In this document: one piece after another, positions 1-64,000 of the stretch | Layout: every line of letters begins with the position of its first letter | Numbering within the stretch: the stretch's first letter is position 1 | Origin: an uncultured Bdellovibrionales bacterium | GTDB taxonomy: Bacteria; Bdellovibrionota_C; UBA2361; SZUA-149; CALKYB01 | Reading direction: 5' to 3' | Assembly: GCA_964510575.1 (NCBI GenBank) | Contig: CAZECN010000005.1 | Span: 18,518 to 82,517, forward strand | Length of the DNA stretch: 64,000 nucleotides | Translations under genes and position numbers: made by a program | Notes under the pieces: model-generated | What the model was told of the DNA's origin: nothing | The model's database searches: none | Seen by the model: only the letters and a program-made list of their open reading frames with translations

Positions 1-935
1 ACTCCAGTCCTTTAGATTTACTTCAAGAGTTAGTTGCCCTTTATTCCGAGTTTAGAAGAGAGGGAAGAATAAGAGAAGGTCGGGTAATATGTGTTACTCA
101 TGCCAAAGGTGGTACTGGAGCTACTAGCCTGTGTGCCGCACTTGCCGAAGTTTGTAGCGTGCATCAAAGGCGAACCATGCTTTGGGACATGGATGTTGAA
201 ACTAGAGACCTATGCCGCTCTCTTACCGTTAATGGGGCAGAAGCTAAGGTAGTTAGTAGCTGGGTCAACGGTACACGAGATATTTCAAGAGATAGTATTT
301 GTGATGCATTAATCCCGGTAAGTCAGGATGTTTCAGTACTAATGCCTCCTGATAGTATGGCGGAGTCTATGGATTTTGTTTGCCACACTGATGGGATGGC
401 AATTTGTCAAAGACTGCTCGACCTCGCTAGAGCCATGCATGATGTTATCATAATTGATACTGGTGGTAGAATAGGACCTGCCACAGGAGCTCTGATGAGA
501 GTTGCCGATGAGGTTTTAATAGTTATTGATGATACAGTATTAGGTCTAACTGCTTTGGATCTATTCTTAAGTTATGCGAAAGCCTTGGTGGTAGGACCAG
601 ATAGAATTAGTTTTGTGGTTAATGGTTATAGCGGCTCTTTACTAGCAGTTCCTCAGATTGAAGCTGAATTAGAGCCAGTGCATCAGCTTGGTCCTAGACC
701 TTGGAGATTGCCTCCAGTGCCAGTTGATCCTAAAGCATCTCTTTGGCCAGGAAGTGGAAGGACTCTATATAGTATGGGCTCGAAAGGTACTCGAGCCGCT
801 CTTGAGGAAGTTGCCGCAGAGTTAGGGCTGATTTCAAGCGAAGGGTATGAAGTTTCTGGGGACAAAAAGAACTCCAGCTGGTGGGAGAGACTTATTCCTC
901 AAAAAGAGTCCGACGAAATGGGAGTCGAAGACTAG
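1..935 (+). CDS. tadZ: Flp pilus assembly ATPase-like protein TadZ/CpaE (ParA/MinD fold), 5'-partial; reading frame is open from the window edge
   Basis: Translation from nt 3 gives ...GRVICVTHAKGGTGATSLCAALAE..., an atypical Walker-A (KGGxGxT without the GK[ST] lysine) as described for TadZ/CpaE; later IIIDTGG.. and VLIVIDDTVLGL resemble the MinD/ParA core. It sits immediately upstream of flp-cpaB-cpaF-tadBC. Confidence 0.7.
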   Translation, partial: SSPLDLLQELVALYSEFRREGRIREGRVICVTHAKGGTGATSLCAALAEVCSVHQRRTMLWDMDVETRDLCRSLTVNGAEAKVVSSWVNGTRDISRDSICDALIPVSQDVSVLMPPDSMAESMDFVCHTDGMAICQRLLDLARAMHDVIIIDTGGRIGPATGALMRVADEVLIVIDDTVLGLTALDLFLSYAKALVVGPDRISFVVNGYSGSLLAVPQIEAELEPVHQLGPRPWRLPPVPVDPKASLWPGSGRTLYSMGSKGTRAALEEVAAELGLISSEGYEVSGDKKNSSWWERLIPQKESDEMGVED

Positions 936-1072
936 AACTGCGTTTAGGGCTCTTGAATCCGATGTCTTATTGCCTAAAATTCTTAAAATCGCTGAAAGAT
1001 GAAAAAACTACATGATTTTAGTAGCGAAAGGTGTTTTTTAGGGTACATGTTACTGGTTTTAGAAAAGCCAAG

Positions 1073-1089
1073 TTGGCCCGGATTATGCA
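1073..1089 (+). promoter_or_regulatory. Candidate sigma-54 (-24/-12) promoter upstream of flp pilin gene
   Basis: TTGGCCCGGATTATGCAT: GG and GC elements spaced exactly as in the TGGCAC-N5-TTGCA consensus, about 160 nt upstream of the flp start codon. No other support. Confidence 0.25.
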
Positions 1090-1247
1090 TAGTAGTAAGT
1101 AGTTACTATTCCACTGGATTTTAACTGCTCCTCCAAGGAAGCTTGTAGATAGGTTTAAATTTTGGGGGTTTAACAACAATTTAGTTGTATGTATGTTTAA
1201 CAAGACCCTGAGAATAAAGGGTTTATTTTAGGAACGGGAGTTATAAA

Positions 1248-1433
1248 ATGGAAAAAGAAATGAATAACGTAGAAATTCAAAGAGAAGAAAATGAGAAAGG
1301 CGCTTCTATGCTTGAGTATTGCCTTCTTGCTGCATTGATTTCAGTTGTAGCTATTACTGCCATGACTTTTCTTGGTCAGGAAGTTTCGGAAACTTTTAGT
1401 AATGTCGCCAGTACTATCGACACTACAAACTAA
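1248..1433 (+). CDS. flp: Flp/Fap family type IVb prepilin (Tad pilus major subunit)
   Basis: 61 aa. Leader followed by G|ASMLEYCLLAALISVVAITA matches the Flp motif (G-x4-EY plus hydrophobic stretch) for TadV cleavage. AGGA-like RBS lies upstream and a strong terminator downstream. Confidence 0.85.
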   Translation: MEKEMNNVEIQREENEKGASMLEYCLLAALISVVAITAMTFLGQEVSETFSNVASTIDTTN

Positions 1434-1462
1434 TTATTTTTTAAATAATTTTGGAAAAATAG

Positions 1463-1490
1463 AAAAGGGAGATCTTATCTCCCTTTTTTT
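1463..1490 (+). terminator. Rho-independent terminator/attenuator after flp
   Basis: Perfect 7-bp stem GGGAGAT/ATCTCCC with a CTT loop, followed by T7 (aaaagggagatcttatctcccttttttt). Confidence 0.6.
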
Positions 1491-1806
1491 ACGCCCTCAA
1501 CCCTATCCAACTCAAAATAAAAACATGCCTATATCTAGGGCAGTTTTATTAGTGATTTGCCTTACGTCTAAAATTCCTAATTTATCTCAATATTTTTTGA
1601 AGATTTGTCGACCCTTATCCTTGCATTGGCATCATAATGCTAGTGGATTATAAATTGTCATGGGCTTAATTTTAGTGATTGATAGCTCTTAACAGTTTTT
1701 AGTTCGCATGCTCAGCCCAGATTTTTACAGATTGGATCGAATGGATCCAGTTTGGTGCTGAGGATGTTTTTTAAGATTAACTTCTATCCCAGGGAGCTTA
1801 GGATAA

Positions 1807-2739
1807 ATGGCAACGCGATTTGGAGCATCTAGTCCGGCGCAAACATACGCTACCAAAGTAAGGTGGCTTGTTGGTTTTTTGATTGCGGTGATCACACTTT
1901 TATTTTTGACGTTATTTTACGTGGTGCAAGGTGGGGGCGGAGAGCAAACTGCATCCACTGAGCCAGGTGGTGAAGCTATTCAAGCTGCGAGTGGTGAGTT
2001 AAGTCCGACTACGAAAATCCTTTATGCAAACCAAAGAATTGAAGAGGGTGTGCAAATGACAGAAGCAATGTTCTCTGCTTGGGATGTGCCTTCCGATCGT
2101 ATTCCGGAGGGGGCGATGAAGGAAACTCAAAAAGCTGAAGTAGTAGGTAAATTTTCACAAGCTATAATCAGTGCGAATGTTCCTATTTTACGTGATAGCT
2201 TAGGCGAAGCTAAGAAAGGTGGGGTTATAAACATACCTGCCGGATACAGAGCGGTGACAATAAATATTAGTGCCCGAAGTGGTGTTTCTGGTTGGGCTAA
2301 GCCTAATTCAAGAGTTGATGTTCTTTGGGCTTACACAGACAAAAATAGTAGAGAGAAGAAAGTTTCTACTATTGTGAGATTCGCAAAGGTTCTGTCTGTA
2401 GGTGGAAATAACCAGTCAGGGGATAAAGCAGCGGTCAATCAACAAGGGACTACTGCAACTCTTTTGGTTACTAAACGCGAAGCCAAAAAGATTGAACTTG
2501 CTAGAACATTGGGAAGTCTAACTCTTTCACTAGTTGGACAACAGGAAGAAGTTGTCGGTGACGATGCTTCAAATGATGTGGTTGATATCTCTGACCTAAC
2601 GGGAATAGATGATTCGCAAGTTGGTGAGGCTGAAGAAGAGCCTAATGACGGTGTGATGTATTCAACGGATCCTCGTACTGGTAAAAAGACTCGCTACATT
2701 CTTAAGAATAACAGATGGGTTCCTGACAAGAGTTACTAG
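1807..2739 (+). CDS. cpaB: Flp pilus assembly protein CpaB/RcpC (N-terminal TM, SAF plus beta-clip domains)
   Basis: N-terminal TM segment (WLVGFLIAVITLLFLTLFYVV). The central region (ISANVPILRDSLGEAKKGGVINIPAGYRAVTINISARSGVSGW...RVDVLWAY...ATLLVTKREAKKIELARTLGSLTLSLVG) is typical of CpaB. Position between flp and cpaF fits. Confidence 0.8.
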   Translation: MATRFGASSPAQTYATKVRWLVGFLIAVITLLFLTLFYVVQGGGGEQTASTEPGGEAIQAASGELSPTTKILYANQRIEEGVQMTEAMFSAWDVPSDRIPEGAMKETQKAEVVGKFSQAIISANVPILRDSLGEAKKGGVINIPAGYRAVTINISARSGVSGWAKPNSRVDVLWAYTDKNSREKKVSTIVRFAKVLSVGGNNQSGDKAAVNQQGTTATLLVTKREAKKIELARTLGSLTLSLVGQQEEVVGDDASNDVVDISDLTGIDDSQVGEAEEEPNDGVMYSTDPRTGKKTRYILKNNRWVPDKSY

Positions 2740-2756
2740 GCTTTTCAGGAGAGCTG

Positions 2757-2775
2757 CCGGGTTCGCCCGGTTTTT
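2757..2775 (+). terminator. Possible weak terminator/attenuator after cpaB
   Basis: CCGGG-TTCG-CCCGG hairpin followed by TTTTT. Confidence 0.4.
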
Positions 2776-2821
2776 AAATTTTGGTTTTGTTTATTGGATT
2801 TGATTAAAAGGGACTTTTAAA

Positions 2822-4351
2822 ATGTCAAAAAAAGGCGGCGGAAAGGATCAAGACACTTTAATCGACTTATTTTCCACTAGGTCTAGAGATGGCCAGGAAG
2901 AGGCTCCAGGTATCCCTGAGCAAACTTCCGACTCTAAGGCTAATATGTCACCTGAAGTGGTTGAGAAAGCGAATACTCCTCTTACGACGAAAGCTCCATC
3001 CAAGCGAGCTTCAGGTGGAAGTACTGAGGCTAAAAGTAAAGAGGCGCGGAAGGAAAACAAAAAGGTCAACCTTTCTCCTGTTGCGACAAAGGTGCTGAAA
3101 GAAACCCGTAGAGAACTCGGGAACTCTGGTGAAATTGATGTTGGAGAAGATATCTCTGAGACTCAGATTGCCGCAGCAGTTGATAAGGTTTGCGCTGACC
3201 AAGGGCTTGTCATTGATGATATTGTAAGAGCCGATATCATTGTTCACTTAAAGAGAGACTTGATGGGTTGGGGGGTTTTACAATCCCTGGTGGATAATCC
3301 GGAAGTTACAGATATCCATGTTTATGATTACCAAACAGTAGTTCTTCAACGTGGTAAGAAGAGTGAGACAACTGGTCTTCACTGGCCTTCGCATGAATCC
3401 TACACCACTTTTATTGACCGAGTATTGTTTCGCTTGGGAAAAAGTCTTTCAACTCAGCAGCATACGGTTGACGCGGCTTTTTCTGATGGGAAAAGACTTT
3501 GCGTAATTCATGAATCCGTCTGTGGATCTCGCGGACCATTCATGACAATGCGTGTTCCAAGAGTTCAAGATGCTACTTTGGAAAGTCTAGTTTCCTTTCA
3601 AGTGATGCCTCCTCTGATGGTTAACTACTTGGCAGCGATGGTCAGAAGTTGTGAGCATACTTTCATGGTCGCTGGTGAAACTGGAACTGGTAAGACTACT
3701 TTGATGAGATGTCTGGGGACCCAGTTCGGTCCTGATGAAAGTATCGTTGGGGTAGAGGATACACCTGAACTAAACTACCAGCACCCTTATTATAGAAGCC
3801 TAGTTTCCAGGACTGCCAACAACGAGGGAGTAGGTGAGGTTACTCTTCAGGAGCATATTAAGGCTACTCTTCGTATGTGTCCTACTAGAGTAATTCTGGG
3901 AGAGATGAGAACTCCAGAAGCAGCCGAGTCTTTTTTAGAGGCTGCTCAGACAGGTCACTCAGGAATGTCTACTGTACATGCTAGAAACGCTAGGGAAACT
4001 CTTACCAGACTAGAGAGTTTGCTGGGTCGTGCTCAGAGAGGTGTTTCGATGGATATTATTCGACAGCAGATTGCCTTGGCAGTTGATGTTTGTATTTGGA
4101 ATGTCAGGGAGAAGGTTTCGGGGCGAGTAAGGTGTGGTGAGATTATTGAAGTTGGTCATTTTGTAGAGGGTAGTATTCAGATCAGACCGATGTTTAAGCT
4201 TGTTCAGGAAGGAGAAAATCCAGTTTGGGAGGTTCAATCCTGGTCAAGTAACTACGAAGAAGTTTTAGAGAAAAATGGCATTGTTCTTGGTGATGCGCCA
4301 CAGTTCCTTTCTTTCGGAAATATGGGCGGTGAAGCATCCGGCCGAGGATAG
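2822..4351 (+). CDS. cpaF: Tad pilus secretion ATPase CpaF/TadA (type II/IV secretion NTPase family)
   Basis: Walker A VAGETGTGKTT; conserved VILGEMRTPEAAESFLEAAQTGHSGMSTVHARNARETLTRLESL block typical of TadA/CpaF/VirB11 ATPases. The first ~120 aa are low-complexity and lysine-rich, so the true start may be internal. Confidence 0.9.
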   Translation: MSKKGGGKDQDTLIDLFSTRSRDGQEEAPGIPEQTSDSKANMSPEVVEKANTPLTTKAPSKRASGGSTEAKSKEARKENKKVNLSPVATKVLKETRRELGNSGEIDVGEDISETQIAAAVDKVCADQGLVIDDIVRADIIVHLKRDLMGWGVLQSLVDNPEVTDIHVYDYQTVVLQRGKKSETTGLHWPSHESYTTFIDRVLFRLGKSLSTQQHTVDAAFSDGKRLCVIHESVCGSRGPFMTMRVPRVQDATLESLVSFQVMPPLMVNYLAAMVRSCEHTFMVAGETGTGKTTLMRCLGTQFGPDESIVGVEDTPELNYQHPYYRSLVSRTANNEGVGEVTLQEHIKATLRMCPTRVILGEMRTPEAAESFLEAAQTGHSGMSTVHARNARETLTRLESLLGRAQRGVSMDIIRQQIALAVDVCIWNVREKVSGRVRCGEIIEVGHFVEGSIQIRPMFKLVQEGENPVWEVQSWSSNYEEVLEKNGIVLGDAPQFLSFGNMGGEASGRG

Positions 4352-4379
4352 AGACTGTTTTTAACACAAGGTTGATCGC

Positions 4380-5399
4380 ATGAGTATTGAAACTATCATT
4401 ATTGCCCTGCTGGTTTTACTTTTAATCATAGTAGCTGTGGTAGTTGTAATTTATACCTCCCGTCAGAGAGGTTCAGCTAGTGCTGTCAGTCACGCTAAAG
4501 TTAGCTCTAACCTTAGAGCCTTGGTTACTGCACAAAGGGCGGAAGCGACTAACTTTGGTCAGGGCGTCCCTAGTGGAGGTTCCACTAAAGATAGCCTTGC
4601 TTTAGCAGCAGCTGAAGAAGCGGAAGGGGATGAAAATCAACGAAAAGCTTCCGATAAGGAAAGCTTAGAGAAACGGTTAGTTTATGCTAACTGGCCAATT
4701 ACTCCATTTCAATTTAGAGCTATTCAAGTGGTAGCGACAATTTTGTTGTTTATTGCGGCACGTGCAATTTTTGGTTTTTGGATCCAAGCTCTAGCTATAT
4801 TGCTAACCCCTCTCATTGTTGGAGCAGTGTTAGACTACTTTGTGAAGAAGCGTTTTAAGGCTTTTGATGAAGATTATCCGGTAATGCTTCTTTCCTACGT
4901 TGGTCTTCTTAAAACTGGTATGAGCACAATCGTAGGCCTGGAGGCAGCAGGAAAGGGACTAGAGGAAGGTTCTTTGGTACGTGGTGAGATTGAGCTTTTG
5001 ATTGAACGACTAAGAGTTGGGATGACTGAGGATCAGGCGATTAACGCGTTCGGAGAAGATATTCCTCATCCAGAGTTAGAGCTTTTCGTACAAAGTCTTA
5101 TTTTGAGTAGAAGGGTTGGTGGAACACTTAGCGAAACTCTTGAAAGGTTGGCAAAGCAAGTTAGAAAAAGGCAGCAGTTCCGTTCCCAAGCTGTTGCTGC
5201 GGTTGGTATGGAGCGTTCCTCGCTTTGGGCAATTGCAGGTATCATGTCATTGTTGCTTGGTTATTTGATGTTGTCATCTCCAGAGTTAATTACTCCAGCA
5301 TTTAAGGACGATTTTGGTCGATCTATATTTGAAGCAGGTTTGTTCCTGATTATCGTTGGCATGTATTGGTCACGCCGGGTTACTGACATAAAGGTTTAG
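4380..5399 (+). CDS. tadB: Tad pilus inner-membrane platform protein TadB (T2SS-F domain)
   Basis: N-terminal TM; cytoplasmic T2SSF-like helical domain (VGLLKTGMSTIVGLEAAGKG...RLRVGMTEDQAINAF); C-terminal TMs. Synteny cpaF-tadB-tadC. Confidence 0.75.
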   Translation: MSIETIIIALLVLLLIIVAVVVVIYTSRQRGSASAVSHAKVSSNLRALVTAQRAEATNFGQGVPSGGSTKDSLALAAAEEAEGDENQRKASDKESLEKRLVYANWPITPFQFRAIQVVATILLFIAARAIFGFWIQALAILLTPLIVGAVLDYFVKKRFKAFDEDYPVMLLSYVGLLKTGMSTIVGLEAAGKGLEEGSLVRGEIELLIERLRVGMTEDQAINAFGEDIPHPELELFVQSLILSRRVGGTLSETLERLAKQVRKRQQFRSQAVAAVGMERSSLWAIAGIMSLLLGYLMLSSPELITPAFKDDFGRSIFEAGLFLIIVGMYWSRRVTDIKV

Positions 5400-5400
5400 A

Positions 5401-6324
5401 ATGGACGCTAATCTAATAATATTTCTCGTCATAGGTATTTCAGTTATTGGAGTAGGTGTTTTTGCCTTCGTTTTTATTGGAGGTGATACCAATGCTCAGA
5501 AGGCTGGAATAAGAGATTTGATGGGAGGTATCGATCCAGATGCACTTTCTGCGGTTGGTGAAGATGCTGTTGATCCTTTCGATTTAGAGAGAATAAAGCA
5601 GAATACTGGTAGAGCAAAATCGGTAAAAAAGAAGGAAGACCTGCAGGCTAAGATGTTTAAGGCAGGGATTTTTTCTGCGAAAGAGCGGAAGAGGTTTAAT
5701 ACCATGCGAATGGTATGCCTGGTTCTATTTCCTATTGTAATTCCGCTTCTAATTTGGCTTGTTGTTCCTAAGCTGCAGCTAGTTATTATGGGTCTAGTTA
5801 TGGGTGTATTTGCCGGTCTGGTATACCCAACAGTGAAACTTGATAAGAAAATTGAAGCGAGGCAGGAAGATACTCTTTATTACTTGCCACTAGTAATTGA
5901 GCAAGTGTCGATCGGTGTTAGTAGTGCTCTGGATATTGGACCATGTATCGCTAACATTGTTAGCATGGCTAACGAAAGAGACTCTCACAATGCTGTCACT
6001 GAGATGCTGATCCATGTAGAAAAACTAATGCGTTCTGGACTTAATCTTGAGGATGCGCTTGTTGAAGTTGGAGAAGCCAGTGGTATGGGAGAAGTTAAGC
6101 ATGCCTTTATGTTTCTTGCCCAGTGCGCGAAGCATGGTGGAGAGATATCAAGACAGCTGCAAGAACTTGCTGATTCAGTGATGGTTCAGAGGCAGACCCA
6201 GGTTGAAGCTAAAATTACTGCTTTGCCAGTAAAAGCGACTGGACCTCTAGCGATGGTATTTGCTGGTTTCTTTGCGCTTCTTTTTGCAGGCCTTTTCGTC
6301 CGTCTGATGGGAGCTTTTGGCTAG
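5401..6324 (+). CDS. tadC: Tad pilus inner-membrane platform protein TadC (T2SS-F domain)
   Basis: Polytopic membrane protein with T2SSF-like region (LPLVIEQVSIGVSSALDIGPCIANIV...). Start lies 2 nt after the tadB stop. Confidence 0.75.
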   Translation: MDANLIIFLVIGISVIGVGVFAFVFIGGDTNAQKAGIRDLMGGIDPDALSAVGEDAVDPFDLERIKQNTGRAKSVKKKEDLQAKMFKAGIFSAKERKRFNTMRMVCLVLFPIVIPLLIWLVVPKLQLVIMGLVMGVFAGLVYPTVKLDKKIEARQEDTLYYLPLVIEQVSIGVSSALDIGPCIANIVSMANERDSHNAVTEMLIHVEKLMRSGLNLEDALVEVGEASGMGEVKHAFMFLAQCAKHGGEISRQLQELADSVMVQRQTQVEAKITALPVKATGPLAMVFAGFFALLFAGLFVRLMGAFG

Positions 6325-6475
6325 GAGTAATTAACGCAGTAGGGTAGTTTTATAGAAATTTATCTATCTAATTGTCACGTAGAGCCCTATACTGCTTGGA
6401 GAGTCTTGTTACTAAAGTAATAGGTTGAACTGGGTGCGTAATATATCACCGCTATAAGATTGATTGGATAAATAG

Positions 6476-8680
6476 ATGGGCGGTTTGTCAAAAATATTTT
6501 CACCAGTATTAGCAACCTTTGACAGGCTAGGGCGTTCGGGATTTTTTGTTTCACTGCTTCTTCTTGTAGTAATTTCACTTTTTTTAGTTCCACTTCCACC
6601 AATCCTTCTTGACTTACTCCTAGTTCTCAATATCGTGGTTGCCCTAGTTTTGTTGTTGCGTAGTCTCTATATGAGTGAGCCCTCTGCCCTCTACGCTTTT
6701 CCCACCATACTTTTGATGACAACTCTTTTTAGACTGGCTCTTAATGTCAGTTCTACAAGGCTTATTCTGTTGGGAGGCAAGGACAGTCTTGGAGCCGCAG
6801 GTAGCGTAATTGAATCATTCGGTACTTTTGTTGTTAAGGGAAATTTCGGAGTTGGTGCGATTATCTTTGCCGTGATTGCGGTTGTGAATTTTGTAGTAAT
6901 TGCAAAAGGTTCCGCAAGGGTCGCTGAGGTGTCAGCAAGATTTGCCTTGGATTCATTGCCTGGACGTCAATTAGCAATAGACTCTGATTTAAGAGCTGAG
7001 ACAATTACTCGAGAACAGGCAGAGTTTCGACGAGAAGAACTGCGCAGAGAGTCTCAGTTTTTCGGATCTATGGATGGTGCGATGAAGTTTGTGCAAGGTG
7101 ATGCCATTGCAGGCTTTGTCATAACTTTTATCAACTTGATTGGTGGTGTTGCTATAGGAATTAGTGCCGGAATGGAGTTTCCCGAAGCCATTAATACCTT
7201 TGGTTTGCTGACTATTGGGGATGGTTTAGTTGGCATTATTCCTTCTCTACTAATATCGGTTTGTGCCGGAATCATAGTAACCCATGTGGGAGGATCTGAT
7301 AACCAATCGAGCGGGAGTCAGGTTTTTCAGCAGTTGTTAGGAGACCCGGGAGCCTTAGTAATGGCAGGTTTGGTGCTAATACTACTAGGTATTATTCCAG
7401 GATTTCCTTTTATTCCGTTTTTCGGGGTGGGCTTGTCAGTGCTTCTTTTAGGTTCAATGGCTTGGGGATTTTTAGGAGGAGGTTCTCGCAACTCTCCAGT
7501 GAAAGTTAGATTAAATAATCTTCAAACTCCTACTGCGCAGCTGGGTAGTGGTTTTGGAACTGGATTGCCTGCGATGCCAAGTCAAAGTATGGCCCCTTCG
7601 TTGGAATACTTTAGGCTTAAGCCTCTCGTTGTTGAAATGTCTTCGAATAACTTGAGTGGGGCGGGTAAGTTTTTAGAGGAAGATTTTACTAGGTATTTTA
7701 ACCTGCTTCGTGACCGAGTTTATAAAACTAAAGGACTTCTTGTGCCTGAGGTTTCTTTTTTGGAAGGTTCAACTCTTGGCGAGGGTGATTTTTCTCTTGT
7801 CGTGAGGGAAAGGAATATAAAAAATATTACCTTGAACGAAAACCATCATTTCGTTTCACTCAGTCCCGGACAGTTAGGAACTTTGGGAATTCCGGCTACC
7901 AATCATCAAACTCATCCTTTAACTTGTTCTGGAAGTTCATGGATTGAATCGAGTGATGTTACCGAGGCTACTCTACAGAGATTGGGGGTGGAACTTATCA
8001 ACCCATCTCAGTACCTGGCCTTAGAAGTTATTGGGGCCGCCATTTCTAATATCGATTCTATATTTGGTTTATCTGAAGTGTCTCGACTTGTAGAAATTAG
8101 TAAAGCTACCGATGCGAGATTAGTAGCTGAGGTATTCGATGGAGAGGTCGTGTCTGTAGCTGAATTCTCTGACTTACTTCGAAAACTTGCCCGAGAAAAT
8201 TTGTCGGTGAGAGATATTAAGCAAATTATGGAAGGAGTCTTGGAGTATCACTCCAGAACTCCGGAGACTGAGGATAGACAGGATTGGCTTTCTGGGCTTC
8301 ATGAGCACCTTCGCTTGATCTTGGTAGGCTCTTTGGTTGGTGAGATGAACGGAGAAAGTGACTTTTTTGCTTTTGGTTTATCTGCTGAAGTTGAAGATGA
8401 GTTTCGCTCTGCTGTATCTATGTGGGATTCTCCTCGTTCAAGGTTGCCTTTAGATCCAGATATTTCTAGGGGGATTAAGCGATCTTCCAGTCTACTTTTT
8501 GCTCCAGTTTTAGAGAGAGGGGCTTCGCCAGTGGTAGTACTTTGCCCTGGAGAAATTAGACTTGCCGTTCAAGAATATTTTGTTTCTCAGTATGATTCTT
8601 CAGTTTGGTTTAGAACCGTAGCACATGAAGAACTTGATGAAAGATTTAACGCTCAACTAGTAGGAGTAATTAATGCCTGA
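6476..8680 (+). CDS. sctV: Type III secretion export-gate protein SctV (FlhA/YscV/LcrD, FHIPEP family)
   Basis: 734 aa with 8 N-terminal TMs. Family-signature blocks are present: KDSLGAAGSVIESFGTFVVKGNFGVGAIIFAVIAVVNFVVIAKGSARVAEVSARFALDSLPGRQLAIDSDL and SMDGAMKFVQGDAIAGFVITFINLIGG. A large C-terminal cytoplasmic domain follows. Confidence 0.85.
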   Translation: MGGLSKIFSPVLATFDRLGRSGFFVSLLLLVVISLFLVPLPPILLDLLLVLNIVVALVLLLRSLYMSEPSALYAFPTILLMTTLFRLALNVSSTRLILLGGKDSLGAAGSVIESFGTFVVKGNFGVGAIIFAVIAVVNFVVIAKGSARVAEVSARFALDSLPGRQLAIDSDLRAETITREQAEFRREELRRESQFFGSMDGAMKFVQGDAIAGFVITFINLIGGVAIGISAGMEFPEAINTFGLLTIGDGLVGIIPSLLISVCAGIIVTHVGGSDNQSSGSQVFQQLLGDPGALVMAGLVLILLGIIPGFPFIPFFGVGLSVLLLGSMAWGFLGGGSRNSPVKVRLNNLQTPTAQLGSGFGTGLPAMPSQSMAPSLEYFRLKPLVVEMSSNNLSGAGKFLEEDFTRYFNLLRDRVYKTKGLLVPEVSFLEGSTLGEGDFSLVVRERNIKNITLNENHHFVSLSPGQLGTLGIPATNHQTHPLTCSGSSWIESSDVTEATLQRLGVELINPSQYLALEVIGAAISNIDSIFGLSEVSRLVEISKATDARLVAEVFDGEVVSVAEFSDLLRKLARENLSVRDIKQIMEGVLEYHSRTPETEDRQDWLSGLHEHLRLILVGSLVGEMNGESDFFAFGLSAEVEDEFRSAVSMWDSPRSRLPLDPDISRGIKRSSSLLFAPVLERGASPVVVLCPGEIRLAVQEYFVSQYDSSVWFRTVAHEELDERFNAQLVGVINA

Positions 8681-8734
8681 TTTTAGGGTGTTTTTTTAAA
8701 ATTTAAAAACAAATGAAATGGTAAAATTTCTGAA

Positions 8735-11380
8735 ATGAACATTAGTAAAGGTAAAAAACTCTTTCAAACCCGAGATAATGAGGGTTTTGAGGCTGTGCTT
8801 CCTGAGGGAGCACAAGATTCAGCTATTTTGTGGTCTCAGCGTCAAGCTTTGTCTCCTGATGCCGTGCCAGGTTTTGAAAAAAGAATCTCTTCTTTAGCTA
8901 ACTCTCGCCTACCTATCGCGAAGGTTATTGGTTTTGGGGTTGATAGTAAGAGTGAAGGTTGGGCCTTGACCGAAAAAATTAGCGGCGATGACCTTTTTGG
9001 CTTGAAGGGAAGTGAAAGGGAACGAGCTTTCGTAAGAGCTATACAAATTATTGCCGCTTTACATGAACAGGGTGTCTTGCTCGGTGATATTTGTGATGAT
9101 TCTTTTGTTGTGAATGAGTCGGGAGAGGTTTTTCTTCAAAGCTATTTCGGTGGATTTGATTGTACTCAAGAAAAAACGGCAATGATTCCTCCAAAGGAAA
9201 CATTGTACTACTTAGCACCGGAGCAGCGTACAGGAGGAACACCTTCTTATAGTAATGATGTCTTTTCCTTAGGTGTTCTTGGCTATAAAATGTTTACTGG
9301 TAGCTATCCAGGAAAAGCAAATGGAGTGGAGGGTGCTGATAGCATCACTGCCAAAAGTGTAGCACCATCCAGTGTCGATCCTTCGATTCCTGAGTGGGTT
9401 GATGATGTCATTAGCGATTGTCTGATTTCTGGACAGGCTGGACGGTTCCGTGATGCCTCTAAATGTGTTGAAATTGTAAAGAGGGCTTTGCAGTCGGGTG
9501 AACGTCCTGGAAGTAAAGGGAAGTGGGCTCAGGTTTTGTCTGACAAGATTGCAGATGCTGAGCCCCAGATTGGTGAACCTGACTCCCAGGCTAATCAGGC
9601 GGTTCTTGTGGATCCCCCAAGTGCGGGAGCTGAAAATATATCAGAGAGATCTTCTACAACAACTACTGGCCCTAATAGTTCAGCAATCGCTCTTGGAAAT
9701 GGCCCTGACGAACTTCCTGAAGAAAGATCATTGGTTAAAATGACTGATCCTGAGTTCGCTTTGAAAAGTCGTCGAGTGGATAATGACTTGGTTAGAAAGT
9801 CTAAATCTGAAGTTGGTAGTCGACAGAAGCAAAAAGCAAAAGCTGAAAAAGATTTTTATGAAGACGAGATGCAAGGAAGACAGTCTTCTTTTAGTTTTTT
9901 TGACATTTGGCGCATAGTTTCAACCTTAATATGTCTTTCTATTGTAGCGGCATTGGGATTGTTTACTTATAGGTTTATTTACGGAGATCTCAGTACAACT
10001 AAACTAGGCCAGGGGCTGGAAATTGATGTTGAAGCTGCGCCTCCGGCATTAAAGCCGTCCATTAACGATCTAAAGTCAGCAGCGGTCTCTGTTGAGGTTA
10101 AAAAAGATGCTTTGAAAAGAATTGCCGACTTTGACGATCCAGTATCGCATAACGTTTTAGTTTCTGTAATTTTGGAATCTGAGGATCCAGAATTGAAGAA
10201 ATTGTCTCGCGAGTTAGTTATTGATCGTCTCTCCAGGGGAGGCTTAAGTCGTTCAGCTAATTTGTTGGAGAATTGGTTTGTCAATATGAACAAGAGCAAG
10301 CGAAATGTTGATCAACATTTGGTGAATGTCTTGCGTGTTTTTGATCAAACTATTCCATTAGAAGCAAGGCAGTCTCGCTTGAGAGGTCTTTATGAAGAAA
10401 TGCCAGAGTTTGGCCTTCAATTCGCGGCTGCGCTTGGATTAGATACTGGTGGAGATGAGTCTTTTACTCCTTTACTTAGAGCTTTTGTTAAAGAAAAGTT
10501 TGGTTATTCTGATCTTGAAGATAAGAGTGTTTATGCCATTATTCTGTCCGAAGAATCTCTATTGAATCAGTTTGAAGGGGATCTTAAGAGCTTTCTGAAA
10601 GAGCTATCCGCCAACGATTTGGCTTGGGGAATGCTTTACTTAGCGAGGCAGAATAGCCTCACCCTTAAAGACGTGGCCAAGGAAGTTGGAATTAGAGAGG
10701 TAGTACCAAGATTTCAATCTGAATTTGTGGAGATGCTTTCGAAGTTGGATCATTTTCCTTTAGAGAAAAATGTAAAACTAGCGCTGGTTCGAGGTGCTCG
10801 TGGCGAAACTAAGCTAGATGACGTGAATGTTATTGGTCGATGGTATGATCAAAATGCGGAGCGTGCTCTGTTAGTGATCTGTGCTATTTCGAAAGATAAG
10901 AGGGTCAAAGAGCATGCATTTTCTACTTTAGCTGGACGGACTTTGAGTGCCGAGCCTGCTCGAACTTTAGTTGGTTGGGTTAAGAGCAAATATTGGGCTA
11001 GAAGGTCGCGTTTGGCTACACCAGTAGCTATTTTGTCTCTTCAAGACGTTTCTACTGAGCAAGATTTGCAAACTGCGTTTGATCAGTTGGCCCCGTATTT
11101 TTCTGGAAATACAATTTTTGATACTTTTGATAAGATCGGCGACTCCGCTCTAACTTTACTAGCACTAAGGAGAGTAGGTGCATCATTGCCAAGCCCGGTT
11201 TTAATTGAGCTACTTTCTAACAAGAAAAAAGAGGTTCGAATGGAAGCTGTAAAATCCCTTAGTGGCAGAAACGATTTAGCTGTTCTTCACGCGATCACAA
11301 AAGCGCACAGGAAAGAGAAGGATCCAGATGTTTTAGCCGCTTTTGAGGAACATCACTGGAATACTAGGGATCGATCTTAG
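8735..11380 (+). CDS. Transmembrane Hanks-type Ser/Thr protein kinase-like protein with degenerate catalytic motifs (probable pseudokinase) and C-terminal HEAT/PBS-lyase-like repeats
   Basis: The N-terminal ~260 aa carry the kinase C-lobe signatures LAPEQ (APE motif) and DVFSLGVLGYKMFTG (subdomain IX). The catalytic loop reads LLGDICDDSF instead of HRDLKPxN, and the DFG position reads YFG. A single TM follows (IWRIVSTLICLSIVAALGLFTYRFIY), then ~470 aa with HEAT-like repeats (e.g. KKEVRMEAVKSLSGRNDLAVLHAI). Confidence 0.6.
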   Translation: MNISKGKKLFQTRDNEGFEAVLPEGAQDSAILWSQRQALSPDAVPGFEKRISSLANSRLPIAKVIGFGVDSKSEGWALTEKISGDDLFGLKGSERERAFVRAIQIIAALHEQGVLLGDICDDSFVVNESGEVFLQSYFGGFDCTQEKTAMIPPKETLYYLAPEQRTGGTPSYSNDVFSLGVLGYKMFTGSYPGKANGVEGADSITAKSVAPSSVDPSIPEWVDDVISDCLISGQAGRFRDASKCVEIVKRALQSGERPGSKGKWAQVLSDKIADAEPQIGEPDSQANQAVLVDPPSAGAENISERSSTTTTGPNSSAIALGNGPDELPEERSLVKMTDPEFALKSRRVDNDLVRKSKSEVGSRQKQKAKAEKDFYEDEMQGRQSSFSFFDIWRIVSTLICLSIVAALGLFTYRFIYGDLSTTKLGQGLEIDVEAAPPALKPSINDLKSAAVSVEVKKDALKRIADFDDPVSHNVLVSVILESEDPELKKLSRELVIDRLSRGGLSRSANLLENWFVNMNKSKRNVDQHLVNVLRVFDQTIPLEARQSRLRGLYEEMPEFGLQFAAALGLDTGGDESFTPLLRAFVKEKFGYSDLEDKSVYAIILSEESLLNQFEGDLKSFLKELSANDLAWGMLYLARQNSLTLKDVAKEVGIREVVPRFQSEFVEMLSKLDHFPLEKNVKLALVRGARGETKLDDVNVIGRWYDQNAERALLVICAISKDKRVKEHAFSTLAGRTLSAEPARTLVGWVKSKYWARRSRLATPVAILSLQDVSTEQDLQTAFDQLAPYFSGNTIFDTFDKIGDSALTLLALRRVGASLPSPVLIELLSNKKKEVRMEAVKSLSGRNDLAVLHAITKAHRKEKDPDVLAAFEEHHWNTRDRS

Positions 11381-11401
11381 TTAGCGATTGGAATATTCTT
11401 A

Positions 11402-12793
11402 ATGTTTGCTTTAGAAATTGATTTTCATGATGGCGTTAGTAGTCCGGAAGTTCTGCTAATTAGAAGGCCAATTGCCTTGGTTGGCACTAGTGAGTTTGCC
11501 CATGTTGTAATCGATGGTGCTGCGGCTAATCTCGCTGAACTAAGAATTTTTCGAGAGATAGAGGGAGGATTTTCTTGCCAAGTGAATTCTCGAGATCGGG
11601 GAGCTGAAAATTCTAGAAAAGATGAAAGTTTTGATAAGTTTGCTAGGTTGGAACTTGGCGAAGTGACGACTTCAGTCACTTCCCTAGACTATGATCTTGC
11701 TGTCAGGCCGGAGGAGTCACCGGATAGTGCCGCGCTGAGAATTGCTCAAGAGGCTCTAACCAGCAGAGCACCTAAGCTTCCAGCATTGGCTTTGCTGGGA
11801 GCAAAAACTGTCTTTGTTTCCATTCTGGCGAATACAGGGGTGGTATTGGGCCGTTCAAGGAAGAGTTTAATTCGTTTAGATGCGCCTGATGTCAGTGGTG
11901 AACATGCCAGGATGGGTTATGACAATAATAGCTTTTGGATTGAGGATCTAGGGAGTACCAATGGTACTTTTGTCGAAGGAGAAAGAATTTCTGGTAGAGT
12001 TAATTTTATCCCTGGGCAGAGAGTGAGGCTAGGGGGTGAAACTGTAATTGGAGGAGTCGAGAAAGCGCAGGATGTGGAGCTTTATCGGAATATTGAAGGT
12101 GAGGCCAAGCAGGATGACCCTCGAGGCAAGTATCCTTGTGTTGTATCAAATTCCGAACTTATTAAACCGGCTCGTATACCTCTGGTTTTAGGTAGAACTA
12201 TTTCGATGGGAAGAGATCCTTCTAATGATATCTGGGTTGGAGCATCGCACATTTCAAGGAACCATTGTTATGTAACTTTCGAGGACAGTGGAACAGTTAG
12301 TGTCAAGGACGAAAGTTCCAACGGAACGTTTTTAGGTGAATCCAAACTCAACAAGGGAGAGGCTACTGACATTGTCTCAGATAATTCCATCATCCATTTA
12401 GGCTCAGAACTTTGTATTAAAGTTTGTTTTGATAAAGCTAGTGAAGAAACTTTTCTTGAAGAGCACAAGCAAATTGAGCCAGAGTTTGTTAAGGAATCAG
12501 ATATTAATGCGATGGAATTAACATCACTATCTGCTAAAGCAGTCAGCCCTGCCACAGACGATCCTGAAAACAGGATTGAAGGCGATGGGGTTTTTGCAAA
12601 GTTAGCAAGGAAACGTTCTAGTGAGTCTAATCTTTTGAACCCTGTTTTAGATCCTAACCGAATGCAGTCAAAGCTTAGCACTCAATCTATTCAGAGAAAA
12701 AACTCTTCTCGCCTTATTACTTCCCTAGCTCTTGTCTTTTGCATATTAATATTGTTGGGCTGGATTGCTTATAATCTTTACAGAATAATATAG
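11402..12793 (+). CDS. Multi-FHA-domain protein with C-terminal membrane anchor (SctD/YscD/CdsD-like cytoplasmic part, no periplasmic domain)
   Basis: At least two FHA domains (VVLGRSRKSLIRLD...GEHARMGYDNNSFWIEDLGSTNGTFVEGERI and LVLGRTISMGRDPSNDIWVGASHISRNHCYVTFEDSGTVSVKDESSNGTFLG), plus a degenerate N-terminal FHA-like segment. One TM sits at the extreme C-terminus (LITSLALVFCILILLGWIAYNLY). Confidence 0.7.
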   Translation: MFALEIDFHDGVSSPEVLLIRRPIALVGTSEFAHVVIDGAAANLAELRIFREIEGGFSCQVNSRDRGAENSRKDESFDKFARLELGEVTTSVTSLDYDLAVRPEESPDSAALRIAQEALTSRAPKLPALALLGAKTVFVSILANTGVVLGRSRKSLIRLDAPDVSGEHARMGYDNNSFWIEDLGSTNGTFVEGERISGRVNFIPGQRVRLGGETVIGGVEKAQDVELYRNIEGEAKQDDPRGKYPCVVSNSELIKPARIPLVLGRTISMGRDPSNDIWVGASHISRNHCYVTFEDSGTVSVKDESSNGTFLGESKLNKGEATDIVSDNSIIHLGSELCIKVCFDKASEETFLEEHKQIEPEFVKESDINAMELTSLSAKAVSPATDDPENRIEGDGVFAKLARKRSSESNLLNPVLDPNRMQSKLSTQSIQRKNSSRLITSLALVFCILILLGWIAYNLYRII

Positions 12794-13020
12794 AGCAAGG
12801 CTGCCTTCTTTAAGTTAGATAAAGTGATTTTTAGGCTTTAAACAGCTAAATTTAGCTAGAATTTCCCTGATTCCTAAAGTTTTTTTAATAGAATTTATTT
12901 GATAACTCTTCACTCCCGATGCATCTAAAAGTAGGGGAAAGTTTACTAGCCGGATCGCCTTTAATCCTTTTTGTCTTTTTCGACAATGTAGCGTGATGAT
13001 TTAACCACTTTGGTGTTTTT

Positions 13021-14142
13021 ATGAGTAATGAAGATACAGAGCTGACATTTGTTCGTTGTCCTAGTTGTAGGAGCTTAATACCTGCGATCGCAAAGCGATG
13101 TCGAATGTGTGGTCATGCATTTTCAGAAGGTGAGACTACTCCGACTGAGGAATCGTCAGAAGATTCCTCTAAGTCTAGAATAAGACAGCGTTCTTCAACT
13201 AATTTTATTGGCATAAAGGCACCCGCAGATGAAGCGGAAGTTGAGAAAAAAGAAAATCATCCAATCGAGGATGATAATGAGGGTTTGGATACAAATAACC
13301 CCGCCAGTGTAGAAGTAGATAACGAATGGTCTAGGCCCAATACCTCGAATCAATTTCTTAAGAGTTTTAATAGTTCTGAGAAAGTTCAATCACCGGAGCC
13401 TGTAGAAAAGCAGGAGAGAGCAGAGCAGGTTTCTGCTTCGGCGTCTCCAAATATGGAGAACCAGGAGGATTCCGAGCCCAAGAGAAAGAGAAAGAGAAGA
13501 CGAAGAAAAAGAAAGAAACCTGAGACAGAAACTGTTGAGGTTAAGTCTGAAGTCGAAAGCTCGACCGATGTTCAAGAAACGGAGGTAGAAATGGAAGAAC
13601 CGAGAAATTCAAGAAGGTTTTCTGAGGAGACCTCAGAAAGAGACTATCATAGTGAAGAAAATGACGCGGAGTTACCTGAACAAAATGCGGAACCTGCCTC
13701 AAGACCTCAACGAAGAACCAAAAGAGAGAGAGCGCCAATGAATAGTAATTCTTCTGACCTAGTTGGCTGGTTAGTCAACTTTGAAACGCCCACTGGTCAG
13801 GGAACTGAGCTGCGAGCCGGTAGATTTTTCGTTAGTTCAGAGCAAGTTAAGCCTGATGACCTAGTGCTTAATGATTCAAGTATCTCAGTTCCTCATTGTA
13901 TTTTTAAAGCCACCAAGGAAGATGGATTTAAAGTTCAAGATTTGATGAGTGAAAATGGAACTTGGATAAAGAAGGCCGGAGAAAGTGACTATAAAGAGTT
14001 GGTTGAAGCTCAGCCTGTTGAGCATGGAGACCATCTTAGATTAGGTGATTTCGAGGTATTGGTTTGCTTGATTCCTAAAGATAAAAAGAAACGCTCATCC
14101 AAAGCTTCAACAAGCAAGACAGTAGACAAGGAAGACAAATAA
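13021..14142 (+). CDS. Zinc-ribbon / acidic-basic low-complexity / C-terminal FHA-domain protein
   Basis: N-terminal CPSC...CRMC zinc-ribbon; highly charged disordered middle (KRKRKRRRRKRKK, E-rich); C-terminal FHA-like domain (ELRAGRFFVSSEQV...CIFKATKEDGFKVQDLMSENGTWIK...GDHLRLGDFEV). Confidence 0.6.
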   Translation: MSNEDTELTFVRCPSCRSLIPAIAKRCRMCGHAFSEGETTPTEESSEDSSKSRIRQRSSTNFIGIKAPADEAEVEKKENHPIEDDNEGLDTNNPASVEVDNEWSRPNTSNQFLKSFNSSEKVQSPEPVEKQERAEQVSASASPNMENQEDSEPKRKRKRRRRKRKKPETETVEVKSEVESSTDVQETEVEMEEPRNSRRFSEETSERDYHSEENDAELPEQNAEPASRPQRRTKRERAPMNSNSSDLVGWLVNFETPTGQGTELRAGRFFVSSEQVKPDDLVLNDSSISVPHCIFKATKEDGFKVQDLMSENGTWIKKAGESDYKELVEAQPVEHGDHLRLGDFEVLVCLIPKDKKKRSSKASTSKTVDKEDK

Positions 14143-14414
14143 TAGAGCCGAATAGGCGCTTTATCTAAATTAATTTGTCTAACTTAATTCGCCAAGATCG
14201 GCATATAGCAGCAGTTTGAGCTTAATTATAGTTGGTTGCACCGTTGGTGGTGCTATTGTAGCCTTTCTCTCAAGACTTAGCACATTCGCGCTATTGCTCT
14301 TGTCTTTTTGCATACAATTTCAAGAGAATTACTTGTTTATAGCGCAAGGCAATGGCCAAGAACATGACTTGGTCAACTAGATTTCTAGAGTTGAATATTT
14401 TAGCAAAACCCACC

Positions 14415-15275
14415 ATGAAAGTTTACCTGTTACTTTTTCTAATATTGGCAGCAAGCTCAGGTTGTAAACAGAACACTGAGTTGTTGAGCAGCTTATCTTC
14501 TAGAGAGTCTATCGAGGTACTCGTTCGCTTAGGCGAGATAGGAATTGAAGTTGAAAGAGTTAAAACTGGTGGAGCTAATAGCTCTTATAAAATTCAGGTG
14601 GCCCAAAGTCAGCATGCTCAAGCTTTAAAAGCACTTCATCAACTGGGCTTACCTCGAGCAATAAAAGATAGTTTAGATTCAATTACTAAACCTGCAGGGC
14701 TTATTCCCAATCCAGCTAAGATCTCTTCTTTGAGACTAGATCATGCTCTAGGGTTGGAGGTTGAAAGGTTGCTTGTTGCTTTACCGGGAGTGACAGAAGC
14801 TAAGGTGGTTGTCCGCTCAAACTTGGGTAGCAGAGACCTTGGTGATAAAACAGGAGGATCCTCTGCTTCAGTTGTCCTTCGTTACCTTTCCCGGACGGGG
14901 AAGTTTTCCTTGTCAGATGAAAGAGTAAAAAAGCTGGTAGCTAAAGGTGTACCAGATTTGAATGAAGAGTCGGTTTTGGTTGAAACTAGCCAGGTTTTTT
15001 TGTCTTCTGGAGCAACAGGTATTGGGGTAAGCGGAGGAGGTGAGGCTAAGGCCTTAAAGTCAATTTGGCCCTTCGGTATTGAAATTGCTGATGATGAGTA
15101 TACCAAGGCTGTGTATATGCTAGCTGGCTCAGGTCTTCTTTTCATCTTTTTAGGTTTGATTCTTGGTTATTTGCTATCTTCTACCTCTGGTAGACTGTTG
15201 TCAGGGGGAAATAGTAGAGCGTTGAGTAATGACAGAAAGAACCTTGAAAGAGGTACAGGGAATTTTTTAAGATAG
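14415..15275 (+). CDS. sctJ: T3SS inner-membrane ring lipoprotein SctJ (YscJ/PrgK/EscJ family)
   Basis: Lipoprotein-type signal MKVYLLLFLILAASSGC like YscJ; ring-building motif region (IEVLVRLGEIGIEVERVK...LEVERLLVALPGVTEAKVVVRSN); C-terminal TM (YMLAGSGLLFIFLGLILGYLL). Its ~290 aa size fits SctJ rather than flagellar FliF. The six-frame ORF begins at 14352; start chosen at the M preceding the signal peptide. Confidence 0.7.
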   Translation: MKVYLLLFLILAASSGCKQNTELLSSLSSRESIEVLVRLGEIGIEVERVKTGGANSSYKIQVAQSQHAQALKALHQLGLPRAIKDSLDSITKPAGLIPNPAKISSLRLDHALGLEVERLLVALPGVTEAKVVVRSNLGSRDLGDKTGGSSASVVLRYLSRTGKFSLSDERVKKLVAKGVPDLNEESVLVETSQVFLSSGATGIGVSGGGEAKALKSIWPFGIEIADDEYTKAVYMLAGSGLLFIFLGLILGYLLSSTSGRLLSGGNSRALSNDRKNLERGTGNFLR

Positions 15276-15318
15276 CTAGGCTTAATAGCTATGAGAATTA
15301 TCAAATAGGTTAAAAAAT

Positions 15319-15546
15319 ATGCCAAACTTAAGTAAGTTTAGAGCCTTAACTAACCGTGAGCAGGCGGTGGTTGCGTTGGCTGTTTTGCTAGATGGCCACG
15401 ATTCTGTGGAGATGCTTGTAAGCGATAGGGATCGAGGAGTTGCTCTTTCTAGGGCGGCTGAGGATCTAGTTGTGCTATCGCCAGACTTGAGAATGCCCTT
15501 GATGGGAACTCTTCTGAGAAGGGCACTTGAAGAAATTGACACGTGA
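15319..15546 (+). CDS. Small helical hypothetical protein in T3SS gene string (function unknown)
   Basis: 75-aa ORF on the operon strand with protein-like composition. An antisense ORF (15282-15542) overlaps, so coding status is uncertain. Confidence 0.3.
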   Translation: MPNLSKFRALTNREQAVVALAVLLDGHDSVEMLVSDRDRGVALSRAAEDLVVLSPDLRMPLMGTLLRRALEEIDT

Positions 15547-15664
15547 TCCCTCGCATTGAATATGGTTTGTTTTTCTTTGGTGGCAGCATCTTACCTATAG
15601 GGCAGTTTTCAGTTTGTAGGGTAGGTTTTCTGGAGGTGAACTTTTCAAAGAGGTTTAAAGTATC

Positions 15665-16141
15665 TTGAGATCTAAGCAGAAATTAGAAGTAATACTTCGC
15701 TCTCTTGAGGTTGAAGAGAGAGGCGCTCTGGAAGAAAAACTTAGAATTGAAGAGATTGCAGATGCTCGGGTGAAGGGGTTGTCGGGCTTGGTCGAAGAAA
15801 GAACAGTTTTATATTCTAAGCTCGACGACCTTTCGCAGTCCCAGAAGCGGGCTTTGGTCGGGGGGAGTAAGGCTGTTAGTCCAGCTGAGATACAGGCTTT
15901 TAAGGGTAGAATAAACAAACAAATTGAAGAGTTGAAGGTTAAAATCGACAAAGCCGATGAGCAGTATAAATTAGCCCGAGAACGTCTGGAACTGGCTGAG
16001 AACGAGTTGTTAGAGGCTCGTATAGGCCGGAAAAAGGTCGAGAAACTTTTGGATTCCAAGAAAGCCCGAGAACAGGTAAAACAGGAGATGGTGGAGGAAC
16101 GGCTACTAGAAGAATATAGTAGCGGAAAAGTGCGCAATTAA
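15665..16141 (+). CDS. Coiled-coil T3SS accessory protein, SctO(FliJ)- or SctL(FliH)-like candidate
   Basis: 158 aa, almost entirely charged heptad-like coiled coil (EELKVKIDKADEQYKLARERLELAENELLEARIGRKKVEKLL). Position between sctJ and sctQ mirrors the sctL/sctO positions in injectisome operons. Apparent TTG start preceded by AAAGAGG. Confidence 0.4.
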   Translation: MRSKQKLEVILRSLEVEERGALEEKLRIEEIADARVKGLSGLVEERTVLYSKLDDLSQSQKRALVGGSKAVSPAEIQAFKGRINKQIEELKVKIDKADEQYKLARERLELAENELLEARIGRKKVEKLLDSKKAREQVKQEMVEERLLEEYSSGKVRN

Positions 16142-16155
16142 TCTTAGCTTTTATA

Positions 16156-17214
16156 ATGTCTACAGTCGGAAAATTAGTCGGAAAAGATGCGAGTCCAATA
16201 CCCTGGTCCCCCAAGGATTTGTTGCCGACTCTATCCTCTAATCAAATTCGATTTAGCAGGGGGTTTTTGCGGAGTGATGTTAGTGTATGGCTTGCGGACT
16301 TTGTAAAGTCTTGGCAATTGCTTCTACATTCTCTTGGCTTAAAAGTTGAACTAAGTTCAGTCAATAATCAATTTAATTTTCCTGAATCTCTGAGTCGAGT
16401 GATACCCATTGAATTGGATGACGAGACTGCAGTCATTGGAATGGATGATGAAAGTCAGGAGATAGTTTCATCTGTAGTGGCGAAAGGATCTGAGTCAACC
16501 GCTGTTGATGTTATTGTCGAATACTTTGAACGTCGAATGCTTAGTTGTGTTAGTCAGCATTGGTCTGGTCCGATGCCTCTTAAAGCTAGGTATCTAGCAG
16601 ATAGTGAATCTACAGCGGTGGATGTTGTTGGTACCATTTGCTTTGTTTTTACCGCAGGAGGTAAAGACTTTAAACTGTGGCTTGGTTTAGGGCCAAGGGC
16701 TGTTGAGAGAATAGACGGCCTATGGAGAAAACAACTTTTTGAAGAAAAAAGTAATTTGCCCGGTCCGAAACTGCCTCAATTATCTACTGTGGATATAGAC
16801 TTAGTTGAGTTGCTTGTTCCCCCTGCTCTTTTAATTGACTACATGAGGAGTGGTACCGTGGTGGAGTTAGACCTTCCGACAAGCAATAAGGTTAGAGTGA
16901 ACCTGAACGGAAATTTCTGGGCTTATGGGCAGCTGGGACAGTTTGAAGGTAATTTCGCGGTTACGCTTGAGGACTTTGAGGCTAAAGAAAAGTCAGAAAA
17001 CGATAGCTCTAGCACAACCAAAGTTAGTGTTCAGCTTGCGGTTGAAGAAATAGATCGTGAGGCTGTTTTAGAGTTCGGCCAGGAGCAGTCTATTCTTTCT
17101 ACTCAAGTTGCAGTTAACGATAGAGCCAGTCTCATTATTAGTGGAGAAAGAGTTGCCTCTGCTATAATTGGCGAGTTGGATGGTAAGTTTGCTTTGACTG
17201 TGTTGCCGAAATGA
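16156..17214 (+). CDS. sctQ: T3SS cytoplasmic sorting platform/C-ring protein SctQ (FliN/YscQ SpoA domain)
   Basis: C-terminal SpoA domain: GTVVELDLPTSNKVRVNLNGNFWAYGQLGQFEGNFAVTLEDF, and a second SpoA-like segment DRASLIISGERVASAIIGELDGKFALTV. 352 aa. Stop overlaps the sctR start (ATGA). Confidence 0.7.
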   Translation: MSTVGKLVGKDASPIPWSPKDLLPTLSSNQIRFSRGFLRSDVSVWLADFVKSWQLLLHSLGLKVELSSVNNQFNFPESLSRVIPIELDDETAVIGMDDESQEIVSSVVAKGSESTAVDVIVEYFERRMLSCVSQHWSGPMPLKARYLADSESTAVDVVGTICFVFTAGGKDFKLWLGLGPRAVERIDGLWRKQLFEEKSNLPGPKLPQLSTVDIDLVELLVPPALLIDYMRSGTVVELDLPTSNKVRVNLNGNFWAYGQLGQFEGNFAVTLEDFEAKEKSENDSSSTTKVSVQLAVEEIDREAVLEFGQEQSILSTQVAVNDRASLIISGERVASAIIGELDGKFALTVLPK

Positions 17215-17888
17215 CAGTGTCTGAAATAATTGTTGGACTAGGGTATGATTTTCTTCCCTTAGTAAGCATAGGTTTCTTTGTTATTCTATTTAGCAGTTAC
17301 GTCAAAATATCTACAGTTCTATCTATTTTAAGATCAGGACTAGGGGCTTTTAGTATACCGTCTGCCATGGTTACTGGTTCTCTCGCTTTGGTCTTGAGCT
17401 TTTTTGTTATGTATCCGTACATTAATGAGGCTGCTTCTTCTATAGACAGGGTGGTAAGTTCCTCTGGATCGGTTAATTCTAGTGTTAGGGTTAAGGCTCT
17501 AGGAGAAGCTGGTAAGTCTTGGAAGAAGTTTTTGTTGAAGCATAGTGATCCGGAAGTGATTAGTGAACTTGCTACAATCGCCAATAAGATTGACGAATCG
17601 GCTGAGACTAAAGTAGCCGATAGCCTTGATACTAAGGAGCTTAGAGATTGGAGAATTTTGGCGCCTGCCTTTTATCTCTCTGAGTTAAGAGAGGCTTTCG
17701 CAATCGGATTGAGTCTCTTTTTGCCTTTTTTAGTTGTAGATCTATGCGTAGCTCATATTTTGGTGGCTTTAGGAGTGAATAAGGTTGATCCTTCTATGGT
17801 CTCTTTGCCCCTAAAACTCTTGCTTTTTGTTATGTTAGACGGATGGGCGTTGATCGCAGGAAATCTTCTATCGAGTTATGGAGGTTGA
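17211..17888 (+). CDS. sctR: T3SS export apparatus protein SctR (FliP family)
   Basis: FliP/SctR-like TM topology and conserved blocks (SIPSAMVTGSLALVLSFFVMYPY...AFAIGLSLFLPFLVVDLCVAHILVALGV...LPLKLLLFVMLDGWALIAGNLLSSY). Confidence 0.85.
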   Translation: MTVSEIIVGLGYDFLPLVSIGFFVILFSSYVKISTVLSILRSGLGAFSIPSAMVTGSLALVLSFFVMYPYINEAASSIDRVVSSSGSVNSSVRVKALGEAGKSWKKFLLKHSDPEVISELATIANKIDESAETKVADSLDTKELRDWRILAPAFYLSELREAFAIGLSLFLPFLVVDLCVAHILVALGVNKVDPSMVSLPLKLLLFVMLDGWALIAGNLLSSYGG

Positions 17889-18158
17889 ATGGACTTAAGC
17901 CTTGTAGTTGGAGCTTTGTCTGTTGTGGTCAATTTGACCATATGGGTATTCGCTGCTGCCCTGGCTGGAGGAGTTGTTTCTGGGATTATTAGAGTAGTTA
18001 CAGGAATGGAGGAGGAGATACTTAGTATTTTTTTTCGAGCCCTAGCTGTTTTTTTTCTTCTTTATATTTTTTCAGGTCCTGGATGGGAGGTCGTCTTGGA
18101 ATATACGGAGAGAATTTGGGGAGAGAAGAGTACCTATTCTTTCTCGACGGGTAACTGA
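17889..18158 (+). CDS. sctS: T3SS export apparatus protein SctS (FliQ family)
   Basis: 89-aa two-TM protein (LVVGALSVVVNLTIWVFAAALAGGVVSGIIRVVTGMEEEILSIFFRALAVFFLLYIF) typical of FliQ/SctS. Starts 1 nt after sctR. Confidence 0.8.
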   Translation: MDLSLVVGALSVVVNLTIWVFAAALAGGVVSGIIRVVTGMEEEILSIFFRALAVFFLLYIFSGPGWEVVLEYTERIWGEKSTYSFSTGN

Positions 18159-18167
18159 GTCTACAAA

Positions 18168-18887
18168 GTGAATAGCTTAATAGTCGCTGAAATACTTACA
18201 TTTTCTATCACAGCTTTTTCCTTGGGTTTTGGTTTTATGCCTAAATTCTCAAGGGCATCGTTTTTTGTAATTCTCTGTTGGCTGACTTTCCCTGCTGTTA
18301 TGGCCTCCTCATTGGCCTTGATTAGTGAACCTAAAAGCTTGGTTTTTTCAGGTAATTTTTCTGGATTGAGTAAGGGTTTTTTCTCCGGAGCATTGGCTGG
18401 CTTTATGGTTAGTGCTAGCGCTTGGGCTTCAATTATTTTTGCGGGTTGGGTCAACGCTGTTGTTTTCCCGAAAGATATCAAGGAGACAATTCTCTTGAGA
18501 GGAGATGATTGTCGAACAAGTTTATTCACCTTTTTGGGACTTCTTTTCTGCTTTTCTTTTTTTCAAAGTGACGCAGGTACTTCTATTGTTGTGGCTATGT
18601 TTGATTTATTGGAGAGCTCTAAAGGACAAGATCATCAGTTGTTCTTTAACCAAGGAATGTCGGTCATATTCTACCTATCTATATTGCTTTCTTTTCCTAT
18701 ATTTTTAGCTAGCTTGGTTGTGGATATCCTAATTTTTTTTCTTGAAAGGTTAGCTGGATTAGCGGTGGGTGAGGGCATATTCGGCGCGTTTCGCCTTCCA
18801 GTCATTTTGCTGTGTTTGGCTGTTTTTGTTCAATTAGCCCTTCAGGGTTTTGTCTCTGATGGATTTCATATTCTCGATTTTACATAG
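18168..18887 (+). CDS. sctT: T3SS export apparatus protein SctT (FliR family)
   Basis: 239-aa polytopic membrane protein of FliR/SctT size and hydropathy, in the canonical R-S-T-U position; GTG start. Confidence 0.7.
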   Translation: MNSLIVAEILTFSITAFSLGFGFMPKFSRASFFVILCWLTFPAVMASSLALISEPKSLVFSGNFSGLSKGFFSGALAGFMVSASAWASIIFAGWVNAVVFPKDIKETILLRGDDCRTSLFTFLGLLFCFSFFQSDAGTSIVVAMFDLLESSKGQDHQLFFNQGMSVIFYLSILLSFPIFLASLVVDILIFFLERLAGLAVGEGIFGAFRLPVILLCLAVFVQLALQGFVSDGFHILDFT

Positions 18888-18900
18888 GAGCTCCCGGTAA

Positions 18901-19647
18901 GTGTCTGAAAAACGTTATCCAATTTCCGATTTAAAAAGAGAGAAGCTTCGTAAGGCAGGAGTTATTGCCTTGGGTAGAGAGCTAAGTGCTTTCGGGAGTG
19001 TTGTTTCCTTGGGATTGGTTTGTGGAGTTTTGTTGAGTAGTGGTTTGGTAGAGAGTGTTATAGAAATTTGGTCTGCGCTTGACCATGATGGTGTCTCGGT
19101 AGCTGTCGTTCTGCAAAAAAGCTTTTTATCAGCGACCAAAGTACTTTTCACATGCTTAACCATAGCTAGTTTTATTTATATTCTTGGGCACTTATTACAA
19201 AGCGGCTTTCTCTTCCAGCCAAGACTTCTGTTCTCAGGAGTCGCTGAGCGCCTTGGGTTTGGACGTCTTTTTAGCTTTAGCTTTACTGAAGGCCTATTTC
19301 TTTTGATTGCCTCTATCGTTTGGGCTGGAGTTAGCTATTTGACGGTAAATTTATTGCTGTATGAACTGAGTGAAATCAAACCAGATAGTTATTTTCAATT
19401 GGATCCCGTGGTATCCAAAGAAGTTTTAGCCGAACGTTTCGATTCTTTGATTGGACAGATTTTCCCGCTTGTATTTGGTGTTGTGGTTCTCGCGAGCTTT
19501 TTGTTTGGTGTCATTATTTTTTTGGTGAGGAAGATTGCTTTTGATGCCAAGCACATGATGACCAGGCAGGAGGTCGAGCAGGAGGCTAAGGAGTATGAAG
19601 TGGATCAAAACATGAAAAGAGCCCAGTATGAGCGGCGCAATTCATGA
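18901..19647 (+). CDS. sctU: T3SS export switch protein SctU (FlhB/YscU family), membrane domain only; C-terminal autocleaving NPTH cytoplasmic domain absent
   Basis: N-terminus (EKRYPISDLKREKLRKAGVIALGRELSAFG) matches FlhB/SctU; 4 TMs; ends ...MMTRQEVEQEAKEYEVDQNMKRAQYERRNS, equivalent to the FlhB linker MSKQEVKDE...KGRIRQ, then a stop. Only 248 aa versus the usual ~350. No NPTH-containing ORF in any frame downstream. Confidence 0.75.
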   Translation: MSEKRYPISDLKREKLRKAGVIALGRELSAFGSVVSLGLVCGVLLSSGLVESVIEIWSALDHDGVSVAVVLQKSFLSATKVLFTCLTIASFIYILGHLLQSGFLFQPRLLFSGVAERLGFGRLFSFSFTEGLFLLIASIVWAGVSYLTVNLLLYELSEIKPDSYFQLDPVVSKEVLAERFDSLIGQIFPLVFGVVVLASFLFGVIIFLVRKIAFDAKHMMTRQEVEQEAKEYEVDQNMKRAQYERRNS

Positions 19648-19758
19648 ACTAGATGGTATTGAAGAAAAGGCCACTTTTTACTGGACTATTATAGTGTTAG
19701 GTTATGGCCTTGAGGATAGCTCAATTTTTGGCAATTTAGACTTAATTAAATAGGTCTT

Positions 19759-20265
19759 ATGGTGGATGGTAAAGATAAAATTGAATCTAAGCAGACCTTG
19801 CTAACGGGACGTAAGCGATCTGTAAAAGTTTCTAATAAGAGTGAAACCCATCGACCTGAATCATTGGTCAAATCAGCTCCCTCGGAAGAATCTCAAGTCG
19901 ATAATAATGAGTTAGCTCGGTCTGAATCTCGTGAGGTGGTTGAGAAAGCCCCTCAATCTGCTCCACCTGCTGAAAGTAAAGCTTCGGCGGAGCCTGATCT
20001 AGCGGTTCCGAGTGCAGAAACTAGTTTCAAACCATTAGAGTTTTCAAAGGGTCAACAAGTTCGGGAGTATTCTTCGGCTAGCCCTCTTTCCATCTTATTG
20101 CCAAGAATTGGAGATTTGCGGGCACTTTCTCAGAATGAGGCTTTTTTAAATAATGCAAGGGAGAGTTTGAAGGATAGTTCAGCTAGTCGGGATAGAAATC
20201 CAATTACGGAAAGGTCGATGATTCAACAAGTCTTAGATTGGCTATCTATGGGGGAGCGCCAGTAG
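19759..20265 (+). CDS. Hypothetical Ser/Ala/Glu-rich, probably disordered protein (possible T3SS-associated substrate or regulator)
   Basis: 168-aa ORF on the operon strand between sctU and the TPR chaperone-like gene; low complexity, no recognisable domain. Confidence 0.4.
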   Translation: MVDGKDKIESKQTLLTGRKRSVKVSNKSETHRPESLVKSAPSEESQVDNNELARSESREVVEKAPQSAPPAESKASAEPDLAVPSAETSFKPLEFSKGQQVREYSSASPLSILLPRIGDLRALSQNEAFLNNARESLKDSSASRDRNPITERSMIQQVLDWLSMGERQ

Positions 20266-20277
20266 CTACTGTATCAA

Positions 20278-20673
20278 ATGAATGTTTACCCTCCAGAACT
20301 TTTAAAATCGATGTACGAACTAGGTCGAATGTATTTTGAAATGGGGTATTTTGCTCCTGCTGAAAAAATATTTCAAGGACTAGTCGCTGTAGATAAAGGG
20401 GAGACTCCAGCTCGGGTAGGCTTAGGTCTGGTTAAGATTGAGAGAGGTTTTTATCAAGAAGCAGCGATGAATTTTAGAAGTGCGATTCAAAAAGGACAAT
20501 ACCAGGTGCAGGCTAAAATAGGGATGGCCTTTTCTTTTATTGCCCAGAATGAGTTGTCTAGAGCCAGATCGATGCTATCTCAGATTGAAAATGACCATGG
20601 CGATAAGATCATGGAGGATCAAGGTATTCGAATTCTTTTTGAAGCTGCCTATATCCGATGCGAAAAGGACTAG
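20278..20673 (+). CDS. Small TPR-like protein, resembling class II T3SS chaperones (SycD/LcrH/CesD type)
   Basis: 131 aa, three TPR-like helical repeats (MYELGRMYFEMGYFAPAEKIFQGLVAVD...ARVGLGLVKIERGFYQEAAMNFRSAIQ...). Size and position at the end of the T3SS gene string fit a translocator chaperone. Confidence 0.4.
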   Translation: MNVYPPELLKSMYELGRMYFEMGYFAPAEKIFQGLVAVDKGETPARVGLGLVKIERGFYQEAAMNFRSAIQKGQYQVQAKIGMAFSFIAQNELSRARSMLSQIENDHGDKIMEDQGIRILFEAAYIRCEKD

Positions 20674-20674
20674 A

Positions 20675-20733
20675 TATATACTGCGCCTCATTGAAATTTC
20701 GGTTTTGCTGGATTAAGCATAGGCGCAGTATAA
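20675..20733. repeat. Hairpin repeat with TATAC termini (TATACTGCGCCT - 31 nt - AGGCGCAGTATA), immediately after the stop of the TPR gene
   Basis: Perfect 12-bp inverted arms. The left-arm motif TA(T/C)TGCGCCT recurs just after stop codons at 35476 and 50385. Confidence 0.6.
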
Positions 20734-20927
20734 GCCGAGCGCATGCGAGGCCAAAGAACCATATACTCAACCTCAAAAAATGCTTTTCAAGACCTTTAGG
20801 TCTTGTCTAAATTAATTATTAATCCGGAAAATCGAGGTATTTGGAGACTCTAGAGGCAAAACGCTGGTCGCGTTTTACAGATTCCCCGGCGCAGTATCTG
20901 TCCTCTGGCCATGCTAACGCATGGCGG

Positions 20928-21130
20928 ATATACTCAACCCGACATGATCAAAAAAGGCCGAAATTTAAAGTAGGTTGAGTATATACCCCGTCTATTTTAA
21001 ATTCTGGCTTTTTCTGTGCCTGTAGTAAAGGGGTATAAACAGTGCGTAGCACTGCCAGACAACAGGTATACTGAAACCTCATTTAAGCTATAGCCAAACA
21101 CGATATTTAAGGTGGTTTCAGTATCTATTT
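20928..21130. repeat. Composite intergenic hairpin-repeat element (units with ATATACTCAACC/GGTTGAGTATAT, TATACCCC/GGGGTATA and GTATACTGAAACC/GGTTTCAGTAT arms); copy A
   Basis: 20975-21130 aligns almost base-for-base with the reverse complement of 40073-40380, apart from a 165-bp indel in the other copy. Multiple nested inverted repeats visible in the sequence. Confidence 0.7.
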
Positions 21131-21461
21131 AGTCTTTGTTCTCTTCATCCGACTCGTCTAGTAGAGAGGAATCTACAGCCATTTTTACTGCGGACTCTAC
21201 GGTTTTTCGTTGTTCTTCTGGTAAACCGTCTGGACCAAACATTTTTTCTGCTTCTTCATTGATTAAGGTGTGGAGCGTGTCGCGGTCCGCCGTGGTCATT
21301 TTTCGGCCGGCCTTACTTCCACCAGAAGTTTTAGCTTTTTTAGCTGTTTTTTCCACCTGCTGAGAGGAGCCAACCTTGCTGGTTTTGACCTCTTTGCTTC
21401 CTTCAACAGCTCCAGTACCTGAACCAATCTTGGGTCCTTTACCACCAATTTTCTTTACCAT
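21129..21461 (-). CDS. Lys/Gly-rich small hypothetical protein co-transcribed downstream of a sigma factor (anti-sigma factor candidate, unproven)
   Basis: 110 aa, overlaps the upstream sigma-factor stop by 7 nt on the minus strand. Disordered N-terminus, helical acidic C-terminus. Confidence 0.4.
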   Translation of the reverse strand: MVKKIGGKGPKIGSGTGAVEGSKEVKTSKVGSSQQVEKTAKKAKTSGGSKAGRKMTTADRDTLHTLINEEAEKMFGPDGLPEEQRKTVESAVKMAVDSSLLDESDEENKD

Positions 21462-22333
21462 GTTGCACCTAGCTGTTCGTAGTTAGAAAGGGAAATTAAT
21501 AGAAAAATAAAACCAGTTAATACAGCTGACGATCCACTTTGTTGTGAAGCAAATTTATTGAAAGGAGGTTCCGATTTGGATTTTTTCATTTTCATCGCAA
21601 TAGGTCTGAGCCCAGGTCGAATTTTTAACTTCTTTCTAGGCGCCTTGCCTTCGGAGACCATATAAAAAACATAAGAAAGAATTTCTTTGTGTTCTCGAAC
21701 TATAACTAACTCATCTAAGGACCATTCTTCCGCTAATTTTCTCATTGAAAGGTCTTTCCAATAGATAGCATATAGGATTTCTTGATGTACTGGTTCAAGG
21801 GCTGATAGTCGCTCGAGCATTTCGTTATACTCAAGAGCTATCGCAGGATTCTCTCGTCCACTTTGTTCAAATGCAGCGATGACGCTGGCACTCGAGAGCA
21901 TTTGTCTGATGGTGTTTCTAAGAGATGCACCTTCAGTATCTTCTTCATTTTTGACAAAACCAGACCGAAGTTCTGGAAAAACTTGCATTAACCTAGCAGA
22001 GACCTCTCTAGCAGTTTGTTCTTCTGGAGTTGCTGATCCAACCCCTTTTTGCCAACTTTTAGATTTTCTTGCTTCCTCAGTCGAGGCTTCGTGGATTCTT
22101 CTTCTAGCATATCCGCGAAAGGGAACTCCCATTCCAGGGTCGTAACGCTGTGCGCAAAATAGTAGACCTTCGTAAGCTCCGCCATCTAAGCCGTCTAATT
22201 GATAGTCCAGATTCCAGGCTCTTGCGACTGACTTTGCTATTGAAGTAGCCCAACCAAGATGGTCGTCCACTAGGAGCTGTATAAGATCCGAGCTACCGGC
22301 TGGAAAATTTTTGTATTCTTCTACTTTGTTCAT
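21455..22333 (-). CDS. Sigma-70 family RNA polymerase sigma factor (group 3, FliA/WhiG-like)
   Basis: Region 2 (YEGLLFCAQRYDPGMGVPFRGYARRRIHEA) and region 4 HTH (EILYAIYWKDLSMRKLAEEWSLDELVIVREHKE) recognisable; 292 aa. Confidence 0.65.
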   Translation of the reverse strand: MNKVEEYKNFPAGSSDLIQLLVDDHLGWATSIAKSVARAWNLDYQLDGLDGGAYEGLLFCAQRYDPGMGVPFRGYARRRIHEASTEEARKSKSWQKGVGSATPEEQTAREVSARLMQVFPELRSGFVKNEEDTEGASLRNTIRQMLSSASVIAAFEQSGRENPAIALEYNEMLERLSALEPVHQEILYAIYWKDLSMRKLAEEWSLDELVIVREHKEILSYVFYMVSEGKAPRKKLKIRPGLRPIAMKMKKSKSEPPFNKFASQQSGSSAVLTGFIFLLISLSNYEQLGATW

Positions 22334-22744
22334 TTAATCAAAAGCCTTAGCCTAAGTAATGATATTATTTTTGGTCAGTCTAAGGTTTAGATGTCTCTAC
22401 TAATATAGTCGATCCTTAAAAACAGCCTATTAGTTGTAGGGTAAGGTTAGAAGCACAGTTTCTCTTCAAATTCTCCCTATGATCAGCTTATCTATAAGTT
22501 ACTGTAATTACTATTTTAAATAAGAAGCGCCCTAGTATAGAAACGATCTATATCATACAGATTTAATCAGGTATAGGCAGTTTCTACTAGGAAAAGCTTA
22601 ATTATATCAGAGGATTATAAACTAATTAGAAGTGATTTTGGCTCAGAGCTGATTAGTGATTGTTAGTCGGACAATCAGGCAGTTTTGCCGGTTTGTTTAG
22701 CAGTAGAGAATTTAAATTAGTCGGTTTTTAGGGGTATCAATCAA

Positions 22745-23524
22745 ATGTCTACTAAGTTGAAAACAGTTTCCACGACCAGAAAGAAACCATCAGTGAAAAA
22801 GCAGAAGTATATTGATGAGTTGGTCATTAACCATAGAGAAAACGGTCGAAAGCTTGCCAGAAGTTTCTTAAGAAGGTGGCGAGTCAGAATGCCTCTTGAA
22901 GAAGTAGATAGCATTGTCGACCTTACGCTTTGCGAGGCAGCCGGACGCTACGATAAGACAAAAGGTGCTTCATTTATGACCTTTTTCTATTACCATTTAA
23001 GAGGTCAAATGGTCAGGGCTGTCGAAGGAGCTGCACAGCAAAGCTCGATGATGGTTAATTTTTCCCAAACTTCAGATCTTGATGTCACAGAATGGGCTCA
23101 ACAGGATTACGCCTTGAATTCTATGGTGATTTCCGAATCGATTTGCCCTGAAGGTTCTGGGGCTAGCACGCCTGAGCACGCAGCAATTAGAAAACAAAGT
23201 ATTGAAAAGTGTGTAAGAGCTTGTGACCAACTTGATGATTTAGAAAAAGAAATTATTTCCCGTTCTTATTCTAAAGACGAAGCCTTAGTAGATATTGCTA
23301 AGTCGCTTGGTTACAGCAGATGTCACATCTCTAGAGTAAAGAAAAGAGCCATGGTTCGGCTCAGAGAGATTCTGGAAGTCCAGGGTCTTGAAGGGACAGG
23401 AGCTCCACTTACTCTTTCTGAGACAGTGTCTGCTGAGAGGACGCCTAGGAAACGAAGAAGTCGAGTCCGCTCTAATAGAGTTTCAAAAACAAAAAAACCA
23501 GCAGCTATCAAAAGAGTTGCTTAA
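22745..23524 (+). CDS. Sigma-70 family RNA polymerase sigma factor (group 3/FliA-like), divergent from the previous one
   Basis: Region 2 (DLTLCEAAGRYDKTKGASFMTFFYYHLRGQM) and region 4 (EALVDIAKSLGYSRCHISRVKKRAMVRLRE); 259 aa. Confidence 0.65.
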   Translation: MSTKLKTVSTTRKKPSVKKQKYIDELVINHRENGRKLARSFLRRWRVRMPLEEVDSIVDLTLCEAAGRYDKTKGASFMTFFYYHLRGQMVRAVEGAAQQSSMMVNFSQTSDLDVTEWAQQDYALNSMVISESICPEGSGASTPEHAAIRKQSIEKCVRACDQLDDLEKEIISRSYSKDEALVDIAKSLGYSRCHISRVKKRAMVRLREILEVQGLEGTGAPLTLSETVSAERTPRKRRSRVRSNRVSKTKKPAAIKRVA

Positions 23525-23558
23525 AGAAAAAGATTCATAACACCTGCAACACCCTTTG

Positions 23559-23595
23559 GGCCTGTTTAGTCAACTTGGCAAACAGGCCTTTTTTT
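23559..23595 (+). terminator. Rho-independent terminator after sigma factor gene
   Basis: Perfect 9-bp stem GGCCTGTTT/AAACAGGCC with a 12-nt loop, followed by T7. Confidence 0.65.
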
Positions 23596-23860
23596 ATTGA
23601 CGAGGGCTGTTATCAATTCTTTTAACTAAAGAACCTATTTATTAGTACTTAGAACGGGTATTTCTCCTTGTCAGATTAAACACCCTTGCTTTACAATGTA
23701 AAAGTTGAAGAACTGATTAGGTTAGTTTTGTACTTGTTCGAGGGGAGATAGCGGTGAGTTATTTTGAGTTGGTCTCTTTCTTTTGTGTTGGGGTGATGGT
23801 TCTTTCCATTGTATTTGGAGATTGGACTTCCTAGGATAGGAGAATTCTTTTAGAAGTTTT

Positions 23861-25546
23861 GTGAAAGAATACTTTGTTTGCTCGGCGTTAGCCGTTTTTT
23901 GTTTCTATACACTTGTTCCGCTGTGCTATTTTCCTGATGTGTTTCAAGTTTCTGAAGCACGAGAGGGAGTCGTAGTTCAGGAAATTGTTCGTACCGGAAA
24001 TCACTTACTTCCTCTTCGTCACGGAACTATTGTTCCTTCAAAACCTCCTCTTTTTCACTGGTTAGGTAGTCTTGGCTCAGGCCTTGCGGACTTATCTCCT
24101 GAGTTATTTCTTCGCCTTCCTTCACTATTGGCAGCTTGCTGCCTGGTATTCCTTTTAACTCTCTTTTGCTTCCGACTGGCTGGTTTAAATTCTGCTCTGC
24201 TAGCCGCTGGGCTAATGCTCGGGTCTTGGTCATTTATTAGGCTGGCCACGGATGGGAGGGTGGATATGTTGTTTGTATTTTTACTTAGTGTTTCTGTACT
24301 TAGTTGGAGCAGGGTTCAGTCCAACAAGGCATCTTTTGTAATGTTGGTGGTTTCAGGGTTTTCCGCTGGACTAGCCACGCTAGCGAAAGGTCCTTTGGGT
24401 TTAGTATTGCCTGGCTTGATTTTTTTTGTAGCGAACTGTTTTTCCGGTGATCGTTTAAATTTGCAATGGTTTCGTAGTGCATTTATTTGGCTTGTTTTGG
24501 CTTTGTTGGCTTGTTTACCCTGGTATTTTCAAGCATGGTTGATTGGAGGCCAACCTTTTTTAGATAGAGTCTTTTTTGAAAATGCCACTAGGTTATCAGG
24601 TGGAGAAGGTATTTCATCTAAACCCTCTTACTATTACTTAAAACATCTTTTTATTCAGCTTGGCCTAGTTTCTATTCCTGCTCTGGCTCTGATTTCGGTA
24701 TGGTTAAAAAATTGCCTTGGCCAACAAGCGGTATCTACCAAAGTTAATAAAGTAGATAAAAACACAATTACTCTAATGATTAGCTGGATAGTTATGCCTC
24801 TGATCGTCTTTAGCTTGGCCTCTGGAAAGAGAAGAGGCTACTTGCTCACACTACTGCCTCCGGTTGTTGTTTTAACCTCTGTCTTTTTGCCTACGTATCT
24901 CAAAGAATTAAAAAAGTCGAAGATGGCGAAACTGTCTTCCCAGTCAGCTTATGGGCTTTGGTGCTTGATATTTATTTTTTTATTGATCACAATTAGTAGC
25001 TCCTACCTACCCTTTAAGGGTGAAGTAGCCCTCTATTTGACGGCACTCGAACAGGCTTTCCTTGAAAACAGTTTGTTTTTTAAACTAGCGTTGTTTTTTT
25101 CAACTACCCTTTTAATTCTGACCTGCTTTTTTCAGCTGTCGGAAAAGATTAAAATATTTTCAGCCTTAATACCCCTTTGGATTGTCTTGGTTTTTATTTT
25201 GCCCTTTGCGATGAGCGCTAAATCCTACACTCACAGCTATAAAGATTTTGCTAGAGAGATTAAGAGCCTGAAGTTAGGAGAAGAGGCTTTGTTTTTTATG
25301 AAAGAGCCTTGGGTGGAGTCTTATGAAAGCCTCTTTTTTTACTTTCCGCAGAGGGTTCAACTAGCTGACCCCAATCAAACTCCTGATGCCCCTGGATACT
25401 ATTTAATAGGGCTGATCGACTACCAGAAGCTTTTCAGTGAAGAAAACTTGAAATCGAAAATTATAGCTAAGGGTGGACGTCTAACCGATCAACCAAATGA
25501 AGCGTTGGTTCTTTTGGATAACACTAGTTCTTTGCTGAAACCCTGA
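23861..25546 (+). CDS. Polytopic membrane glycosyltransferase, GT39/GT83-like (ArnT/PMT dolichyl-phosphate-mannose protein mannosyltransferase fold)
   Basis: 561 aa, ~12 TMs. The N-terminal loop (EAREGVVVQEIVRTGNHLLPLRHGTIVPSKPPLFHWL) resembles the ArnT/PMT family periplasmic loop 1. Confidence 0.55.
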   Translation: MKEYFVCSALAVFCFYTLVPLCYFPDVFQVSEAREGVVVQEIVRTGNHLLPLRHGTIVPSKPPLFHWLGSLGSGLADLSPELFLRLPSLLAACCLVFLLTLFCFRLAGLNSALLAAGLMLGSWSFIRLATDGRVDMLFVFLLSVSVLSWSRVQSNKASFVMLVVSGFSAGLATLAKGPLGLVLPGLIFFVANCFSGDRLNLQWFRSAFIWLVLALLACLPWYFQAWLIGGQPFLDRVFFENATRLSGGEGISSKPSYYYLKHLFIQLGLVSIPALALISVWLKNCLGQQAVSTKVNKVDKNTITLMISWIVMPLIVFSLASGKRRGYLLTLLPPVVVLTSVFLPTYLKELKKSKMAKLSSQSAYGLWCLIFIFLLITISSSYLPFKGEVALYLTALEQAFLENSLFFKLALFFSTTLLILTCFFQLSEKIKIFSALIPLWIVLVFILPFAMSAKSYTHSYKDFAREIKSLKLGEEALFFMKEPWVESYESLFFYFPQRVQLADPNQTPDAPGYYLIGLIDYQKLFSEENLKSKIIAKGGRLTDQPNEALVLLDNTSSLLKP

Positions 25547-26306
25547 TCGTCAACCTACTTAATTGCGAAGAGGCTATCGGTAAGTCATTTCTACTCAGCT
25601 CAAATAGCCCAATTGTTTGGTTTGGTACTGATGAAGGACCTTCGGTGTGGTAACTTCTAGTCCCAGTACTTAAAGTCACTTCAATGCCGTCTATCGATTG
25701 GCCTGAATCGTTAAAAATCATAAAGGAGCCCGAGACTAAGGCTCCTTCTTGGTCGAGCTGCAAATCTTGATCTTCCAAAAGGAGGTTATGAGAGGTGTTA
25801 TTCTGAAGTTTGGCTTCTGGGTTCAGTATAACAATCGGATTTGGATTGACCCTTGGTCTTTCGACCTCAGGTTTTAGTCTACTTCTTTTTTTTGATTGTT
25901 CTGCCTCTGTGTTGGCAGCACTCTGTTTAGGTTGTTCCGATCTATTATCTACTTGGTCTTTGGTTTTTTCAGTTGAGTTTGGCTCAGTTAATTCTGGCCC
26001 AGCGGGCTTTGGAACTTCAATGTCAATTTCCTTAGTAGTCACGGGGAGGGAGTCAGTTTTAGGCGTTTGAACCTTAGAGGGAGCATCGGGGTTGATTCCG
26101 TAACCTTTCAAAAGTTTTTTAGATGAGTATGTGGAGTATGTTTTAGGAGCTAGAGCTTTTTTTCTTATCGAACCTTTTGGAGGTTTTGTGCCGTAATGAA
26201 CTCTACCATCTCTATCTTCCCAAGAATAAACCTCGGCACTGGCAGAAGTTAGTGGGAGAACGAGGAGTAGAACCAAGATAGGCGAAAAATAGTTTCTTAT
26301 CTTCAT
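25524..26306 (-). CDS. Secreted DUF4124-domain protein with low-complexity Pro/Glu/Lys-rich tail
   Basis: Signal peptide, then EVYSWEDRDGRVHYGTKPP (DUF4124 signature). Confidence 0.55.
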   Translation of the reverse strand: MKIRNYFSPILVLLLVLPLTSASAEVYSWEDRDGRVHYGTKPPKGSIRKKALAPKTYSTYSSKKLLKGYGINPDAPSKVQTPKTDSLPVTTKEIDIEVPKPAGPELTEPNSTEKTKDQVDNRSEQPKQSAANTEAEQSKKRSRLKPEVERPRVNPNPIVILNPEAKLQNNTSHNLLLEDQDLQLDQEGALVSGSFMIFNDSGQSIDGIEVTLSTGTRSYHTEGPSSVPNQTIGLFELSRNDLPIASSQLSRLTIRVSAKN

Positions 26307-26507
26307 TAGACTGGTCTGTGAAAAAGATAGTATTTACGAAGTTTTTTCGGTCAACTATAGGCTTTTTGCCACTACAAATCTATTTTTCTAAAAACTAAAT
26401 TTTAGTGATGAGTTCTTAATGCTACAGGTATTGACAACTCTAGGGAATCTTAAGACTTTTATTTTTAAGTTTTCCACAGTTTGAAAATCGAAGAAGAGGG
26501 AAGGGCA

Positions 26508-27227
26508 ATGGGAAGAGTTGACGGAAGAGAACAAGACCAGCTTAGAACTGTTTCAATTAGAACAGGAGTGAACCCCTATGCTGAGGGGTCGGCTGAAATT
26601 CGCTGTGGTAACACTGTTGTTCTGACTACTGTGTCAGTTGAGGATGATGTTCCGCGCTGGATGGAGGATGCTTCTCAGGGGTGGATTACCGCGGAGTATG
26701 GAATGCTTCCTAGATCCACTCACAGCCGAATGAGAAGAGAAGCCTCTGGTGGAAAGCAATCAGGTCGAACAGTAGAGATTCAAAGGTTGATCGGACGTTC
26801 CCTCAGGCAAGCGGTGAGTTTGTCGGATATTCCTGGACTTTCCTTCAGAGTTGACTGTGACGTGTTAGCTGCTGATGGAGGTACTCGATGTGCTTCTATT
26901 ACGGGTGCTTGGGTTGCACTGGTTTCCGCTATCGATTGGTGCGTTCAACAGGGGCGATTAAAATCACGCCCTGCTATAAATCAAGTCGCTGCCCTCTCTC
27001 TTGGTGGCAAAGATGGCAAGCTTTTGCTTGACCTTTGTTATGAAGAGGACTCTTCAACGGACTTTGACTTGAACCTAGTTTTTTGTGGTTCAGATGCCTT
27101 GGTTGAAGTTCAAGGCACTGGTGAAAAAAGAGCAGTGGGGCTTAATGAATTCCCTGAGCTTTTTGATTTAGGAAAAAAGGGTATTTTGGAGCTTTTTAAA
27201 GCTCAAAGCCAGGCGTTAGAATCCTAA
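26508..27227 (+). CDS. rph: Ribonuclease PH
   Basis: MGRVDGREQDQLRTV...GWITAEYGMLPRSTHSRMRREASGGKQSGRTVEIQRLIGRSLR...DCDVLAADGGTRCASITGAWVAL is closely RNase PH-like. Start set at the internal M of the longer six-frame ORF. Confidence 0.9.
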   Translation: MGRVDGREQDQLRTVSIRTGVNPYAEGSAEIRCGNTVVLTTVSVEDDVPRWMEDASQGWITAEYGMLPRSTHSRMRREASGGKQSGRTVEIQRLIGRSLRQAVSLSDIPGLSFRVDCDVLAADGGTRCASITGAWVALVSAIDWCVQQGRLKSRPAINQVAALSLGGKDGKLLLDLCYEEDSSTDFDLNLVFCGSDALVEVQGTGEKRAVGLNEFPELFDLGKKGILELFKAQSQALES

Positions 27228-27853
27228 TGTCAGCTAAGATCTTTTTTGCGACTAGCAATGATGGGAAGTTAAAAGAATTAGCTTCTATTGCTGAAGAGTT
27301 TGGACTTTCCTACCTAACGCCTAAATCGCCGGAGTTTGAGAATCGTGGACCTTGGCCAGAAGTTGAAGAAAAATACAGTACTTTTTTTGAGAATGCTCGG
27401 GAGAAGGCAGAGGCCTGGTGTAGGTGGTCAGGCTTGCCCACCGTTGCTGATGATTCTGGATTAGAAGTCTTAGCCTTGGATGGTTTCCCCGGCGTCCGCT
27501 CAGCAAGATGGGCGGGGTCTGGTGTGGGTGACTTAGAGCGCTGCCAACTTTTGCTGGAAAAAATGAAAGAGGAAGGACTCGCGGAAGATAAGGCTGATCG
27601 CCGGGCGCAGTTTAGATGCTCGCTGGTTTGTGTCTATCCAGAGTCCGAAGGACGTGACACCCTAAGTTCAGAGGGAATTTTAAAGGGCACTATTCTTAAA
27701 GAACCAAAGGGCAGCGGGGGCTTTGGTTATGATCCAATTGTGTTTATCGATAGGCTAGAACGAACCCTTGCCGAGATAGATTTTACTGAGACCCTCCAGG
27801 TAGGCTTTAGGGCCAAAGCAGCCCGAGAGCTATTTTCCCAAATGGTTGATTAA
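27227..27853 (+). CDS. rdgB: Non-canonical purine NTP pyrophosphatase (RdgB/Ham1 family)
   Basis: KIFFATSNDGKLKEL...VADDSGLEVLALDGFPGVRSARWAG...GGFGYDPIFF-like motif (GGFGYDPIVFI). Confidence 0.85.
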   Translation: MSAKIFFATSNDGKLKELASIAEEFGLSYLTPKSPEFENRGPWPEVEEKYSTFFENAREKAEAWCRWSGLPTVADDSGLEVLALDGFPGVRSARWAGSGVGDLERCQLLLEKMKEEGLAEDKADRRAQFRCSLVCVYPESEGRDTLSSEGILKGTILKEPKGSGGFGYDPIVFIDRLERTLAEIDFTETLQVGFRAKAARELFSQMVD

Positions 27854-27947
27854 ACCTGACAAGAAAAGTGCAGAAAATCTTTCAGTTGCTTTTATTGAAT
27901 AGCGCGGTTAGTTTGCCCACCGGTCAGGGAGAGCTCTTCTCCCTTCA

Positions 27948-28024
<77 letters not shown>

Positions 28025-28089
28025 TTTTCTCCCTTGTTTCTCATATTGGCTTGGAAGCTACATTCTGGCCTTTGTTATTGATATTTTTG

Positions 28090-28599
28090 ATGCAGGAACC
28101 TCGGCCTCATGGTACTTGTTTTGCCATGTACAACCCTTGGTCCCATTCATTACTAGCAGTGTTATCACTGCTTTACTTTCTTTCTCCAGTGGATCTGGTT
28201 CCTGATAGTAGCTTGGTATTTGGTTGGATCGATGATTTGGCTATTTTGGCCATAGCCTATTATCACTGGCGGTCTGTAAATAGTGGTTATTTCTTTGCTG
28301 ATGCCTCAGAGAGTAGCAGTAAAGCCCGCAGCTATTATAGCGAGAGTGATTATAGTGAACCTAAGGAAGACAGCAATAATAAGAGGGCTTCGAAGATCAG
28401 GGTGAGCTTGCCCGGTGACCCATATTTGGTTCTAGGGCTTCAGGCTCCTGCTTCTCAATCTGAGATAAAGAGGGCTTTCAAAAGACTGGCTATTGAGAAT
28501 CATCCTGACAAGTTCACTTGCACTAACTCTAAGTCCAAAGCGCACGAGCGAATGGTTAATATTTCTAAAGCTTACTCTCGGCTTAAGAAAGTCGGTTGA
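28090..28599 (+). CDS. Membrane DUF1232 (YkvA-like) protein with C-terminal DnaJ (J) domain
   Basis: LAVLSLLYFLSPVDLVPDSSLVFGWIDDLAILAIAYYHW (DUF1232); J-domain DPYLVLGLQAPASQSEIKRAFKRLAIENHPDKF. The six-frame ORF start at 27991 overlaps the tRNA, so the start was moved to an internal Met (28090 or 28126). Confidence 0.5.
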   Translation: MQEPRPHGTCFAMYNPWSHSLLAVLSLLYFLSPVDLVPDSSLVFGWIDDLAILAIAYYHWRSVNSGYFFADASESSSKARSYYSESDYSEPKEDSNNKRASKIRVSLPGDPYLVLGLQAPASQSEIKRAFKRLAIENHPDKFTCTNSKSKAHERMVNISKAYSRLKKVG

Positions 28600-28661
28600 T
28601 TTTTCGCGTTGAAAGCCTCATAACTGCCACTTTTTTCTAACCTTACTTTATAAAGATTCCA

Positions 28662-30470
28662 GTGAATACCAACTCTCAAATCAGAAATATCGCAATCATC
28701 GCTCACGTTGACCACGGGAAAACAACGTTGGTCGACCAAATGCTAAAACAAAGCGGAACCTTCGGTCGTGGAGAAGGAGACCAAGACCGGGTAATGGACA
28801 GCGGTGAGTTGGAACGAGAAAGAGGGATTACTATATCTGCTAAAAACTGTTCAGTAGATGTTGATGGCGTAAAGGTTAACATTATCGATACTCCGGGCCA
28901 TGCCGACTTTGGTGGAGAGGTTGAGCGAGGCTTGATGATGGTTGATGGGGTGGTGCTACTAGTAGATGCCTCGGAAGGACCTTTGCCGCAGACGCGCTTT
29001 GTTCTTGAGAAAGCTCTGAAAGCTGGACTAAAAATAATAGTTCTTCTTAATAAGATCGACAGAAAAGACGCAAGGCCTTCAGAGGTGCTTGATGAAGTTT
29101 ACGATCTTTTTATTGATTTAGGAGCAAACGATCAGCAAATCGAATTTCCGGTTCTTTATGCCATTGGTAAAGACGGAATTGCTCAAAAAACTCTTGAAGA
29201 GCCAAACGATAACTTGAAGCCTCTTTTTGAGATAATTCTTAAAGAGGTTCCACCTCCCTCCGGTGATGCAGATGCGCCTCTTCAAATATTAGTTTCTAAT
29301 CTAGGTTACTCTGACTACTTGGGCAGACTTGCAATTGGTAAAGTTATAAATGGTCGAGTTAAAGTTAAAGAAACAGTTCACTGCTTAAAAGCAGGCGAAG
29401 AAGTAGTTAAAGTAAAAGTTTCTGGTGTTCAGAAATATGGTGGACTTGGTCTAGCAGACGCTGAAGTTGTTGAGGCAGGGGATATCGCCATCATTGCTGG
29501 ATCAGAAAAGGTCGATATAGGTGATACCATTGCTTCTGTTGATATTACAGAGCCTCTACCTCGAATCGAAATTGATGAACCTACGATTTCAATGTTTTTT
29601 GGAACTAACACCTCTCCTTTTGCTGGAATGGAGGGAGAGTTTGTTCAGGCCAGAAAAATAGAAGAAAGATTGCTCAAGGAAACCAGAAACAACGTAGCCT
29701 TATCTCTGGAGAAAAACGGCGAAGCTTTCACTGTAAAAGGCCGAGGTGAGTTTCAAATGGCAATTCTCGCTGAGCAAATGAGACGCGAAGGTTTTGAATT
29801 CACCATTGGCCGTCCTCAGATTATTTTCAAAGAAGAGAATGGCCAGAAGCTTGAGCCGGTAGAGAGCGTGGTGATTGATGTTGATGAGGAATACACCGGG
29901 ATTATTACTGAAAAGCTTGCTGCCAGAAAGGGTAGTGTTACAAACATAGTAAATAATGGAACTGGTAGGGTTCGATTAGAATTTAAAGTTCCTTCAAGAG
30001 GTTTAGTCGGTTACCGGGGAGAATTTCTTACAGACACTAGAGGAACCGGGCTTTTGAACGCCAGTTTAGAATCCTTTGAGCCTTATATGGGTGACATTAG
30101 TTCAAGAAGAACAGGGGGGATTATTTCTGATAGGCAAGGTGAAGCCGTTGCCTACGGACTTTTTTACCTAGAGCCGAGAGGAAAGCTTTTTGTTAGACCT
30201 GGAGATCGGGTTTATCAGGGGATGATTGTTGGAGAGCATGCCAAGGATACAGAGCTGTTTGTAAATCCAACAAAAGAGAAAAAGCTTTCTAATATGAGAG
30301 CCTCAGGTAAGGATCAAAACATTACTCTTACTCCTGTAATTCCAATGACTATTGAGAAGGCCATTGAATTCATCGAGGATGATGAAATGGTTGAGGTTAC
30401 TCCTGAGAATATTCGTCTTAGAAAAGTTGACCTCAGTGCTAAGCAGGAGCGAAAGAATAAAAAAGCTTGA
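28662..30470 (+). CDS. typA: Ribosome-associated translational GTPase TypA/BipA
   Basis: IRNIAIIAHVDHGKTTLVDQMLKQSG...DTPGHADFGGEVER...NKIDR; 602 aa, full-length BipA-like. Confidence 0.92.
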   Translation: MNTNSQIRNIAIIAHVDHGKTTLVDQMLKQSGTFGRGEGDQDRVMDSGELERERGITISAKNCSVDVDGVKVNIIDTPGHADFGGEVERGLMMVDGVVLLVDASEGPLPQTRFVLEKALKAGLKIIVLLNKIDRKDARPSEVLDEVYDLFIDLGANDQQIEFPVLYAIGKDGIAQKTLEEPNDNLKPLFEIILKEVPPPSGDADAPLQILVSNLGYSDYLGRLAIGKVINGRVKVKETVHCLKAGEEVVKVKVSGVQKYGGLGLADAEVVEAGDIAIIAGSEKVDIGDTIASVDITEPLPRIEIDEPTISMFFGTNTSPFAGMEGEFVQARKIEERLLKETRNNVALSLEKNGEAFTVKGRGEFQMAILAEQMRREGFEFTIGRPQIIFKEENGQKLEPVESVVIDVDEEYTGIITEKLAARKGSVTNIVNNGTGRVRLEFKVPSRGLVGYRGEFLTDTRGTGLLNASLESFEPYMGDISSRRTGGIISDRQGEAVAYGLFYLEPRGKLFVRPGDRVYQGMIVGEHAKDTELFVNPTKEKKLSNMRASGKDQNITLTPVIPMTIEKAIEFIEDDEMVEVTPENIRLRKVDLSAKQERKNKKA

Positions 30471-30610
30471 GCTACTAATTTACAGAAGTTTTATTAGTGG
30501 GGGGGGGTAGATCCAGTAAGCGCCGGGTTGTTTTTTGCCTAAGTTCTTTAAAAGGAGGGGGATACTTAGTTGTATCACTTTTTTACCTTCATTGCCCTCC
30601 AGTGTCTCTT

Positions 30611-30904
30611 CTAGATCGTGTTCCAGGCTAGGTAAGCTACTAAAACTGAACCGACTGCCGCTAGGGTCAAAACACCGTATATTTCGGTCGATTTTAATGC
30701 TTCTCCGGGTCCCAGATCATTTTGGATAGTTGGTTGCCAGACTAGTCCAGAAACTAGATGTATTGCAAGGGTCACTGAACTCATCTTCAGTGACTCCAGA
30801 GCTTTTTCTGTCTCTAGAGTTAAGCCATGCAACGCGACTACTGCCGTCACAATTGCTGAAGCTATCGTTAGAAGTGTCAAAAATCCGCGGTTTCGGTCGG
30901 ACAT
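30611..30904 (-). CDS. Small hypothetical membrane protein
   Basis: 97-aa ORF with two hydrophobic helices; no known domain recognised. Confidence 0.35.
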   Translation of the reverse strand: MSDRNRGFLTLLTIASAIVTAVVALHGLTLETEKALESLKMSSVTLAIHLVSGLVWQPTIQNDLGPGEALKSTEIYGVLTLAAVGSVLVAYLAWNTI

Positions 30905-31114
30905 GTCAAATTACTCTATGTGAATGGTCACTATCAAAAACACTGATCATTCACACAAAAACCTATAAAGAGAACTCAAGTGTTCCCCCTCTTTGGTGGA
31001 GTTTAGCTAATTTTTAAGTCTTTACAAGTTTACTGGTAATCGGGCGTAATTTTTATATAATTTATTTTTAAACTGTCAGCCTGGTTAGAAAAAGTAGAAT
31101 TCAGTTCCTTAAGC

Positions 31115-32032
31115 TTAGATAAGGGTACTGCCGAGAGCTGACTCTATTAGGGATACAGCCAAATCAGCTGTTATGTTCTCTCTATCTAATTCTGGGTTCA
31201 ACTCCACTAATTCAAAACTTTTCATGAGATTTGATTCGTAAAGTAATTCCACAATTAAGTGAGCTTCTCTGAAGTTTAGGCCACCCCGTATAGGTGTTTG
31301 AGTCCCTGGAACGATCCTAGGGTCGCAGACGTCTAAGTCAAAAGATACTACAAAACCATCAGTGCCTTTCGACGCTGTTTCAATTGCTTGCTCAACGGTC
31401 TTTTGGATTCCGTTTAGATCAATGTCTTTAATAGTATGAGCAGAAATTTTATTTTCCTTGATAATTTTACGCTCACCTGGGTCAACATCTCTTAGCCCAA
31501 TGAAAGCTATGTTCTCAAGAGGGATGGGTGCTACAGGTTTAAAAGTTCCTTCTATTAGACCAGCAAGGAAAGCAACTGACATGCCAAATGCTCTTTTACT
31601 AGGGCTCGTAGCAGGAAAGTTAATATCACTATGGGTGTCGATCCAGATTAGCCCAGTTTTTTTGCCTTCCTGTTCACGTTTCTCAGAAACTGCAGCAACG
31701 CTTCCGATTGAAACCGAATGGTCACCCCCAATAATCAGAGGAAATTTCTCTTCGGTCAAAATATTAGAGACAAGAGATTTTATATTCTGGGTGGCTTGGA
31801 GTACTTCAGCTACGTCCTTAATCCCACTTTCTTCAGTGGTAAAACTATTTTTAGCTACTATCTCAGCAGCAGTCGAATTTGCATTACCGAAATCTGTTAC
31901 ATCCAGGTTTAAGCGGCTAAGCCTATCTAGGAGGTTTCTGCCTCTAACTGTGTCAGGGCCGGCAGCGCTTCCTGTAATGATTCCGCCCTTATCAAAGCTA
32001 TAGCCAGCTAGGCCAATCTTTTTAATATCCAT
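31115..32032 (-). CDS. Arginase/agmatinase/formiminoglutamase family ureohydrolase
   Basis: Metal-binding motifs GGDHSVSIG, IWIDTHSDIN, SFDLDVCDP characteristic of the arginase fold. Confidence 0.75.
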   Translation of the reverse strand: MDIKKIGLAGYSFDKGGIITGSAAGPDTVRGRNLLDRLSRLNLDVTDFGNANSTAAEIVAKNSFTTEESGIKDVAEVLQATQNIKSLVSNILTEEKFPLIIGGDHSVSIGSVAAVSEKREQEGKKTGLIWIDTHSDINFPATSPSKRAFGMSVAFLAGLIEGTFKPVAPIPLENIAFIGLRDVDPGERKIIKENKISAHTIKDIDLNGIQKTVEQAIETASKGTDGFVVSFDLDVCDPRIVPGTQTPIRGGLNFREAHLIVELLYESNLMKSFELVELNPELDRENITADLAVSLIESALGSTLI

Positions 32033-32153
32033 ATCTTATAAGTAAATTTTTCAACTTTCCGATTCTGTTATTTTAATGTCTCTTTTGCTATTCTAGCCAG
32101 CACAATCTCGACCCATTTGAGAGTAGTTTGGAAACTTTAAAATAGGAAATTTC

Positions 32154-32441
32154 ATGTCAGATAGAACGGTTAACTGTAAGAAATTGGGTAAGGAACTTCC
32201 AGGCCTTGCAGAAGCTCCTTTTGAAGGGGAGCTGGGACAGGAGATATTGGATAATGTTTCGCAGGAGGCATGGACTCTCTGGAATGATGATATGATGATT
32301 AAGGTCATCAATGAATATCGGCTTAACCTCGCTGACCAAGAGCATCATGATGTGCTTATTAAGCAAATGAGAGCATTTCTCGGTTTGGATGAAGGTGGAG
32401 AAGGGCTGCTCCAAGTCGAAAATCCTGAACGAGGCCAGTAG
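32154..32441 (+). CDS. yggX: Fe(II)-trafficking / oxidative-damage protection protein YggX family
   Basis: MSDRTVNCKKLGKELPGL...FEGELGQEILDNVSQEAWTLWNDDMMIKVINEYRLNL parallels E. coli YggX; ~90 aa. Confidence 0.7.
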   Translation: MSDRTVNCKKLGKELPGLAEAPFEGELGQEILDNVSQEAWTLWNDDMMIKVINEYRLNLADQEHHDVLIKQMRAFLGLDEGGEGLLQVENPERGQ

Positions 32442-32452
32442 TTGCCTCTGCC

Positions 32453-34417
32453 TTGATGGCAACTGACTTTTTTCAAAAACAGGAAGCAGCAAAGGTAAAT
32501 ACCTTTTGGCTTGTCTCATGCCTGTTGCTGGGGCTCTTAGTTCTAAACCTAGCGATCTACTTGGCTGTTGTTGTCATTTTTACTCTTTTTAGATCTGGAC
32601 CAGTAAGGGTCGATAGGTCTGGCGAGCTAGCTAGCTCTTTGTTTCAGCCTGATATTCTAGTTATTACGGTTCCTTTTATAACAGGGTTGATTGTTCTTTG
32701 CAGCCTTTACCGAATGTTCACATTGCGAGGTGGTGGTCAAAAAGTTGCTGAAGGACTTGGGGGAGTTCTTATTCACCCTGATACAACTGATGTTGAAGAG
32801 AAACGTCTTATCAATGTTGTCGAAGAGATGGCTATTGCCTCAGGTATGCCAGTTCCTCCGGTTTATTACTTGCCTCGTGAAAGAGGTATAAACGCTTTTG
32901 CTGCAGGTTTTACCACGAGGGATGCTGTTATAGGTGTCAATCGCGGAACTTTAAAGCATCTTACAAGGGATGAACTTCAAGGTGTGATTGCCCATGAATT
33001 TAGCCACATACTGAACGGAGATATGAGGCTTAATTTGAGGTTGATGGGAGTTCTATTCGGACTTATTGCCCTAGGTATTTTCGGGAGACTTTTGGTTAGA
33101 GTTAGTCAGCGCAGAAGTTGGGATGACAGAGACAATGGAACACCACATCTCTTAGTATTAGGGTTGGTGGTTTCAGTCCTTGGATATTTAGGCCACTTAG
33201 TTAGTTCTGTTATTAAAGCTGCAATTTCAAGACAAAGAGAATACCTAGCAGATGCCTCTGCAGTTCAGTTTACTCGTAGTCCCGATGGTATCGCTGGGGC
33301 GCTAAAAAAAATTGGAGGTTATGTTGAAAGCTCCAAGGTAGATAATCCTTCCGTTGAGGAAGCAAGTCACATGTTTTTTGCGCTTCCTGTTGTTCCGAGG
33401 TTTCAAAGATTATTTTCTACCCATCCACCTTTAGTTTCCCGAATTCAGGCCATTGACCCATTATTTGATGGTGAGTTTCCTGCCTTAGATGGTAAATCCT
33501 ATTCATCGCAAAAATCTTTGGCTAGCAGTTTTTCTGGGGCTGAGTCTGCCAAGTTAGAGCCTGAACCATTGCTAGAACGAGTGGGTACTTTGGGTTGGGA
33601 ACAAACTCTTCTTTCTAAGCAAATTATTGAATCAATTCCAATTGGCTTGAAGAGAGCTGCAGGAGAACCTCATGGGGCGTGTTCTTTAGTTTTTGCCTTA
33701 TTGCTTGATGAGCAAGATCCTGAAGTTATGAGAAAGCAACTTTCTGTCATAGATCAGAGGTTACCTTTTGGAATGTCTAGAGAGATTTCTGGTTTGATTG
33801 GGGATGCCCGGCAACTTAAGCCGGCTTTGAAACTTCCAGTTGTAGAGCTTGCTTTGTCTAGTTTAAGGCAATTGAGTCAATCTCAATATCTTGGTTTCAG
33901 TCAAATAGTTCGAGAGCTTGCTAGTTTAGATAAAAATATTTCAGTCTTTGACTATGTGCTGCAGGTGATTTTGCTAAGAAGCTTGGAGCCAGTTTATAAA
34001 GGCCGAATATCAAAGAGGGTTAGGTATCGTTCGCTTTTCTCCCTAAAAAGGCAGGCAGCAACAGTTCTATCTGTTCTTTCAGCTGCGGCCACCAAACAAA
34101 TAAATAATTCATCAGCCAGTGAACAGAGTACACAGGCTTTAAAACGAAAAACTTTCCTTGCTGCGATTAGCCAGTTAGAAGAATTGGGTAAAAGTGATTT
34201 TCAAGATTTAGGCCTTTGTCTAAAGTCTCTAGATCAGGCTTTAGCGGCTTTAGCTCTGGCCTCACCAAGTATTAAGAAACGGGTGGTTGCTGCAGCGATC
34301 GCTTCTATTAACTTGGATCAACAGGTGACTGTGATAGAGCTAGAATTGTTGCGAGCAGTTTGCGAGAGTTTGGACTGTCCGATACCACCTTTTATCCGAA
34401 ATTTTAGAGATAGCTAA
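32453..34417 (+). CDS. Membrane-anchored M48-family zinc metalloprotease (HtpX-like) with long C-terminal extension
   Basis: N-terminal TMs; HEFSHILNGD (HExxH) and downstream Glu ligand region; 654 aa. Confidence 0.65.
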   Translation: MMATDFFQKQEAAKVNTFWLVSCLLLGLLVLNLAIYLAVVVIFTLFRSGPVRVDRSGELASSLFQPDILVITVPFITGLIVLCSLYRMFTLRGGGQKVAEGLGGVLIHPDTTDVEEKRLINVVEEMAIASGMPVPPVYYLPRERGINAFAAGFTTRDAVIGVNRGTLKHLTRDELQGVIAHEFSHILNGDMRLNLRLMGVLFGLIALGIFGRLLVRVSQRRSWDDRDNGTPHLLVLGLVVSVLGYLGHLVSSVIKAAISRQREYLADASAVQFTRSPDGIAGALKKIGGYVESSKVDNPSVEEASHMFFALPVVPRFQRLFSTHPPLVSRIQAIDPLFDGEFPALDGKSYSSQKSLASSFSGAESAKLEPEPLLERVGTLGWEQTLLSKQIIESIPIGLKRAAGEPHGACSLVFALLLDEQDPEVMRKQLSVIDQRLPFGMSREISGLIGDARQLKPALKLPVVELALSSLRQLSQSQYLGFSQIVRELASLDKNISVFDYVLQVILLRSLEPVYKGRISKRVRYRSLFSLKRQAATVLSVLSAAATKQINNSSASEQSTQALKRKTFLAAISQLEELGKSDFQDLGLCLKSLDQALAALALASPSIKKRVVAAAIASINLDQQVTVIELELLRAVCESLDCPIPPFIRNFRDS

Positions 34418-34423
34418 CGAAAT

Positions 34424-35443
34424 ATGTCTATAGAAAAAGCAGATACTTTAGAATTTCAGGTTGAAGGTTATCAAGACCTAGAAGTGTCCACTCAAATAAT
34501 TATCAAAGAAGCACTTGAGCGAGGACATTCTGTAGAAGTTCTAGATAGAGCCAATAATTTTATAAGAATTAAAAATGATGAGAAGTCAGAATTAATTCAG
34601 CAAGCCACCAAGACTCGACTCGATTCTTATATGACCTACTTGGTTATGGAGAACAAAGTCATTACCAAACTGGTGCTTGGAGAGGCAGGGGTTAGGGTTC
34701 CAGCAGGAGGTCATTATGAGAGTTTTGAAGAAGCGTCTAAAAGTTTCGATAATTTCGATGGCCAAGACATAGTTATTAAGCCTGTTACAACTAATTTTGG
34801 CATTGGGGTTAATTTACTAAGTGCTCCTTTCTCCAAGGCTAAATTTGAAACTACTCTTAAATCCGCTTTTGAGCATGATAGCTCGGTTATAATTGAGAGC
34901 TTGGTGGAAGGAAAAGAATATCGTTTTCTAGTGATTGGTGGAAAAGTTCTAGCTGTATGTCATCGAGTTCCAGCTAATGTTGTTGGTGATGGTAAGCATA
35001 CTCTCAAAGAACTGGTTGAAATAAAGAATCAGGACCCTCGGCGTGGCAAGGGGCACAAAAAACCTCTTGAGTTAATTGATACCGGAGAGGTTGAAACTGC
35101 CTGCCTTAAAGACCAAGGTCATGACTGGAGTCACGTCCCCGAAGAGTCAGAGCAGGTATTTCTACGTGCGAACTCAAATATAAGCACTGGCGGAGACTCA
35201 ATTGATTTCACTGATAAAGTGAATCAGGCCTATTTTGAAATTGCTGAAAAGGCCGCTACAGCTGTTGGAAGCGAGATCACTGGTATTGATATGATGATCA
35301 AGGATCCTTCCGAGAAGCCTCATTTCTCAAACCATGCTGTGATCGAGGCTAACTTCAACCCTGTGCTCTTTATTCATCAATACCCCTATCAGGGAGAAAA
35401 TCGAGATGTTGGTGCAGCCGTCTTAGATCTTCTAGGTCTTTAA
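34424..35443 (+). CDS. ATP-grasp domain protein (RimK/GshB/cyanophycin-synthetase-like ligase)
   Basis: Central ATP-grasp-like region (DIVIKPVTTNFGIGVNLL...EYRFLVIGGKVLAVCHR...); exact substrate not inferable. Confidence 0.5.
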   Translation: MSIEKADTLEFQVEGYQDLEVSTQIIIKEALERGHSVEVLDRANNFIRIKNDEKSELIQQATKTRLDSYMTYLVMENKVITKLVLGEAGVRVPAGGHYESFEEASKSFDNFDGQDIVIKPVTTNFGIGVNLLSAPFSKAKFETTLKSAFEHDSSVIIESLVEGKEYRFLVIGGKVLAVCHRVPANVVGDGKHTLKELVEIKNQDPRRGKGHKKPLELIDTGEVETACLKDQGHDWSHVPEESEQVFLRANSNISTGGDSIDFTDKVNQAYFEIAEKAATAVGSEITGIDMMIKDPSEKPHFSNHAVIEANFNPVLFIHQYPYQGENRDVGAAVLDLLGL

Positions 35444-35672
35444 GGTGGAGAGCTCGATTAGAGCTATCGCTATACTGCGCCTAAATATTAAATATTATCA
35501 GTTAATTTTGGCCATGAGCACGATAAAGACCACAGCTGCCAAATTGTCCTAAAAAGTTGCAAAAAAATAGGTAGAGAGCTAAGTAGGGCGCGTAAATTAG
35601 TAGGAGATATTCTTATTAGTTCACAGCCCCGATTAGAAATAATTTGTTAATCCAGAACTGTTTATTATTTAC

Positions 35673-36902
35673 ATGTCCAATCCAGAAGCTTTTCCAGCTA
35701 GCAGTATTAAAGTCTTAGTTTTAGAGAAAATTAACCAGAGTGCGGTAAACGTTTTCAAGGAAGCGGGCTACTCGGTTAGTGAAGTTCCTAAGTCCCTCGG
35801 TGAAGAAGAGTTGATGGAGCATATCGAGGATGTTCATATTCTTTGTATCCGTTCTAAAACGAAAGTAACTGAGGCTCATATCGAGAAAGCTGGGAAGCTA
35901 TTAGCGATTGGATGTTTCGGGGTCGGAACCAACCAAGTTGCGAAAGATGCAGCTCTTGCAGCCGGTGTCCCAGTTTTTAATGCTCCTTTTGCTAGCACTA
36001 GAAGTGTAGCTGAGCTCGCTGTGGCTGGGGTGATGAACCTAGCCAGAAGACTGGGTGACTGTAATACCAACCTTCATAGCGGGCGCTGGGAAAAGTCGGC
36101 AGTTGGCTCTTTTGAAGTTCGTGACAAGGTGCTTGGAATAGTTGGTTACGGTCATATTGGTCAGCAGGTGGGTCTTTTAGCTGAGGCCCTAGGTTTAAGA
36201 GTAATCTTCAGTGATATGATGGCTCGTTTGCCTCTTGGGAACTCTAGGCAAGTTGAGTCGATGGATGCTGTTCTAAAAGAGGCTGACTTTGTTTCTCTTC
36301 ATGTACCTGCGCAGCCAGGCGGAAAAAGCCTGATTGGCAAAGAAGAGTTGGCTAAGATGAAGAAAGGGAGCTACGTGCTAAACCTTAGTCGTGGAAGTCT
36401 TGTCGACGTTGCGGCTTTGAAGGAGTCTATTGAGTCCGGCCATACGGCAGGTGCTATGCTCGATGTCTATCCGACTGAGCCGAGAACTGGTAGCGAAGAC
36501 TTTTCGCCTGAGCTTAAAGGTGTAAAGAATGCTTTTCTTACACCTCATGTTGGGGGTAGCACTGAAGAAGCTCAGAAGAATATCGGTATTGAAGTTGCTT
36601 CAACGCTGAGCAAGTATGTTAACACCGGACAGTCTCATGGTTCAGTTAACTTTCCGCAAGTTCTCTTGCCGGCTTATCCAGATTCAAGCAGAATTCTAAA
36701 TATTCACCAGAATGTTCCTGGTGTCTTGGGAGAAATCACTAAGCTCTGTAGCGAACTTTCAGTTAACATTGATAGCCAATATCTTAACACCAGAGGTGAT
36801 ATTGGTTACTTGGTAATGGATGTTGCTCCGGATAAGTCCAAGGATCTTTCTGAGAAGATAAAGGCTCTTCCAATGTCAATTAAGACTCGAGCCCTCTACT
36901 AA
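35673..36902 (+). CDS. serA: D-3-phosphoglycerate dehydrogenase with C-terminal ACT domain
   Basis: NAD-binding GIVGYGHIGQQVG; catalytic domain and C-terminal ACT-like segment; 409 aa typical of SerA. Confidence 0.85.
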   Translation: MSNPEAFPASSIKVLVLEKINQSAVNVFKEAGYSVSEVPKSLGEEELMEHIEDVHILCIRSKTKVTEAHIEKAGKLLAIGCFGVGTNQVAKDAALAAGVPVFNAPFASTRSVAELAVAGVMNLARRLGDCNTNLHSGRWEKSAVGSFEVRDKVLGIVGYGHIGQQVGLLAEALGLRVIFSDMMARLPLGNSRQVESMDAVLKEADFVSLHVPAQPGGKSLIGKEELAKMKKGSYVLNLSRGSLVDVAALKESIESGHTAGAMLDVYPTEPRTGSEDFSPELKGVKNAFLTPHVGGSTEEAQKNIGIEVASTLSKYVNTGQSHGSVNFPQVLLPAYPDSSRILNIHQNVPGVLGEITKLCSELSVNIDSQYLNTRGDIGYLVMDVAPDKSKDLSEKIKALPMSIKTRALY

Positions 36903-36955
36903 GCTTGGTTCTTTTAGCCTCTGGGTAGTAATCTATCCAGAGGCTAAGTTTTCTT

Positions 36956-37717
36956 TTAAGATAGAGAGTGGTTTTTTAAGTAAAGAGAGAAAGCTTCAAG
37001 CTCTCTTACTTCAAAGCCTAGCTCCAAAGCTTGTTCAGCGTCGGCTGGACCAGTAAAACCCCAGTTAGCGAGTATCCCATTAAATTTGATATCCAAGTTC
37101 TCTTTGGCAAATTTGCTAAGTTCAGTTAGGTTTTTGATAGAGTCGTCTATAAACTCTATCTGGCTAACTGGAAACCTACCCACGATTTTAACTAGATTTT
37201 CTTGTTTAGTGACCCCACCGTCTCCTGAGTAAATATTACTAGGGTTAAGAAAAAGACCAGAGTGCTTGCATGCGCGTAGGACAGAGTCACTGTTCTTGTT
37301 GGTTAACAGTAAGATTTCAGAGGCTTTCTTAACTGCTTCTTTCCAGAGAGGTTGATAAACAGAATTTAGTGCTAGCCAAAGTGACTCGTCCTTTTCAATC
37401 AAACGCTGACGCGCTTCGAAAAAATCTTTCGTTCTGCTCTTTAAGCTCGCCTTCTGTCCTTCGACAATTGACAAGTATTCTTCTTTTGAGAAAAGGCTGC
37501 CATTTGAAGGTTTTGTTCCACCGAGTAAGGCATTGGCTAAAAGTATAAAATCTCCAGCCGGTTGGCAGTGAAAACGATTTAGTCGAAGTAGTTCTACGTA
37601 GTATTTTGGGAGTTCACCTAAGCTCTCAATGGTTTCACCGGTTGCGGCGTTGTAGCCGGTGAGAACCACGTCATCGAGGGAGTTTAGGAGAACTCCATCA
37701 AAATCAAGAACTAACAT
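36956..37717 (-). CDS. HAD-superfamily hydrolase (possible non-canonical phosphoserine phosphatase, by context)
   Basis: Motif I MLVLDFDGVLL; located immediately downstream of serC on the same strand. Confidence 0.5.
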   Translation of the reverse strand: MLVLDFDGVLLNSLDDVVLTGYNAATGETIESLGELPKYYVELLRLNRFHCQPAGDFILLANALLGGTKPSNGSLFSKEEYLSIVEGQKASLKSRTKDFFEARQRLIEKDESLWLALNSVYQPLWKEAVKKASEILLLTNKNSDSVLRACKHSGLFLNPSNIYSGDGGVTKQENLVKIVGRFPVSQIEFIDDSIKNLTELSKFAKENLDIKFNGILANWGFTGPADAEQALELGFEVRELEAFSLYLKNHSLS

Positions 37718-37738
37718 GGCTGCTGATTCTCAGACAGA

Positions 37739-38824
37739 CTAGCTGTGAGCTTCGGCGAACTGCCCCATGAATTTTACAAGCTCTTCAACTCCCTCTTTCG
37801 GGAAGGCATTGTAAATGCTGGCTCGAACACCACCGACACTTCTATGACCTTTAAGGCCATTAAAGCCAGATTCTCCGGCAACTTTAATGAACTCTGCTTC
37901 TAAGTTTTCGTCTTTCAACCTGAAGCAAACATTCATAACAGAGCGTGATTCTTTTTCAGCTGTGCCAGCATAGAAATCATTGCCATCTATATAGTCATAT
38001 AAAATAGCAGCTTTTTCTCTATTCCTAGCTTCCATTTTATCTAGACCACCTTGGTCCTTAAGCCATTTTAGAACCTCTCCCACCACATAGATTGGGAAAG
38101 CCGGTGGAGTATTGGAGAGAGAGGCTCCTTCCACGAAAGTTCTGTAGTCCAACATTTTAGGTAAGCTCTCGGGAGCTCTCTCCAGTAAATCTTTTCTAAT
38201 GATTGCAATGGTGACTCCAGCAGGCCCAAGGTTCTTTTGAGCACCTGCGTATATTAGGCCGTATTTACTAACGTCTAGTTTTTTATGGAGAAAATCAGAA
38301 GAGGCATCGCAAACTAGAACATTACCTGCAGCATCAGGTTCGTTTTGATACTGAGTTCCAAAAATTGTGTTGTTGCTAGTAAAATGAAGATAGGAAGCAT
38401 TTTGTGGAACATCTAGGTTCTTCGGTAAGTAGCTGAAGTTTTTGTCTTCAGAAGATCCAGCAACCTGAGTTTCAGTGAATCGTTTGGCTTCTGCCAATGC
38501 TTTCTTAGACCAGCTTCCAGTAACCACATAACTGGCCGCTCCGCCATCAGCTTTAGCTAGGTTCATTGGAACCATTGAAAATTGATTAGTAGCTCCTCCG
38601 GTAGTGAAGACCACGGCATAGTCACTGCCAATTCCAAGAAGCTCTCTGAGATTAGCTTCACAGTCCTCAATGATTTGCTTAAATTGAGGTCCTCGGTGAG
38701 AGAGTTCCATTACGCCCATTCCACAACCATCGAAATTTAAGAGATTATCTCTAACTTTTTCGACTACTTTAACTGGAAGGACAGCAGGTCCCGCACTGAA
38801 GTTATAGATTCTTTTGTGGTCCAT
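37739..38824 (-). CDS. serC: Phosphoserine aminotransferase
   Basis: IYNFSAGPAVLPVKVVEKV...MELSHRGPQFKQII N-terminal block and PLP-fold length (361 aa) typical of SerC. Confidence 0.88.
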   Translation of the reverse strand: MDHKRIYNFSAGPAVLPVKVVEKVRDNLLNFDGCGMGVMELSHRGPQFKQIIEDCEANLRELLGIGSDYAVVFTTGGATNQFSMVPMNLAKADGGAASYVVTGSWSKKALAEAKRFTETQVAGSSEDKNFSYLPKNLDVPQNASYLHFTSNNTIFGTQYQNEPDAAGNVLVCDASSDFLHKKLDVSKYGLIYAGAQKNLGPAGVTIAIIRKDLLERAPESLPKMLDYRTFVEGASLSNTPPAFPIYVVGEVLKWLKDQGGLDKMEARNREKAAILYDYIDGNDFYAGTAEKESRSVMNVCFRLKDENLEAEFIKVAGESGFNGLKGHRSVGGVRASIYNAFPKEGVEELVKFMGQFAEAHS

Positions 38825-38941
38825 AGTATTGGTATATTTCCTAGGTTAGATCATCTACTGGGCTCAGGAACCGCATACTACCTAATCACCCGAAAAGGTA
38901 AATGCTAAATATTAAATAGCTAGCTGTTGAAAGGCTTAGGC

Positions 38942-39394
38942 CTAGTTTTTTTGTGGGAATTGAACAAATTCTAGAAGGACTTCTGTACCTATTGGGAATT
39001 CCTCATTACCCCTTGGGTGGGTAAAGAATACAGCGTGTCCCGCAGCACCTTTTCTTATTCCCCCGGGAGCCATTCGAACTCCCTGCTCTTGCAGCCATTT
39101 GTAAGCTGACTCAAGGTCGTCGACCCAAAAGCCTATGTGATTAAGAGCTGGCTGGTCAGGACGAGGTTTCTTGTTAGGATCGATTGGCTCCATTAAATCG
39201 ATTTCAACGGTGGCTAGTCCTTCGCCTACAGAGCAAATAGTTTCGTCTACATTCTCTTTTTCGGAACGATAGCTGCCATCTACTTTTAGACCGAGAATAT
39301 CGCAAAAAATATTCTCAAGAGATGCTTTGGACTTAGAGCCTATGGCAATCTGTTGAATACCAAGAATTTTGAATGGTCGCTTTTCGTCTGACAT
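38942..39394 (-). CDS. VOC/glyoxalase-family protein (methylmalonyl-CoA epimerase or lactoylglutathione lyase-like)
   Basis: Two beta-alpha-beta-beta-beta modules ([14 protein letters not shown]..., [26 protein letters not shown]). Confidence 0.55.
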
Positions 39395-39457
39395 GTTAGG
39401 AAGGTTAGCGAGGATCTCCAGTTTAATCTAGCTAAAGAATCACAGAAGGATTGTCTG

Positions 39458-40072
39458 ATGAAAAATTTTCTCTTACTTAGCTCAATTATTTTCTTTTTTT
39501 GCATTGAAGAAGATGTTCATGCTCAGTGCAAGAACTCTGAGTTTTCGATTGAAATAGAGAAAAAAGATGCTGAGGCAGGGGCCTTGGGGAATTTCTGGGG
39601 CAGTAAGAACTCGCTAAATGCTATAGTGATGCAAGTCGTGGATAAGTCTTTTAAGGGTTTTTCCTCTGCAAAGCCTGAGGGCTGCGGAGAAAAATGTTCT
39701 AGTTCTGAAGCTCAAAAGAGAATCAGAGTGACACCTACCTCGAGATTGTCTGACTATGCAGAAAAGGAAGCCTGTCAAAAATACTTAGATCAAACAACTA
39801 GCTCCCCTATACATTTTGTCTCACCAGATTTTTCCAACAAAGATGAGTTTGGAGAATGGTTTGCTGATTTATCTCAAGGTAAAGGCCAGGCTGGAAAAAA
39901 GCTCTACCGGCTTTGTCCAGGTAAATGCAGTCCATCTTATTCAGTGGTTCTTGAGGATAAGGAAGCTAATAACTACCTAGCCAAAGTTTCAGCAGTTTGT
40001 GGGCATGCTAGAAACAAGTCTGATAACAAGTATCAGGTCATTTCAGAATACTTTTGGCAATGTAAGGAATAG
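39458..40072 (+). CDS. Secreted cysteine-rich hypothetical protein (signal peptide, 8 Cys)
   Basis: MKNFLLLSSIIFFFC...HAQ signal; no recognised domain; flanked on its 3' side by the composite repeat. Confidence 0.5.
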   Translation: MKNFLLLSSIIFFFCIEEDVHAQCKNSEFSIEIEKKDAEAGALGNFWGSKNSLNAIVMQVVDKSFKGFSSAKPEGCGEKCSSSEAQKRIRVTPTSRLSDYAEKEACQKYLDQTTSSPIHFVSPDFSNKDEFGEWFADLSQGKGQAGKKLYRLCPGKCSPSYSVVLEDKEANNYLAKVSAVCGHARNKSDNKYQVISEYFWQCKE

Positions 40073-40380
40073 TTATACTGAAACCATTTTAAATTTCGTG
40101 TTTGGCTAAAGCTTACATGAGGTTTCAGTATACGCTTTGCGTAAGCAAAGCCACTAGACTCATATATCTCGTCTAAAAATATGCTGAGAAGCGCAGCTTC
40201 GCAAGAAAATCATAAGATCCAGTGAAAATTCTAAGATTACAACTTTTTTTGTCAAGAGCTTCGCTCTTGTAGGTATATTTCAGGTTTCAGTATATTTGTT
40301 GTCTGGCAGTGCTATGCACTGCTTATACCCCATTACGACAGGTACGGAAAAAGCCGTAATTTAAAGTAGACGGGGTATAT
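40073..40380. repeat. Composite intergenic hairpin-repeat element, copy B (inverted relative to copy A at 20928-21130), with an internal 12-bp direct duplication TATACTGAAACC/GGTTTCAGTATA flanking an extra ~153 bp
   Basis: The reverse complement of 40073-40143 plus 40285-40380 matches 20975-21130 nearly perfectly. The extra segment 40144-40284 carries further small hairpins. Confidence 0.7.
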
Positions 40381-42306
40381 CTATTCTCTATCTTGATGGT
40401 ATTTAAGAAACTTAGCCGCCTCGAATTCGCCTAAGTACTTATTTAATAGTCTTCTGTCGGCTTTGCTGAAGTCTACGACGATCAATCCATCAAGCGCTCC
40501 GTTGAAATCATGGTCTACGTTGAAGCCAATAATTTTCCCGCCCAGTTTGGTGTATTCTTTTAAAAGAACTGGAACGCCCATTTCCTTTAGCTCTATGTCT
40601 TGTATTAATTCTGATACCTCAGAAATATCTTTAACTGTTTTGGAGAAGAACTCTTGATCGATTCCTAGAACTCGTTCCGGCTCTGATGAGGTTCGAGGTC
40701 GGACATGTTGAGCCAATAGAGGCTGGAAATTATTTTCTCTTAGAAATAGTTCTAAAAGATGTCTTGATACGCCAGTGAAGGAGCCGCTAACGCTGACGGG
40801 CCCAAACATAGTCTTGTAATCTGGATTAAGCGCTACAAAATTGGAAAGACCTTTAAGTAGTAGCATTAGAGGCCAGAGGGTGCGTTGATACTCTTGAGCA
40901 ACAAAAGACCTGCCAACCTCGAGGCTTGGCCCCAGCTCTTTTAGGAGGTCTTTGTTGTAGTGAAAAAGAGTGTTGGTATAAAGTCCTTTTAGACCATAGG
41001 AGGCAACAGCTTCGTCAGTCTTGACTACACGGTATGCTCCAACAACCTTCTTTGCTTTTCTGTCCCAGCAAATTAGATGTTTGTAATAACTGTCAAAAAA
41101 ATCGAGATCGCATTCGGTTCCTGTTCCTTCACCAACATCTCTGAAGGTAATTTCTCTGAGTCTTCCCACCTCTTGTAGAAGGTTGGGTGATTCTGCCATT
41201 GTGGTTATTGCAACTGCTAGATCGTTTCTTTCTATTAGTATTTTTTCATCAGATATTGCAGAAAAATCTTGTTCTAGAAGATTAGAGGCGACCGGATCAA
41301 TGATCTCAGAAGTGAACTCGGAAATAGGGCTTTTAGTTCTCTTGTTAACTTCATGGACTTTTATTGGGCTATTTTTTTGAAGATAACAGCGCATTCTCAG
41401 ATAATCTGTTAGCTCTCGGTTACTTTCGAAACGCTTTAGTTTTTCAGCAACAATAGGCTTCCCAATTTGTATAGCGATAGTCTTATTCTTTTTATTCAGT
41501 AGTTGCCTTGGCAACAGCATGGTTCTTAGTATCGGGTGGATCAGACCAGCGAGTTGAAATACGAGACTGTTTCTTCCATGAATGAAGCAAGGAACAACTG
41601 TGGCACCAGTTTTTTTGACAAGTCTTGCGATATTGGTATTCCAGATCGGATCTTGAACTTCTCTTGAGCTGGTATGAAAATGAGAGACTGTTCCAGAGGG
41701 AAAAGTAATTAGGGCATGGTCATTCTTAAGCCAAGAAAGAGCCTCTCTCATTGGATTGACATTGTCTTTTTTAGATTTCTCTCGCTCGAAAGGATCAACT
41801 AGTATGAATAGATCTTTCGCAGGCTTAAGTCTGCCCAACATAAAGTTTGCGAGAAACTTTAAATCAGGTCGTTCTTTGCGAATGACCTCATACATGACAA
41901 GAGCCTCTAAGGCTCCAAAAGGGTGGTTTGATACAATAATTAGCGGGCGGTCCTTGGGTAGCTTTATGCTGGCCGTTGGAAACAGTTCATAATTTACCCC
42001 AAGATGTTCCAAGGTCGTCTTGAAGAATTCAGTTGGGCCATTCCAGGGAGGCATTTCATCGTAGCCTTTCTCCAGTTGTGAAAGGCACAACATTCTTTTG
42101 ACTGCTGGAAAAATGAAACGAAAGGTAGGCCTTAACTTTTCCGGTATTGGAAGTTTATCGGGGTCTACACTAAAAGGGTTAGGAAAGTCTTCGGGATGGC
42201 AAAGTTCTATCCTAGACTCAGCTTTCTCAGACCCACCCTTTTCAAATTCGGTTTCGTTATTGGTTTTTACAAGCTTCGTAACTTCTTTTTGTTTCTTCGA
42301 ATCCAA
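40381..42306 (-). CDS. Bifunctional acyltransferase, OlsF-like (N-terminal PlsC-type O-acyltransferase plus C-terminal GNAT/OlsB-like N-acyltransferase); candidate ornithine/amino-lipid synthase
   Basis: N-terminal PLIIVSNHPFGALEALVM (PlsC motif-I-like). The C-terminal half has the OlsB/hemolysin-like GNAT core (ICWDRKAKKVVGAYRV...). The 641-aa size and domain order match OlsF. Confidence 0.5.
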   Translation of the reverse strand: MDSKKQKEVTKLVKTNNETEFEKGGSEKAESRIELCHPEDFPNPFSVDPDKLPIPEKLRPTFRFIFPAVKRMLCLSQLEKGYDEMPPWNGPTEFFKTTLEHLGVNYELFPTASIKLPKDRPLIIVSNHPFGALEALVMYEVIRKERPDLKFLANFMLGRLKPAKDLFILVDPFEREKSKKDNVNPMREALSWLKNDHALITFPSGTVSHFHTSSREVQDPIWNTNIARLVKKTGATVVPCFIHGRNSLVFQLAGLIHPILRTMLLPRQLLNKKNKTIAIQIGKPIVAEKLKRFESNRELTDYLRMRCYLQKNSPIKVHEVNKRTKSPISEFTSEIIDPVASNLLEQDFSAISDEKILIERNDLAVAITTMAESPNLLQEVGRLREITFRDVGEGTGTECDLDFFDSYYKHLICWDRKAKKVVGAYRVVKTDEAVASYGLKGLYTNTLFHYNKDLLKELGPSLEVGRSFVAQEYQRTLWPLMLLLKGLSNFVALNPDYKTMFGPVSVSGSFTGVSRHLLELFLRENNFQPLLAQHVRPRTSSEPERVLGIDQEFFSKTVKDISEVSELIQDIELKEMGVPVLLKEYTKLGGKIIGFNVDHDFNGALDGLIVVDFSKADRRLLNKYLGEFEAAKFLKYHQDRE

Positions 42307-43327
42307 GATCTATCAATGCCGCAATATATGGTTTGTGCAGAACGGTGTAGGATATTGTTTCTAGGGCACATTCTTCGCCCATTCTGTTATTGAGGAATCG
42401 ATAAACCGGCCAAATCGGTCCAAGTGCCCTCATGAAGTCCTTCGTCGAGGAGCCTATACTATTTTTGAGTATTTTACCAAAGGAATTGGGACTTACTATT
42501 TCCATGAAGTCGTTAGGTAAAGCACAGCTACTACCTGGAGTTGGATCAATAGCCCAAGATTCAGCTGTGTAGTAGGGGCGGCCATGAAAGTCATGCCACC
42601 ATTTCTTTCCCGAGGTATCGATTAGAATCACTCTTTTAGCCCCAAACCTAACTGCCGGATCTACTGGAAGATTGTTGGCGATACCCCCGTCAACCAAAAC
42701 TATATTTTTCTCATCAGTGTCGAGTTTAACCGGAGGCAGAACAAAAGGTAATGCAGCAGAGGCTAAGAGATGAGCAGCTGAAAGATGGTTAACTCTATGG
42801 ATATTGAATCTGCTGCCATCTAGGTTGACCTCAGAGTCTGGCAATGTGGAGTTAACGATCAGGACGCTTTTTCTTGTGAAGCCTTCTTCTGTGGCCATTA
42901 CCCCCAACGAAGCAAGGCCTGTTGGATGGCTATCTACGCTGGCCCCACCAAAGTCATAAAGTAGCTCGTCAATTCTTCTAGATAGGGGACTTGGGTCGAA
43001 TATGGCTGTGGAAGTAGGTCCTGGTCCCGGGCGAAGGTATTGTAAAAACCCAACCCGTAGAGACCGAACAAAAGCCATTGAGAATGTGCCTGCGAAAGAA
43101 TTAGAAAAAGTTCTCTCCCTCCACAGTTCTTCAATAGAAGCAATAGCCTCCTCTGGACTTTTTCGAAGTCCGGCCGCGATTAAAGCTCCATTGACGGCTC
43201 CAATCGAGCTGCCAAAAATTAGTTTGAAATCCTTTTCTTCGTCAGGAAGTAATTGGAAAAGCGCTTTTAAAGCACCGATCTGATAAGCCGCTCTTGCCCC
43301 ACCCCCTGAAAGTACTAGCCCATTCAT
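42257..43327 (-). CDS. Patatin-like phospholipase
   Basis: GGGARAAYQIGALKAL oxyanion motif, GSSIG (GxSxG) and DGG catalytic Asp motif (VDGGIANNLPV). Confidence 0.8.
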   Translation of the reverse strand: MNGLVLSGGGARAAYQIGALKALFQLLPDEEKDFKLIFGSSIGAVNGALIAAGLRKSPEEAIASIEELWRERTFSNSFAGTFSMAFVRSLRVGFLQYLRPGPGPTSTAIFDPSPLSRRIDELLYDFGGASVDSHPTGLASLGVMATEEGFTRKSVLIVNSTLPDSEVNLDGSRFNIHRVNHLSAAHLLASAALPFVLPPVKLDTDEKNIVLVDGGIANNLPVDPAVRFGAKRVILIDTSGKKWWHDFHGRPYYTAESWAIDPTPGSSCALPNDFMEIVSPNSFGKILKNSIGSSTKDFMRALGPIWPVYRFLNNRMGEECALETISYTVLHKPYIAALIDLGFEETKRSYEACKNQ

Positions 43328-43497
43328 ATCTAATAAAGAAAAGTCCTATGGTTAATTTATTGATTTTGCTTGGGGTATCATACAAAACCAAGTTTATGCT
43401 AGATTCTCCCCCAGTTCTCTTACTCTAGTCCCTTCGCTAGAGGCAAGGGGCAGTTGTAGGGATTGATTATCGCTTTGGATGAGGATTTTAAGCCCAG

Positions 43498-44562
43498 ATG
43501 AAAGTCTTGTGTGTTGTTTCAGACAACGATTTGCCTGAAAGTAGGCTGATACTTTCTCTTTTTAAAAGAGGCGTAGATCTAAGAGTGGTTATCGACCCCA
43601 GCAGTCGTTACGTCGAGGAATATCGTTCTGCCGGAATTACTGTCGACACTCTGAAGTTCAAATCGAGAATAGATTTCAAAGCCGTTTCAATTATCAGAGA
43701 CATAATGCGTTCTGATAAAATTGACATAGTGCATTGTTTCTCCAAGGTGGCATTGTCTAATTCTCTCATTGCCGGCACTGGCTTGGGTGTAAAGAGCATT
43801 GGCTATAGGGGAATCGTTGGCAATCTTAGCCTATTTGATCCTGGAAGCTGGATAACTTTTCTAAACCCTAGTTTGAATAAAGCTGTGTGCGTCTGTCATG
43901 CAATAGAGGTTTATTTAACCAAATTTCGAGTTTTAAGAGGAAAGACTAGAACTATTCACAAAGGTCATAAAGTTGCTTGGTATGATCCCAGCAAAGTTGT
44001 TTCTAAAAGTGAATTAGGAATTCCGGAAGATAGTTTTTTATTGAGCTGTGTTTGTAATATTCGACCTAGGAAGGGAATTTCTGACCTTGTCCGAGCTTTG
44101 GAATTTTTACCAGATCAAGTTCACCTTCTTCTGGTTGGGAGTATCAAAGACAAAGCCTTGGAAAGACTTCTTGAAAATAGTCCCGTTTCTTCAAGAATTC
44201 ATTGTGTAGGGTTTAAAGTTGACGCTTGGCGTTATGGAGCCGCTGGGGATGTTTTTGTTATGCCATCTACTAAGAGGGAAGGCTTGCCTAAGGGTGTAAT
44301 AGAGGCCATGGCTCAGGGAATGCCAGCTATCGTTACTCGAATTGGCGGGATGCCGGAGATTGTTGAAAATGGCCGTTCAGGCTTTGTAATTGATCCTGGA
44401 AACCCTGAAATCATAGCTGAGATGGTGAAGAAATATATAGACGATGAGCAGCTTTTGCTGGCCCATGGTACTCAAGCAAAGAGCCGAATAGAGAAAAACT
44501 TCAATATTTCAGAAACAGTAGCTGCGTACGGTGAGCTCTATGAGGAGCTGATGGCGGCCTGA
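43498..44562 (+). CDS. Glycosyltransferase family 4 (GT-B, RfaG-like)
   Basis: C-terminal GT4 signature (PSTKREGLPKGVIEAMAQGMPAIVTRIGGMPEIVENGRSGFVI). Confidence 0.75.
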   Translation: MKVLCVVSDNDLPESRLILSLFKRGVDLRVVIDPSSRYVEEYRSAGITVDTLKFKSRIDFKAVSIIRDIMRSDKIDIVHCFSKVALSNSLIAGTGLGVKSIGYRGIVGNLSLFDPGSWITFLNPSLNKAVCVCHAIEVYLTKFRVLRGKTRTIHKGHKVAWYDPSKVVSKSELGIPEDSFLLSCVCNIRPRKGISDLVRALEFLPDQVHLLLVGSIKDKALERLLENSPVSSRIHCVGFKVDAWRYGAAGDVFVMPSTKREGLPKGVIEAMAQGMPAIVTRIGGMPEIVENGRSGFVIDPGNPEIIAEMVKKYIDDEQLLLAHGTQAKSRIEKNFNISETVAAYGELYEELMAA

Positions 44563-44745
44563 GGGGTTTCCTATTATTTCTCTGAATTAAGGCTTTTCTC
44601 GGCCTGAATAGTTGACAAAATTACCATTGAATACTACCCTCGCTCCAGTTTGGATGTGACTCGCTTTACAGGGTCGCTTTTCAATTTGTTTGTTTTTATA
44701 TGCCGCAAGCTTGTAGTTAGTGTTGTGGCCTTGGAGTACGAAAAG

Positions 44746-45774
44746 ATGTCTTCCTTTAAATCCGAAGTTGTTCTGAAGTTTTCATTCATCCTCTTTGTCC
44801 TATTAACTTTTAATGCTTGCGCATTGGTCAATCGTATCGAGTCTGGTTTTCGTTCAGATGATACTGAACAAGAGCTTCAAGTCGCTCAAGAAACAAGCAC
44901 TATCTTATCTAGGACTGCTGAGGCGACTAGGCAGAGTCGAAGAGACTTAGCTGGTGATCCAGACCTTGATGAAATTGCAAAAGAGCTAGAAAAAATAGAA
45001 GAGCAAAGAAAGTCCATTGGTGCTGCGACAGCAACGAACGGCGAAGTTAAGCATTCTTCTAACAAAATGGCCGCTAAGGTTAAAGAGACTCAGACTGCAG
45101 CTGCTCAAAGTGCACGAGCAGAGCAAAGCCAGATTGGTTCTTTCGATCGAAAGCCTGCTTTAACAAAAGCCAAGGAAATGGCATCTGAAACTATGGACGC
45201 GGGAAAAAACACTGCATCCTCAGCTCTTTCAAAAGTTAAAAGCCTCTTAGGAGTCGGAGCTGATGACGAAGGTTCTGAGTCTGAAGCTACTGATTCGGAA
45301 GAAGCTGAAACTGAAATGGCTAAAGCTGAAGAGGTAGAAGAAGCTGAAACTGAGATCGCCGATGAAAAGAAAGAGTCTGAAGCGAAACTAGCAGAGGCTG
45401 GTGAGGAAGCTAGTGATGAGGCTGACGATAAATTAGCCAAGGCTCTTGAAGAAGCGGAAGATTCTATTTCTGAAGCTGAAAAAGCTCTTGAAGAGAAAAG
45501 TAATGAAGTTGCCTCTGTGGAGGAGGAGCTCGCGAAAACTTTGGCTGAAGAAAAGAAGGCAGCTGAGAGGGTCGATGCTCGTGCCTCACTGGCTTCAATG
45601 GATGACGGACAATCGGAGACAGTTGAGTCTGTAGTCAGTGAAGCCACGGAAACAGCTGAAGAAGGGAAAGCTGTTGCAACGCAAACTAAAATACCTGTTT
45701 GGGTTTTCCTTCTAATGGCGGCGGCTCTATCAATTGCTGGCTTTGGTCTTCTTTGGGTTTCTAGAAACACCTAG
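44746..45774 (+). CDS. Lipoprotein with long acidic coiled-coil/low-complexity region and C-terminal TM
   Basis: Lipoprotein-like signal (FSFILFVLLTFNAC); E/A/K-rich repeats (EEAETEMAKAEEVEEAETE...); C-terminal TM. Start chosen at the internal Met of the 44650 ORF. Confidence 0.45.
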   Translation: MSSFKSEVVLKFSFILFVLLTFNACALVNRIESGFRSDDTEQELQVAQETSTILSRTAEATRQSRRDLAGDPDLDEIAKELEKIEEQRKSIGAATATNGEVKHSSNKMAAKVKETQTAAAQSARAEQSQIGSFDRKPALTKAKEMASETMDAGKNTASSALSKVKSLLGVGADDEGSESEATDSEEAETEMAKAEEVEEAETEIADEKKESEAKLAEAGEEASDEADDKLAKALEEAEDSISEAEKALEEKSNEVASVEEELAKTLAEEKKAAERVDARASLASMDDGQSETVESVVSEATETAEEGKAVATQTKIPVWVFLLMAAALSIAGFGLLWVSRNT

Positions 45775-45994
45775 TAGCCTAGACCTGCACTAGCTTAAAG
45801 GGCTCCCACGCCCTTTAAGCTATGATTATTAAGTTATCAACAAGCACCTTTACTGGTGCTTTTTTGTTTTTTGCTTTAGGGTTCGGCAGGATTTTACGTC
45901 AGCTAGGATTGTCTTATTCTATTCATTTTTATGGACCAAAGCCTAAAGGTTATGCTGACGAGTTTAACTTTATATAGAAAAAAATTAGGAAGCT

Positions 45995-46654
45995 ATGAAA
46001 TTTTCCAGAGCCTCTTTGAACATTCTTTTTTTGCTTATTGTTATTTCGATTTCTGGCTGTCGGAGCGCTTACTATGGTGCACTGGAAAAAGCGGGTTATC
46101 ATAAGCGAGATATTCTCGTAACTAGGGTGGAGAAAGCCCAGGAATCTCAAACTGAGGCCAAGGAGCAATTTGCTTCTGCTTTGGAGCAGTTTAGCTCCGT
46201 AGTGAACTTTGATGGTGGAAGCCTTGAGGATCGTTACAATGCTCTCAACTCAGAGTTTGAGAAGAGTGAAGCTAGAGCTGAAGATGTTAGCAAGAGAATC
46301 GACTCTGTGCAGTCCGTTGCTGAAGCTCTTTTTGACGAATGGGAAGATGAGCTTGATGCTTACTCTAGTCAGAACTTGAGGCGACAAAGTGAAAGACAGC
46401 TTAAAAACACCAACAGAAAGTATGAGGGATTGATCTCTGCGATGAGAAAAGCGGAGGAAAGAATTGATCCAGTGCTAGATGCTTTTAGAGACAATGTTCT
46501 CTACCTGAAACATAACCTCAACGCCCGAGCAGTATCGGCTCTAAAAGGGGAGCTCGTTACTGTTGAGCAAGATGTAGCTGGTCTGATACTTGAAATGGAA
46601 AAGTCTATTTCGGAGGCTGATGAGTTTATCAAAACTCTTGGTCAGCAGGCTTAG
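45995..46654 (+). CDS. DUF2959-like lipoprotein
   Basis: Lipobox LIVISISGC, then conserved YYGALEKAGYHKRDILVTRVEKAQESQ... characteristic of DUF2959 lipoproteins. Confidence 0.5.
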   Translation: MKFSRASLNILFLLIVISISGCRSAYYGALEKAGYHKRDILVTRVEKAQESQTEAKEQFASALEQFSSVVNFDGGSLEDRYNALNSEFEKSEARAEDVSKRIDSVQSVAEALFDEWEDELDAYSSQNLRRQSERQLKNTNRKYEGLISAMRKAEERIDPVLDAFRDNVLYLKHNLNARAVSALKGELVTVEQDVAGLILEMEKSISEADEFIKTLGQQA

Positions 46655-46694
46655 GAAGTTTTAACTTAATACTATATTCATAAAACACTCTCTC

Positions 46695-49600
46695 ATGTCT
46701 AAGCGAGACTCTTTAACGCTCGTAAAACAGCTATTGCAAGAAAAAATCCTGGTCCTTGATGGTGCCATGGGTACTATGATCCAAGGCTATAGTCTTGGTG
46801 AGAAGGATTTCAGGGGGGAGCGCTTTCAGTCTTGGGAAGGAGACTTGCAAGGAAACAACGATTTACTTTCGTTGACTCAACCCCAAATTATTGAAGAAAT
46901 TCACCGAAAGTATTTGGCAGCTGGGGCTGACGTAATATTCACCAATACTTTTAATTCTACCTCAGTCTCTCAAGCGGACTACGGAATGGAGAGTTTGGTA
47001 ACTGAGTTAAACTTGGCCTCTGCTAAGCTTGCAGTTGCCGCTGCCAAAGATTTTACAAGTCAAAGCCCGGATAAACCCAGGTTTGTTGCTGGATCTTTGG
47101 GGCCGACTAGTAAAACAACTTCAATGTCGCCTGATGTTAACGACCCTGGCTTTCGCGCTATTTCTTTTGACCAGTTGGTTGACTCATACTTTGAGCAGGC
47201 TTCGGCGTTGGTTGAAGGTGGAGTGGATATTGTTTTGATTGAAACCGTTTTCGATACGCTGAACGCCAAGGCGGCGCACATTGCTGTTCTTAAATGTTTC
47301 AGGGAGAAAGGAGTTGAACTTCCGGTAATGGTTTCAGGAACGATCACTGACGCTAGTGGTAGGACTTTGTCGGGTCAAACCCCTGAAGCTTTCTGGCGAT
47401 CAGTTTCTCACTTCCATAACATGGTTTCCGTGGGCTTCAACTGCGCATTGGGTGCCGAGCAACTTCGACCCTTTCTTAAAGAACTCTCTGATGTTGCTAC
47501 TGTCCCAGTAGCGGCTTACCCTAACGCTGGCCTGCCTAATGAATTTGGTGAGTATGACGAGACTCCGACTACCTTCGCAAAGTATATCGAAGATTTTGTT
47601 GAGTCAGGTTTCTTGAATGTAGTTGGAGGATGTTGCGGGACAACACCTGATCATATTCAGGCAGTGACTGATCTAGTTGATGGCAGAAAACCTCGTGAAA
47701 TCCCAAGTCAGCCGCCTGGCCTTTATTTATCAGGGTTGGAACCTCTTTCAATTACTTCAGAGACGAACTTTGTAAATATTGGTGAGAGAACTAATGTTTC
47801 TGGTTCCAGAAAATTTGCCCGCTTAATTCGAGAAGAGAACTATGACGAAGCTGTTTCAATAGCAGCAAGTCAGGTCGAGGGTGGGGCTCAGATAATAGAT
47901 ATAAACTTAGACGAGGGAATGCTTGACGGAGAGCAGGCCATGAATAGGTTTGTTAATTTATTAGCTGCGGAGCCAGAAATTGCTCGTGTTCCCTTTATGA
48001 TTGATTCTTCCAAATGGTCAGTGATTGAAGCTGGACTGAAATGCCTACAAGGAAAAGGAATAGTTAATTCAATCAGCCTTAAAGAAGGTGAAGAGGAATT
48101 TAAAAAACTCGCACAGCTCATACTCGACTATGGAGCGGCAGTGGTGGTGATGGCTTTTGATGAAAAGGGTCAAGCCGATAATACTGAGAGAAGAAAAGAA
48201 ATTTGTTCTAGGGCCTGGAAGATTTTAACTGAAGAAGTTGGTTTTAATCCAGAGGATATTATTTTCGATCCTAACATTCTTACTGTGGCCACAGGGATGG
48301 AAGAGCATAATGATTATGCTAAATCTTTTATAGAGTCCTGTAGATGGATCAAAGATAATCTTCTAGGAGCCAAAGTTAGCGGCGGAGTAAGTAATATTTC
48401 ATTTTCTTTTCGTGGCAATAACTTGGTTCGAGAAGCCATGCATTCGGCATTTCTATTCGAAGCAATTAAGGCTGGCTTGGATATGGGGATTGTAAATGCC
48501 GGGCAGCTAGCAATTTACGAAGATATTGAGCCTGAATTGAAACTGTTGGTTGAGGACGTGCTGCTCAACCGCCATCCTGAAGCGACTGAAAAGCTTATTG
48601 GCTATGCTGAGACGGTGAAGGGTAAAGGCAAGTCTTCGACTTCCAAAGCCGACTTGTCTTGGCGAGAGAAGCCAGTTGAGGAGCGCTTGGCTCATGCCCT
48701 CGTCAAGGGCATGGCGGAATATGTAGATGAAGACACCGAAGAGGCAAGACAAAAATACGGAAGTGCTTTGAAAGTTATCGAAGGACCACTAATGGATGGT
48801 ATGAACATCGTTGGTGATTTGTTTGGCTCTGGCAAAATGTTTTTACCCCAAGTGGTAAAGAGTGCTCGAGTGATGAAGAAGTCAGTGGCTTGGCTCACCC
48901 CTTACATGGAAGAGGAAAAGAAAAATCGGGAAGGTTCTTCTTCAACAGGTAAGGTCTTGCTCGCTACTGTAAAAGGGGATGTTCACGACATTGGCAAGAA
49001 TATTGTTGGAGTGGTTTTAGCTTGCAACAACTATGAGGTAGTCGATCTCGGGGTAATGGTTTCTTTTAATGAGATCAAAGAAAAAGCAATAGAGCACGAT
49101 GTCGACATTATCGGGCTTAGTGGGCTGATTACTCCGTCTCTGGATGAGATGATCAAGAATGCCGACGAGATGGAACGTTTGGAAATGAAAGTGCCCTTAC
49201 TTATTGGGGGAGCTACTACTTCTAGAAAGCACACTGCGGTAAAAATTGCGCCTCGTTATTCGGGACCAGTTATTCACGTCTCTGATGCGTCCCGAAGTGT
49301 CCCCGTAGTTTCTTCTTTGATTTCTCCGGAAGAAAGAGTGAAGCTTATTGAGGAGACTAGGGAAAAATACAAACTTATTGAAGAAGAGTTTCATAATCGA
49401 GCTCCTTCAGTTGCGTATTGGGACTTAGGCAAAGCCAGGGGAAATTCTCCAGAATTGCCTTGGCAGGATTATCAGCCGCCAGTTCCCAAAAAGGTGGGAG
49501 TTACGGTTGTCGACGACTGCTCTATAGAGGAAGTTGTTCCATTTATTGACTGGACACCTTTTTTCCAAACTTGGGAATTGAAAGGTGCTTACCCTGATAT

Positions 49601-50381
49601 TCTTTCCTCCCAACGCTATGGAAAAGAAGCGACCAAGGTCTTCAATGATGCTCAGGCGATGTTGGCTGAGATTATAAAAGAGAAGAAGATAAAACTACGG
49701 GGTGTGGTAGGTTTATTCCCGGCTCGAAAGAAGGGGGCCGATGATATTGAGGTGTTGTCTACTTCTGGAAAAGATTCTTTGGCAGTCCTCCATACCTTGA
49801 GACAGCAAGCTGAAAAAAGAGAAGATCAGTCTTCCTGGGCGTTGGCTGATTTCATATCTCCTCAAGATGATTTTGTTGGAATGTTCGCAGTTAATGCAGG
49901 CGATGGTGTTGATCAGCTTGCTAAGCAGTATGAAGAGGATTTGGACGACTATTCTAGCATTATGCTTAAAGCAGTTGCAGATCGCTTAGCCGAAGGCTTT
50001 GCGGAATATCTTCACTGGAGAGTTAGGAAGGATTACTGGGGTTACGCTCCTGATGAGAATCTTTCAGAGAAAGAAATTGTCAGAGAAAAATACCAAGGTA
50101 TAAGACCTGCTGCTGGATACCCAGCTTGTCCCGATCACACTGAAAAGCAGACTATTTGGGATTGCTTGCAGGTAGAGTCTAATATTGGTCTTAAGTTAAC
50201 TGAGAGCTTTGCGATGAGCCCAGGGTCTTCAGTTTCTGGACTTTACTTTTCTCACCCTAAGTCTCGCTACTTCGGGCTAGGTAAAATTTCTAAAGATCAA
50301 GTTCTAGACTATGCTCAAAGAAAGGGCTGGAGTGTGGACCAGACAGAAAAATGGTTAGGCCCGAACTTAAACTATCAGTAA
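46695..50381 (+). CDS. metH: Cobalamin-dependent methionine synthase
   Basis: 1228 aa with Hcy-binding, pterin-binding, B12-binding ([28 protein letters not shown]) and AdoMet-reactivation domains. Confidence 0.93.
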
Positions 50382-50563
50382 TTTACTGCGCCTATTTTCC
50401 TTTTAGATTGGTTTTTATGGCTAATAGTCAGGTTTATCACTCATATTTGCGCAGATTTTTCTGCTTACTTTAAATTCCTTGAAGTAACTGCCGTCTATAC
50501 GTATACTTAAACCGTCGAGGATGCGGCGGTTTAGTTATAGCGTTTTTTTAGGAGGGCCATTTA

Positions 50564-51601
50564 ATGGACAAGCAGAGAAACAAGAAGCCAGCAGTTCTAA
50601 TATCTAGGCAAGATGTTGAGCAAAGCGAAAAAAGTGCTCCGGCTTTGCCTTCAGGAAAACTAGTCCGAAGAACCATGCTTCGGGCAGGACGAAAAGACCT
50701 AGCTAATATTAAATTCGATACTTCGTCACCCCTAGTTAGACAGAGTTGGCATAGTGATTCAAAACATGTGCTTTGCCTTAATGCCTACCCAAATGGCATT
50801 ACCGTCTCGCAGCACGAATGTTCCGAGGATTCCAAGTTTATTCTTGAAAGTTTTCAGCTGAGACTCCGGGATACGAGAGAGTTTAGACTTCCTAAAGGAA
50901 AGTATTATCTTTACCGAGATGCTGTGAGGACAGCCCTCGAAAAACATCTCTCAGCTCTTCATAAATCTGGTGTGCTTGCCAGGACGACGATTTATTTTGG
51001 AACAGTGACTGATCCTTTTCTATCTTTTCGCAAAAAATTCGATGTGACAATGGCTTGCCTGGAAGTTATCGAAAAGTTTAAGCCAGGGCGATTAGTAATA
51101 CAGACCCGGTCACCGATGGTTATTTCTGCTCTGCCGGCTCTGAAGGAACTTGCTGAACGCTCGGTAGTTTCAATTCCAGTGGAAACAATTTTGGAAGACT
51201 CTGTGTCTAGCTATACCCCAGGCCTTCCAGCTATTTCGGAACGGTTTGTTGCTGCAAGTGGACTTCGGCGACAAGGAGTTACTGTGAACTTACAAGTTGC
51301 ACCAGCTCTTCCTTATGGTGATTTTTACAAAGATGCTTGGAAGTTTGCAGAGCTGCTGGAATCTTACGGTGATTACATAACCTTTGGAAGCTTGGCCCTT
51401 GGTCGCAAAGAGGAAGAGCGACAATTGAAGCAATTTGCGATTTGTCAAAAACTAGCAGCCGATAAAAGGTACCATTTCTTGAGACCTTATAGTTACCGGA
51501 ATATCTTTAAGGCTTTGCAGGAAATTGCCCCTGAGAAGTTAGAGTTGCCGGTTAGAGAGGATGGAAGTAAGTCTAAGCAACTAAACCTCTTCGCAGCCTA
51601 G
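50564..51601 (+). CDS. Hypothetical protein (no confident domain assignment)
   Basis: 345-aa ORF with good coding character; no CxxxCxxC or other signature recognised. Confidence 0.4.
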   Translation: MDKQRNKKPAVLISRQDVEQSEKSAPALPSGKLVRRTMLRAGRKDLANIKFDTSSPLVRQSWHSDSKHVLCLNAYPNGITVSQHECSEDSKFILESFQLRLRDTREFRLPKGKYYLYRDAVRTALEKHLSALHKSGVLARTTIYFGTVTDPFLSFRKKFDVTMACLEVIEKFKPGRLVIQTRSPMVISALPALKELAERSVVSIPVETILEDSVSSYTPGLPAISERFVAASGLRRQGVTVNLQVAPALPYGDFYKDAWKFAELLESYGDYITFGSLALGRKEEERQLKQFAICQKLAADKRYHFLRPYSYRNIFKALQEIAPEKLELPVREDGSKSKQLNLFAA

Positions 51602-51659
51602 TCTATACAAAGAGAGATTTCACTAACACGCGAATCTTATGAGGGTTAGCTTCTTAATT

Positions 51660-54600
51660 CTAGTTACAGGATTGAGTAAAGCCGCAACCCAAGTAGTATT
51701 TGAGGAGTCCAGTACCTTGCTGAGAAATATAGAGCCGGCCATCCTTTGACACATCAAGCCCAGTAGGTGATGAAACGGAGTTTCTAAAATTTTCCGGAGT
51801 TACTTTAATAAAAGAGGTGTCATTCTTGGGATCTTCCATCATATATAGCTCTGCAGCTCTCGAGCTTTGAGCATCTGGTTGCTCAACTAGCCATAGATTT
51901 CCATTTAGTCCAAACCGAATCGGTCCAGGCCGTAGAATCCTTTCGTTACCTGAGTGCTGTGTAAGATCAGTTATACCAGCGCTTCCGGGTTCTCCATAGA
52001 TTCTAGTTTTTGCTGATGTTAGCCTGTATACTTTAAACCTTGTTCCTATTGGTGATGAGTTACGGCCTTGGATAGATAGGTATACTATAGAAGCATTCTT
52101 ATCGTCTGCTGTTAAGTAGCCAGTCTTATAAAAATCATTATTGTTGAATTCCATGCTGGGCCAAATATTTTCCCAGTTTTGCCCACCATCGTTAGAACGA
52201 TAGAAACCACTTGATAAGTCCAATAGGTAAACGGTTCCAGAGTTACGAGAATTGGGCCAAATCATATTCGTTCGGTCAGTTGCTCCAATTGAAACTCCAT
52301 TGGCTTTTCTCCACCTATTGTTATGATACCTAAATACACCTTCTCCTTCTACTGCCGCCAAAATGGTTTGAGAAGTTGAAGAGCTACCGTCGTGGTGACC
52401 ATAAGCCACAGCTCTAACTCTGCCATCTGTTGAATTGGTAGCCGCACTCAGGTTTAAGTTTTTCCACCCAGAGCCGAGGTTAGAGCCAACTTGAGCAGAG
52501 GGTTTGGTAAATACTTCACCACCTCGATTGAGATCTCTGTCTCCAACACCTACTATTAGTTCGTTGGCGACAGTATCGAAAAGGACTTGATATGCCCTAG
52601 ATTCTGAACCGTCTGGTTTATCTCGGACGATATCTTCGTTTTCAAACCTACTTCTAGTATGAAGAACCACATAGTCTGTATTGGCTAAAACGACTTGGCT
52701 AGGGTTATTTGGATTGACTGCTACTCCGTTGTTTGCCGTGGCTTGCATGTTATAGACAGCCGGAATCCATTCTGAGCCACCGTTTTCGGACTTCCAAATT
52801 CCACCTCTTCCAGATAAATAAATTATGTCATCCGTTACAAACTCTTCGAAACGACCGAGGGCAATATCTATAGAGCTGACAACATTATTGGATCGACCTA
52901 GACCTGCTTCTGGGAAGGCGTCAGTTCGGTACCACCAATCGTATGATTGCCCATAAATTTGATCATTGACGTTACTATTGGCATCAACCAAAGGAGTCCA
53001 GCTATTTCCACCATTGACTGTTCTCCAAACGCTAGAGTAGTTGCTGTTTGCTAAGCGTCCACCAAAGTTAGATACGGCAGCGTAAACTATGTCTTGATTT
53101 CCTTTTACGTATCCGGTTACCGCAGACCACTGTCTATTTGAGTTTCCTCTTGATAATCCTTCTGACTTGATAGCCCAAGAGCTACCGTTAAACTTGACGA
53201 TTCCTTTATCGCCAATTGCCGCATAGACATTGCCGTTACTTAAGACAGTTAGTCCCTCAGGTCTAAGAGTGGAGTAAGAAAGAGAGGATCTTGGAGAGAA
53301 CGCGTTACTGTAGTCAATTTTATAGATTCCATTTAAGGAGCTGTTCGCAAATTGAATTGCAGCAAAGACGGTTTTTGGTAAGGAAGGATGATGTGCTACG
53401 GACCGGACAAACCCAGCTGTATTTACAGCTGATGCTTCCCTGTTCCCTCCTTGGGTAAATATCCGAACTCCATTCTTGTACGTGCCTGCGATGATAATAT
53501 CGTCGGTGTGAACCCGGGAATTGGAACCGGGATCTACAACTATCAGATCACCATTTGAGCGAGGATGGCCACTGGGGACAGGATCGCCACTTGCTGAATG
53601 ATTCCCAGCAAATTGGGCTTTGACTCCTTCTCCTGTTATTTCCCAAGTCTCACCTCCATTTAGTGATCTATAAAGACCACCAGAGCCACCTTTATCGCCT
53701 GTGCCAGCGTATAGAATTTGTTGATTGTCTGGAGTGATGGCCAGAGATGCTACTTTTGGACTTCGCAGACCCTGATTTCGGTTTTCATAGCGAAAGCCCC
53801 CATCGGTAGATTTGAAGATTCCTGATACATCAGCAGAAGAATATACAGTAAGTCCATCATCTGAAATTGTGACGTCACTTTGAAATCCCGCGCCATTGGT
53901 ATTGTTCTCAACCATGACCATTGAGAAAGGGTCGCCTCCTCCAGAGGAAGAGCCACTACTGGAGCCGGAACTACTTGAAGAAGTTGAGCTACTAGAGGTT
54001 TGGTTAGTGCCTGAGGATGAAGAACTACCATTAGGACCTGAACTGCTTGAAGAAGATGAACTGATACCGTTCCCTGGACCAGATGAAGAAGAACTAGGAC
54101 TGGGGATAGGCGTAATGTCTCCATCAAACCCTCTAGAGCTTCTTTTCATTGATCCGGGAATTAAGAATATATTTCCGATGCGGCCTTGAGAGTCGGGAAT
54201 AGTACGAAGAACGGAAGCACCTAACCTAGCGCTAGCAGTACCTTCAATTTTAATACTTCCTATTGTATCAGGTCCGAAGGTGAACCCAGCATTTATGTCT
54301 CTGCTCGATGAACTCAGTAACTTGAGTTGCTCTGAGCCTATCATTTCACCAGCAGTGTTGAAGGATTTAAAACGTACATTCGCAGCTCCTTCAGGGCCGT
54401 TCTCTAGTTTTAACCAGTTTAAGGAACCGAGAAAGGTGTTCACCGGTAATGAAAAATAAATTGTATCACCATCAGCTATTTCGTTGGTGGGCAGGGTTTG
54501 TAGGCCGTAGGCCCACGCAACTGAATTTTTATTGTGAGAACCTATTTGAACCGTTTGAGCTATGATTGAGTCAGAACTATTCGAGCATCTCAGATCTATA

Positions 54601-55613
54601 TTTGAAATAGCGCCATTTTTTTCAGAGTCAATTATCGAATCTAGTTGCAAACGGTATTTTTCATTTTCTGCCAGCGAGATTGATAACTCTTCAATTAGTT
54701 CTCCACTTTGGTTTAGGATTTCTGCCTGAATAGAAGATGGTCTGTTCTTTAAATTGGCTATTTCTAACCAAGAACTTCCAAAGCTACTACCCATTGTAGA
54801 TGCTTGAAGACTCAGGGTCGGACAATCAGTCTTTTTTGCAAACGATGGCAAAGCGAAGCTGAGACTATTGCTTGTAGTATCTTTTCCGAATTGAACTAGG
54901 AAAGCTTGGTAAGCTTGGTTGTTGTCGTTTGGCGAGATTAGGTAACTGCCGGGAGAGTTAGGGGTCCTCAAGGATGCTGAAACATCAATTCGGCCTTTAG
55001 GCGGTATTGAATCAATTGTGATGGTGTCAAAAAGAGATCCAGTTTCATCGAAAAATTTGACGCTAGCCCCAAATGGTTTGGCGGAGGGGTTTACTACGGT
55101 GAGCCAGCTATTCGAGATTTCACTGTTACTTCTTCCTTCAACGGCTGAAATTAATCCTCCTCTTTGACCTTGGTTGCCAGAGGAAACAGGAATGGCGTAG
55201 ATAAAGTCACTTCTTTTTCCGGATTGATCGCTAGTAGGTCTGTAAATAACAGTTCTGCAGTTTAAGGATGCTACCTGTTCAGATTGAAGATTAAAGCTTC
55301 CATATGTGTCATTGATTGAAAAAGCTTGATTGACGATTCGATGAACACTTCCATGTCCTGGAATTTGGAAAGAATCGGTTGTCAGCTTTTCACCTTGGTC
55401 GGAATTATAGCTAATTCTAACGTTTTGAGTAGTGGATGAGCTATTTTCGCATTCTATGATATTTGTTTGATTTACGAACCCGTTGTAGACGCCAATGATA
55501 TTCTCTTGTTCTGCCAAGGTAATTGAGGCAGGGGCCACTAAAGCCAAGCTTAGACCGATTGAAGCGATATGGCCTCTAAAGGATCTGTTTTTTTGATTAA
55601 TTTTTGTCGACAT
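51660..55613 (-). CDS. Large secreted BNR/Asp-box repeat protein (sortilin/Ycf48-like beta-propeller) with poly-Ser linker
   Basis: Signal peptide. Multiple Asp-box motifs (YRSLNGGETW, WRTVNGGNSW, WKSENGGSEW, YRSNDGGQNW, FKSTDGGFRY). Ser-rich linker ~aa 500-560. 1317 aa. Confidence 0.65.
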   Translation of the reverse strand: MSTKINQKNRSFRGHIASIGLSLALVAPASITLAEQENIIGVYNGFVNQTNIIECENSSSTTQNVRISYNSDQGEKLTTDSFQIPGHGSVHRIVNQAFSINDTYGSFNLQSEQVASLNCRTVIYRPTSDQSGKRSDFIYAIPVSSGNQGQRGGLISAVEGRSNSEISNSWLTVVNPSAKPFGASVKFFDETGSLFDTITIDSIPPKGRIDVSASLRTPNSPGSYLISPNDNNQAYQAFLVQFGKDTTSNSLSFALPSFAKKTDCPTLSLQASTMGSSFGSSWLEIANLKNRPSSIQAEILNQSGELIEELSISLAENEKYRLQLDSIIDSEKNGAISNIDLRCSNSSDSIIAQTVQIGSHNKNSVAWAYGLQTLPTNEIADGDTIYFSLPVNTFLGSLNWLKLENGPEGAANVRFKSFNTAGEMIGSEQLKLLSSSSRDINAGFTFGPDTIGSIKIEGTASARLGASVLRTIPDSQGRIGNIFLIPGSMKRSSRGFDGDITPIPSPSSSSSGPGNGISSSSSSSSGPNGSSSSSGTNQTSSSSTSSSSSGSSSGSSSGGGDPFSMVMVENNTNGAGFQSDVTISDDGLTVYSSADVSGIFKSTDGGFRYENRNQGLRSPKVASLAITPDNQQILYAGTGDKGGSGGLYRSLNGGETWEITGEGVKAQFAGNHSASGDPVPSGHPRSNGDLIVVDPGSNSRVHTDDIIIAGTYKNGVRIFTQGGNREASAVNTAGFVRSVAHHPSLPKTVFAAIQFANSSLNGIYKIDYSNAFSPRSSLSYSTLRPEGLTVLSNGNVYAAIGDKGIVKFNGSSWAIKSEGLSRGNSNRQWSAVTGYVKGNQDIVYAAVSNFGGRLANSNYSSVWRTVNGGNSWTPLVDANSNVNDQIYGQSYDWWYRTDAFPEAGLGRSNNVVSSIDIALGRFEEFVTDDIIYLSGRGGIWKSENGGSEWIPAVYNMQATANNGVAVNPNNPSQVVLANTDYVVLHTRSRFENEDIVRDKPDGSESRAYQVLFDTVANELIVGVGDRDLNRGGEVFTKPSAQVGSNLGSGWKNLNLSAATNSTDGRVRAVAYGHHDGSSSTSQTILAAVEGEGVFRYHNNRWRKANGVSIGATDRTNMIWPNSRNSGTVYLLDLSSGFYRSNDGGQNWENIWPSMEFNNNDFYKTGYLTADDKNASIVYLSIQGRNSSPIGTRFKVYRLTSAKTRIYGEPGSAGITDLTQHSGNERILRPGPIRFGLNGNLWLVEQPDAQSSRAAELYMMEDPKNDTSFIKVTPENFRNSVSSPTGLDVSKDGRLYISQQGTGLLKYYLGCGFTQSCN

Positions 55614-55862
55614 TGAAGATTTCCATGATAGCTTTTTTGGATGAAATATTTGAGTTAGAATTCAGTTGATCCCATGGTGCCAATGAAAATGTTACACCCT
55701 TAGCTAACTACTCGGCATATTTGGATAAAAGCTTTAGTGTTTGGATGAGTTAAAAGTCATTAAAATCGATTTTGGAATGCTGAATCTATTTACTTGATTT
55801 GCACGTCTAGAGAGCCAAATTACTAGTAAGATAACACTTTTCCATGTTAACTTTTATCGCCT

Positions 55863-56420
55863 ATGGGAACTGTTTTTTTAGATCGAGATGGCACAATAAA
55901 TATTGACACTGGCTATGTGAGTGACGCTAGTGCCTTGGAATTGATTGACGGAGCGGCACGAGCAATCGGTGACCTGAAAAGAGCGGGTTGGGAAATCGTT
56001 ATAGTTAGCAACCAAAGTGGTATTGGCCGAGGTTTGATTCAGCTGGAACAATTGACCGAGGTCAATTGTAAGTTGGATCAGCTATTGCTTGAAGGTGATG
56101 CAGACGCTGTAATTGATTTTAGCTTCTTCTGTCCGCATGCTCCAAAGGAGCAATGTGCTTGTCGAAAGCCCTTCGCTGGAATGCTAGATCCTTATCTCGC
56201 TCAAGGAGATTTTTCGGCGGAAAACAGTTGGATAGTCGGAGACAAACTATCTGATATAGGTCTGGGGGCTTCTTTAGGTATTCCTGGAAAACAGCAAATT
56301 CTAGTAAAAACTGGTAAAGGAGCTGATGAAATTGCTGGGATTAGCTCTTTAGGTTACGAGCCAGTAGTAGTAGACTCTCTGCGGGAAGCGGGCGAGCTGA
56401 TTTTGAGTTCCATTATATAG
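55863..56420 (+). CDS. gmhB: D-glycero-D-manno-heptose 1,7-bisphosphate phosphatase (HAD IIIA)
   Basis: FLDRDGTIN motif I, SNQSGIGRG, Zn-binding CPH..C.CRKP, GDKLSD. Confidence 0.8.
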   Translation: MGTVFLDRDGTINIDTGYVSDASALELIDGAARAIGDLKRAGWEIVIVSNQSGIGRGLIQLEQLTEVNCKLDQLLLEGDADAVIDFSFFCPHAPKEQCACRKPFAGMLDPYLAQGDFSAENSWIVGDKLSDIGLGASLGIPGKQQILVKTGKGADEIAGISSLGYEPVVVDSLREAGELILSSII

Positions 56421-56429
56421 TTTGAAGGG

Positions 56430-57401
56430 GTGAACATGCGCTGTGTTGTGACAGGGGTTGCTGGATTTATTGGCTCTAGCCTGGCTGACAGGATTCTTCA
56501 AGATGGTGGAGAAGTCATCGGTATTGACTGTTTTATCGATTACTATCCCAGAGAGATGAAAGAAAGAAACTTGGAGAAAGCTAGATCTTTCGACAAGTTC
56601 ACTTTTCATGAAGCTGACCTCAATAGCTTAGACTTGGCAGAGATCTGTGCTGGGGTGGACTATATTTTTCACCAAGCAGCTCAAGCTGGTGTTCGAGCTA
56701 GTTGGGGTGAGCAGTTCTCTATCTATACCGATAATAATATTCAAGCTTCTCAACGTCTTTTAGAAGCTTGTCGGAGTGAGCAAGTTAAAAGCTCTTTGAA
56801 AAAATTGGTTTACGCTTCTAGTTCCTCAGTATACGGAAATGCTCAAACTTTACCGACAACCGAAGACTTGCGTCCTCAACCCGTTAGCCCCTATGGAGTG
56901 AGTAAGTTAGCTGCAGAGCACCTGATGGGTCTTTATAGCCAAGAGTTTGGAGTGCCTACAGCTAGTTTAAGGTATTTTACTGTTTACGGACCTAGGCATC
57001 GACCGGACATGGCCTTTCACAGGTTTTTAAAAGCTGGTCTGACCGATACGTCGTTGACGTTGTTTGATGATGGAGAGCAATCTAGAGATTTTACGTTTAT
57101 TGATGACGTGCTTCAGGCCAATCTCGATGCTGCAAAGTATGAAGGCAGTGAGTTAGTTTTCAATATTGGAGGGGGATCTAGAGTTTCCATGAATCAGGTT
57201 ATTGAAAAAATGGAATCAATACTTGGAAAATCTTTAAAAGTGGAGAGAGGACCTCGTCAAAAAGGAGATGTTAAACATACTGGAGCGGACACTTTTAGGG
57301 CTCGCGAAGGTTTTGGTTATTCTCCGAAAGTGTCCTTAGAAGAAGGTCTCAAGGCGGAAGCAGATTGGTTGGAGCAAGTGGTACTTAAGTCTGGCAGCTA
57401 G
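56430..57401 (+). CDS. NAD-dependent sugar-nucleotide epimerase/dehydratase (extended SDR)
   Basis: VTGVAGFIGSSL Rossmann motif, YASSSSVYG, YxxxK (YGVSKLAAE). Confidence 0.75.
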   Translation: MNMRCVVTGVAGFIGSSLADRILQDGGEVIGIDCFIDYYPREMKERNLEKARSFDKFTFHEADLNSLDLAEICAGVDYIFHQAAQAGVRASWGEQFSIYTDNNIQASQRLLEACRSEQVKSSLKKLVYASSSSVYGNAQTLPTTEDLRPQPVSPYGVSKLAAEHLMGLYSQEFGVPTASLRYFTVYGPRHRPDMAFHRFLKAGLTDTSLTLFDDGEQSRDFTFIDDVLQANLDAAKYEGSELVFNIGGGSRVSMNQVIEKMESILGKSLKVERGPRQKGDVKHTGADTFRAREGFGYSPKVSLEEGLKAEADWLEQVVLKSGS

Positions 57402-57406
57402 ATGAA

Positions 57407-58444
57407 ATGAAGAAAATTTTGGTCGTTCAGACCGGCTTTCTTGGAGATGTGATTCTTTCCAGTCCAGTTTATCGTAATCTGAAAGAAATTTTTCCTGGAA
57501 GTTCAACAACAGTTCTTACCACCCCTCTTGCTACCCAGTTGGTCGAGAAGGACCCTGATGTTGATAGAGTTCAAGCCTTTGATAAGAGAGGAGAAGATTC
57601 TGGTTTTTCTGGATTATTGCGCATGGCTAAAAAATTGCGTGTTCAGAAATTCGATATAGTTTTTTCTCTTCATAAGTCTTCGCGCACCTCCCTTTTGCTT
57701 AAACTTGCTGGTATTCCTTTGCGCTACGGCTTTTCAGAAGCAGCTCTTAGTTTTTTATATACTTCCACCTTTCCTAGAAAAGATCTGGAGCATGATGTTC
57801 TCCGTAATTTAGCAATATTCAGAAACGTTGGTATCGAACCCAAGGAACTGAAGCAAGAGATGCGAATTGGCTATTCTCCTGAATGGCTGCAGGAAGCTAA
57901 GGAGGTACTAGATCCGATTTCATCTAAGCCCCTAGTAGGTATTGCTCCCGGAAGTGTCTGGGAAACTAAGAAATGGTCGAGTGAAGGTTTTGCTAAAGTG
58001 GCCTCAGAACTGCAGAAGGAAGGTTTTTCTGTAGTATTAATTGGAGGGCCTGCGGACAAAGATTCTGCTAGTATCATAATGGATGAAAGTGAGGACTCGC
58101 CTCTTGATCTGGTTGGAAAAACATCTATTGGGGTTTCGGCAACAATTGTTTCTAAGCTTAAGCTACTGATTACAAACGATAGCGCGCCTCTGCATATGGC
58201 ATCAGCTGGCAACGTTCCTGTTGTTGCCTTGTTTTGTGCTACAGTTCCTTCGTTCGGCTATGGTCCTTGGAAAGTTCCTCATCTTAACTTGGGGATTGAT
58301 TCTTTGGAATGTCGGCCTTGCGGTAGGCATGGAGGCAACAGCTGTCCAGTAGGAACCTTTGATTGCAGAAATTTGATTACTCCGGAAATGGTTATTGCAG
58401 CCAGTAAAAGAGTTATGGAAGAGGCTAGTGTCAGCGCAGCATAG
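57407..58444 (+). CDS. Glycosyltransferase family 9 (LPS heptosyltransferase, WaaF/WaaC-like)
   Basis: KILVVQTGFLGDVILSSPV N-terminus and GT9 C-terminal region (NDSAPLHMASA). Confidence 0.75.
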   Translation: MKKILVVQTGFLGDVILSSPVYRNLKEIFPGSSTTVLTTPLATQLVEKDPDVDRVQAFDKRGEDSGFSGLLRMAKKLRVQKFDIVFSLHKSSRTSLLLKLAGIPLRYGFSEAALSFLYTSTFPRKDLEHDVLRNLAIFRNVGIEPKELKQEMRIGYSPEWLQEAKEVLDPISSKPLVGIAPGSVWETKKWSSEGFAKVASELQKEGFSVVLIGGPADKDSASIIMDESEDSPLDLVGKTSIGVSATIVSKLKLLITNDSAPLHMASAGNVPVVALFCATVPSFGYGPWKVPHLNLGIDSLECRPCGRHGGNSCPVGTFDCRNLITPEMVIAASKRVMEEASVSAA

Positions 58445-59186
58445 GTCTAGAATATTTGAAAAAGGTGACTGGCAATTTAGAGTTGCTCGACAGTCCGAAG
58501 TGGATTCTACCCAGCTTGATTCTTATTTCAATCTAGTTGTTTCTGGTGAGTTTCATTCTGGTAAATTTGAAACTTCCGAAGAGCAAACGGTAAGATTCTC
58601 AAGAGGAAGCACCTATAGAGTCTCTATAGCTGATCAATCGTTGGTCGTTCGGAAATACTACAGAGGTGGTTTGGTTCGCCATTTTAATAAGGATTTACAT
58701 TTTGGGTTCGGCGTTGAGCCTCGTCCATTTAGAGAGATGGACTTATTGGATAATCTTGTTGAAGAGGGATTTGCGACAACTAAGCCAGTCTTTGCCGCAA
58801 TTCAGAGAGTTTTCGCTGGAAGTTTTTACCAAGGTTATCTTGCGACTAAAGAGCTTGAAAATCACTCCAATTTTCTGTCGATGATAGTCGACTCTGAAAA
58901 GAAAAATGACAAACTGGCTCATGCTGCCGGCTTGGCTGCAGATGAACTTTTGAAGCGTGGTGTGCTGCACCGAGACTTGCACCCAGGTAATGTTTTAGTT
59001 GATAATGAAACAGGCGGTGTTGCTATTATTGATTTTGATGGATTCGGGTTAACTGAGCGTGCCGGAAGCGAATCCGATCGAATTTATTTAGTCGAACGTT
59101 GGGCTAGATCTATTCATAAGCATCAGCTCAACCCTATGTTAATTGAAAATTTTAAGTCTGGGCTCGAGAGCAATGGATGCTCCTGA
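58395..59186 (+). CDS. Lipopolysaccharide/Kdo kinase family protein (KdkA/InaA-like)
   Basis: VLHRDLHPGNVLV catalytic loop and IIDFDG; overlaps the upstream gene by ~50 nt, so the real start may be later. Confidence 0.6.
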   Translation: MQPVKELWKRLVSAQHRSRIFEKGDWQFRVARQSEVDSTQLDSYFNLVVSGEFHSGKFETSEEQTVRFSRGSTYRVSIADQSLVVRKYYRGGLVRHFNKDLHFGFGVEPRPFREMDLLDNLVEEGFATTKPVFAAIQRVFAGSFYQGYLATKELENHSNFLSMIVDSEKKNDKLAHAAGLAADELLKRGVLHRDLHPGNVLVDNETGGVAIIDFDGFGLTERAGSESDRIYLVERWARSIHKHQLNPMLIENFKSGLESNGCS

Positions 59187-60192
59187 TAAATTATTAATTA
59201 TAATGTTTGGAGCAATCGGAGACATTGTAAGAGCCCTGCCTTTAGCCAGTCGCATTAAGGGTAGTTGGCCTAACACTAGAATAGACTGGGCAGTGGAGCC
59301 GCGTTCAAAGGGAGTTCTTGAGAGTTTTCCTAATGTGGATCGATTAGTTGTGTTTGAGAGAGGTGGGGGACTAAAGGCTTACCGTGAGTTTGTTTCTATA
59401 ATTAAGGCTGAAGAGTATCCCCTTGTTCTAGATTTACAAAGACATTTTAAAAGTGGTCTAACCAGTTACCTTACTGGGGCTTCGAAGCGTGTCGGCTATA
59501 ATAAGAAAGGGTCGCGAGAGTTCAATCACTGGTTTAATAACTTTCACATTCCTCCAGTTGAAAAGTTTTCGAGCAAGACTAAGCAACTACAACTTTTCGC
59601 TGACTTGCTAGGTCTGCCCGAGGAGAAGGAGCTTGATTTTGGATTTAAAAATAGAAAACTAGATTCTGATTCTAAGATTCTAGAACTACTTCAATCTGCA
59701 ACTGGCGAAGGTTTTGTCGCGATGTTGACAGGCTCAACCTGGACGAGCCGTTTTTGGCCAAAAGAGTACTACAGTGAGCTTATAGAGAAGTTTTACTCTG
59801 AGAAAAACAAAGTCTCTGTCTTAATTGGAGGGCCTGGGGAGCAGGTTTATAATCAGAGTATTCAGGATTTAGTAAAGACACCAGAGGCCGTAATTAACCT
59901 GACAGGAAAAACTAGCCTTAATGACCTTCCTGGCCTCTTCAAAGAGATGGACTTTGCGGTAGGCTCGGACTCTGGTCCGATGCACATAGCTGCAGCTTCT
60001 GATTTGCCGGTGATATCTCTCTGGGGTGCCACTAGCCCTAAAAGGTCTGCTCCGTGGGGTAGTGAGCATCTTGTCATTGCATCAAACCTAGCCTGCTCCC
60101 CTTGCTACAAGAAGGATTGTCCAGGCCTAGGAACGGCCTGTATGAAAGGTCTTAGACCTGAAAGGGTGTTAAAAGCTGTGGATAATCTTTAG
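59173..60192 (+). CDS. Glycosyltransferase family 9 (LPS heptosyltransferase-like), second copy
   Basis: LIIMFGAIGDIVRALPLA N-terminus; GSDSGPMHIAAA near the C-terminus. Confidence 0.7.
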   Translation: MDAPDKLLIIMFGAIGDIVRALPLASRIKGSWPNTRIDWAVEPRSKGVLESFPNVDRLVVFERGGGLKAYREFVSIIKAEEYPLVLDLQRHFKSGLTSYLTGASKRVGYNKKGSREFNHWFNNFHIPPVEKFSSKTKQLQLFADLLGLPEEKELDFGFKNRKLDSDSKILELLQSATGEGFVAMLTGSTWTSRFWPKEYYSELIEKFYSEKNKVSVLIGGPGEQVYNQSIQDLVKTPEAVINLTGKTSLNDLPGLFKEMDFAVGSDSGPMHIAAASDLPVISLWGATSPKRSAPWGSEHLVIASNLACSPCYKKDCPGLGTACMKGLRPERVLKAVDNL

Positions 60193-60378
60193 ATTCCAGT
60201 CTGTCTGATCTTATCAACAAGATAGGTTGAGGGTTGATCTTCCAAGAGAAGCTGTTGAACCTTTGCGGTGTGAGCAGTATAGTTATACGGCTACAATACA
60301 TGGTGAGCTAATGGCTTTTGGATTAGCTCGGTAATCTAATGCGTTTTTAAATTCCTTTTAATAATACCCCTAAAAACT

Positions 60379-61116
60379 ATGAGCGAACTGAAGAAAAGAA
60401 AAGAACTTAACTGGGATTCAGCACCAGGGGGATTATCTGTAATCGTTCCCATCTACAACGAGGTGAGTACCTTAGAGGAAATCATACAGCGCATGGATAA
60501 CACAGGGGTTGTTAAGCAGATTGTGCTCGTTGATGATGGTTCGACAGATGGGACACGAGATGTTCTCAAGAAGTTAGAAAAAAAGAAAAGAAAAGATCTG
60601 AAAATAGTTTTGCACGAAAAGAACCGAGGTAAAGGTGCTGCTGTAAGAACTGGAATTGAGCAAGCTAGTGGTGATCTAATTTTAGTTCAAGATGCTGATT
60701 TAGAGTACGACCCGGCAGATTATCCTATTTTGCTGGAGCCTGCCCTTAACCGAGGTGCAGATGTGGTCTATGGCTCAAGGTTTTTGGGAGGGCCTCATAG
60801 AGTTTTGTTTTTCTGGCACTACATAGTGAACAGAATGTTAACTTTCCTTTCCAATATGTTAACCAATCTTAACCTTACCGATATGGAGGTAGGGTATAAG
60901 CTTTTCAGAAAAGAAGTATTGAAAGACATATCTATTAAATCTGAGCGGTTTAACTTTGAGCCTGAAATCACTGCGAAAGTTGCAAAGCAAAAGATAAGAA
61001 TATTTGAGGTGCCTATTTCTTATGATGGGCGAACCTATGAGGAAGGTAAGAAAATTGGTTGGCTCGATGGAGTCGAGGCCCTTTGGACGATACTGAAGTA
61101 TCGCTTTACGGACTAG
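60379..61116 (+). CDS. Glycosyltransferase family 2 (polyprenyl-phosphate sugar transferase, DPM1/ArnC-like)
   Basis: LSVIVPIYNE...VLVDDGSTDGT and DAD motif (VQDADLEYDP). Confidence 0.75.
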   Translation: MSELKKRKELNWDSAPGGLSVIVPIYNEVSTLEEIIQRMDNTGVVKQIVLVDDGSTDGTRDVLKKLEKKKRKDLKIVLHEKNRGKGAAVRTGIEQASGDLILVQDADLEYDPADYPILLEPALNRGADVVYGSRFLGGPHRVLFFWHYIVNRMLTFLSNMLTNLNLTDMEVGYKLFRKEVLKDISIKSERFNFEPEITAKVAKQKIRIFEVPISYDGRTYEEGKKIGWLDGVEALWTILKYRFTD

Positions 61117-61132
61117 CCGATTTTAAGAGTTT

Positions 61133-61975
61133 TTGTCTTTGCCTGGAAAATTGACATCAGAAGCATTGAAGGCAGGTGTTGAGCGGAGCCCAGAGCGTGA
61201 CGCAGTTTCAGCCTTTGTCATTACTTTCAATGAAGAGGAGCATATTCGAGACTGTCTCTCTAGCTTGTCATTCTGCGATGAAGTTATTGTTATAGATTCC
61301 TTTTCAAAGGACGATACTGTCAAAATTGCGGAAGAGATGGGAGCGAAGGTTATTCAAAGAGAATGGCCAGGCTATAGAGCTCAAAAAGCATTTGGCTTAG
61401 AACAGTGTAATTGTAAATGGGTTTTGAATCTGGATGCTGACGAGCGTGTCGACTCAACTCTAGCAGGCGAAATACAAACAATCTTGGAAGGCCGTGATAA
61501 GAATATTTCTGGTGATCCTGTTGTAGGCTATGAGTTGAACCGAGTTGTCTTTCACTTAGGTCGATGGTGGAGATCCGGCGGATGGTACCCAGAATATCGG
61601 CTTCGTTTTTTCCTCAAAGAATCTGTAGAGTGGGGTGGGCGAGACCCTCATGAAAAGCCGGTCACTGGTGGTAGAGTGGAGCGTCTTAGAGGAGAGCTTC
61701 ACCATTTTAGTTATACTAATTTGGCAGATCAATTTAAACGGCTTTTGAATTTTGCCGAAGTTTCTGCTGCAGAGTCTTTTAGAATAGGCAAGCGTTCCCA
61801 AGTTCATGACATTTTATGTCGCCCTTTTTTGAGGTCATTCAAGTTTTACTTCTTGAAAAGGGGTTATAAGGAGGGAACCGCCGGTATAGTTGTGGCCATC
61901 GCTGAGGGGGTCTATACTTTTATGAAGTATGCCCTCCTTTGGGAGATGAACCGAAACCGACCTAAAGATGACTAG
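61133..61975 (+). CDS. Glycosyltransferase family 2 (LPS core GT, WaaE/KdtX-like)
   Basis: SAFVITFNEEEHI...VIVIDSFSKDDT, NLDADERV (DxD). Confidence 0.65.
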   Translation: MSLPGKLTSEALKAGVERSPERDAVSAFVITFNEEEHIRDCLSSLSFCDEVIVIDSFSKDDTVKIAEEMGAKVIQREWPGYRAQKAFGLEQCNCKWVLNLDADERVDSTLAGEIQTILEGRDKNISGDPVVGYELNRVVFHLGRWWRSGGWYPEYRLRFFLKESVEWGGRDPHEKPVTGGRVERLRGELHHFSYTNLADQFKRLLNFAEVSAAESFRIGKRSQVHDILCRPFLRSFKFYFLKRGYKEGTAGIVVAIAEGVYTFMKYALLWEMNRNRPKDD

Positions 61976-62975
61976 CTCTCAATTACTCGCAATTTGTGAC
62001 CGTTTTTCAGCGAAAAAAGTCTCGATTATAGGAGATTTGATGCTGGATGAGTATACTTGGGGATCTGTGGACCGCATTTCTCCAGAGGCTCCAGTTGTCG
62101 TGGTGAAAGTTACTGAAGATAGCCATAGGGCAGGTGGAGCTGGAAACGTTGCAGCAAATGTCGCTGAGCTTGGCGGGGTTGCAAGAATAGTCGGTTTTGT
62201 AGGAAACGACCAAGCCGGGGAAAAGCTAACTTCTAAATTGAAAAGTAGAGGAGTTGATACCTCCCTATTGGTTCGTTCAGATCAAAGACCTACGATTACA
62301 AAGACTAGGGTTATTGCCCATGGTCAGCAAGTTGTTCGAGTAGATAGAGAAGAGGGGAAAGCTTTTGACTCCATTTTTAACGATCAATTAGTTGCCAATC
62401 TCAGAGCTGTTTGGGAAGACTCGGACGTTGTTGTGGTTAGTGACTACGGTAAAGGGGTTTGGAACAAACAAGTATTTGAGGCTTTTCAGCAACTTTCAGA
62501 GAACTCTAAGTCTGGAAGAGACATAAAAACAGTTGTCGATCCTAAGCCTAAGCAAATTGGTTTCTATAAAGGGGCTTGGATTATGACTCCCAATAGAAAA
62601 GAAGCGGAAGAGATCAGTGGTATGGTAATTGAAGATCGAGAATCTGCAATTGAAGCTGGCCGAAAAATTATTGAAGACATTGGAGTTGAAAAGGTGCTTG
62701 TTACTTTGGGTGCTAAGGGGATGGTTCTAGTTGACCGAGAGCAGGGGTGTCTTGGTGCTATCGATACGGTTGCCCAAAAAGTCTTTGATGTCTCAGGAGC
62801 AGGAGATACTGTTTGTGCCACACTTGCTTTAGGCATTGCTTGCGAAGAGGATGCACTCTCCGCAGCTCGTCTAGCCAATATCGCTGCTGGAGTAGTGGTT
62901 GGAGAGGTTGGAACTGTTGCAGTAACCTCCGAAAAACTAAGGGCTGCTATTGCTAGCCGACAGTTTTTTGATTGA
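61968..62975 (+). CDS. hldA: D-beta-D-heptose 7-phosphate kinase (RfaE/HldE domain I, PfkB family), stand-alone
   Basis: VSIIGDLMLDEYTWGSVDRISPEAPVVVV...GGAGNVAANVAELGG and C-terminal DVSGAGDT motif; 335 aa with no adenylyltransferase domain attached. Confidence 0.8.
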   Translation: MTSSQLLAICDRFSAKKVSIIGDLMLDEYTWGSVDRISPEAPVVVVKVTEDSHRAGGAGNVAANVAELGGVARIVGFVGNDQAGEKLTSKLKSRGVDTSLLVRSDQRPTITKTRVIAHGQQVVRVDREEGKAFDSIFNDQLVANLRAVWEDSDVVVVSDYGKGVWNKQVFEAFQQLSENSKSGRDIKTVVDPKPKQIGFYKGAWIMTPNRKEAEEISGMVIEDRESAIEAGRKIIEDIGVEKVLVTLGAKGMVLVDREQGCLGAIDTVAQKVFDVSGAGDTVCATLALGIACEEDALSAARLANIAAGVVVGEVGTVAVTSEKLRAAIASRQFFD

Positions 62976-62991
62976 AAGGAGAAAAGTTTCT

Positions 62992-63882
62992 GTGTCCATT
63001 AAAAGTATGACAGGGTTTGGTGAGTCAGAGCGAGTAGCTGGGTCTTCGGTTGTAAGCGTCAGAATCCGTTCAGTTAACAACCGTTTTTTAGATGTTAATA
63101 TTAAAAGTCCATCCAGTTATTCTGCTCTTGATTCTGAAATCACTCGATTAGCTCGAACATTTTGCAAACGAGGCAGAATAGATATTGGTTTGAAAAGAAT
63201 GGAGCAGGGTGGAAAGCAATCATCTGACTCTAGACTTAAGTTTGATCAAGGCCTGTTTGAAGATTATTCCAAAATTTATGGCCAAGCTTTGTCTGGTTCA
63301 ACTCCTGGAAGCTCTGAGTTTCAAATAGGAGTTGAATTACTCAAAAGAAAATCTATTCTTGATGAAGCAGAGCGGGGTGTGGACCTTGAGGTAGAGCGAG
63401 AGGATGTCCTTGTCTGTGTCTCAGAGGCTTTAGAGAGTTTTTCGAAAGTTAGAGAATTTGAAGGCAGTGAGCTAAGTAAATTGCTGACATCCTGCCTAGA
63501 CACTTTTGCTCAGAAGAAAAAAGAAATTGAAAAGGTTCTAGAAGGTCAGCCGGAAGCGCTCAAGAAACGATTCGATGCCAGAATGGCAGCACTGGATGTG
63601 GATTTAGATCCTCAACGTCTGGAGCAGGAAGTTGCCTTGATAATTGACAGACTTGATGTCTCTGAGGAGCTTGGGCGAATAGATTCTCATTTAAAACAGT
63701 TTCATCAAGACTTGAAAGGAAATAGTCCTGTGGGCCGTAAGCTAGAGTTTTTGCTTCAAGAATTGGGACGAGAGGTCAATACTCTCGGATCTAAAAGCCA
63801 GGATGCGGCCGTATCCTCACTTGTAATTGAACTAAAATCTACCTTAGAGAAATTAAGAGAACAGGTTCTGAACGTTGAGTAG
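62992..63882 (+). CDS. yicC: YicC-family stress-induced protein (DUF1732)
   Basis: SIKSMTGFGESERV N-terminus typical of YicC. Probable GTG start at 62992 after GGAG, or ATG at 63007. Confidence 0.7.
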   Translation: MSIKSMTGFGESERVAGSSVVSVRIRSVNNRFLDVNIKSPSSYSALDSEITRLARTFCKRGRIDIGLKRMEQGGKQSSDSRLKFDQGLFEDYSKIYGQALSGSTPGSSEFQIGVELLKRKSILDEAERGVDLEVEREDVLVCVSEALESFSKVREFEGSELSKLLTSCLDTFAQKKKEIEKVLEGQPEALKKRFDARMAALDVDLDPQRLEQEVALIIDRLDVSEELGRIDSHLKQFHQDLKGNSPVGRKLEFLLQELGREVNTLGSKSQDAAVSSLVIELKSTLEKLREQVLNVE

Positions 63883-64000
63883 CTCGCCTAAAGAATTCAA
63901 TGGTCTATTAATTACCTTAACTGGGCCAACAGCCAGCGGAAAATCTAGCATAGCCAAAAGACTTAGTGATCATATAGATAATATTTCTTTGTCAGTTTCG
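63875..64000 (+). CDS. P-loop NTPase, 3'-truncated by window end (MiaA-like Walker A GPTASGKS); identity uncertain
   Basis: Frame reads ...LITLTGPTASGKSSIAKRLS... running off the window; possible TTG start overlapping the yicC stop. Confidence 0.3.
   Translation, partial: MSSSPKEFNGLLITLTGPTASGKSSIAKRLSDHIDNISLSVS

What the first reader, a model, noticed from the sequence alone, without database searches (positions are those of the whole stretch)
1..20673. Contiguous Tad/Flp pilus module plus type III secretion core plus transmembrane pseudokinase/FHA module on one strand
Eighteen or more same-strand genes have short or overlapping junctions. The Tad module is tadZ-flp-cpaB-cpaF-tadB-tadC, and it is followed 151 nt later by the T3SS gate gene sctV. 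Next come a TM Hanks-type pseudokinase, two FHA proteins, then sctJ, small ORFs, sctQ-R-S-T-U and a TPR chaperone-like gene. Tad pili and injectisomes are normally encoded and assembled as separate machines, and I know of no described locus that interleaves them. FHA/kinase modules are known regulators of T6SS (PpkA/Fha) and are found in chlamydial T3SS clusters (CdsD, Pkn5). FHA-containing Tad-like 'Kil' systems and a needle-less T3SS act together in contact-dependent killing by predatory bacteria, but they are encoded at separate loci there. A physically fused locus could encode either a coordinated pair or a genuinely hybrid envelope-spanning apparatus.
Basis: partly seen in the sequence, partly recalled or inferred. 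Interest (0 to 1): 0.9.

Follow-up and report, generated by a model that had tools for sequence, protein, structure and literature searches.

The report
Tad pilus fused to needle-less T3SS
One conserved gene cluster in uncultured Bdellovibrionota-type bacteria joins a Tad pilus motor, a stripped-down type III secretion gate and a kinase/phosphatase/FHA switch, which is the first genetic evidence outside Myxococcus that these two machines belong together.

Summary
Window 1-20673 carries 20 same-strand genes: tadZ (cut by the window start), flp, cpaB, cpaF, tadB, tadC, sctV, a membrane pseudokinase (PsK), two FHA proteins, sctJ, a conserved 75-aa gene, sctO, sctQ, sctR, sctS, a probable sctT, a truncated sctU, a 168-aa gene and an LcrH-like TPR gene.

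The cluster starts upstream of the window with PP2C, an FHA protein and an active Ser/Thr kinase.

The adjacency is not chance:
- SctV follows TadC in 34 of 36 related metagenome loci.
- These SctV proteins form one clade with 100% bootstrap support, inside the non-flagellar T3SS group.
- SctV and CpaF divergences track each other (r = 0.88).

The T3SS part is more reduced than Myxococcus T3SS*. I found no SctN, SctL, SctD, secretin or needle, and SctU lacks its autocleavage domain.

Many relatives keep only SctV and PsK next to the Tad genes. The invariant core is therefore PP2C-FHA-STK-TadZ-Flp-CpaB-CpaF-TadB-TadC-SctV-PsK.

My best reading is one phospho-regulated Tad/T3SS-derived envelope machine, the single-locus counterpart of the Myxococcus Kil + T3SS* pair.

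I found no published description of such a locus. Function, physical coupling and the host's taxonomy remain inferred.

The parts
1..935 (+). tadZ/cpaE (ParA/MinD-like ATPase). Only the C-terminal 258+ codons are in the window; the full gene is 418 aa.
   Evidence: AAA_31. Full gene in L007 8432-9688. TIGR03815 CpaE homologue, E 3e-15. 51-98% identical across relatives.
1248..1433 (+). flp prepilin (61 aa)
   Evidence: PF04964, E 4.7e-12, above its cut-off. G/ASMLEY processing motif.
1463..1489 (+). Hairpin followed by a T-run just after flp; a likely intrinsic terminator or attenuator.
   Evidence: GGGAGAT-CTT-ATCTCCC followed by TTTTTTT.
1807..2739 (+). cpaB/rcpC (N-terminal TM anchor, periplasmic)
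   Evidence: PF16976, E 1e-21. TIGR03177, 128 bits against a cut-off of 71.
2822..4351 (+). cpaF/tadA pilus ATPase. No FHA domain was detected.
   Evidence: T2SSE, E 1e-32. Solved-structure hit to CpaF, E 7e-44. 57-89% identical in relatives.
4380..5399 (+). tadB platform protein
   Evidence: T2SSF, E 3e-12.
5401..6324 (+). tadC platform protein. Its conserved motif YLPLVIEQxxIGVSSxLDxGPC marks this family.
   Evidence: T2SSF, E 6.5e-7. Alignment A4.
6476..8680 (+). sctV (FHIPEP export-gate protein, 734 aa, full length with its cytoplasmic domain)
   Evidence: PF00771, E 1e-165. YscV 7alw 372 bits against FlhA 304 bits. 511 bits to the hrcV model and 482 to FlhA, both below cut-off. Own clade with 100% bootstrap. 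Universal charged residues are kept.
8735..11380 (+). PsK, a transmembrane Hanks-type pseudokinase. It has a cytoplasmic kinase-like domain (1-254), a disordered linker, a TM helix (about 389-416) and an all-alpha HEAT-like domain (440-877) predicted to be periplasmic.
   Evidence: Pkinase, E 2.7e-7, below cut-off, and HEAT_2. AF2 model. Foldseek hits to Stk1/PknA/PknB, E 3e-8. HRDLKPEN is replaced by LGDICDDS and DFG by SYF. Always follows sctV, 15 of 15 loci. 286 family representatives at E<=1e-30.
11402..12793 (+). FHA1, a multi-FHA protein with a C-terminal tail-anchor TM and no periplasmic domain.
   Evidence: Two FHA stretches, E 1.5e-31, and Yop-YscD_cpl. The TM is at 438-456 of 463, and the same layout holds in all orthologues.
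13021..14142 (+). FHA2, a soluble protein with an N-terminal zinc ribbon and a C-terminal FHA domain.
   Evidence: UPF0547 and FHA.
14352..15275 (+). sctJ inner-membrane ring lipoprotein (lipobox, C-terminal TM, short cytoplasmic tail)
   Evidence: PF01514. TIGR02544, E 1.6e-28, below cut-off. TM layout.
15319..15546 (+). s75, a conserved 75-aa helical protein of unknown role.
   Evidence: 57-85% identical across long-form loci. No Pfam, NCBIfam, solved-structure sequence or fold match.
15665..16141 (+). sctO/fliJ-like stalk protein
   Evidence: PF02050, E 5.7e-9, and YscO, E 1e-3. TIGR02473, E 8e-9.
16156..17214 (+). sctQ (SpoA/FliN-type sorting-platform protein)
   Evidence: FliMN_C, E 8e-12.
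17211..17888 (+). sctR
   Evidence: FliP family, E 5.7e-50.
17889..18158 (+). sctS
   Evidence: Bac_export_3, E 1e-5. Hit by a FliR/FliQ-seeded profile.
18168..18887 (+). Probable sctT, assigned by position and six predicted TM segments only.
   Evidence: No hit in Pfam, NCBIfam or solved-structure sequences. No significant similarity to the L006 gene at the same position, although that gene is hit by a FliR-seeded profile, E 4.5e-13.
18901..19647 (+). sctU, membrane domain only (248 aa). The C-terminal NPTH autocleavage and switch domain is absent.
   Evidence: Bac_export_2 matches profile positions 2-235 of 335. The flhB and SctU models match only up to about position 236 of about 345. No NPTH occurs in any frame of the window. 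Orthologues are 262 aa and 194 aa.
19759..20265 (+). u168, a low-complexity protein of unknown role; possibly a substrate or partner of the neighbouring TPR protein.
   Evidence: No family hit. Conserved in L092.
20278..20673 (+). TPR protein resembling T3SS class II chaperones (LcrH/SycD, SctY, CdsG)
   Evidence: TPR_19. TIGR02552, E 7.7e-9; CdsG, E 1.4e-4; SctY, E 1.7e-4; all below cut-off.

Best explanation
The window holds most of one conserved, vertically inherited gene cluster that encodes a single phospho-regulated envelope apparatus. [quoted passage not shown]

Shown here:
- The gene content.
- The recurrence of this gene order in about 50 independent loci.
- The monophyly and co-divergence of the T3SS-derived and Tad-derived parts.
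- Purifying selection on every gene.
- The absence of an ATPase, outer ring, secretin, needle and switch domain from the T3SS part.
- The absence of a secretin, peptidase and minor pilins from the Tad part, within the DNA seen.

Inferred mechanism:
1. The tail-anchored Ser/Thr kinase and PP2C phosphatase set phospho-threonine marks at the inner membrane. The three or four FHA proteins read these marks, as in the PpkA/PppA/Fha1 switch of T6SS. They trigger local assembly on contact with a target cell or surface.
2. TadZ, CpaF, TadB, TadC and CpaB polymerise an Flp pilus.
3. The SctV nonamer exports proteins lacking signal peptides across the inner membrane, driven by the proton-motive force and without a dedicated ATPase. 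In long-form loci SctV works with SctR, SctS, SctT, the membrane part of SctU, SctJ, SctQ and SctO. The TPR chaperone-like protein and u168 may be involved.
4. The pilus carries or pushes this cargo outward, in the manner of a T2SS pseudopilus.
5. The transmembrane pseudokinase PsK, always encoded next to sctV, is the best candidate for the adaptor linking SctV to the Tad platform and to the phospho-signal.

The system is the single-locus counterpart of the Myxococcus xanthus Kil + T3SS* pair. By analogy it probably serves contact-dependent attack on other cells.
For: - Gene identities.
- The same order, PP2C-FHA-STK-TadZ-Flp-CpaB-CpaF-TadB-TadC-SctV-PsK(-FHA-FHA-SctJ-s75-SctO-SctQ-SctRSTU), occurs in relatives whose SctV is 32-83% identical.
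- In 47 TadC-family metagenome loci, SctV follows TadC in 34 of 36 with enough downstream DNA. PsK follows SctV in 15 of 15. PP2C and STK lie upstream in 14 of 15.
- The tblastn match to SctV starts 3-36 nt after the TadC match ends in seven of the metagenome loci. The ORF gaps are about 10-30 nt in L006, L010 and L026.
- SctV from fused loci forms one clade (bootstrap 100) inside the non-flagellar group (bootstrap 100).
- SctV and CpaF distances correlate at r = 0.88 (Mantel p = 0.001).
- Synonymous sites between the window and BBAY59 are saturated while proteins stay 48-93% identical.
- SctV keeps all universally conserved charged residues in both subclades.
- No PF00006 ATPase and no secretin appear in any gene list of the relatives or in the 64-kb window.
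- Published work shows that Kil recruits T3SS* to prey contacts, that the two co-localise, and that they are proposed to form one complex (PMC12075869, PMC12428579).
Against: - No experiment and no structure supports a physical contact.
- In the window, tadC and sctV are 151 nt apart. Terminator-like hairpins follow flp and cpaB, so there may be several transcripts.
- Secretin, prepilin peptidase, minor pilins and any T3SS ATPase must be encoded elsewhere or be absent. I could not inspect whole genomes.
- Short-form loci lack sctRST locally, yet SctV is not known to work without them.
- SctT is assigned by position only.
- The window's organism is not identified directly, and its predatory lifestyle is assumed from the labels on relatives' MAGs.
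- The tree is neighbour-joining on simple distances.
- In Myxococcus, Kil can assemble and kill without T3SS*.
Confidence: 0.62

Rival explanations
1. There are two separate machines, a Tad pilus and a needle-less T3SS*. They are encoded side by side and share the kinase/FHA switch, but they do not touch each other. Co-location only ensures co-regulation and co-inheritance.
For: - Myxococcus encodes the two at separate loci, and Kil assembles without T3SS* (PMC12075869).
- The window has a 151-nt tadC-sctV gap and terminator-like hairpins after flp and cpaB.
- Long-form loci hold a nearly complete export gate plus SctJ, SctQ and SctO.
Against: - Short-form loci keep only SctV and PsK beside the Tad genes. 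SctV alone is not a machine.
- The T3SS part has no ATPase, no SctD ring and no outer-membrane route of its own.
- Gaps of about 10-30 nt in several relatives suggest one transcript.
- SctV of this clade was never seen away from TadC in the loci I could check.
Confidence: 0.22
2. SctV, with PsK, has been co-opted as a non-secretory subunit of a Tad machine, for example as a proton-motive-force coupling or sensing module. The remaining T3SS genes in long-form loci are a relic on the way to being lost.
For: - At least 8 loci with 7-10 kb downstream of SctV show no other T3SS gene.
- L090 lacks sctRSTU after sctQ.
- SctU has lost its switch domain.
- SctT, SctU and SctJ evolve fastest.
- SctV keeps its ion-pathway charged residues.
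Against: - The T3SS genes of long-form loci are intact across saturated synonymous divergence and across SctV identities down to 33% (L100). This argues for function, not decay.
- Missing genes in short-form loci may lie elsewhere. L135 has fliP/Q/R-like genes 2 kb upstream.
- There is no precedent for SctV acting without SctRST.
Confidence: 0.12
3. The T3SS genes are ordinary flagellar export genes, or an assembly chimera, that happen to lie beside a Tad operon.
For: Several sources annotate the homologues as 'FlhA'. SctO hits the FliJ profile and SctQ hits the FliN profile.
Against: - SctV separates from FlhA with 100% bootstrap.
- SctJ matches the YscJ lipoprotein family, not FliF.
- No rod, hook, FliF, FliG or motor genes are present.
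- The same junction occurs on contigs from many independent samples and assemblers.
Confidence: 0.01

Closest known systems
Myxococcus xanthus Kil (Tad-like) system plus needle-less T3SS* (PMC8460266, PMC12075869, PMC10433427)
   Same: - A Tad-type pilus motor is paired with a T3SS that has no secretin, needle or translocon.
- FHA-domain proteins are abundant.
- LcrH-like TPR chaperone genes are present.
- Published evidence shows that the two co-localise, that Kil recruits T3SS*, and that they may form one complex.
   Different: - Here the two sets are in one conserved cluster, not at three separate loci.
- The T3SS lacks SctN, SctL, SctD and SctI, which T3SS* has, and SctU lacks its C-domain.
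- CpaF has no detectable N-terminal FHA domain, whereas KilF is published as having one.
- No secretin, prepilin peptidase or Tip-type minor pilins lie in the locus.
- A dedicated STK/PP2C pair and a TM pseudokinase are integral parts.
- SctV does not branch with the Archangium (myxobacterial) SctV group (bootstrap 0).
- The review PMC12428579 states that co-occurrence of Kil and T3SS* is restricted to Cystobacterineae.
Canonical Tad/Flp pilus (Aggregatibacter tad, Caulobacter cpa)
   Same: Flp, CpaB/RcpC, CpaF/TadA, TadB, TadC and TadZ/CpaE are present, with typical sizes and order.
   Different: No rcpA/cpaC secretin, tadV/cpaA peptidase, tadD or tadE/F/G in the cluster or in the 64-kb window. 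sctV and psk directly follow tadC.
Injectisome (non-flagellar T3SS, e.g. Ysc, SPI-1, chlamydial Cds)
   Same: - SctV, SctR, SctS, (SctT), SctU membrane domain, SctJ, SctQ, SctO and a TPR chaperone-like gene are present.
- SctV groups with injectisome SctV rather than FlhA.
- An association with FHA domains and Ser/Thr kinases is reported for Chlamydia (CdsD, Pkn5).
   Different: - No SctN, SctL, SctK, SctD, SctC, SctF, SctI, SctP or translocators.
- SctU lacks the NPTH switch domain.
- All matches to NCBIfam equivalog models fall below cut-off.
T6SS threonine-phosphorylation pathway (PpkA/PppA/Fha1)
   Same: A membrane Hanks kinase, a PP2C phosphatase and an FHA reader are encoded inside a secretion-machine cluster. 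FHA1 and FHA2 hit the T6SS TagH/FHA model weakly.
   Different: The output machine is different. There are three or four FHA proteins plus a pseudokinase. No T6SS structural genes are present.
Bdellovibrio bacteriovorus Tad/Kil-like machinery (bioRxiv 10.64898/2026.07.08.737194; PMC13200544)
   Same: Same phylum as the labelled relatives. The Tad genes lie near FHA, TPR and histidine-kinase genes, and the Tad system is essential for predation.
   Different: The B. bacteriovorus system is dispersed, has a TadZ-TadA fusion, a secretin and minor pilins. The paper does not contain the words FlhA or type III.

Membership tests
Tad/Flp (type IVc) pilus system | Flp prepilin with the G/xxxxEY processing motif | tested here: met
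   PF04964, E 4.7e-12, above cut-off. The sequence reads ...EKG/ASMLEY....
Tad/Flp (type IVc) pilus system | CpaF/TadA ATPase, TadB and TadC platform proteins, TadZ, CpaB/RcpC | tested here: met
   The CpaB model is passed above its cut-off.
Tad/Flp (type IVc) pilus system | Outer-membrane secretin RcpA/CpaC | tested here: not met
   No secretin domain was found in any ORF of the 64-kb window, in 8.7 kb upstream, or in relatives' gene lists. It may be encoded elsewhere in the genome.
Tad/Flp (type IVc) pilus system | Prepilin peptidase TadV/CpaA and minor pilins TadE/F(/G) | tested here: not met
   None were found in the window or in the fused loci (same calls). The nearest non-fused Tad locus, L137, does have TadE and TadG.
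Non-flagellar T3SS (injectisome) | Export gate SctR, SctS, SctT, SctV | tested here: inconclusive
   SctV, SctR and SctS are clear. SctT is assigned by position and topology only.
Non-flagellar T3SS (injectisome) | SctU with the C-terminal NPTH autocleavage (substrate-switch) domain | tested here: not met
   The protein is 248 aa and ends after TM4. Profiles match only the first ~236 of ~345 positions. No NPTH occurs in the window. Orthologues are 262 and 194 aa.
Non-flagellar T3SS (injectisome) | ATPase complex SctN/SctL | tested here: not met
   No F1-type ATPase domain occurs in the window or in any relative's locus.
Non-flagellar T3SS (injectisome) | Inner-membrane rings: SctJ plus SctD (FHA, TM, periplasmic ring domains) | tested here: not met
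   SctJ is present. The FHA proteins have either a C-terminal tail anchor with no periplasmic part or no TM at all.
Non-flagellar T3SS (injectisome) | Secretin SctC, needle SctF, inner rod SctI, translocators | tested here: not met
   No profile hits anywhere in the locus.
Non-flagellar T3SS (injectisome) | SctV branches with non-flagellar SctV, not with FlhA | tested here: met
   NJ bootstrap is 100 for the split of fused clade + myxobacterial + injectisome sequences against flagellar ones. YscV scores above FlhA in solved-structure sequences and in NCBIfam.
Myxococcus-type needle-less T3SS* | T3SS basal body without secretin, needle or translocon, but with SctD, SctI, SctN and SctL (PMC10433427) | tested here: not met
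   The absence of secretin and needle is shared. SctD, SctI, SctN and SctL are missing here. SctV is not sister to the Archangium SctV group (bootstrap 0).
Kil system (predatory Tad subclass) | FHA-rich Tad cluster, with the ATPase KilF fused to an N-terminal FHA domain and a short secretin KilC (PMC8460266) | tested here: inconclusive
   The cluster is FHA-rich. CpaF has no FHA hit and there is no secretin. I had no Kil sequences, so I made no direct phylogenetic comparison.
Flagellar T3SS | FlhA-type gate with FliF, FliG, rod, hook and motor genes | tested here: not met
Hanks-type Ser/Thr kinase (for the 881-aa protein) | Kinase fold with the catalytic HRDLKxxN and DFG motifs and the VAIK lysine | tested here: not met
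   The fold is that of a Hanks kinase. The motifs read LGDICDDS and SYF and the Pfam score is below cut-off. It is therefore a pseudokinase. The upstream 527-aa STK has HRDLKPEN and DFG intact.

The most novel reading that the evidence does not exclude
An FlhA/SctV-family protein and its transmembrane pseudokinase partner are integral subunits of a Tad-derived nanomachine. That would make a true T3SS/type-IV-filament chimera, and a new class of envelope machine. In it the pilus replaces the needle, the T3SS gate replaces Sec as the inner-membrane route for cargo, and assembly is fired by Ser/Thr phosphorylation. The short-form loci (Tad + SctV + PsK only) would then be the minimal version of this machine.
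Probability: 0.35. Interest if true: 0.95.

Novelty: new variant of a known kind. Interest (0 to 1): 0.8.

Why it matters
How the Myxococcus Kil pilus and the needle-less T3SS* work together is an open question. Whether they form one complex is explicitly unresolved (PMC12075869, PMC12428579), and their co-occurrence was thought to be confined to one myxobacterial suborder.

This locus shows that a large, deep clade of other bacteria keeps Tad and T3SS-derived genes welded together. The clade has at least 109 SctV clusters and 286 pseudokinase representatives, and they come from marine, freshwater and other samples. The two gene sets co-diverge.

That is independent comparative evidence that the two machines are functional partners. 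It also does three practical things:
- It names a candidate adaptor, PsK.
- It defines a minimal gene set to test: Tad + SctV + PsK.
- It shows that a T3SS gate can persist without its ATPase, outer ring, needle or switch domain. This bears on how injectisomes evolved from flagella and on what the minimal T3SS is.

Tried and rejected
It returned mostly flagellar and injectisome loci, and only L010, L011 and L026 were useful.
- The first metagenome scan, with the PsK alignment, found nothing.
- Word-indexed homologue searches for PsK and SctU returned only 5 proteins and 1 protein, so no deep alignments could be built.
- s75: I suspected a FliG-N-like fold from its position after sctJ and from an LTxREQAVVALAVLL motif. 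No Pfam, NCBIfam or solved-structure sequence hit turned up. The single-sequence AF2 model (pLDDT 71) has no fold match (E > 5). No FliG sequences were available for profile comparison. The idea is unsupported.
- SctD candidates: neither FHA protein has a periplasmic domain, so I rejected both.
- I looked for the SctU C-domain as a separate ORF. u168 has no match and there is no NPTH in any frame, so I rejected this too.
- dN/dS could not be computed because dS is saturated. It is used only qualitatively.
- Rfam found only tRNA-Pro in the window.
- The promoter and terminator scans were not enriched over shuffles.
- The afdb50 fold library was unavailable, so I could not identify cultured carriers of PsK.
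- The window's own taxonomy could not be established.

Full report
**1. The observation**

Twenty ORFs on the + strand fill window 1-20673.

The Tad half is:
- TadZ/CpaE, cut by the window start.
- Flp, with a G/ASMLEY processing site.
- CpaB, which passes the NCBIfam cut-off.
- CpaF, whose best solved relative is Caulobacter CpaF (E 7e-44).
- TadB and TadC.

The T3SS and signalling half starts 151 nt after tadC:
- SctV (FHIPEP, E 1e-165).
- An 881-aa membrane protein, called PsK below.
- Two FHA proteins.
- SctJ.
- A 75-aa ORF (s75).
- A FliJ/SctO-like protein.
- SctQ, SctR and SctS.
- A 239-aa polytopic membrane protein in the position of SctT.
- A 248-aa SctU.
- A 168-aa ORF (u168).
- A 131-aa TPR protein resembling LcrH/SycD, SctY and CdsG chaperones.

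Twelve of the 19 junctions are 60 nt or shorter. The rest of the window is ordinary chromosome: RNase PH, RdgB, tRNA-Pro, BipA, arginase, MetH and LPS-core genes.

**2. Corrections and extensions**

- The cluster begins before the window. On the ENA contig that holds the window, tadZ is preceded on the same strand by a tail-anchored PP2C phosphatase. Next come a 358-aa protein with a C-terminal FHA domain and a 527-aa Ser/Thr kinase with intact HRDLKPEN and DFG motifs. Further upstream lie a 136-aa protein, a 17-TM hybrid histidine kinase and a response regulator.
- PsK is a pseudokinase.
  - The AF2 model shows a kinase-like N-domain, a disordered linker, one TM helix and a roughly 440-residue all-alpha solenoid.
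  - The N-domain matches bacterial Hanks kinases Stk1, PknA and PknB (Foldseek E 3e-8).
  - The catalytic loop reads LGDICDDS and DFG reads SYF.
  - With a cytoplasmic N-domain and a single TM helix, the solenoid should be periplasmic. This is an inference.
- Neither FHA protein is an SctD. FHA1 is tail-anchored with nothing beyond the membrane, in every orthologue. FHA2 is soluble.
- SctU ends just after its fourth TM helix. Profiles match only the first ~236 of ~345 positions. No NPTH motif occurs in any frame of the window. The two other orthologues seen are 262 and 194 aa.
- 'SctT' has no significant sequence match. The gene at the same position in L006 is recognised by a FliR-seeded profile (E 4.5e-13).
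- No SctN, SctL, SctD, SctC, SctF or SctI, and no Tad secretin, prepilin peptidase or TadE/F/G, occur in the window, in 8.7 kb upstream, or in any relative's gene list (10-13, 34, 35, 62, 92).
- A hairpin with a T-run follows flp (1463-1489), and another terminator-like site follows cpaB (2756-2771). The scans as a whole are not enriched over shuffles, and no such site lies between tadC and sctV.

**3. The adjacency is conserved, not accidental**

*Relatives found through SctV.* The closest SctV homologues in 5.8 billion proteins come from uncultured bacteria labelled Bdellovibrionota, Bdellovibrionales, Oligoflexia or 'Deltaproteobacteria'. Every contig I fetched for homologues at 39-83% identity has the same order, from PP2C through sctS. 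So do L010, L011 and L026 from the genome collection, at 48, 35 and 32% SctV identity, and L140.

*Relatives found through TadC.* A scan of metagenome contigs with a TadC alignment returned 47 loci.
- SctV follows TadC in 34 of the 36 loci with at least 600 nt downstream.
- PsK follows SctV in 15 of 15.
- PP2C and STK lie upstream in 14 of 15.
- The clear exception, L137, is a different Tad locus. Its order is CpaF-TadB-TadC-TadZ-CpaB-TadE-TadG, with no kinase module.
- The other exception, L128, has only 826 nt downstream of TadC and shows no SctV there.
- The tblastn match to SctV starts 3-36 nt after the TadC match ends in seven of these loci.
- The tadC-sctV ORF gap is about 10-30 nt in L006, L010 and L026.

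*Phylogeny.* I built a neighbour-joining tree of 199 SctV/FlhA sequences, and a 72-taxon subset with 100 bootstraps.
- All fused-locus SctV form one clade (bootstrap 100).
- The clade has two subclades, A and B (100 each).
- It sits inside the non-flagellar group with injectisome and Archangium (myxobacterial) SctV (100 against FlhA).
- It is not sister to the Archangium group (bootstrap 0).
- NCBIfam scores agree: 511 bits to the hrcV model and 482 to FlhA, both below their cut-offs.

*Co-divergence and selection.*
- Pairwise SctV distances track CpaF distances (r = 0.88, Mantel p = 0.001, n = 20). They track TadC at r = 0.59 and PsK at r = 0.43. The two halves have therefore been inherited together.
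- Between the window and its BBAY59 relative, synonymous sites are saturated while every protein stays 48-93% identical and every ORF is intact. All genes are under purifying selection.
- SctV keeps every universally conserved charged residue in both subclades.
- The PsK family has 286 representatives (50% identity clusters) at E <= 1e-30 among 1.84 billion.

**4. Two forms of the locus**

- The long form continues after PsK with FHA1, FHA2, SctJ, s75, SctO and SctQ, usually followed by SctRSTU. It occurs in the window, L003, L005, L006, L010, L090, L096 and L100.
- In L090 a methyltransferase gene follows sctQ instead of sctRSTU.
- The short form ends at PsK and runs into unrelated genes. It occurs in L011, L104, L111, L125, L130, L134, L135 and L138. 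In L011 those unrelated genes are a thioredoxin-like gene, tig, clpP, clpX and lon.
- L100 is long-form although its SctV is only 33% identical to the window's. The long form is therefore probably ancestral, and the extra T3SS genes were lost or moved several times.
- I cannot exclude that short-form genomes encode them elsewhere. L135 has fliP/Q/R-like genes 2 kb upstream of PP2C.
- The invariant unit is PP2C-FHA-STK-TadZ-Flp-CpaB-CpaF-TadB-TadC-SctV-PsK.

**5. How it most likely works**

All of this is inferred except the points marked as shown.

- *The switch.* A membrane Hanks kinase, a PP2C phosphatase and several FHA readers inside a secretion cluster is the logic of the T6SS PpkA/PppA/Fha1 switch. 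It also echoes the FHA-rich Kil clusters. The tail anchors, which are shown, put all of these proteins at the inner membrane. I therefore expect assembly to be fired by phosphorylation, plausibly on cell contact.
- *The pilus.* The Tad proteins should build an Flp pilus.
- *The gate.* The T3SS part has no ATPase, outer ring, needle or switch (shown). It can at most move proteins across the inner membrane using the proton-motive force. Flagellar export without FliH/FliI is the precedent, from established knowledge. Export would have a single substrate class.
- *Delivery.* The simplest way to give such a gate a purpose is the model proposed for Myxococcus, in which cargo is handed to a Tad pilus that delivers it as a T2SS pseudopilus does (PMC12075869).
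- *The adaptor.* PsK is always next to sctV. It has the topology of SctD, namely a cytoplasmic phospho-signalling fold, a TM helix and a large periplasmic domain. It is my candidate for the adaptor between SctV, the Tad platform and the switch.
- *Possible cargo.* The TPR protein and u168 may be a chaperone-substrate pair.

The short-form loci make a purely side-by-side arrangement of two independent machines less likely. They leave open the possibility that SctV has a non-secretory role.

**6. Comparison with what is known**

- The closest system is Myxococcus Kil + T3SS*. Those are encoded at mxan_3102-3108, mxan_4648-4661 and mxan_2434-2464. They co-localise at prey contacts, T3SS* recruitment depends on Kil, and a joint complex is hypothesised but unproven (PMC8460266, PMC12075869, PMC10433427).
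- A 2025 review states that their co-occurrence appears restricted to Cystobacterineae (PMC12428579).
- The present locus is not a member of T3SS*, because SctD, SctI, SctN and SctL are absent and its SctV forms a separate clade.
- I cannot show that it is a Kil system, because CpaF has no FHA domain, there is no secretin, and I had no Kil sequences to compare.
- It is not an injectisome and not flagellar.
- Papers on Bdellovibrionota Kil and Tad systems do not mention a T3SS link (PMC13200544; bioRxiv 10.64898/2026.07.08.737194).
- Eight full-text searches found no description of a Tad-T3SS fused locus. The held library is incomplete; the Cell Reports 2022 T3SS* paper, for example, is not in it.

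**7. Verdict**

- The finding is real, conserved and apparently undescribed.
- I rate it a new variant of a known kind: the Tad + needle-less T3SS partnership, now as a single, further reduced, kinase-controlled cluster in another phylum.
- There is a substantial chance that it is a true chimeric machine.
- Limits:
  - I have no expression or interaction data.
  - I had no whole-genome view.
  - The tree uses a simple method.
  - The alignment behind the PsK model is shallow.
  - SctT is unverified.
  - The window's organism is unidentified.

Noticed in passing
window 21455-22333 (-) and 22745-23524 (+): Two sigma-70-family genes flank the 3' end of the cluster. The minus-strand one has a weak FliA/WhiG-like N-terminus. 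The plus-strand one passes the ECF-superfamily model (49.9 bits against a cut-off of 42.9). Both, and the 110-aa gene between them and the cluster, are conserved in the BBAY59 relative (L092). They may be dedicated regulators.
   Followed up: partly
L007 238-4018 (upstream of the window); L100, L104, L108: A 136-aa protein of unknown function lies just upstream of PP2C. It is conserved at 37-43% in distant fused loci. In the window's contig and in L100 it is preceded by a 17-TM hybrid histidine kinase. The conserved cluster may therefore start even further upstream.
   Followed up: partly
window SctV residue 207 (about nt 7094-7096): All fused-clade SctV have Gln where flagellar FlhA has Arg or Lys and the injectisome and Archangium SctV sampled have Lys. 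The site sits in the MKFVxGD motif next to the conserved Asp. It is a clade-specific change in the charged cluster of the gate.
   Followed up: no
L091 10001-12172 (GCA_030431455.1): An orphan FHIPEP gene (37% identical to the window's SctV) sits between lexA and an ABC transporter, with no T3SS, flagellar or Tad neighbours. It branches with the Archangium/L061 group, not the fused clade.
   Followed up: partly
L135 1-1180: A short-form fused locus has the end of a fliP-like gene, then fliQ- and fliR-like genes, 2 kb upstream of PP2C and separated from it by a convergent gene. It is unclear whether they are flagellar or belong to the system.
   Followed up: partly
L137 7558-14196: This is the nearest Tad locus without SctV. 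Its order is CpaF-TadB-TadC-TadZ-CpaB-TadE-TadG, with no kinase module, and a TraG/TraD-like coupling protein lies next to it on the other strand.
   Followed up: partly
L090 2692-4711: In this relative a creatininase-family gene and a fatty-acid hydroxylase gene are inserted between flp and cpaB. A methyltransferase gene replaces sctRSTU after sctQ.
   Followed up: no
window 51660-55613 (-): A 1317-aa protein has only faint NHL-repeat and sortilin/Vps10 (beta-propeller) matches. It may be a large surface or secreted protein.
   Followed up: no
window 27991-28599 (+): This ORF has DUF1232 and a C-terminal DnaJ domain. Its listed GTG start overlaps tRNA-Pro (27948-28024), so the true start is probably further downstream.
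   Followed up: no
window 15543-15668 (+): A 41-codon ORF is called by the source annotation between s75 and sctO and overlaps both ends. There is no room for it in L005, so it is probably not a gene.
   Followed up: partly
window 25524-26306, 45995-46654: DUF4124 and DUF2959 proteins are present. As far as I recall these are mostly seen in Gammaproteobacteria. The window's own taxonomy was not established here, and the Bdellovibrionota label rests on relatives of the cluster only.
   Followed up: no

Follow-up and report, generated by a model that had tools for sequence, protein, structure and literature searches.

To our knowledge, EssB of the Gram-positive T7SSb is so far essentially the only known membrane pseudokinase with an organising role in a bacterial secretion machine. 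Two reports (PMC10765036; PMC3694306) describe EssB/YukC as a bitopic component of the secretion machine, in which a single transmembrane (TM) helix joins an N-terminal cytoplasmic pseudokinase to a helical, extracytoplasmic C-terminal domain, and as contacting its partner via FHA domains. These are the FHA domains of EssC, to which the EssB pseudokinase binds (PMC10765036).

Kinases and FHA proteins accompany other secretion systems as well. The T6SS cluster encodes a Hanks kinase, a PP2C and an FHA protein (PpkA, PppA and Fha1) with a presumed role in the post-translational control of assembly or firing, and Seef et al. drew the parallel with T6SS phosphorylation for the FHA-rich Kil cluster (PMC8460266). 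The chlamydial Pkn5, whose gene lies in a T3SS operon, is predicted to be a pseudokinase; it is reported to be a secreted T3SS substrate and to localise to the inclusion membrane, while PknD phosphorylates CdsD, an FHA-bearing SctD homologue (PMC5177608; PMC2765968). In M. xanthus, Kil, an FHA-rich Tad-like apparatus, works with a T3SS* basal body that has no secretin, needle or translocon (PMC8460266; PMC12075869; PMC10849154). No kinase or pseudokinase component is mentioned in these three papers, and reviews restrict the co-occurrence of Kil and T3SS* to Cystobacterineae. A literature search for Tad with FlhA and a pseudokinase, or for SctV with CpaF, found nothing relevant.

Here we describe a locus in which Tad pilus genes, T3SS-like genes, FHA genes and a pseudokinase gene lie side by side. 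It was found in an uncultured bacterium with a GC content of 42%, in a stretch of 64,000 nucleotides that is called the window below.

Architecture and kinase fold of the protein

The open reading frame was confirmed exactly at the positions given in Table 1 and encodes 881 amino acids. The preliminary description had read it as a transmembrane kinase-like protein with a HEAT-type C-terminal domain, and this reading was borne out. One TM helix is predicted, and the HEAT_2 score (31.5 bits for the whole protein, 36.3 bits for the domain alone) exceeded the cut-off of 27.7. The remainder of the C-terminal domain, which is about 450 residues long, was modelled with confidence as an all-helical solenoid (pLDDT 89, pTM 0.80). 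The TM helix and the C-terminal domain are conserved throughout the family of relatives described below; the linker differs in length among them. Additional hydrophobic segments, called in one third of the relatives, came either from the one TM helix being called in pieces or from weak helices within globular domains.

Table 1. Features of the locus, with positions numbered along the window
Feature	Positions	Strand	Basis or remark
Tad-like pilus genes, block	1..6324	+	
TadZ/CpaE, partial	1-935	+	
Flp pilin	1248-1433	+	
CpaB/RcpC	1807-2739	+	
CpaF ATPase	2822-4351	+	
TadB	4380-5399	+	
TadC	5401-6324	+	
SctV/FlhA-family (FHIPEP) export-gate gene	6476..8680	+	553 bits; invariant upstream neighbour
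Whole ORF, bitopic pseudokinase	8735..11380	+	kinase-like domain, disordered linker, TM helix, helical-repeat domain
Hanks-type kinase-fold domain, cytoplasmic, residues 1-262	8735..9520	+	profile, structure and alignment comparisons
W33 in place of beta3 Lys	8831-8833	+	alignment
R50 in place of alphaC Glu	8882-8884	+	alignment
L-G-D118 in place of HRD, Asp kept	9080-9088	+	alignment
C120 and S123 in place of catalytic-loop Lys and Asn	9092-9103	+	alignment
YFG in place of DFG	9143-9151	+	alignment
T148-A-M-I, aligned with PknB activation-loop T171	9176-9187	+	alignment
APE	9215-9223	+	alignment
D175	9257-9259	+	alignment
R237	9443-9445	+	alignment
Juxtamembrane linker, low-complexity, Ser/Thr-rich	9521..9898	+	predicted disordered, pLDDT <50
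Single TM helix FDIWRIVSTLICLSIVAALGLFTYRFIY, residues ~389-416	9899..9982	+	strong TM prediction
All-alpha solenoid, predicted periplasmic, residues 432-877, ~28 helices	10028..11365	+	structure prediction
Pfam HEAT_2 match, limited to residues 810-870	11162-11344	+	within solenoid domain
Tail-anchored multi-FHA protein, 463 aa	11402..12793	+	degenerate N-terminal FHA/SctD-like region, two canonical FHA, C-terminal TM
Zn-ribbon, highly charged linker, C-terminal canonical FHA; 373 aa	13021..14142	+	profile match
T3SS-like core genes, block	14352..19647	+	
SctJ	14352-15275	+	
FliJ/SctO-like	15665-16141	+	
SctQ	16156-17214	+	
SctR	17211-17888	+	
SctS	17889-18158	+	
Putative SctT	18168-18887	+	position, TM pattern, orthology only
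Short SctU, without C-terminal domain	18901-19647	+	

No signal peptide was found on the protein. The count of Lys and Arg residues flanking the TM helix was 4.15 on the N-terminal side versus 2.07 on the C-terminal side, with the N-terminal count being the higher one in 104 of 134 relatives. At three loci the next gene encodes a lipoprotein, and the product of this downstream gene is therefore periplasmic. We infer an N-in/C-out topology with the solenoid in the periplasm, although the cytoplasm is the more usual place for HEAT-like solenoids.

The homology to the Pkinase fold, also proposed at the outset, was seen by several methods. The Pfam Pkinase model (PF00069, cut-off 31.7) gave 30.7 bits for the full-length protein, slightly short of its threshold, and 33.8 bits when residues 1-262 were scored by themselves, while a phmmer search against the PDB hit M. 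tuberculosis PknA at 1e-9. A profile made of ten family sequences matched PknB at E=1e-21 over 257 positions and thus covered the whole domain. Foldseek aligned the AF2 model, which was built from an alignment of five sequences and was only moderately confident in the kinase domain (pLDDT about 60-80), with Stk1, PknA and PknB at E~3e-8 over ~275 columns with TM-scores of 0.60-0.69. The kinase fold is full and bilobal.

Catalytic and structural residues across the family

The motifs LLGDICDDSF, YFG, APE and DVFSLGV are all present, and their coordinates were verified. According to the preliminary description, the HRD...N motif and the Asp of DFG appear to be replaced. This is correct for the His, the Arg, the Asn (now S123) and the Asp of DFG (now YFG). 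The catalytic loop reads L-G-D118-I-C-D-D-S123, where the His, Arg, Lys and Asn are substituted; D118 of LLGD aligns with the catalytic Asp, therefore HRD has lost only its first two residues and the Asp was wrongly counted among the losses. Three further losses had not been listed: the beta3 Lys is W33, the alphaC Glu is R50, and the GxGxxG loop is absent, with the family reading T-R-x-x-E-x-[FY]-x-A in its place. Thus, among the catalytic Lys, Asp, Asn and DFG Asp positions, the alignment leaves the HRD Asp alone intact.

Conservation was assessed in 134 full-length relatives with at most 50% mutual identity. None of them has the beta3 Lys or the catalytic Asn, and none has an Asp in the DFG region (positions 134-139), where the family reads [VLI][ML]G. 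The substitutes are themselves conserved: Trp at the beta3 Lys position in 114/134 relatives, Arg at the alphaC Glu position in 122/134, and Ser or Thr at the Asn position in 133/134 (S123 itself in 121/134). The HRD Asp was kept in 126 relatives. Structural residues were also kept, namely the Glu (127/134) and Pro (131/134) of APE, D175 (134/134), R237 (133/134) and H110 (133/134). F124 and G117 are almost invariant in the family, and R13, W33 and R36 are invariant across a subfamily of 26 members.

Since the beta3 Lys, the catalytic Asn and the DFG Asp are absent in all 134 relatives, the family is an old and conserved pseudokinase; the loss of catalytic residues together with the preservation of structural ones points to purifying selection on a non-catalytic fold. 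Judging from its residues, the domain is almost certainly catalytically dead, being unable to transfer phosphate because the Lys, the Glu, the Gly-loop, the Asn and the DFG Asp are missing. This strengthened the prediction that the protein is no working kinase but a pseudokinase or scaffold.

Gene neighbourhood and phosphothreonine components

The pseudokinase gene had been placed between sctV and FHA genes, which holds in the window. Across loci, only one side of this placement is invariant: an SctV-like gene lies directly upstream, with Tad genes before it, in 12/12 loci, while a multi-FHA gene follows directly in 8/11 loci and the gene of a thioredoxin-fold lipoprotein in three. At some loci SctV is the one T3SS gene next to the family member. 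The metagenome scan for loci, which used a 26-sequence alignment and a generic subdomain-IX motif, returned mostly ordinary kinases; the useful loci were L014-L017.

The cluster is a hybrid of Tad and a needleless T3SS-like system, not a classical injectisome. No secretin, needle or translocon genes were found in the window, and neither SctN nor SctL was found in 72 kb. In outline, the Tad genes, SctV/J/O/Q/R/S/T/U and the FHA proteins resemble Kil and T3SS* in gene content. However, the two systems occupy separate loci in M. xanthus and a single co-oriented cluster here, M. xanthus has SctN, and the present host is an uncultured bacterium with 42% GC. We found no FHA domain on CpaF of the kind that KilF carries.

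If the pseudokinase is not active, as noted in the preliminary description, the neighbouring FHA proteins would need a different kinase, and an active STK/PP2C pair should be looked for in the genome. Such a pair was found at the head of the cluster, on the contig that carries the window and just before its start (locus L009), together with a weak-FHA protein. The STK is canonical (GxGxxG, VAMK, HRDLKPEN, DFG and SPE motifs; Pkinase 199 bits), and the PP2C scored 65.9 bits. The STK has a C-terminal TM anchor with only ~25 extracytoplasmic residues. It was also found in loci L007 and L011, and it co-occurred with the pseudokinase in all three loci where the region upstream of TadZ was visible. 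The FHA domains adjoining the pseudokinase align to GarA, ArnA and Rv1827 and keep the GR / SxxH / NG phosphothreonine-binding residues. We also considered the STK as a recent paralogue of the pseudokinase; the two are 25% identical over the C-lobe, no closer than the pseudokinase is to PknA, and therefore are not recent paralogues.

With respect to activation-loop threonines, T148 and T156 align with T171 and T179 of PknB. Within the subfamily of 26 members, conservation of both reaches 90% or more, with Ile or Leu at the +3 position, and T-A-M-[IL]-P-P is close to invariant in the FHA-associated subfamily. In the wider family T148 was present in only 69 and T156 in only 74 of 134 relatives. 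Co-variation of these threonines with an adjacent FHA gene was not observed: the type-B loci L011 and L096 keep both threonines without such a gene, so that a link between the threonines and FHA is unsupported by co-variation.

Of the described systems, EssB-EssC of T7SSb is the closest analogue in organisation, and a better one than Pkn5. The predicted topology matches that of EssB, and in both cases the protein belongs to a secretion machine. Still, there was no YukC Pfam match to the pseudokinase, even at E<=1, and its kinase domain has far closer matches in PknB, PknA and Stk1. The host is Gram-negative, the machine is Tad/T3SS-like, and no EssC/FtsK-type ATPase or WXG100 genes were found in the window. 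Moreover, the cluster comes with an active STK and a PP2C, and the FHA domains retain the phosphothreonine-binding residues that are not retained in EssC (PMC10765036).

The proposed parallel with PpkA-Fha stands in that STK, PP2C and canonical FHA proteins are encoded together within a secretion cluster. It fails in that the pseudokinase is not that kinase: the active one is a separate, sensor-less, tail-anchored protein upstream, and the large domain predicted to be periplasmic sits on the dead kinase. T6SS core genes are missing too; the scanned ORFs of the window matched no T6SS family except for a TagH-type FHA similarity far below the cut-off. The parallel with Pkn5 is a poor one: Pkn5 is described as a secreted effector (PMC5177608), not as a bitopic inner-membrane protein with a solenoid, whereas the protein studied here carries a large domain C-terminal to a TM helix that is conserved.

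Candidate roles and distribution of the family

The explanation that we favour, and hold to be evenly balanced between right and wrong, is that the non-catalytic bitopic pseudokinase serves as an accessory receptor or scaffold of the Tad and needleless-T3SS-like envelope machine and is tied into phosphothreonine/FHA signalling. The pseudokinase would have kept a substrate-side C-lobe and an activation loop with T148-A-M-[I/L]; the membrane-anchored, sensor-less STK of the cluster would phosphorylate T148 in trans, and the PP2C would take the phosphate off. The phosphorylated loop could then recruit the canonical FHA domains of the tail-anchored multi-FHA (SctD-like) and Zn-ribbon-FHA proteins, much as the phosphorylated activation loop of PknB is said to recruit the FHA domain of GarA in work of Villarino et al. 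from 2005. The periplasmic alpha-solenoid may sense a signal, e.g. the status of the pilus or the envelope, which would be coupled to assembly or gating of the adjoining SctV export gate. This wiring, from STK to pT148 on the pseudokinase, the FHA proteins and SctV, is concrete and testable.

A broader proposal, which we make tentatively and consider doubtful as a whole, is that the pseudokinase is the periplasm-facing receptor of an undescribed single-locus hybrid nanomachine. Such a machine would join a Tad pilus platform to a needleless T3SS-like export apparatus centred on SctV, with an STK/PP2C/FHA switch of its own. Its carriers would be uncultured bacteria resembling Pseudomonadota, beyond the myxobacteria to which the Tad-T3SS* partnership is thought to be confined. 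If true, Tad, SctV, the pseudokinase and the STK would make up a minimal conserved core, which would mean that a type-IV-filament machine can take up a gate of the SctV type and have it controlled by a dead kinase. Independently of this proposal, the protein would be a second, independently evolved secretion pseudokinase, this one Gram-negative and on a T3SS-type export gate, with the phosphothreonine machinery of active kinase, PP2C and canonical FHA still surrounding it.

Since the invariant neighbour is SctV and not an FHA gene (12/12 versus 8/11 loci), the pseudokinase may partner primarily with the export gate itself. It could then be a structural subunit that acts independently of phosphorylation. 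It would be bound constitutively to the cytoplasmic ring of SctV, to the degenerate FHA/SctD-like domain at the N-terminus of the multi-FHA protein, or to both, in the way of EssB with the non-phospho-binding FHA domains of EssC (PMC10765036). Its periplasmic solenoid would either substitute for the periplasmic SctD ring that is missing here or reach across to the Tad platform, leaving the STK, PP2C and FHA proteins to regulate something else. Two observations agree with such a subunit: a periplasmic domain (~450 residues) is predicted on the pseudokinase but none on the multi-FHA protein, and T148 is not universal in the family. We nevertheless regard it as unlikely, given that FHA2, FHA3 and the Zn-ribbon FHA, unlike EssC (PMC10765036), keep their phosphothreonine-binding residues, that STK and PP2C are conserved in the same cluster, and that the T-A-M-[IL]-P-P motif varies so little. 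A quite improbable alternative makes the pseudokinase the ligand-sensing half of a kinase-domain heterodimer (HER3/STRAD-type) that activates the STK allosterically, with the FHA proteins as substrates or readers of the STK and not as binders of the pseudokinase. It agrees with the only large extracytoplasmic domain being that of the pseudokinase and with the recurrence of both genes in the three informative loci; yet the interaction itself is conjecture, the C-lobes have diverged to the identity given above, and seven genes separate the two.

Rather than marking a purely passive scaffold, the conserved D118, G117, S123, F124, R13, R36 and R50 could form a ligand-binding or unusual catalytic pocket. 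An atypical domain of this kind, with D118, R13, R36, R50, D70 and S123 lining a non-canonical pocket for a nucleotide, a second messenger or an unusual transfer (WNK, SelO or SidJ-type), would account for the conservation of these residues, including the invariance of R13, W33 and R36 in the subfamily. It is very unlikely, though, as the Gly-loop, beta3 Lys, alphaC Glu, catalytic Asn and DFG Asp are lost together, and we know of no bacterial Hanks kinase that works without all five; the Trp at beta3 more probably fills the adenine pocket than binds a nucleotide. That the protein is a secreted T3SS substrate is hardly credible. It is encoded within a T3SS-like cluster, as is Pkn5 (PMC5177608), but the whole family conserves the strong single TM helix and the C-terminal domain, needle, translocon and secretin are absent from the system, and the family also occurs where SctV is the sole adjacent T3SS gene.

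The distribution of the family was broader than a word-index search, which gave only five relatives, had made it appear. An exhaustive HMM search found 286 cluster representatives matching the family profile at E<=1e-30, so that this kinase-like family is not a product of chance, and the idea of an extremely rare family was dropped. Neither Pfam nor NCBIfam has a dedicated model for it. The family is widespread and unnamed: clustered at 50% identity, its full-length members form 134 or more groups, whose annotation goes no further than 'hypothetical' or 'Ser/Thr kinase'. By automatic annotation its members would be miscounted as active kinases. The Atlas of the Bacterial Serine-Threonine Kinases, built on RefSeq and UniProt, has seven conserved bacterial pseudokinase families without the VAIK Lys (bioRxiv 10.1101/2025.01.12.632604). 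One of them, DLHK, which keeps the HRD Asp, has lost the DFG Asp and the HRDxxxxN Asn and comes with several C-terminal domains, has by its description the same residue pattern as the present family, while GLW, said to lack the HRD Asp, does not fit a family that keeps D118 (bioRxiv 10.1101/2025.01.12.632604). Nearly all family members that we found come from metagenomes; the record of one relative is labelled Pseudomonadota.

Kinase fold and active site of the pseudokinase

The boundaries that the preliminary description had given for the 881-aa pseudokinase ORF were exact, and this ORF is the longest on either strand of its interval. For the whole protein, the Pfam Pkinase model scored 30.7 bits, short of its gathering score (31.7), and matched at profile positions 99-251 only, while residues 1-262 scanned alone scored 33.8 bits. 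A phmmer search of PDB sequences matched PknA of M. tuberculosis (1e-9), and a profile of ten family members matched PknB over the whole domain (E=1e-21, positions 11-267 to PknB 3-272). The AlphaFold2 model had beta1-beta3, alphaC, beta4-5, alphaE, a short catalytic/activation segment and alphaF-I in the expected order, and Foldseek aligned it to Stk1, PknA and PknB over ~275 columns (E~3e-8, target TM 0.60-0.69). These results together indicate the entire bilobal fold, beyond the C-lobe visible to Pfam, and so confirm the kinase fold proposed earlier.

A word-index search returned five relatives only; searching all of 1.84 billion cluster representatives exhaustively with a profile returned 286 (E<=1e-30), of which at least 134 were full length (700-900 aa), with the kinase-like and C-terminal domains each matched separately. 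Substitutions in the pseudokinase were read from alignments to PknA, PknB and the cluster's own active kinase, and conservation was counted in an alignment of 134 N-terminal domains to a genuine kinase.

Active-site elements of the pseudokinase and their conservation among relatives
Element	Pseudokinase	Aligned domains
Gly-rich loop	T12-R13-D-N-E-G-F-E-A	
beta3 Lys	W33	Trp 114/134; Lys 0/134
alphaC Glu	R50	Arg 122/134
	H110	present in 133/134
HRD	L116-G117-D118	Asp at the Asp position 126/134
Catalytic-loop Lys	C120	
Catalytic-loop Asn	S123	Ser 121/134; Thr 12/134; Asn 0/134
DFG	Y137-F138-G139	Asp at any position of the region 0/134; Gly 127/134
APE	retained, 161-163	Pro 131/134; Glu 127/134
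Subdomain IX Asp	retained, D175	134/134
Subdomain XI Arg	retained, R237	133/134

The HRD...N motif and the DFG Asp had been described as apparently replaced. The His, Arg, Asn and DFG Asp are indeed gone, but the HRD Asp is kept as D118. The strings quoted for these motifs (LLGDICDDSF and YFG) were correct, with verified coordinates, as was the statement that APE and subdomain IX are retained. The N-lobe, left unscored at that stage, is likewise degenerate. The pattern of conservation argues for an ancient pseudokinase under purifying selection and not for recent gene decay. The expectation of a pseudokinase or scaffold rather than an active kinase therefore appears essentially right, with an active site that is predicted to be dead and is conserved as such across 134 relatives.

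No family-specific model of the pseudokinase was found in Pfam or NCBIfam, where the top NCBIfam matches were generic kinase equivalogs at ~10% of their cut-offs. In public sources, family members are labelled 'hypothetical protein' or 'serine/threonine protein kinase'. The family is sizeable, unnamed and uncharacterised. An atlas of bacterial STKs lists seven pseudokinase families, one of which, DLHK, represented by WP_188258456.1, keeps the HRD Asp and has lost the DFG Asp and the Asn (bioRxiv 10.1101/2025.01.12.632604). The pseudokinase has the same pattern, a likeness that goes by the atlas description only.

Residues ~255-387, a Ser/Thr-rich stretch whose length differs among relatives, are predicted to be disordered. 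Residues 389-416, after this stretch, form one strong hydrophobic segment, and family members as a rule have a single segment of this kind. Additional TM segments called in relatives were rejected, being either the same helix called split or weak helices within globular domains. The mean number of K+R in the TM flanks was 4.15 on the N-terminal side vs 2.07 on the C-terminal side (N>C in 104 of 134 sequences, N<C in 11), and no signal peptide was found in the pseudokinase. From this enrichment and the lack of a signal peptide we infer an N-in, C-out topology, which would place the helical domain outside the cytoplasm. Modelled separately, the C-terminal 450 aa formed a continuous alpha-solenoid of ~28 helices (pLDDT 89, pTM 0.80). 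The Pfam HEAT_2 model scored 31.5 bits in the whole protein (cut-off 27.7, residues 810-870) and 36.3 bits in the C-terminal 450 aa alone. With this model, the term 'HEAT-repeat' used previously for the domain is correct as a fold class; no specific known relative of the solenoid domain was found.

The Tad and T3SS-like cluster with its kinase and phosphatase

The genes of the cluster in the window share one orientation and are tightly spaced. A partial TadZ/CpaE gene opens the window; after it come, in cluster order, an Flp pilin whose processing motif is G/ASMLEY, CpaB/RcpC, the CpaF ATPase, TadB and TadC. SctV comes directly before the pseudokinase (FHIPEP 553 bits; hrcV 511 and FlhA 482 bits, both under the equivalog cut-offs). 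The multi-FHA and Zn-ribbon-FHA proteins come directly after it, in agreement with the reported position between sctV and FHA genes, and then SctJ, a FliJ/SctO-like protein, SctQ, SctR, SctS, a polytopic protein at the SctT position and a short SctU. A 168-aa protein, for which no family match was found, and a small TPR protein come next.

Coordinates of the cluster, its flanks and other features (window positions, unless a locus is named)
Feature	Position	Strand	Length
Hybrid histidine kinase/response regulator, large, further upstream	L009 1-3044		
PP2C, weak-FHA protein, STK	L009 3796-7527		
Tad + T3SS-like cluster	L009 3796-9129 and window 1-19647		
Pseudokinase	8735-11380	+	881 aa
Multi-FHA protein	11402-12793	+	463 aa
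Zn-ribbon-FHA protein	13021-14142	+	373 aa
SctU/FlhB homologue	18901-19647	+	248 aa
ORF after SctU	19759-20265		168 aa
Sigma-70-family ORF	21455-22333	-	
Sigma-70-family ORF	22745-23524	+	
tRNA gene	27948-28021	+	
Uncharacterised large ORF	51660-55613	-	1317 aa
WaaP/Kdo-type LPS kinase	58395-59186	+	
Thioredoxin-fold lipoprotein	L011 12382-12843		
Thioredoxin-fold lipoprotein	L013 10392-10949		
Thioredoxin-fold lipoprotein	L096 12790-13296		

Among the Pfam-scanned ORFs of the window and the ORFs called in the 8 kb upstream (72 kb in all), we found no SctN or SctL, no secretin, needle or translocon protein and no prepilin peptidase. The SctU homologue matched profile positions 2-235 of 335 and is thus without the cytoplasmic C-terminal domain (NPTH autocleavage / substrate switch); the SctU orthologue in the locus L007 is likewise short (262 aa). 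Two divergent sigma-70-family ORFs lie directly downstream of the cluster. One matches region 2 only, the other both region 2 and region 4, and the two may regulate the cluster specifically.

The locus L009 extends the window's own contig upstream; the 12,739 nt shared with the window have 3 mismatches, and subtracting 8194 from an L009 position gives the window position. On this locus, 0.7-4.4 kb before window position 1, a PP2C (65.9 bits), a 358-aa protein that matches FHA weakly (20 bits) and an STK (527 aa, Pkinase 199 bits) directly precede TadZ. All motifs of the STK are canonical: GTGSMG, VAMK, the alphaC Glu, HRDLKPEN, DFG, SPE, and the Asp and Arg of subdomains IX and XI, respectively. 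Its kinase domain lies in the region of L009 5944-6800. With these intact motifs and the PP2C beside them, the kinase/phosphatase pair that the preliminary description had sought exists just outside the window, on the same contig and at the head of the cluster, in line with its prediction that FHA signalling would need a different kinase. The STK ends in a C-terminal TM anchor with ~25 residues past it and has no sensor domain; the large extracytoplasmic domain is on the pseudokinase instead.

The multi-FHA protein (Pfam FHA 109 bits; YscD cytoplasmic-domain model 51.7 bits, passing the cut-off) consists of a degenerate FHA/SctD-like N-terminal region, two canonical FHA domains at residues ~140-215 and ~255-330 (LGRS...VSGEHA...STNGT and MGRD...ISRNHC...SSNGT) and a C-terminal TM anchor with nothing past it. 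Periplasmic ring-building domains are absent, and the protein looks like an SctD of which just the cytoplasmic half is left. In the cluster, a large periplasmic domain is predicted for the pseudokinase only. In the second FHA domain, the phosphothreonine-binding residues are in register with those of ArnA, Rv1827/GarA and Mb1858. The Zn-ribbon-FHA protein ends in a canonical FHA domain at residues ~255-345 (AGR...SVPH...SENGT). By their sequence, the FHA domains beside the pseudokinase look competent to read phosphothreonine. The middle of the Zn-ribbon-FHA protein is extremely charged and of low complexity, and includes KRKRKRRRRKRKK.

Conservation of the gene context and a possible switch

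The gene context was compared with that of eleven further loci carrying family members at 24-73% identity. We observed an SctV-like gene directly 5' of the pseudokinase in all 12 loci where that side was visible, with TadB and TadC before the SctV-like gene wherever visible, and the STK preceded TadZ in the three loci that showed the region (L009, L007, L011). Therefore, the conserved core is the STK, the Tad genes, SctV and the pseudokinase. In eight loci, type A (the window, L001, L003, L004, L007, L094, L095 and L014), the pseudokinase is followed by the multi-FHA gene and, contig permitting, by the genes for Zn-ribbon-FHA, SctJ, SctO, SctQ and SctR/S. In three more distant loci, type B (L011, L013, L096), it is followed by a gene for a lipoprotein of thioredoxin fold that carries a lipobox and a CxxS motif, and neither an adjacent FHA gene nor a further T3SS gene was found there. 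The lipoprotein, whose start overlaps the pseudokinase stop codon in two of the three loci, suggests a periplasmic partner of the solenoid domain. The FHA genes and the remaining T3SS-like set are a common, non-universal extension of the core; the constant partner of the pseudokinase is SctV with Tad, not FHA.

The cluster is kept in relatives down to ~25-45% identity (L003, L004, L007, L011, L013, L016, L094, L096). Identity to the L003/L004 orthologues was 82% for TadZ and 70% for CpaF, compared to ~44-45% for SctV, 42-44% for the multi-FHA protein, 30-42% for SctJ/SctO/SctQ and ~30% for the pseudokinase. Either the cluster is a mosaic, or its T3SS-like half is evolving far more quickly than its Tad half.

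The activation loop appears to be preserved in the pseudokinase. The model shows a flexible loop (pLDDT <50, residues 142-150), and in the family profile T148 aligns with PknB T171 and T156 with PknB T179. The motif T148-A-M-[I/L]-P-P is near-invariant in the subfamily with FHA neighbours. At pT+3, a hydrophobic residue is favoured by many FHA domains of bacteria, and the FHA domain of GarA is recruited by PknB via its phosphorylated activation loop. Based on the loop motif, this preference and the PknB-GarA case, we propose a switch running from the STK through the phosphorylated loop and FHA to SctV. The sensor-less STK would phosphorylate the pseudokinase in trans and the PP2C would reverse this; the phosphorylated loop would recruit the membrane-anchored FHA proteins beside the SctV gate, with the input signal supplied by the periplasmic solenoid.

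Against a role of T148, this residue is present in only 69 of the 134 wide-family members, and against the link of the threonine to FHA, type B members retain T148 with no FHA gene adjacent. The proposed switch has two close rivals: the pseudokinase may be a structural subunit of the SctV gate, EssB-like and independent of phosphorylation, or it may partner the STK as an allosteric receptor. The conservation of D118, G117, S123, F124 and the N-lobe arginines R13, R36 and R50 would speak for some remaining enzymatic or ligand-binding function; this is unlikely, since five canonical elements are gone simultaneously.

Related systems and the remaining window genes

In architecture and logic, the closest analogue of the pseudokinase is EssB/YukC of the T7SSb. 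EssB is likewise a bitopic pseudokinase whose extracytoplasmic domain is helical, and it binds EssC through the FHA domains of the latter (PMC10765036; PMC3694306). No sequence-level homology between the two was detected, they belong to different machines, and the FHA partner of EssB is phospho-blind: the EssC FHA domains are without the phosphate-binding residues (PMC10765036) that the FHA domains beside the pseudokinase have. With respect to the parallels drawn previously, the T6SS PpkA-PppA-Fha triad is indeed closest in signalling logic, but the pseudokinase ORF is not the kinase of the triad. Chlamydial Pkn5, a pseudokinase reported to be secreted as an effector (PMC5177608), proved a poor match; chlamydial PknD-CdsD is a more relevant precedent (PMC2765968).

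For the whole cluster, the nearest described system is Kil of Myxococcus xanthus with its needleless T3SS*. Kil is Tad-like and FHA-rich and works with the T3SS*; the papers leave the coordination of both open and do not mention a kinase (PMC8460266; PMC12075869). Here, in contrast, the Tad and T3SS-like sets form a single fused locus, and the host is an uncultured bacterium of 42% GC with LPS-core genes. Since reviews confine the co-occurrence of Kil and T3SS* to Cystobacterineae (PMC10849154; PMC12428579), the cluster looks like an undescribed fused version outside this group. The pseudokinase would combine a secretion-system pseudokinase scaffold with a phosphothreonine/FHA switch, and the hybrid of Tad and needleless-T3SS-like genes itself merits attention.

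The remaining genes of the window are housekeeping (RNase PH, BipA, MetH, LPS-core). Besides the pseudokinase, the window has just one ORF with a kinase fold, the WaaP/Kdo-type LPS kinase; it lies in the LPS-core heptosyltransferase cluster and is no signalling kinase of the Hanks type. The 1317-aa ORF gave faint matches only, to NHL and Sortilin-Vps10 (beta-propeller), and the tRNA gene was the sole Rfam match of the window.

Follow-up and report, generated by a model that had tools for sequence, protein, structure and literature searches.

Type III export is possible without its ATPase once the proton motive force is raised (PMC4230889), and the substrate switch is the main step that requires FliI activity (PMC12802181). 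Non-flagellar T3SS loci can be scattered (PMC3459982). In Myxococcus, the Kil system and T3SS* co-localise, and a joint complex in which the pilus would play a T2SS-like role has been proposed (PMC12075869); FHA proteins are abundant in Kil loci (PMC8460266). Kil and T3SS* are encoded at separate loci, whereas in the DNA described here Tad and T3SS genes form one cluster. Moreover, T3SS* keeps SctN and a full sorting platform, so the present system is more reduced than the T3SS* with which a first-pass annotation of this DNA compared it.

From a comparison of a 64,000-nt stretch of DNA (the window; coordinates throughout are positions within it) with related loci, we consider it reasonably probable that the cluster encodes an export gate that is driven by proton motive force, serves a single substrate class, works with a Kil-like Tad machine and is controlled by threonine phosphorylation. 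This gives genetic support to the idea, so far proposed only for the predator Myxococcus, that Tad and T3SS work as one.

Tad and T3SS genes in one conserved cluster

The block flagged by the first-pass annotation (14352–20673) is the T3SS half of a conserved, one-strand cluster of 23 genes (~25 kb), in which the genes of a Tad pilus motor and of a stripped-down T3SS core are joined in a single run. The cluster starts with genes for a PP2C phosphatase, an FHA protein, a Hanks-type Ser/Thr kinase, TadZ, Flp, RcpC, CpaF, TadB and TadC. It continues with SctV, a pseudokinase–HEAT protein, a tail-anchored FHA protein, a further FHA protein, SctJ and a 75-amino-acid (aa) protein, and ends with SctO, SctQ, SctR, SctS, SctT, SctU (membrane domain only), a small protein and a TPR chaperone. 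The 8.2 kb 5′ of the window encode a hybrid histidine kinase, PP2C, an FHA protein, the Ser/Thr kinase and TadZ, and the 43 kb downstream of the cluster hold regulators and housekeeping genes. The hosts are uncultured MAGs labelled Bdellovibrionota by their submitters. Within the window, the Tad half comprises:

1–935, plus strand: 3′ part of tadZ/cpaE, whose start lies 321 nt before the window; localisation ATPase of the ParA/MinD kind
1248–1433, plus strand: Flp prepilin of 61 aa, processing site G/ASMLEY (L001 and L002 have an identical gene, which matches PF04964)
1807–2739, plus strand: RcpC/CpaB, Tad component of the periplasm with an inner-membrane anchor (PF16976, 77 bits; TIGR03177, 128 bits, cut-off 71; N-terminal membrane helix)
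2822–4351, plus strand: CpaF/TadA secretion ATPase (T2SSE, 113 bits)
4380–5399, plus strand: TadB platform protein (T2SSF)
5401–6324, plus strand: TadC platform protein (T2SSF), with sctV directly next

The full tadZ in the related locus L001 (7873–9129) encodes 418 aa and matches AAA_31 and CpaE/MinD models; orthologues of TadZ and CpaF/TadA score about 770 and about 800 bits, respectively. The Walker A motif of CpaF is the only GxxGxGK[ST] motif in all six frames of the window, in line with the earlier claim that CpaF is the sole secretion ATPase in the block. No prepilin peptidase, RcpA secretin or minor pilins are encoded at the Tad locus. Because the Tad half has no peptidase or secretin locally, the genome must encode essential parts of it at other sites, and this could be true of an ATPase as well.

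The entire gene order is repeated in L005/L015 (GCA_046328905.1), L007, L012, L024 and L025 and partly in L008/L011, L010, L013, L014 and L023, and gene content and order are kept down to about 36–45% SctV identity. In nine independent contigs TadC is directly followed by SctV. Split loci carry Tad–SctV–pseudokinase (L013 and L014), SctJ–75-aa protein–SctO–SctQ–SctRST and onwards (L023), or SctRSTU–small protein–TPR with a trio of sigma-type regulators (L020–L022). A FlgO gene lies near L020 and L022, which suggests that these lineages are flagellated.

The adjacency of Tad and T3SS genes reflects co-inheritance and probably co-expression, and does not in itself imply physical coupling. SctO and SctQ are partners of the ATPase complex, and as both are kept under selection an ATPase could still dock, be it SctN from a distant locus or FliH/FliI of the flagellum. 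With a cluster that can split between modules and the hint of flagella from FlgO, this fits two machines that are co-regulated but mechanically independent, the core being energised by remote SctN/SctL or by FliH/FliI and delivering its own cargo to the periplasm without the Tad pilus. We consider this unlikely: SctV still adjoins TadC in L013 and L014 though all other T3SS genes have been relocated, genes for FHA proteins, kinase and pseudokinase are interleaved between the Tad and T3SS halves, and we know of no case in which a flagellar ATPase serves a second T3SS.

A T3SS core reduced at the locus level to parts in or under the inner membrane

The genes of the T3SS core and those placed among them are:

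6476–8680, plus strand: SctV, subunit of the export-gate nonamer, complete including the cytoplasmic domain (FHIPEP, 553 bits)
14352–15275, plus strand: SctJ, inner-membrane ring lipoprotein (PF01514, 39.7 bits; TIGR02544, 99.7 bits)
15319–15546, plus strand: conserved 75-aa helical protein, filling the slot of sctK–sctL–sctN in canonical clusters
15665–16141, plus strand: SctO/FliJ stalk protein (PF02050, 36.7 bits, cut-off 28.4)
16156–17214, plus strand: SctQ with an SPOA/FliN-type C-terminal domain (FliMN_C, 45 bits)
17211–17888, plus strand: SctR (FliP, 170 bits)
17889–18158, plus strand: SctS (Bac_export_3, 25.7 bits, cut-off 25)
18168–18887, plus strand: SctT, very divergent (synteny, 5 predicted membrane helices, orthologue profile)
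18901–19647, plus strand: SctU, transmembrane domain only (Bac_export_2 profile positions 2–235 of 335)
19759–20265, plus strand: protein of 168 aa, disordered in its N-terminal part, whose C-terminal module of some 70 aa is conserved
20278–20673, plus strand: cytoplasmic TPR protein resembling T3SS class-II chaperones (NCBIfam and PDB matches)

Domain, profile and synteny matches confirm the SctJ, SctQ, SctR, SctS, SctT, SctV and TPR chaperone-like proteins of the first-pass annotation, together with its truncated SctU, although SctV lies outside the 14352–20673 block in which it had been listed. SctV scores 511 bits with hrcV and 482 bits with FlhA, each under its equivalog cut-off, and its best PDB match is YscV/LcrD (7alw). 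SctJ has a lipobox (LAASSGC) and a C-terminal membrane helix, and its true start is probably at 14415 (MKVYLLLF...). SctR reaches 178.7 bits with the non-flagellar subfamily model (cut-off 179). SctT, SctU and SctS are highly diverged, with scores under the family cut-offs. The window SctT alone has no direct family match; four of its seven positional orthologues match PF01311, and a profile of all seven matches only FliR/SpaR chains in the PDB (E 0.002–0.08). The coiled-coil protein, which had been called SctL/O-like, is SctO: AF2 models it as a hairpin of two helices (pLDDT 92), for which YscO (4mh6) and CT670 (3k29) are the best full-length PDB matches, and these together with PF02050 led us to reject SctL.

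The 75-aa protein has 73% mean column identity over six orthologues and no family or PDB match; AF2 predicts four main helices (pLDDT 70.7) in a fold without matches. The TPR protein has LcrH_SycD as its best NCBIfam match (35 bits, below the cut-off), followed by CdsG and SctY, and its full-length PDB matches include PcrH, SycD and AcrH. The 168-aa protein, for which no family match was found, has its C-terminal module conserved in L006, L015, L020 and L022 and may serve as a substrate or as a partner of the TPR protein.

SctN, SctL, SctK, SctC, needle, rod and a periplasmic SctD ring were found neither in the window or the 8.2 kb upstream nor in 18 related loci, about 380 kb of sequence altogether, and ruler, gatekeeper and translocators are lacking at the locus level. 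A Pfam scan of ORFs of at least 100 aa at positions 1–61116, which left out three ORFs at 61133–63882 and one at 32157–32519, found no ATP-synt_ab, secretin, needle or gatekeeper domains. Our positive control was L026, a canonical cluster that holds the nearest outgroup SctR (44% identity), in the order SctC, SctD, two small ORFs (71 and 144 aa), SctJ, a 213-aa protein, SctL, SctN, SctO, SctQ, R, S, T, U (345 aa) and V. The 213-aa protein has no family match and, from its slot, is a putative SctK. When the window and the 18 family loci (381 kb) were searched with phmmer --max, the J, Q, R, S, T, U and V proteins of L026 were all matched; SctN, SctC, SctD, SctL, the putative SctK and the small proteins gave nothing at E ≤ 1. 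The interval between sctJ and sctO holds one 75-aa gene here, as against sctK, sctL and sctN in canonical clusters, and the three kinds of split locus sampled in relatives contain no sctN, sctC, sctD or sctF.

The absence of SctN, SctC, SctD, needle and rod noted in the first-pass annotation is thus confirmed for the window and extends to the upstream 8.2 kb and the 18 loci. Its suggestion that the missing parts lie just outside the window fails in the 8.2 kb upstream, the 43 kb downstream and the split loci of relatives. At the locus level, the T3SS part keeps only components in or under the inner membrane, namely the export gate SctRST/V, the membrane domain of SctU, the SctJ ring, SctQ, the SctO stalk and the chaperone-like protein.

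SctU stops about 25 residues past TM4, with several further in-frame stop codons downstream, and has no NPTH domain, the autocleaving C-terminal switch. Seven orthologues are 248–269 aa long. Among 76 retrieved sequences, each representing a 50%-identity cluster, 70 were under 330 aa (two of them fragments), 68 were full-length short forms with a median of 257 aa, and six were 344–365 aa; the short forms end just past a conserved HxMTRxExExE motif. Judging by these sequences, the whole family shares this truncation, which is ancient and general.

A needle-building system requires the SctU/FlhB autocleavage switch, and the loss of this domain in every orthologue and in about 68 representatives makes it quite improbable that the locus belongs to an ordinary multi-locus injectisome, as in Chlamydia, with SctN, L, K, C, D, F, I and P elsewhere, a complete needle complex and a Tad system that is merely a neighbour. 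Scattered non-flagellar loci offer a precedent (PMC3459982), the prepilin peptidase and secretin of the Tad half are encoded elsewhere, and the retention of SctO and SctQ would be accounted for, but none of the three kinds of split locus sampled carries any missing part, all orthologues of the protein in the place of SctD lack a periplasmic domain, and the TadC–SctV adjacency is preserved in nine contigs.

A model for export and its control

In the model that we favour, a gate driven by proton motive force would pass one class of substrate over the inner membrane, with SctO acting on SctV. With no needle or rod to build first, a substrate switch would be unnecessary, which we propose as the reason for the joint loss of the SctU C-terminal domain, the ruler and the ATPase. 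The Tad machine, a CpaF-driven Flp pilus with RcpC, would carry the substrate, or serve as its path, past the inner membrane, in line with the proposal for Myxococcus Kil/T3SS*. Given the lineage, the likely use would be contact-dependent attack on prey. Conserved order, purifying selection, a family-wide short SctU and Tad–sctV contiguity argue for the other possibility raised by the first-pass annotation, a reduced export gate with other partners.

Assembly or firing may be gated by threonine phosphorylation. The kinase and PP2C would act either directly on the membrane-anchored FHA proteins and the pseudokinase or by way of them; we liken this control to the PpkA/PppA/Fha1 pathway of type VI secretion. 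The genes concerned within the window, and the regulators downstream, are:

8735–11380, plus strand: pseudokinase with one membrane helix and a C-terminal HEAT-repeat domain of ~470 aa (Pkinase, HEAT_2)
11402–12793, plus strand: tail-anchored multi-FHA protein (FHA, 109 bits in 2 stretches; Yop-YscD_cpl, 51.7 bits)
13021–14142, plus strand: zinc-ribbon and FHA protein with a long disordered middle, conserved in position (UPF0547, FHA, Yop-YscD_cpl)
21129–23524, both strands: regulator trio following the SctRSTU–TPR module

By its G-loop, HRDLKPEN, DFG and SPE motifs the Hanks-type kinase is active, and kinase, PP2C and FHA protein carry membrane anchors. The pseudokinase, which comes next after sctV in every family locus extending beyond sctV, matches Pkinase at 30.7 bits (cut-off 31.7) over the C-lobe only and has no G-loop, HRD or DFG motif; its membrane helix lies at about 394–412, and topology would place the HEAT-repeat domain in the periplasm. 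In all complete orthologues the tail-anchored FHA protein has a membrane helix in its last 25 residues. It occupies the sctD position of canonical clusters and matches Yop-YscD_cpl, but was rejected as SctD for want of the periplasmic domain.

On the minus strand, the trio has a 110-aa half-disordered protein (21129–21461) and, overlapping it, a FliA-like sigma-type protein of 292 aa whose tail is hydrophobic. Its plus-strand member is a sigma factor of 259 aa in which regions 2 and 4 are present. It also follows the SctRSTU–TPR module in L006, L020, L022 and L024. FliA gives the best PDB matches of the 292-aa protein (E 2e-4) and the 259-aa protein is weakly similar to FliA/WhiG, both assignments being far below family cut-offs. 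This recurrence, the membrane tail and the FliA resemblances would fit a core that is mainly a regulatory checkpoint, in which FlgM-like export of a small anti-sigma-like protein, such as the 110-aa protein, frees the adjacent sigma factors when Tad engages its target. We regard such a checkpoint as highly improbable, as the 110-aa protein has no FlgM signature and its export is conjectural; a checkpoint would also be compatible with effector export.

Purifying selection on the cluster

Between the window and L009, dN/dS is 0.04 for SctV, 0.06 for the pseudokinase and 0.12 for the FHA protein. Against L006, pN is 0.10–0.37 with pS saturated near 0.8, and the neighbouring RNase PH and Ham1 genes fall in the same range. 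The cluster genes are under purifying selection, and their reading frames are intact in more than ten genomes, down to about 36–45% SctV identity. That the locus is a decaying, now functionless remnant of an injectisome or flagellar export apparatus, as its many missing core genes and the divergence of SctT, SctU and SctS might suggest, is barely credible in view of these intact frames, dN/dS of 0.04–0.12, pN far below pS and the conserved truncation point of SctU. There was no sign of a recent transfer of the cluster, whose GC content is the same as that of its flanks.

The type III core and its Tad neighbours

The locus encodes inner-membrane and cytoplasmic parts only, of two machines, together with a phospho-signalling set. 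From a PP2C phosphatase gene to a TPR gene, 23 co-directional genes run over ~25 kb, and every window gene between 159 and 20673 lies on the plus strand with short intergenic gaps. Upstream of sctV are tadZ, flp, rcpC/cpaB, cpaF, tadB and tadC, which supply a Tad core of Flp pilin, CpaF ATPase, TadB/TadC platform, TadZ and RcpC/CpaB. Three genes, encoding an 881-aa protein, a 463-aa protein and a zinc-ribbon plus FHA protein, separate sctV from sctJ. The type III genes and the small genes among them are as follows.

Type III secretion genes of the cluster (window coordinates, strand, assignment)
6476-8680, plus strand, SctV (553 bits)
14352-15275, plus strand, SctJ (PF01514, TIGR02544; lipobox LAASSGC; C-terminal membrane helix)
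15319-15546, plus strand, 75-aa protein (no Pfam match)
15665-16141, plus strand, SctO/FliJ (PF02050, 36.7 bits against a cut-off of 28.4)
16156-17214, plus strand, SctQ (FliMN_C, 45 bits)
17211-17888, plus strand, SctR (170 bits)
17889-18158, plus strand, SctS (25.7 bits)
18168-18887, plus strand, SctT, a five-helix membrane protein (no direct match)
18901-19647, plus strand, SctU, membrane domain only (profile positions 2-235 of 335)
19759-20265, plus strand, 168-aa protein (no match)
20278-20673, plus strand, TPR protein (best NCBIfam matches LcrH/SycD, CdsG and SctY)

The first-pass annotation had listed the core genes under the interval 14352-20673; the genes it named are present, except that SctV sits upstream of that interval. 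Pfam and NCBIfam matches support SctR, SctS and SctV, and an orthologue profile with synteny supports SctT, so that the export gate (SctR, SctS, SctT and SctV) is complete at the locus, where the cytoplasmic components SctQ and SctO are also present. The SctO AF2 model is a two-helix hairpin (pLDDT 92) whose best full-length PDB matches are YscO and Chlamydia CT670. SctT could be assigned only with a seven-member profile. Searched with one to three sequences, the window protein had no Pfam, NCBIfam or PDB match, and its comparison with the orthologue in L020, a related locus, gave a BLASTP E of 0.25 and an hhalign probability of 6%; the profile of seven positional orthologues matched only FliR/SpaR chains in the PDB, and PF01311 was matched by four of the seven.

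NCBIfam models gave SctV 511 bits with the non-flagellar and 482 bits with the flagellar model, and SctR 178.7 and 145.7 bits, respectively; SctJ is of the YscJ type. By these scores the core is slightly nearer to non-flagellar than to flagellar models. It scores under all NCBIfam equivalog cut-offs and therefore branches deeply. No flagellar structural gene (FliF MS-ring, FliG/FliM switch, rod/hook or FliH/FliI) was found across the 64 kb.

The 75-aa protein is the sole unassigned small gene product at the locus and has no needle or rod signature. Its single-sequence AF2 model has a pLDDT of 70.7 and no Foldseek match, and a metagenome scan using it as a marker returned only four short contigs. 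An assignment as a FliG N-terminal-like adaptor was unsupported, as a PDB profile search gave only noise. The 168-aa and TPR proteins look like a client and its chaperone. At another related locus, L024, a single 231-aa gene (12608-13303) fills the place of the small protein and the TPR chaperone and may be a fusion of the two; if so, it would support their direct partnership.

Missing type III parts

The first-pass annotation had also proposed that the core lacks a needle and an ATPase within the window, and this was confirmed by domain scans of ORFs, a Walker A scan and a control injectisome. Among the scanned ORFs of at least 100 aa (all between 1 and 61116), none contained F1-type ATPase, secretin, needle, rod, ruler or gatekeeper domains, and Pfam matched no translocator among the scanned window ORFs. 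Across six frames of the window, the motif GxxGxGK[ST] occurs in CpaF only. The ATPase SctN and its partners SctL and SctK were not found in the window, in the 8.2 kb upstream of it or in 18 family loci. SctD with periplasmic domains was not found either; there are tail-anchored FHA proteins without a periplasmic part instead.

The control came from the closest SctR outside the family (44% identity), which belongs to a textbook injectisome locus, L026. This locus reads SctC, SctD, two small ORFs (71 and 144 aa), SctJ, a 213-aa protein in the SctK slot that matches no family, SctL, SctN, SctO, SctQ, SctR, SctS, SctT, SctU (345 aa) and SctV. With the L026 proteins as phmmer --max queries, we searched every stop-to-stop frame of the window and of 18 family loci, 381 kb in total. 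SctJ, SctQ, SctR, SctS, SctT, SctU and SctV all recovered their counterparts; SctN, SctC, SctD, SctL, the putative SctK and the small proteins recovered nothing at E<=1 in the same 381 kb. The cluster is collinear with canonical injectisomes such as L026 or the Ysc family in sctJ and in sctO-sctQ-sctR-sctS-sctT-sctU, and its ring protein SctJ is a 307-aa YscJ-type lipoprotein. It differs in that sctJ and sctO are separated by the 75-aa gene alone, in place of the sctK, sctL and sctN of canonical clusters; in addition, SctC and SctD are absent, SctU has 248 rather than 345 residues, and sctV has moved beside tadC.

The missing parts had been suggested either to lie outside the window or to reflect a reduced export gate that uses other partners. 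The window is drawn from a 105.7-kb metagenome scaffold. The 8.2 kb upstream contain no type III genes and encode a hybrid histidine kinase, a 136-aa protein, a PP2C phosphatase, an FHA protein, a Ser/Thr kinase and the start of tadZ, and from ~23.8 kb on the window turns to housekeeping (RNase PH, Ham1, tRNA-Pro, BipA, arginase, SerA, MetH and LPS core genes). The contiguous Tad genes, the conserved gene order and the purifying selection described below support the reduced gate with other partners. It is possible that a remote or flagellar ATPase serves this gate, because SctO and SctQ are classic ATPase partners.

The Tad half is itself incomplete: neither the window nor its 8.2 kb of upstream sequence nor the related loci contained a prepilin peptidase (TadV/CpaA), an RcpA/CpaC secretin or TadE/F minor pilins. 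Flp carries a G/ASMLEY processing site and neither a prepilin peptidase nor a secretin is encoded locally; essential genes must therefore be encoded elsewhere.

A short SctU is a family trait

The window SctU (248 aa) ends ~25 residues after TM4 and does not have the autocleaving NPTH switch domain. Seven orthologues of 248-269 aa end shortly after a conserved HxMTRxExExE linker. A word-index search for relatives gave a single match, and an exhaustive HMMER search of 1.84 billion representatives was required; it found 77 relatives, of which 76 sequences were retrieved. Seventy of the 76 were shorter than 330 aa (two being fragments), with a median of 257 aa, and the remaining six were 344-365 aa long, four of them with an NP(T/E)H motif. 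The short SctU is a trait of the family, shared by about 68 representatives. The 168-aa gene has the reading frame of SctU, but we rejected it as a separated SctU C-domain: several stop codons separate the two, and both an NPTH motif and Bac_export_2 similarity are absent.

Conservation and arrangement across relatives

SctV relatives at 36-50% identity come from MAGs labelled by their submitters as Bdellovibrionales, Bdellovibrionota, Oligoflexia or 'Deltaproteobacteria'. From context look-ups and a genome scan with the pseudokinase marker we collected 18 related loci, which were annotated by phmmer and hmmsearch. The full gene order recurs in L005/L015, L007, L012, L024 and L025, and SctV directly follows TadC in nine independent contigs. 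In some loci the cluster is split, always at the same module boundaries, and sctN was not found in any of the split pieces (L013, L014 and L020-L023).

Pieces of the cluster at split loci
L013 and L014: Tad-SctV-pseudokinase, then trigger factor, ClpP, ClpX and Lon
L023: SctJ-75aa-SctO-SctQ-SctR-SctS-SctT, adjoining arginase
L020-L022: SctR-SctS-SctT-SctU-small protein-TPR, then a regulator trio and a PMT_2 glycosyltransferase

The cluster is not a relic. Compared with the 95%-identical locus L009, dN/dS is 0.04 for SctV, 0.06 for the pseudokinase and 0.12 for the FHA protein. Compared with the more distant L006, pS is saturated (~0.8) and pN is 0.10-0.37 for every type III gene, a range equal to that of the neighbouring RNase PH and Ham1. 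The GC content of the cluster equals that of its flanks. The SctR proteins of the Myxococcota Pendulispora and Labilithrix score only 125-126 bits, under the family break at ~170 bits.

Change has been uneven across the cluster. CpaF (2822-4351) shares a 90%-identity cluster with its L006 orthologue, and in distant relatives the scores of TadZ and CpaF reach about 770-800 bits; between the window and L006, SctU (18901-19647) is 51% and SctT 57-58% identical. In L013 (5306-17207) and L014 (9920-22258) we observed the Tad-SctV-pseudokinase part only, followed by thioredoxin and S9 peptidase genes ahead of trigger factor, ClpP, ClpX and Lon. This subgroup may either encode SctJ, SctQ, SctR, SctS, SctT and SctU elsewhere or have an orphan SctV that serves the Tad machine.

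Phospho-signalling proteins as candidate connectors

The cluster encodes a PP2C phosphatase, four FHA proteins and a Hanks kinase that is predicted to be active, with all catalytic motifs present (G-loop, HRDLKPEN, DFG and SPE). In the 881-aa protein, a single membrane helix separates a kinase-like domain from a C-terminal HEAT-repeat domain of ~470 aa; the protein has no G-loop, HRD-type (HRDLKPEN) or DFG motif and is therefore a pseudokinase. The adjacent 463-aa protein carries several FHA domains, and its last 25 residues include a membrane helix.

Like SctD, the pseudokinase-HEAT protein (8735-11380) has one membrane helix between a cytoplasmic domain and a large periplasmic one, and its gene is the one most faithfully linked to sctV. 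Because of this topology and linkage, the protein is a candidate for replacing the outer inner-membrane ring, which is missing, or for linking to RcpC.

Relation to known systems

The closest counterpart is the Myxococcus pair of Kil, a Tad-like machine, and the needle-less T3SS*. Like the cluster, T3SS* (mxan_2434-2464) is a non-flagellar core without secretin, needle or translocon (PMC12075869, PMC3459982). Both occur in a predatory 'delta-proteobacterial' lineage, and both are tied to a Tad-like machine with FHA-rich loci (PMC12075869, PMC8460266), here through genes alone. Many FHA-domain proteins are typical of Kil-like predatory Tad systems (PMC8460266), and the four of the cluster agree with this. 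There are also clear differences. T3SS* keeps SctN and a full sorting platform (PMC12075869, PMC3459982), whereas SctN, SctL and SctK are missing at this locus. T3SS* is encoded apart from the kil loci, whereas here sctV directly follows tadC and the gene sets are contiguous. The KilF ATPase has an N-terminal FHA domain; CpaF has none, with T2SSE and AAA matches only and 130 N-terminal residues of low complexity. Finally, compared with T3SS*, the cluster has an SctU without its C-domain and includes genes for a pseudokinase-HEAT protein and for a kinase/PP2C pair. Kil and T3SS* have been reported to occur together only in Cystobacterineae (PMC10849154, PMC12428579), whereas the cluster is found in a different predatory phylum; the pairing of Tad with T3SS is thereby extended beyond Myxococcota, to a second predatory phylum.

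Other systems share single features with the cluster. The Myxococcales 'short' locus of Abby and Rocha (2012) is reduced, conserved, vertically inherited and, like the cluster, without a large inner ring, secretin or needle (PMC3459982), but it retains an ATPase and an inner-rod protein, neither of which was found here; both Myxo loci in that study retain the ATPase (PMC3459982). With the cluster, the series from flagellum through Myxo-type to injectisome that models of T3SS evolution use gains a further reduced form. Tad and type III systems have exchanged parts before, as in the Rhizobiales T3SS, which recruited the Tad-type secretin RhcC2 (PMC3459982); there, one Tad-like secretin was added to a complete injectisome, whereas here whole inner-membrane modules are joined, with no local secretin. 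The H1 type VI cluster of Pseudomonas aeruginosa (PpkA, PppA and Fha1) also combines kinase, PP2C and FHA proteins with a secretion system, and this pathway has been cited as a model of contact-triggered firing (PMC8460266). It belongs to another secretion machine, and by predicted domains our cluster has four FHA proteins and an extra pseudokinase. We found no earlier description of a fused Tad-SctV cluster in the open-access literature.

A possible joint machine

For Myxococcus, a single machine made up of the Kil pilus and the needle-less T3SS* is a hypothesis (PMC12075869, PMC12428579). T3SS* is required for prey lysis in that system. Kil recruits it, the two co-localize where prey is contacted, and the Kil pilus has been suggested to play a T2SS-like role (PMC12075869; PMC12428579). 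In the present family, both sets of inner-membrane parts lie in one conserved same-strand run, and sctV stays by tadC when the rest disperses. This joint gene neighbourhood makes the one-machine hypothesis testable, with the pseudokinase-HEAT protein, the tail-anchored FHA protein and the 75-aa protein as candidate connectors.

We infer the physical coupling, energy source, substrates and role in predation of such a machine as follows. The locus has neither the type III ATPase complex nor any of the parts for building or measuring a needle. With no rod or needle to assemble first, there would be a single substrate class and a specificity switch would be unneeded. That the SctU C-domain and the ruler are both lost fits this, because a single-substrate gate needs no switch; the loss of the ATPase fits as well, because FliI activity matters mainly for switching (PMC12802181). 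Type III export is able to run on the proton motive force alone, and the Salmonella flagellar gate does so in bypass mutants without FliH and FliI (PMC4230889). Those are laboratory mutants of a complete flagellum, whereas the ATPase-less state of the cluster, an absence at the level of the locus, would be natural and conserved. Export through the gate would be driven by the proton motive force, and SctO acting on SctV would keep it efficient. In the ATPase-less export state of Salmonella, FliJ is coupled to FlhA, the equivalents of SctO and SctV. If SctN is absent genome-wide, the system would be, as far as we found, a natural type III apparatus without ATPase and SctU switch domain; it would then be the living equivalent of the Salmonella bypass mutants and could be used to test whether the ATPase and the SctU C-domain serve switching rather than translocation.

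Past the inner membrane, transport would be carried on by the Tad pilus machine, as has been proposed for Myxococcus. By analogy with type VI secretion, threonine-phosphorylation triggering has been suggested for FHA-rich Kil loci (PMC8460266); the membrane-anchored kinase, PP2C, FHA proteins and pseudokinase may similarly bring about contact-triggered assembly through threonine phosphorylation. Taken to its full extent, this would give one chimeric envelope machine, a reading that we offer tentatively and hold to be rather unlikely in its entirety. An ATPase-less, switch-less gate (SctRSTUV-J-Q-O) would dock to, or share a basal platform with, a Tad motor whose CpaF is the sole motor ATPase; the pseudokinase-HEAT and tail-anchored FHA proteins would replace SctD as phospho-regulated connectors; and the Flp pilus would take over cargo that has come through the type III gate and deliver it into prey. 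If true, the cluster would be a natural hybrid of two unrelated secretion superfamilies and, at the genetic level, a 'Rosetta stone' for the Kil/T3SS* complex that has been proposed in Myxococcus.

Genes and elements next to the cluster

A conserved regulator trio always follows the SctRSTU-TPR module, at 21129-23524 in the window and at 11859-14230, 13450-15942, 13518-16027 and 13383-15724 in the related loci L006, L020, L022 and L024, respectively. It consists of a half-disordered 110-aa protein, a 292-aa sigma-like protein (best PDB matches FliA; hydrophobic C-terminal tail) whose end is overlapped by the start of the 110-aa protein, and a divergently placed 259-aa sigma factor with regions 2 and 4 and weak FliA/WhiG similarity. 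The trio may form a sigma/anti-sigma circuit dedicated to the system, perhaps one that follows an FlgM-like logic, although Pfam, NCBIfam and the PDB gave no support for the 110-aa protein as FlgM. After the trio, in the window (23861-25546) as in L006, L020 and L024, comes a PMT_2 (ArnT/protein-mannosyltransferase-like) membrane glycosyltransferase gene. As it stays in place even where the T3SS module is separated from the Tad module, it may belong to the system, for example in glycosylation of pilin or cargo.

A promoter and terminator scan of 1-20000 gave the same counts as shuffled sequences. On the minus strand at 51660-55613, a 1317-aa protein has only faint matches to NHL and sortilin-type beta-propeller repeats. 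The sole Rfam match was tRNA-Pro (TGG) at 27948-28024, which overlaps the mechanical GTG start of a DUF1232/DnaJ ORF (27991-28599); the real start of this ORF is probably downstream, because the L006 orthologue has 160 aa. A family of hairpins (20677-20732, 20929-20983, 21067-21125 and 40074-40132) has arms TATACT-N5 / N5'-AGTATA and loops of ~34-37 nt. Three copies lie in the 456-bp gap after the TPR gene and one after an ORF ending at 40072, and they look like REP-like elements or terminators.
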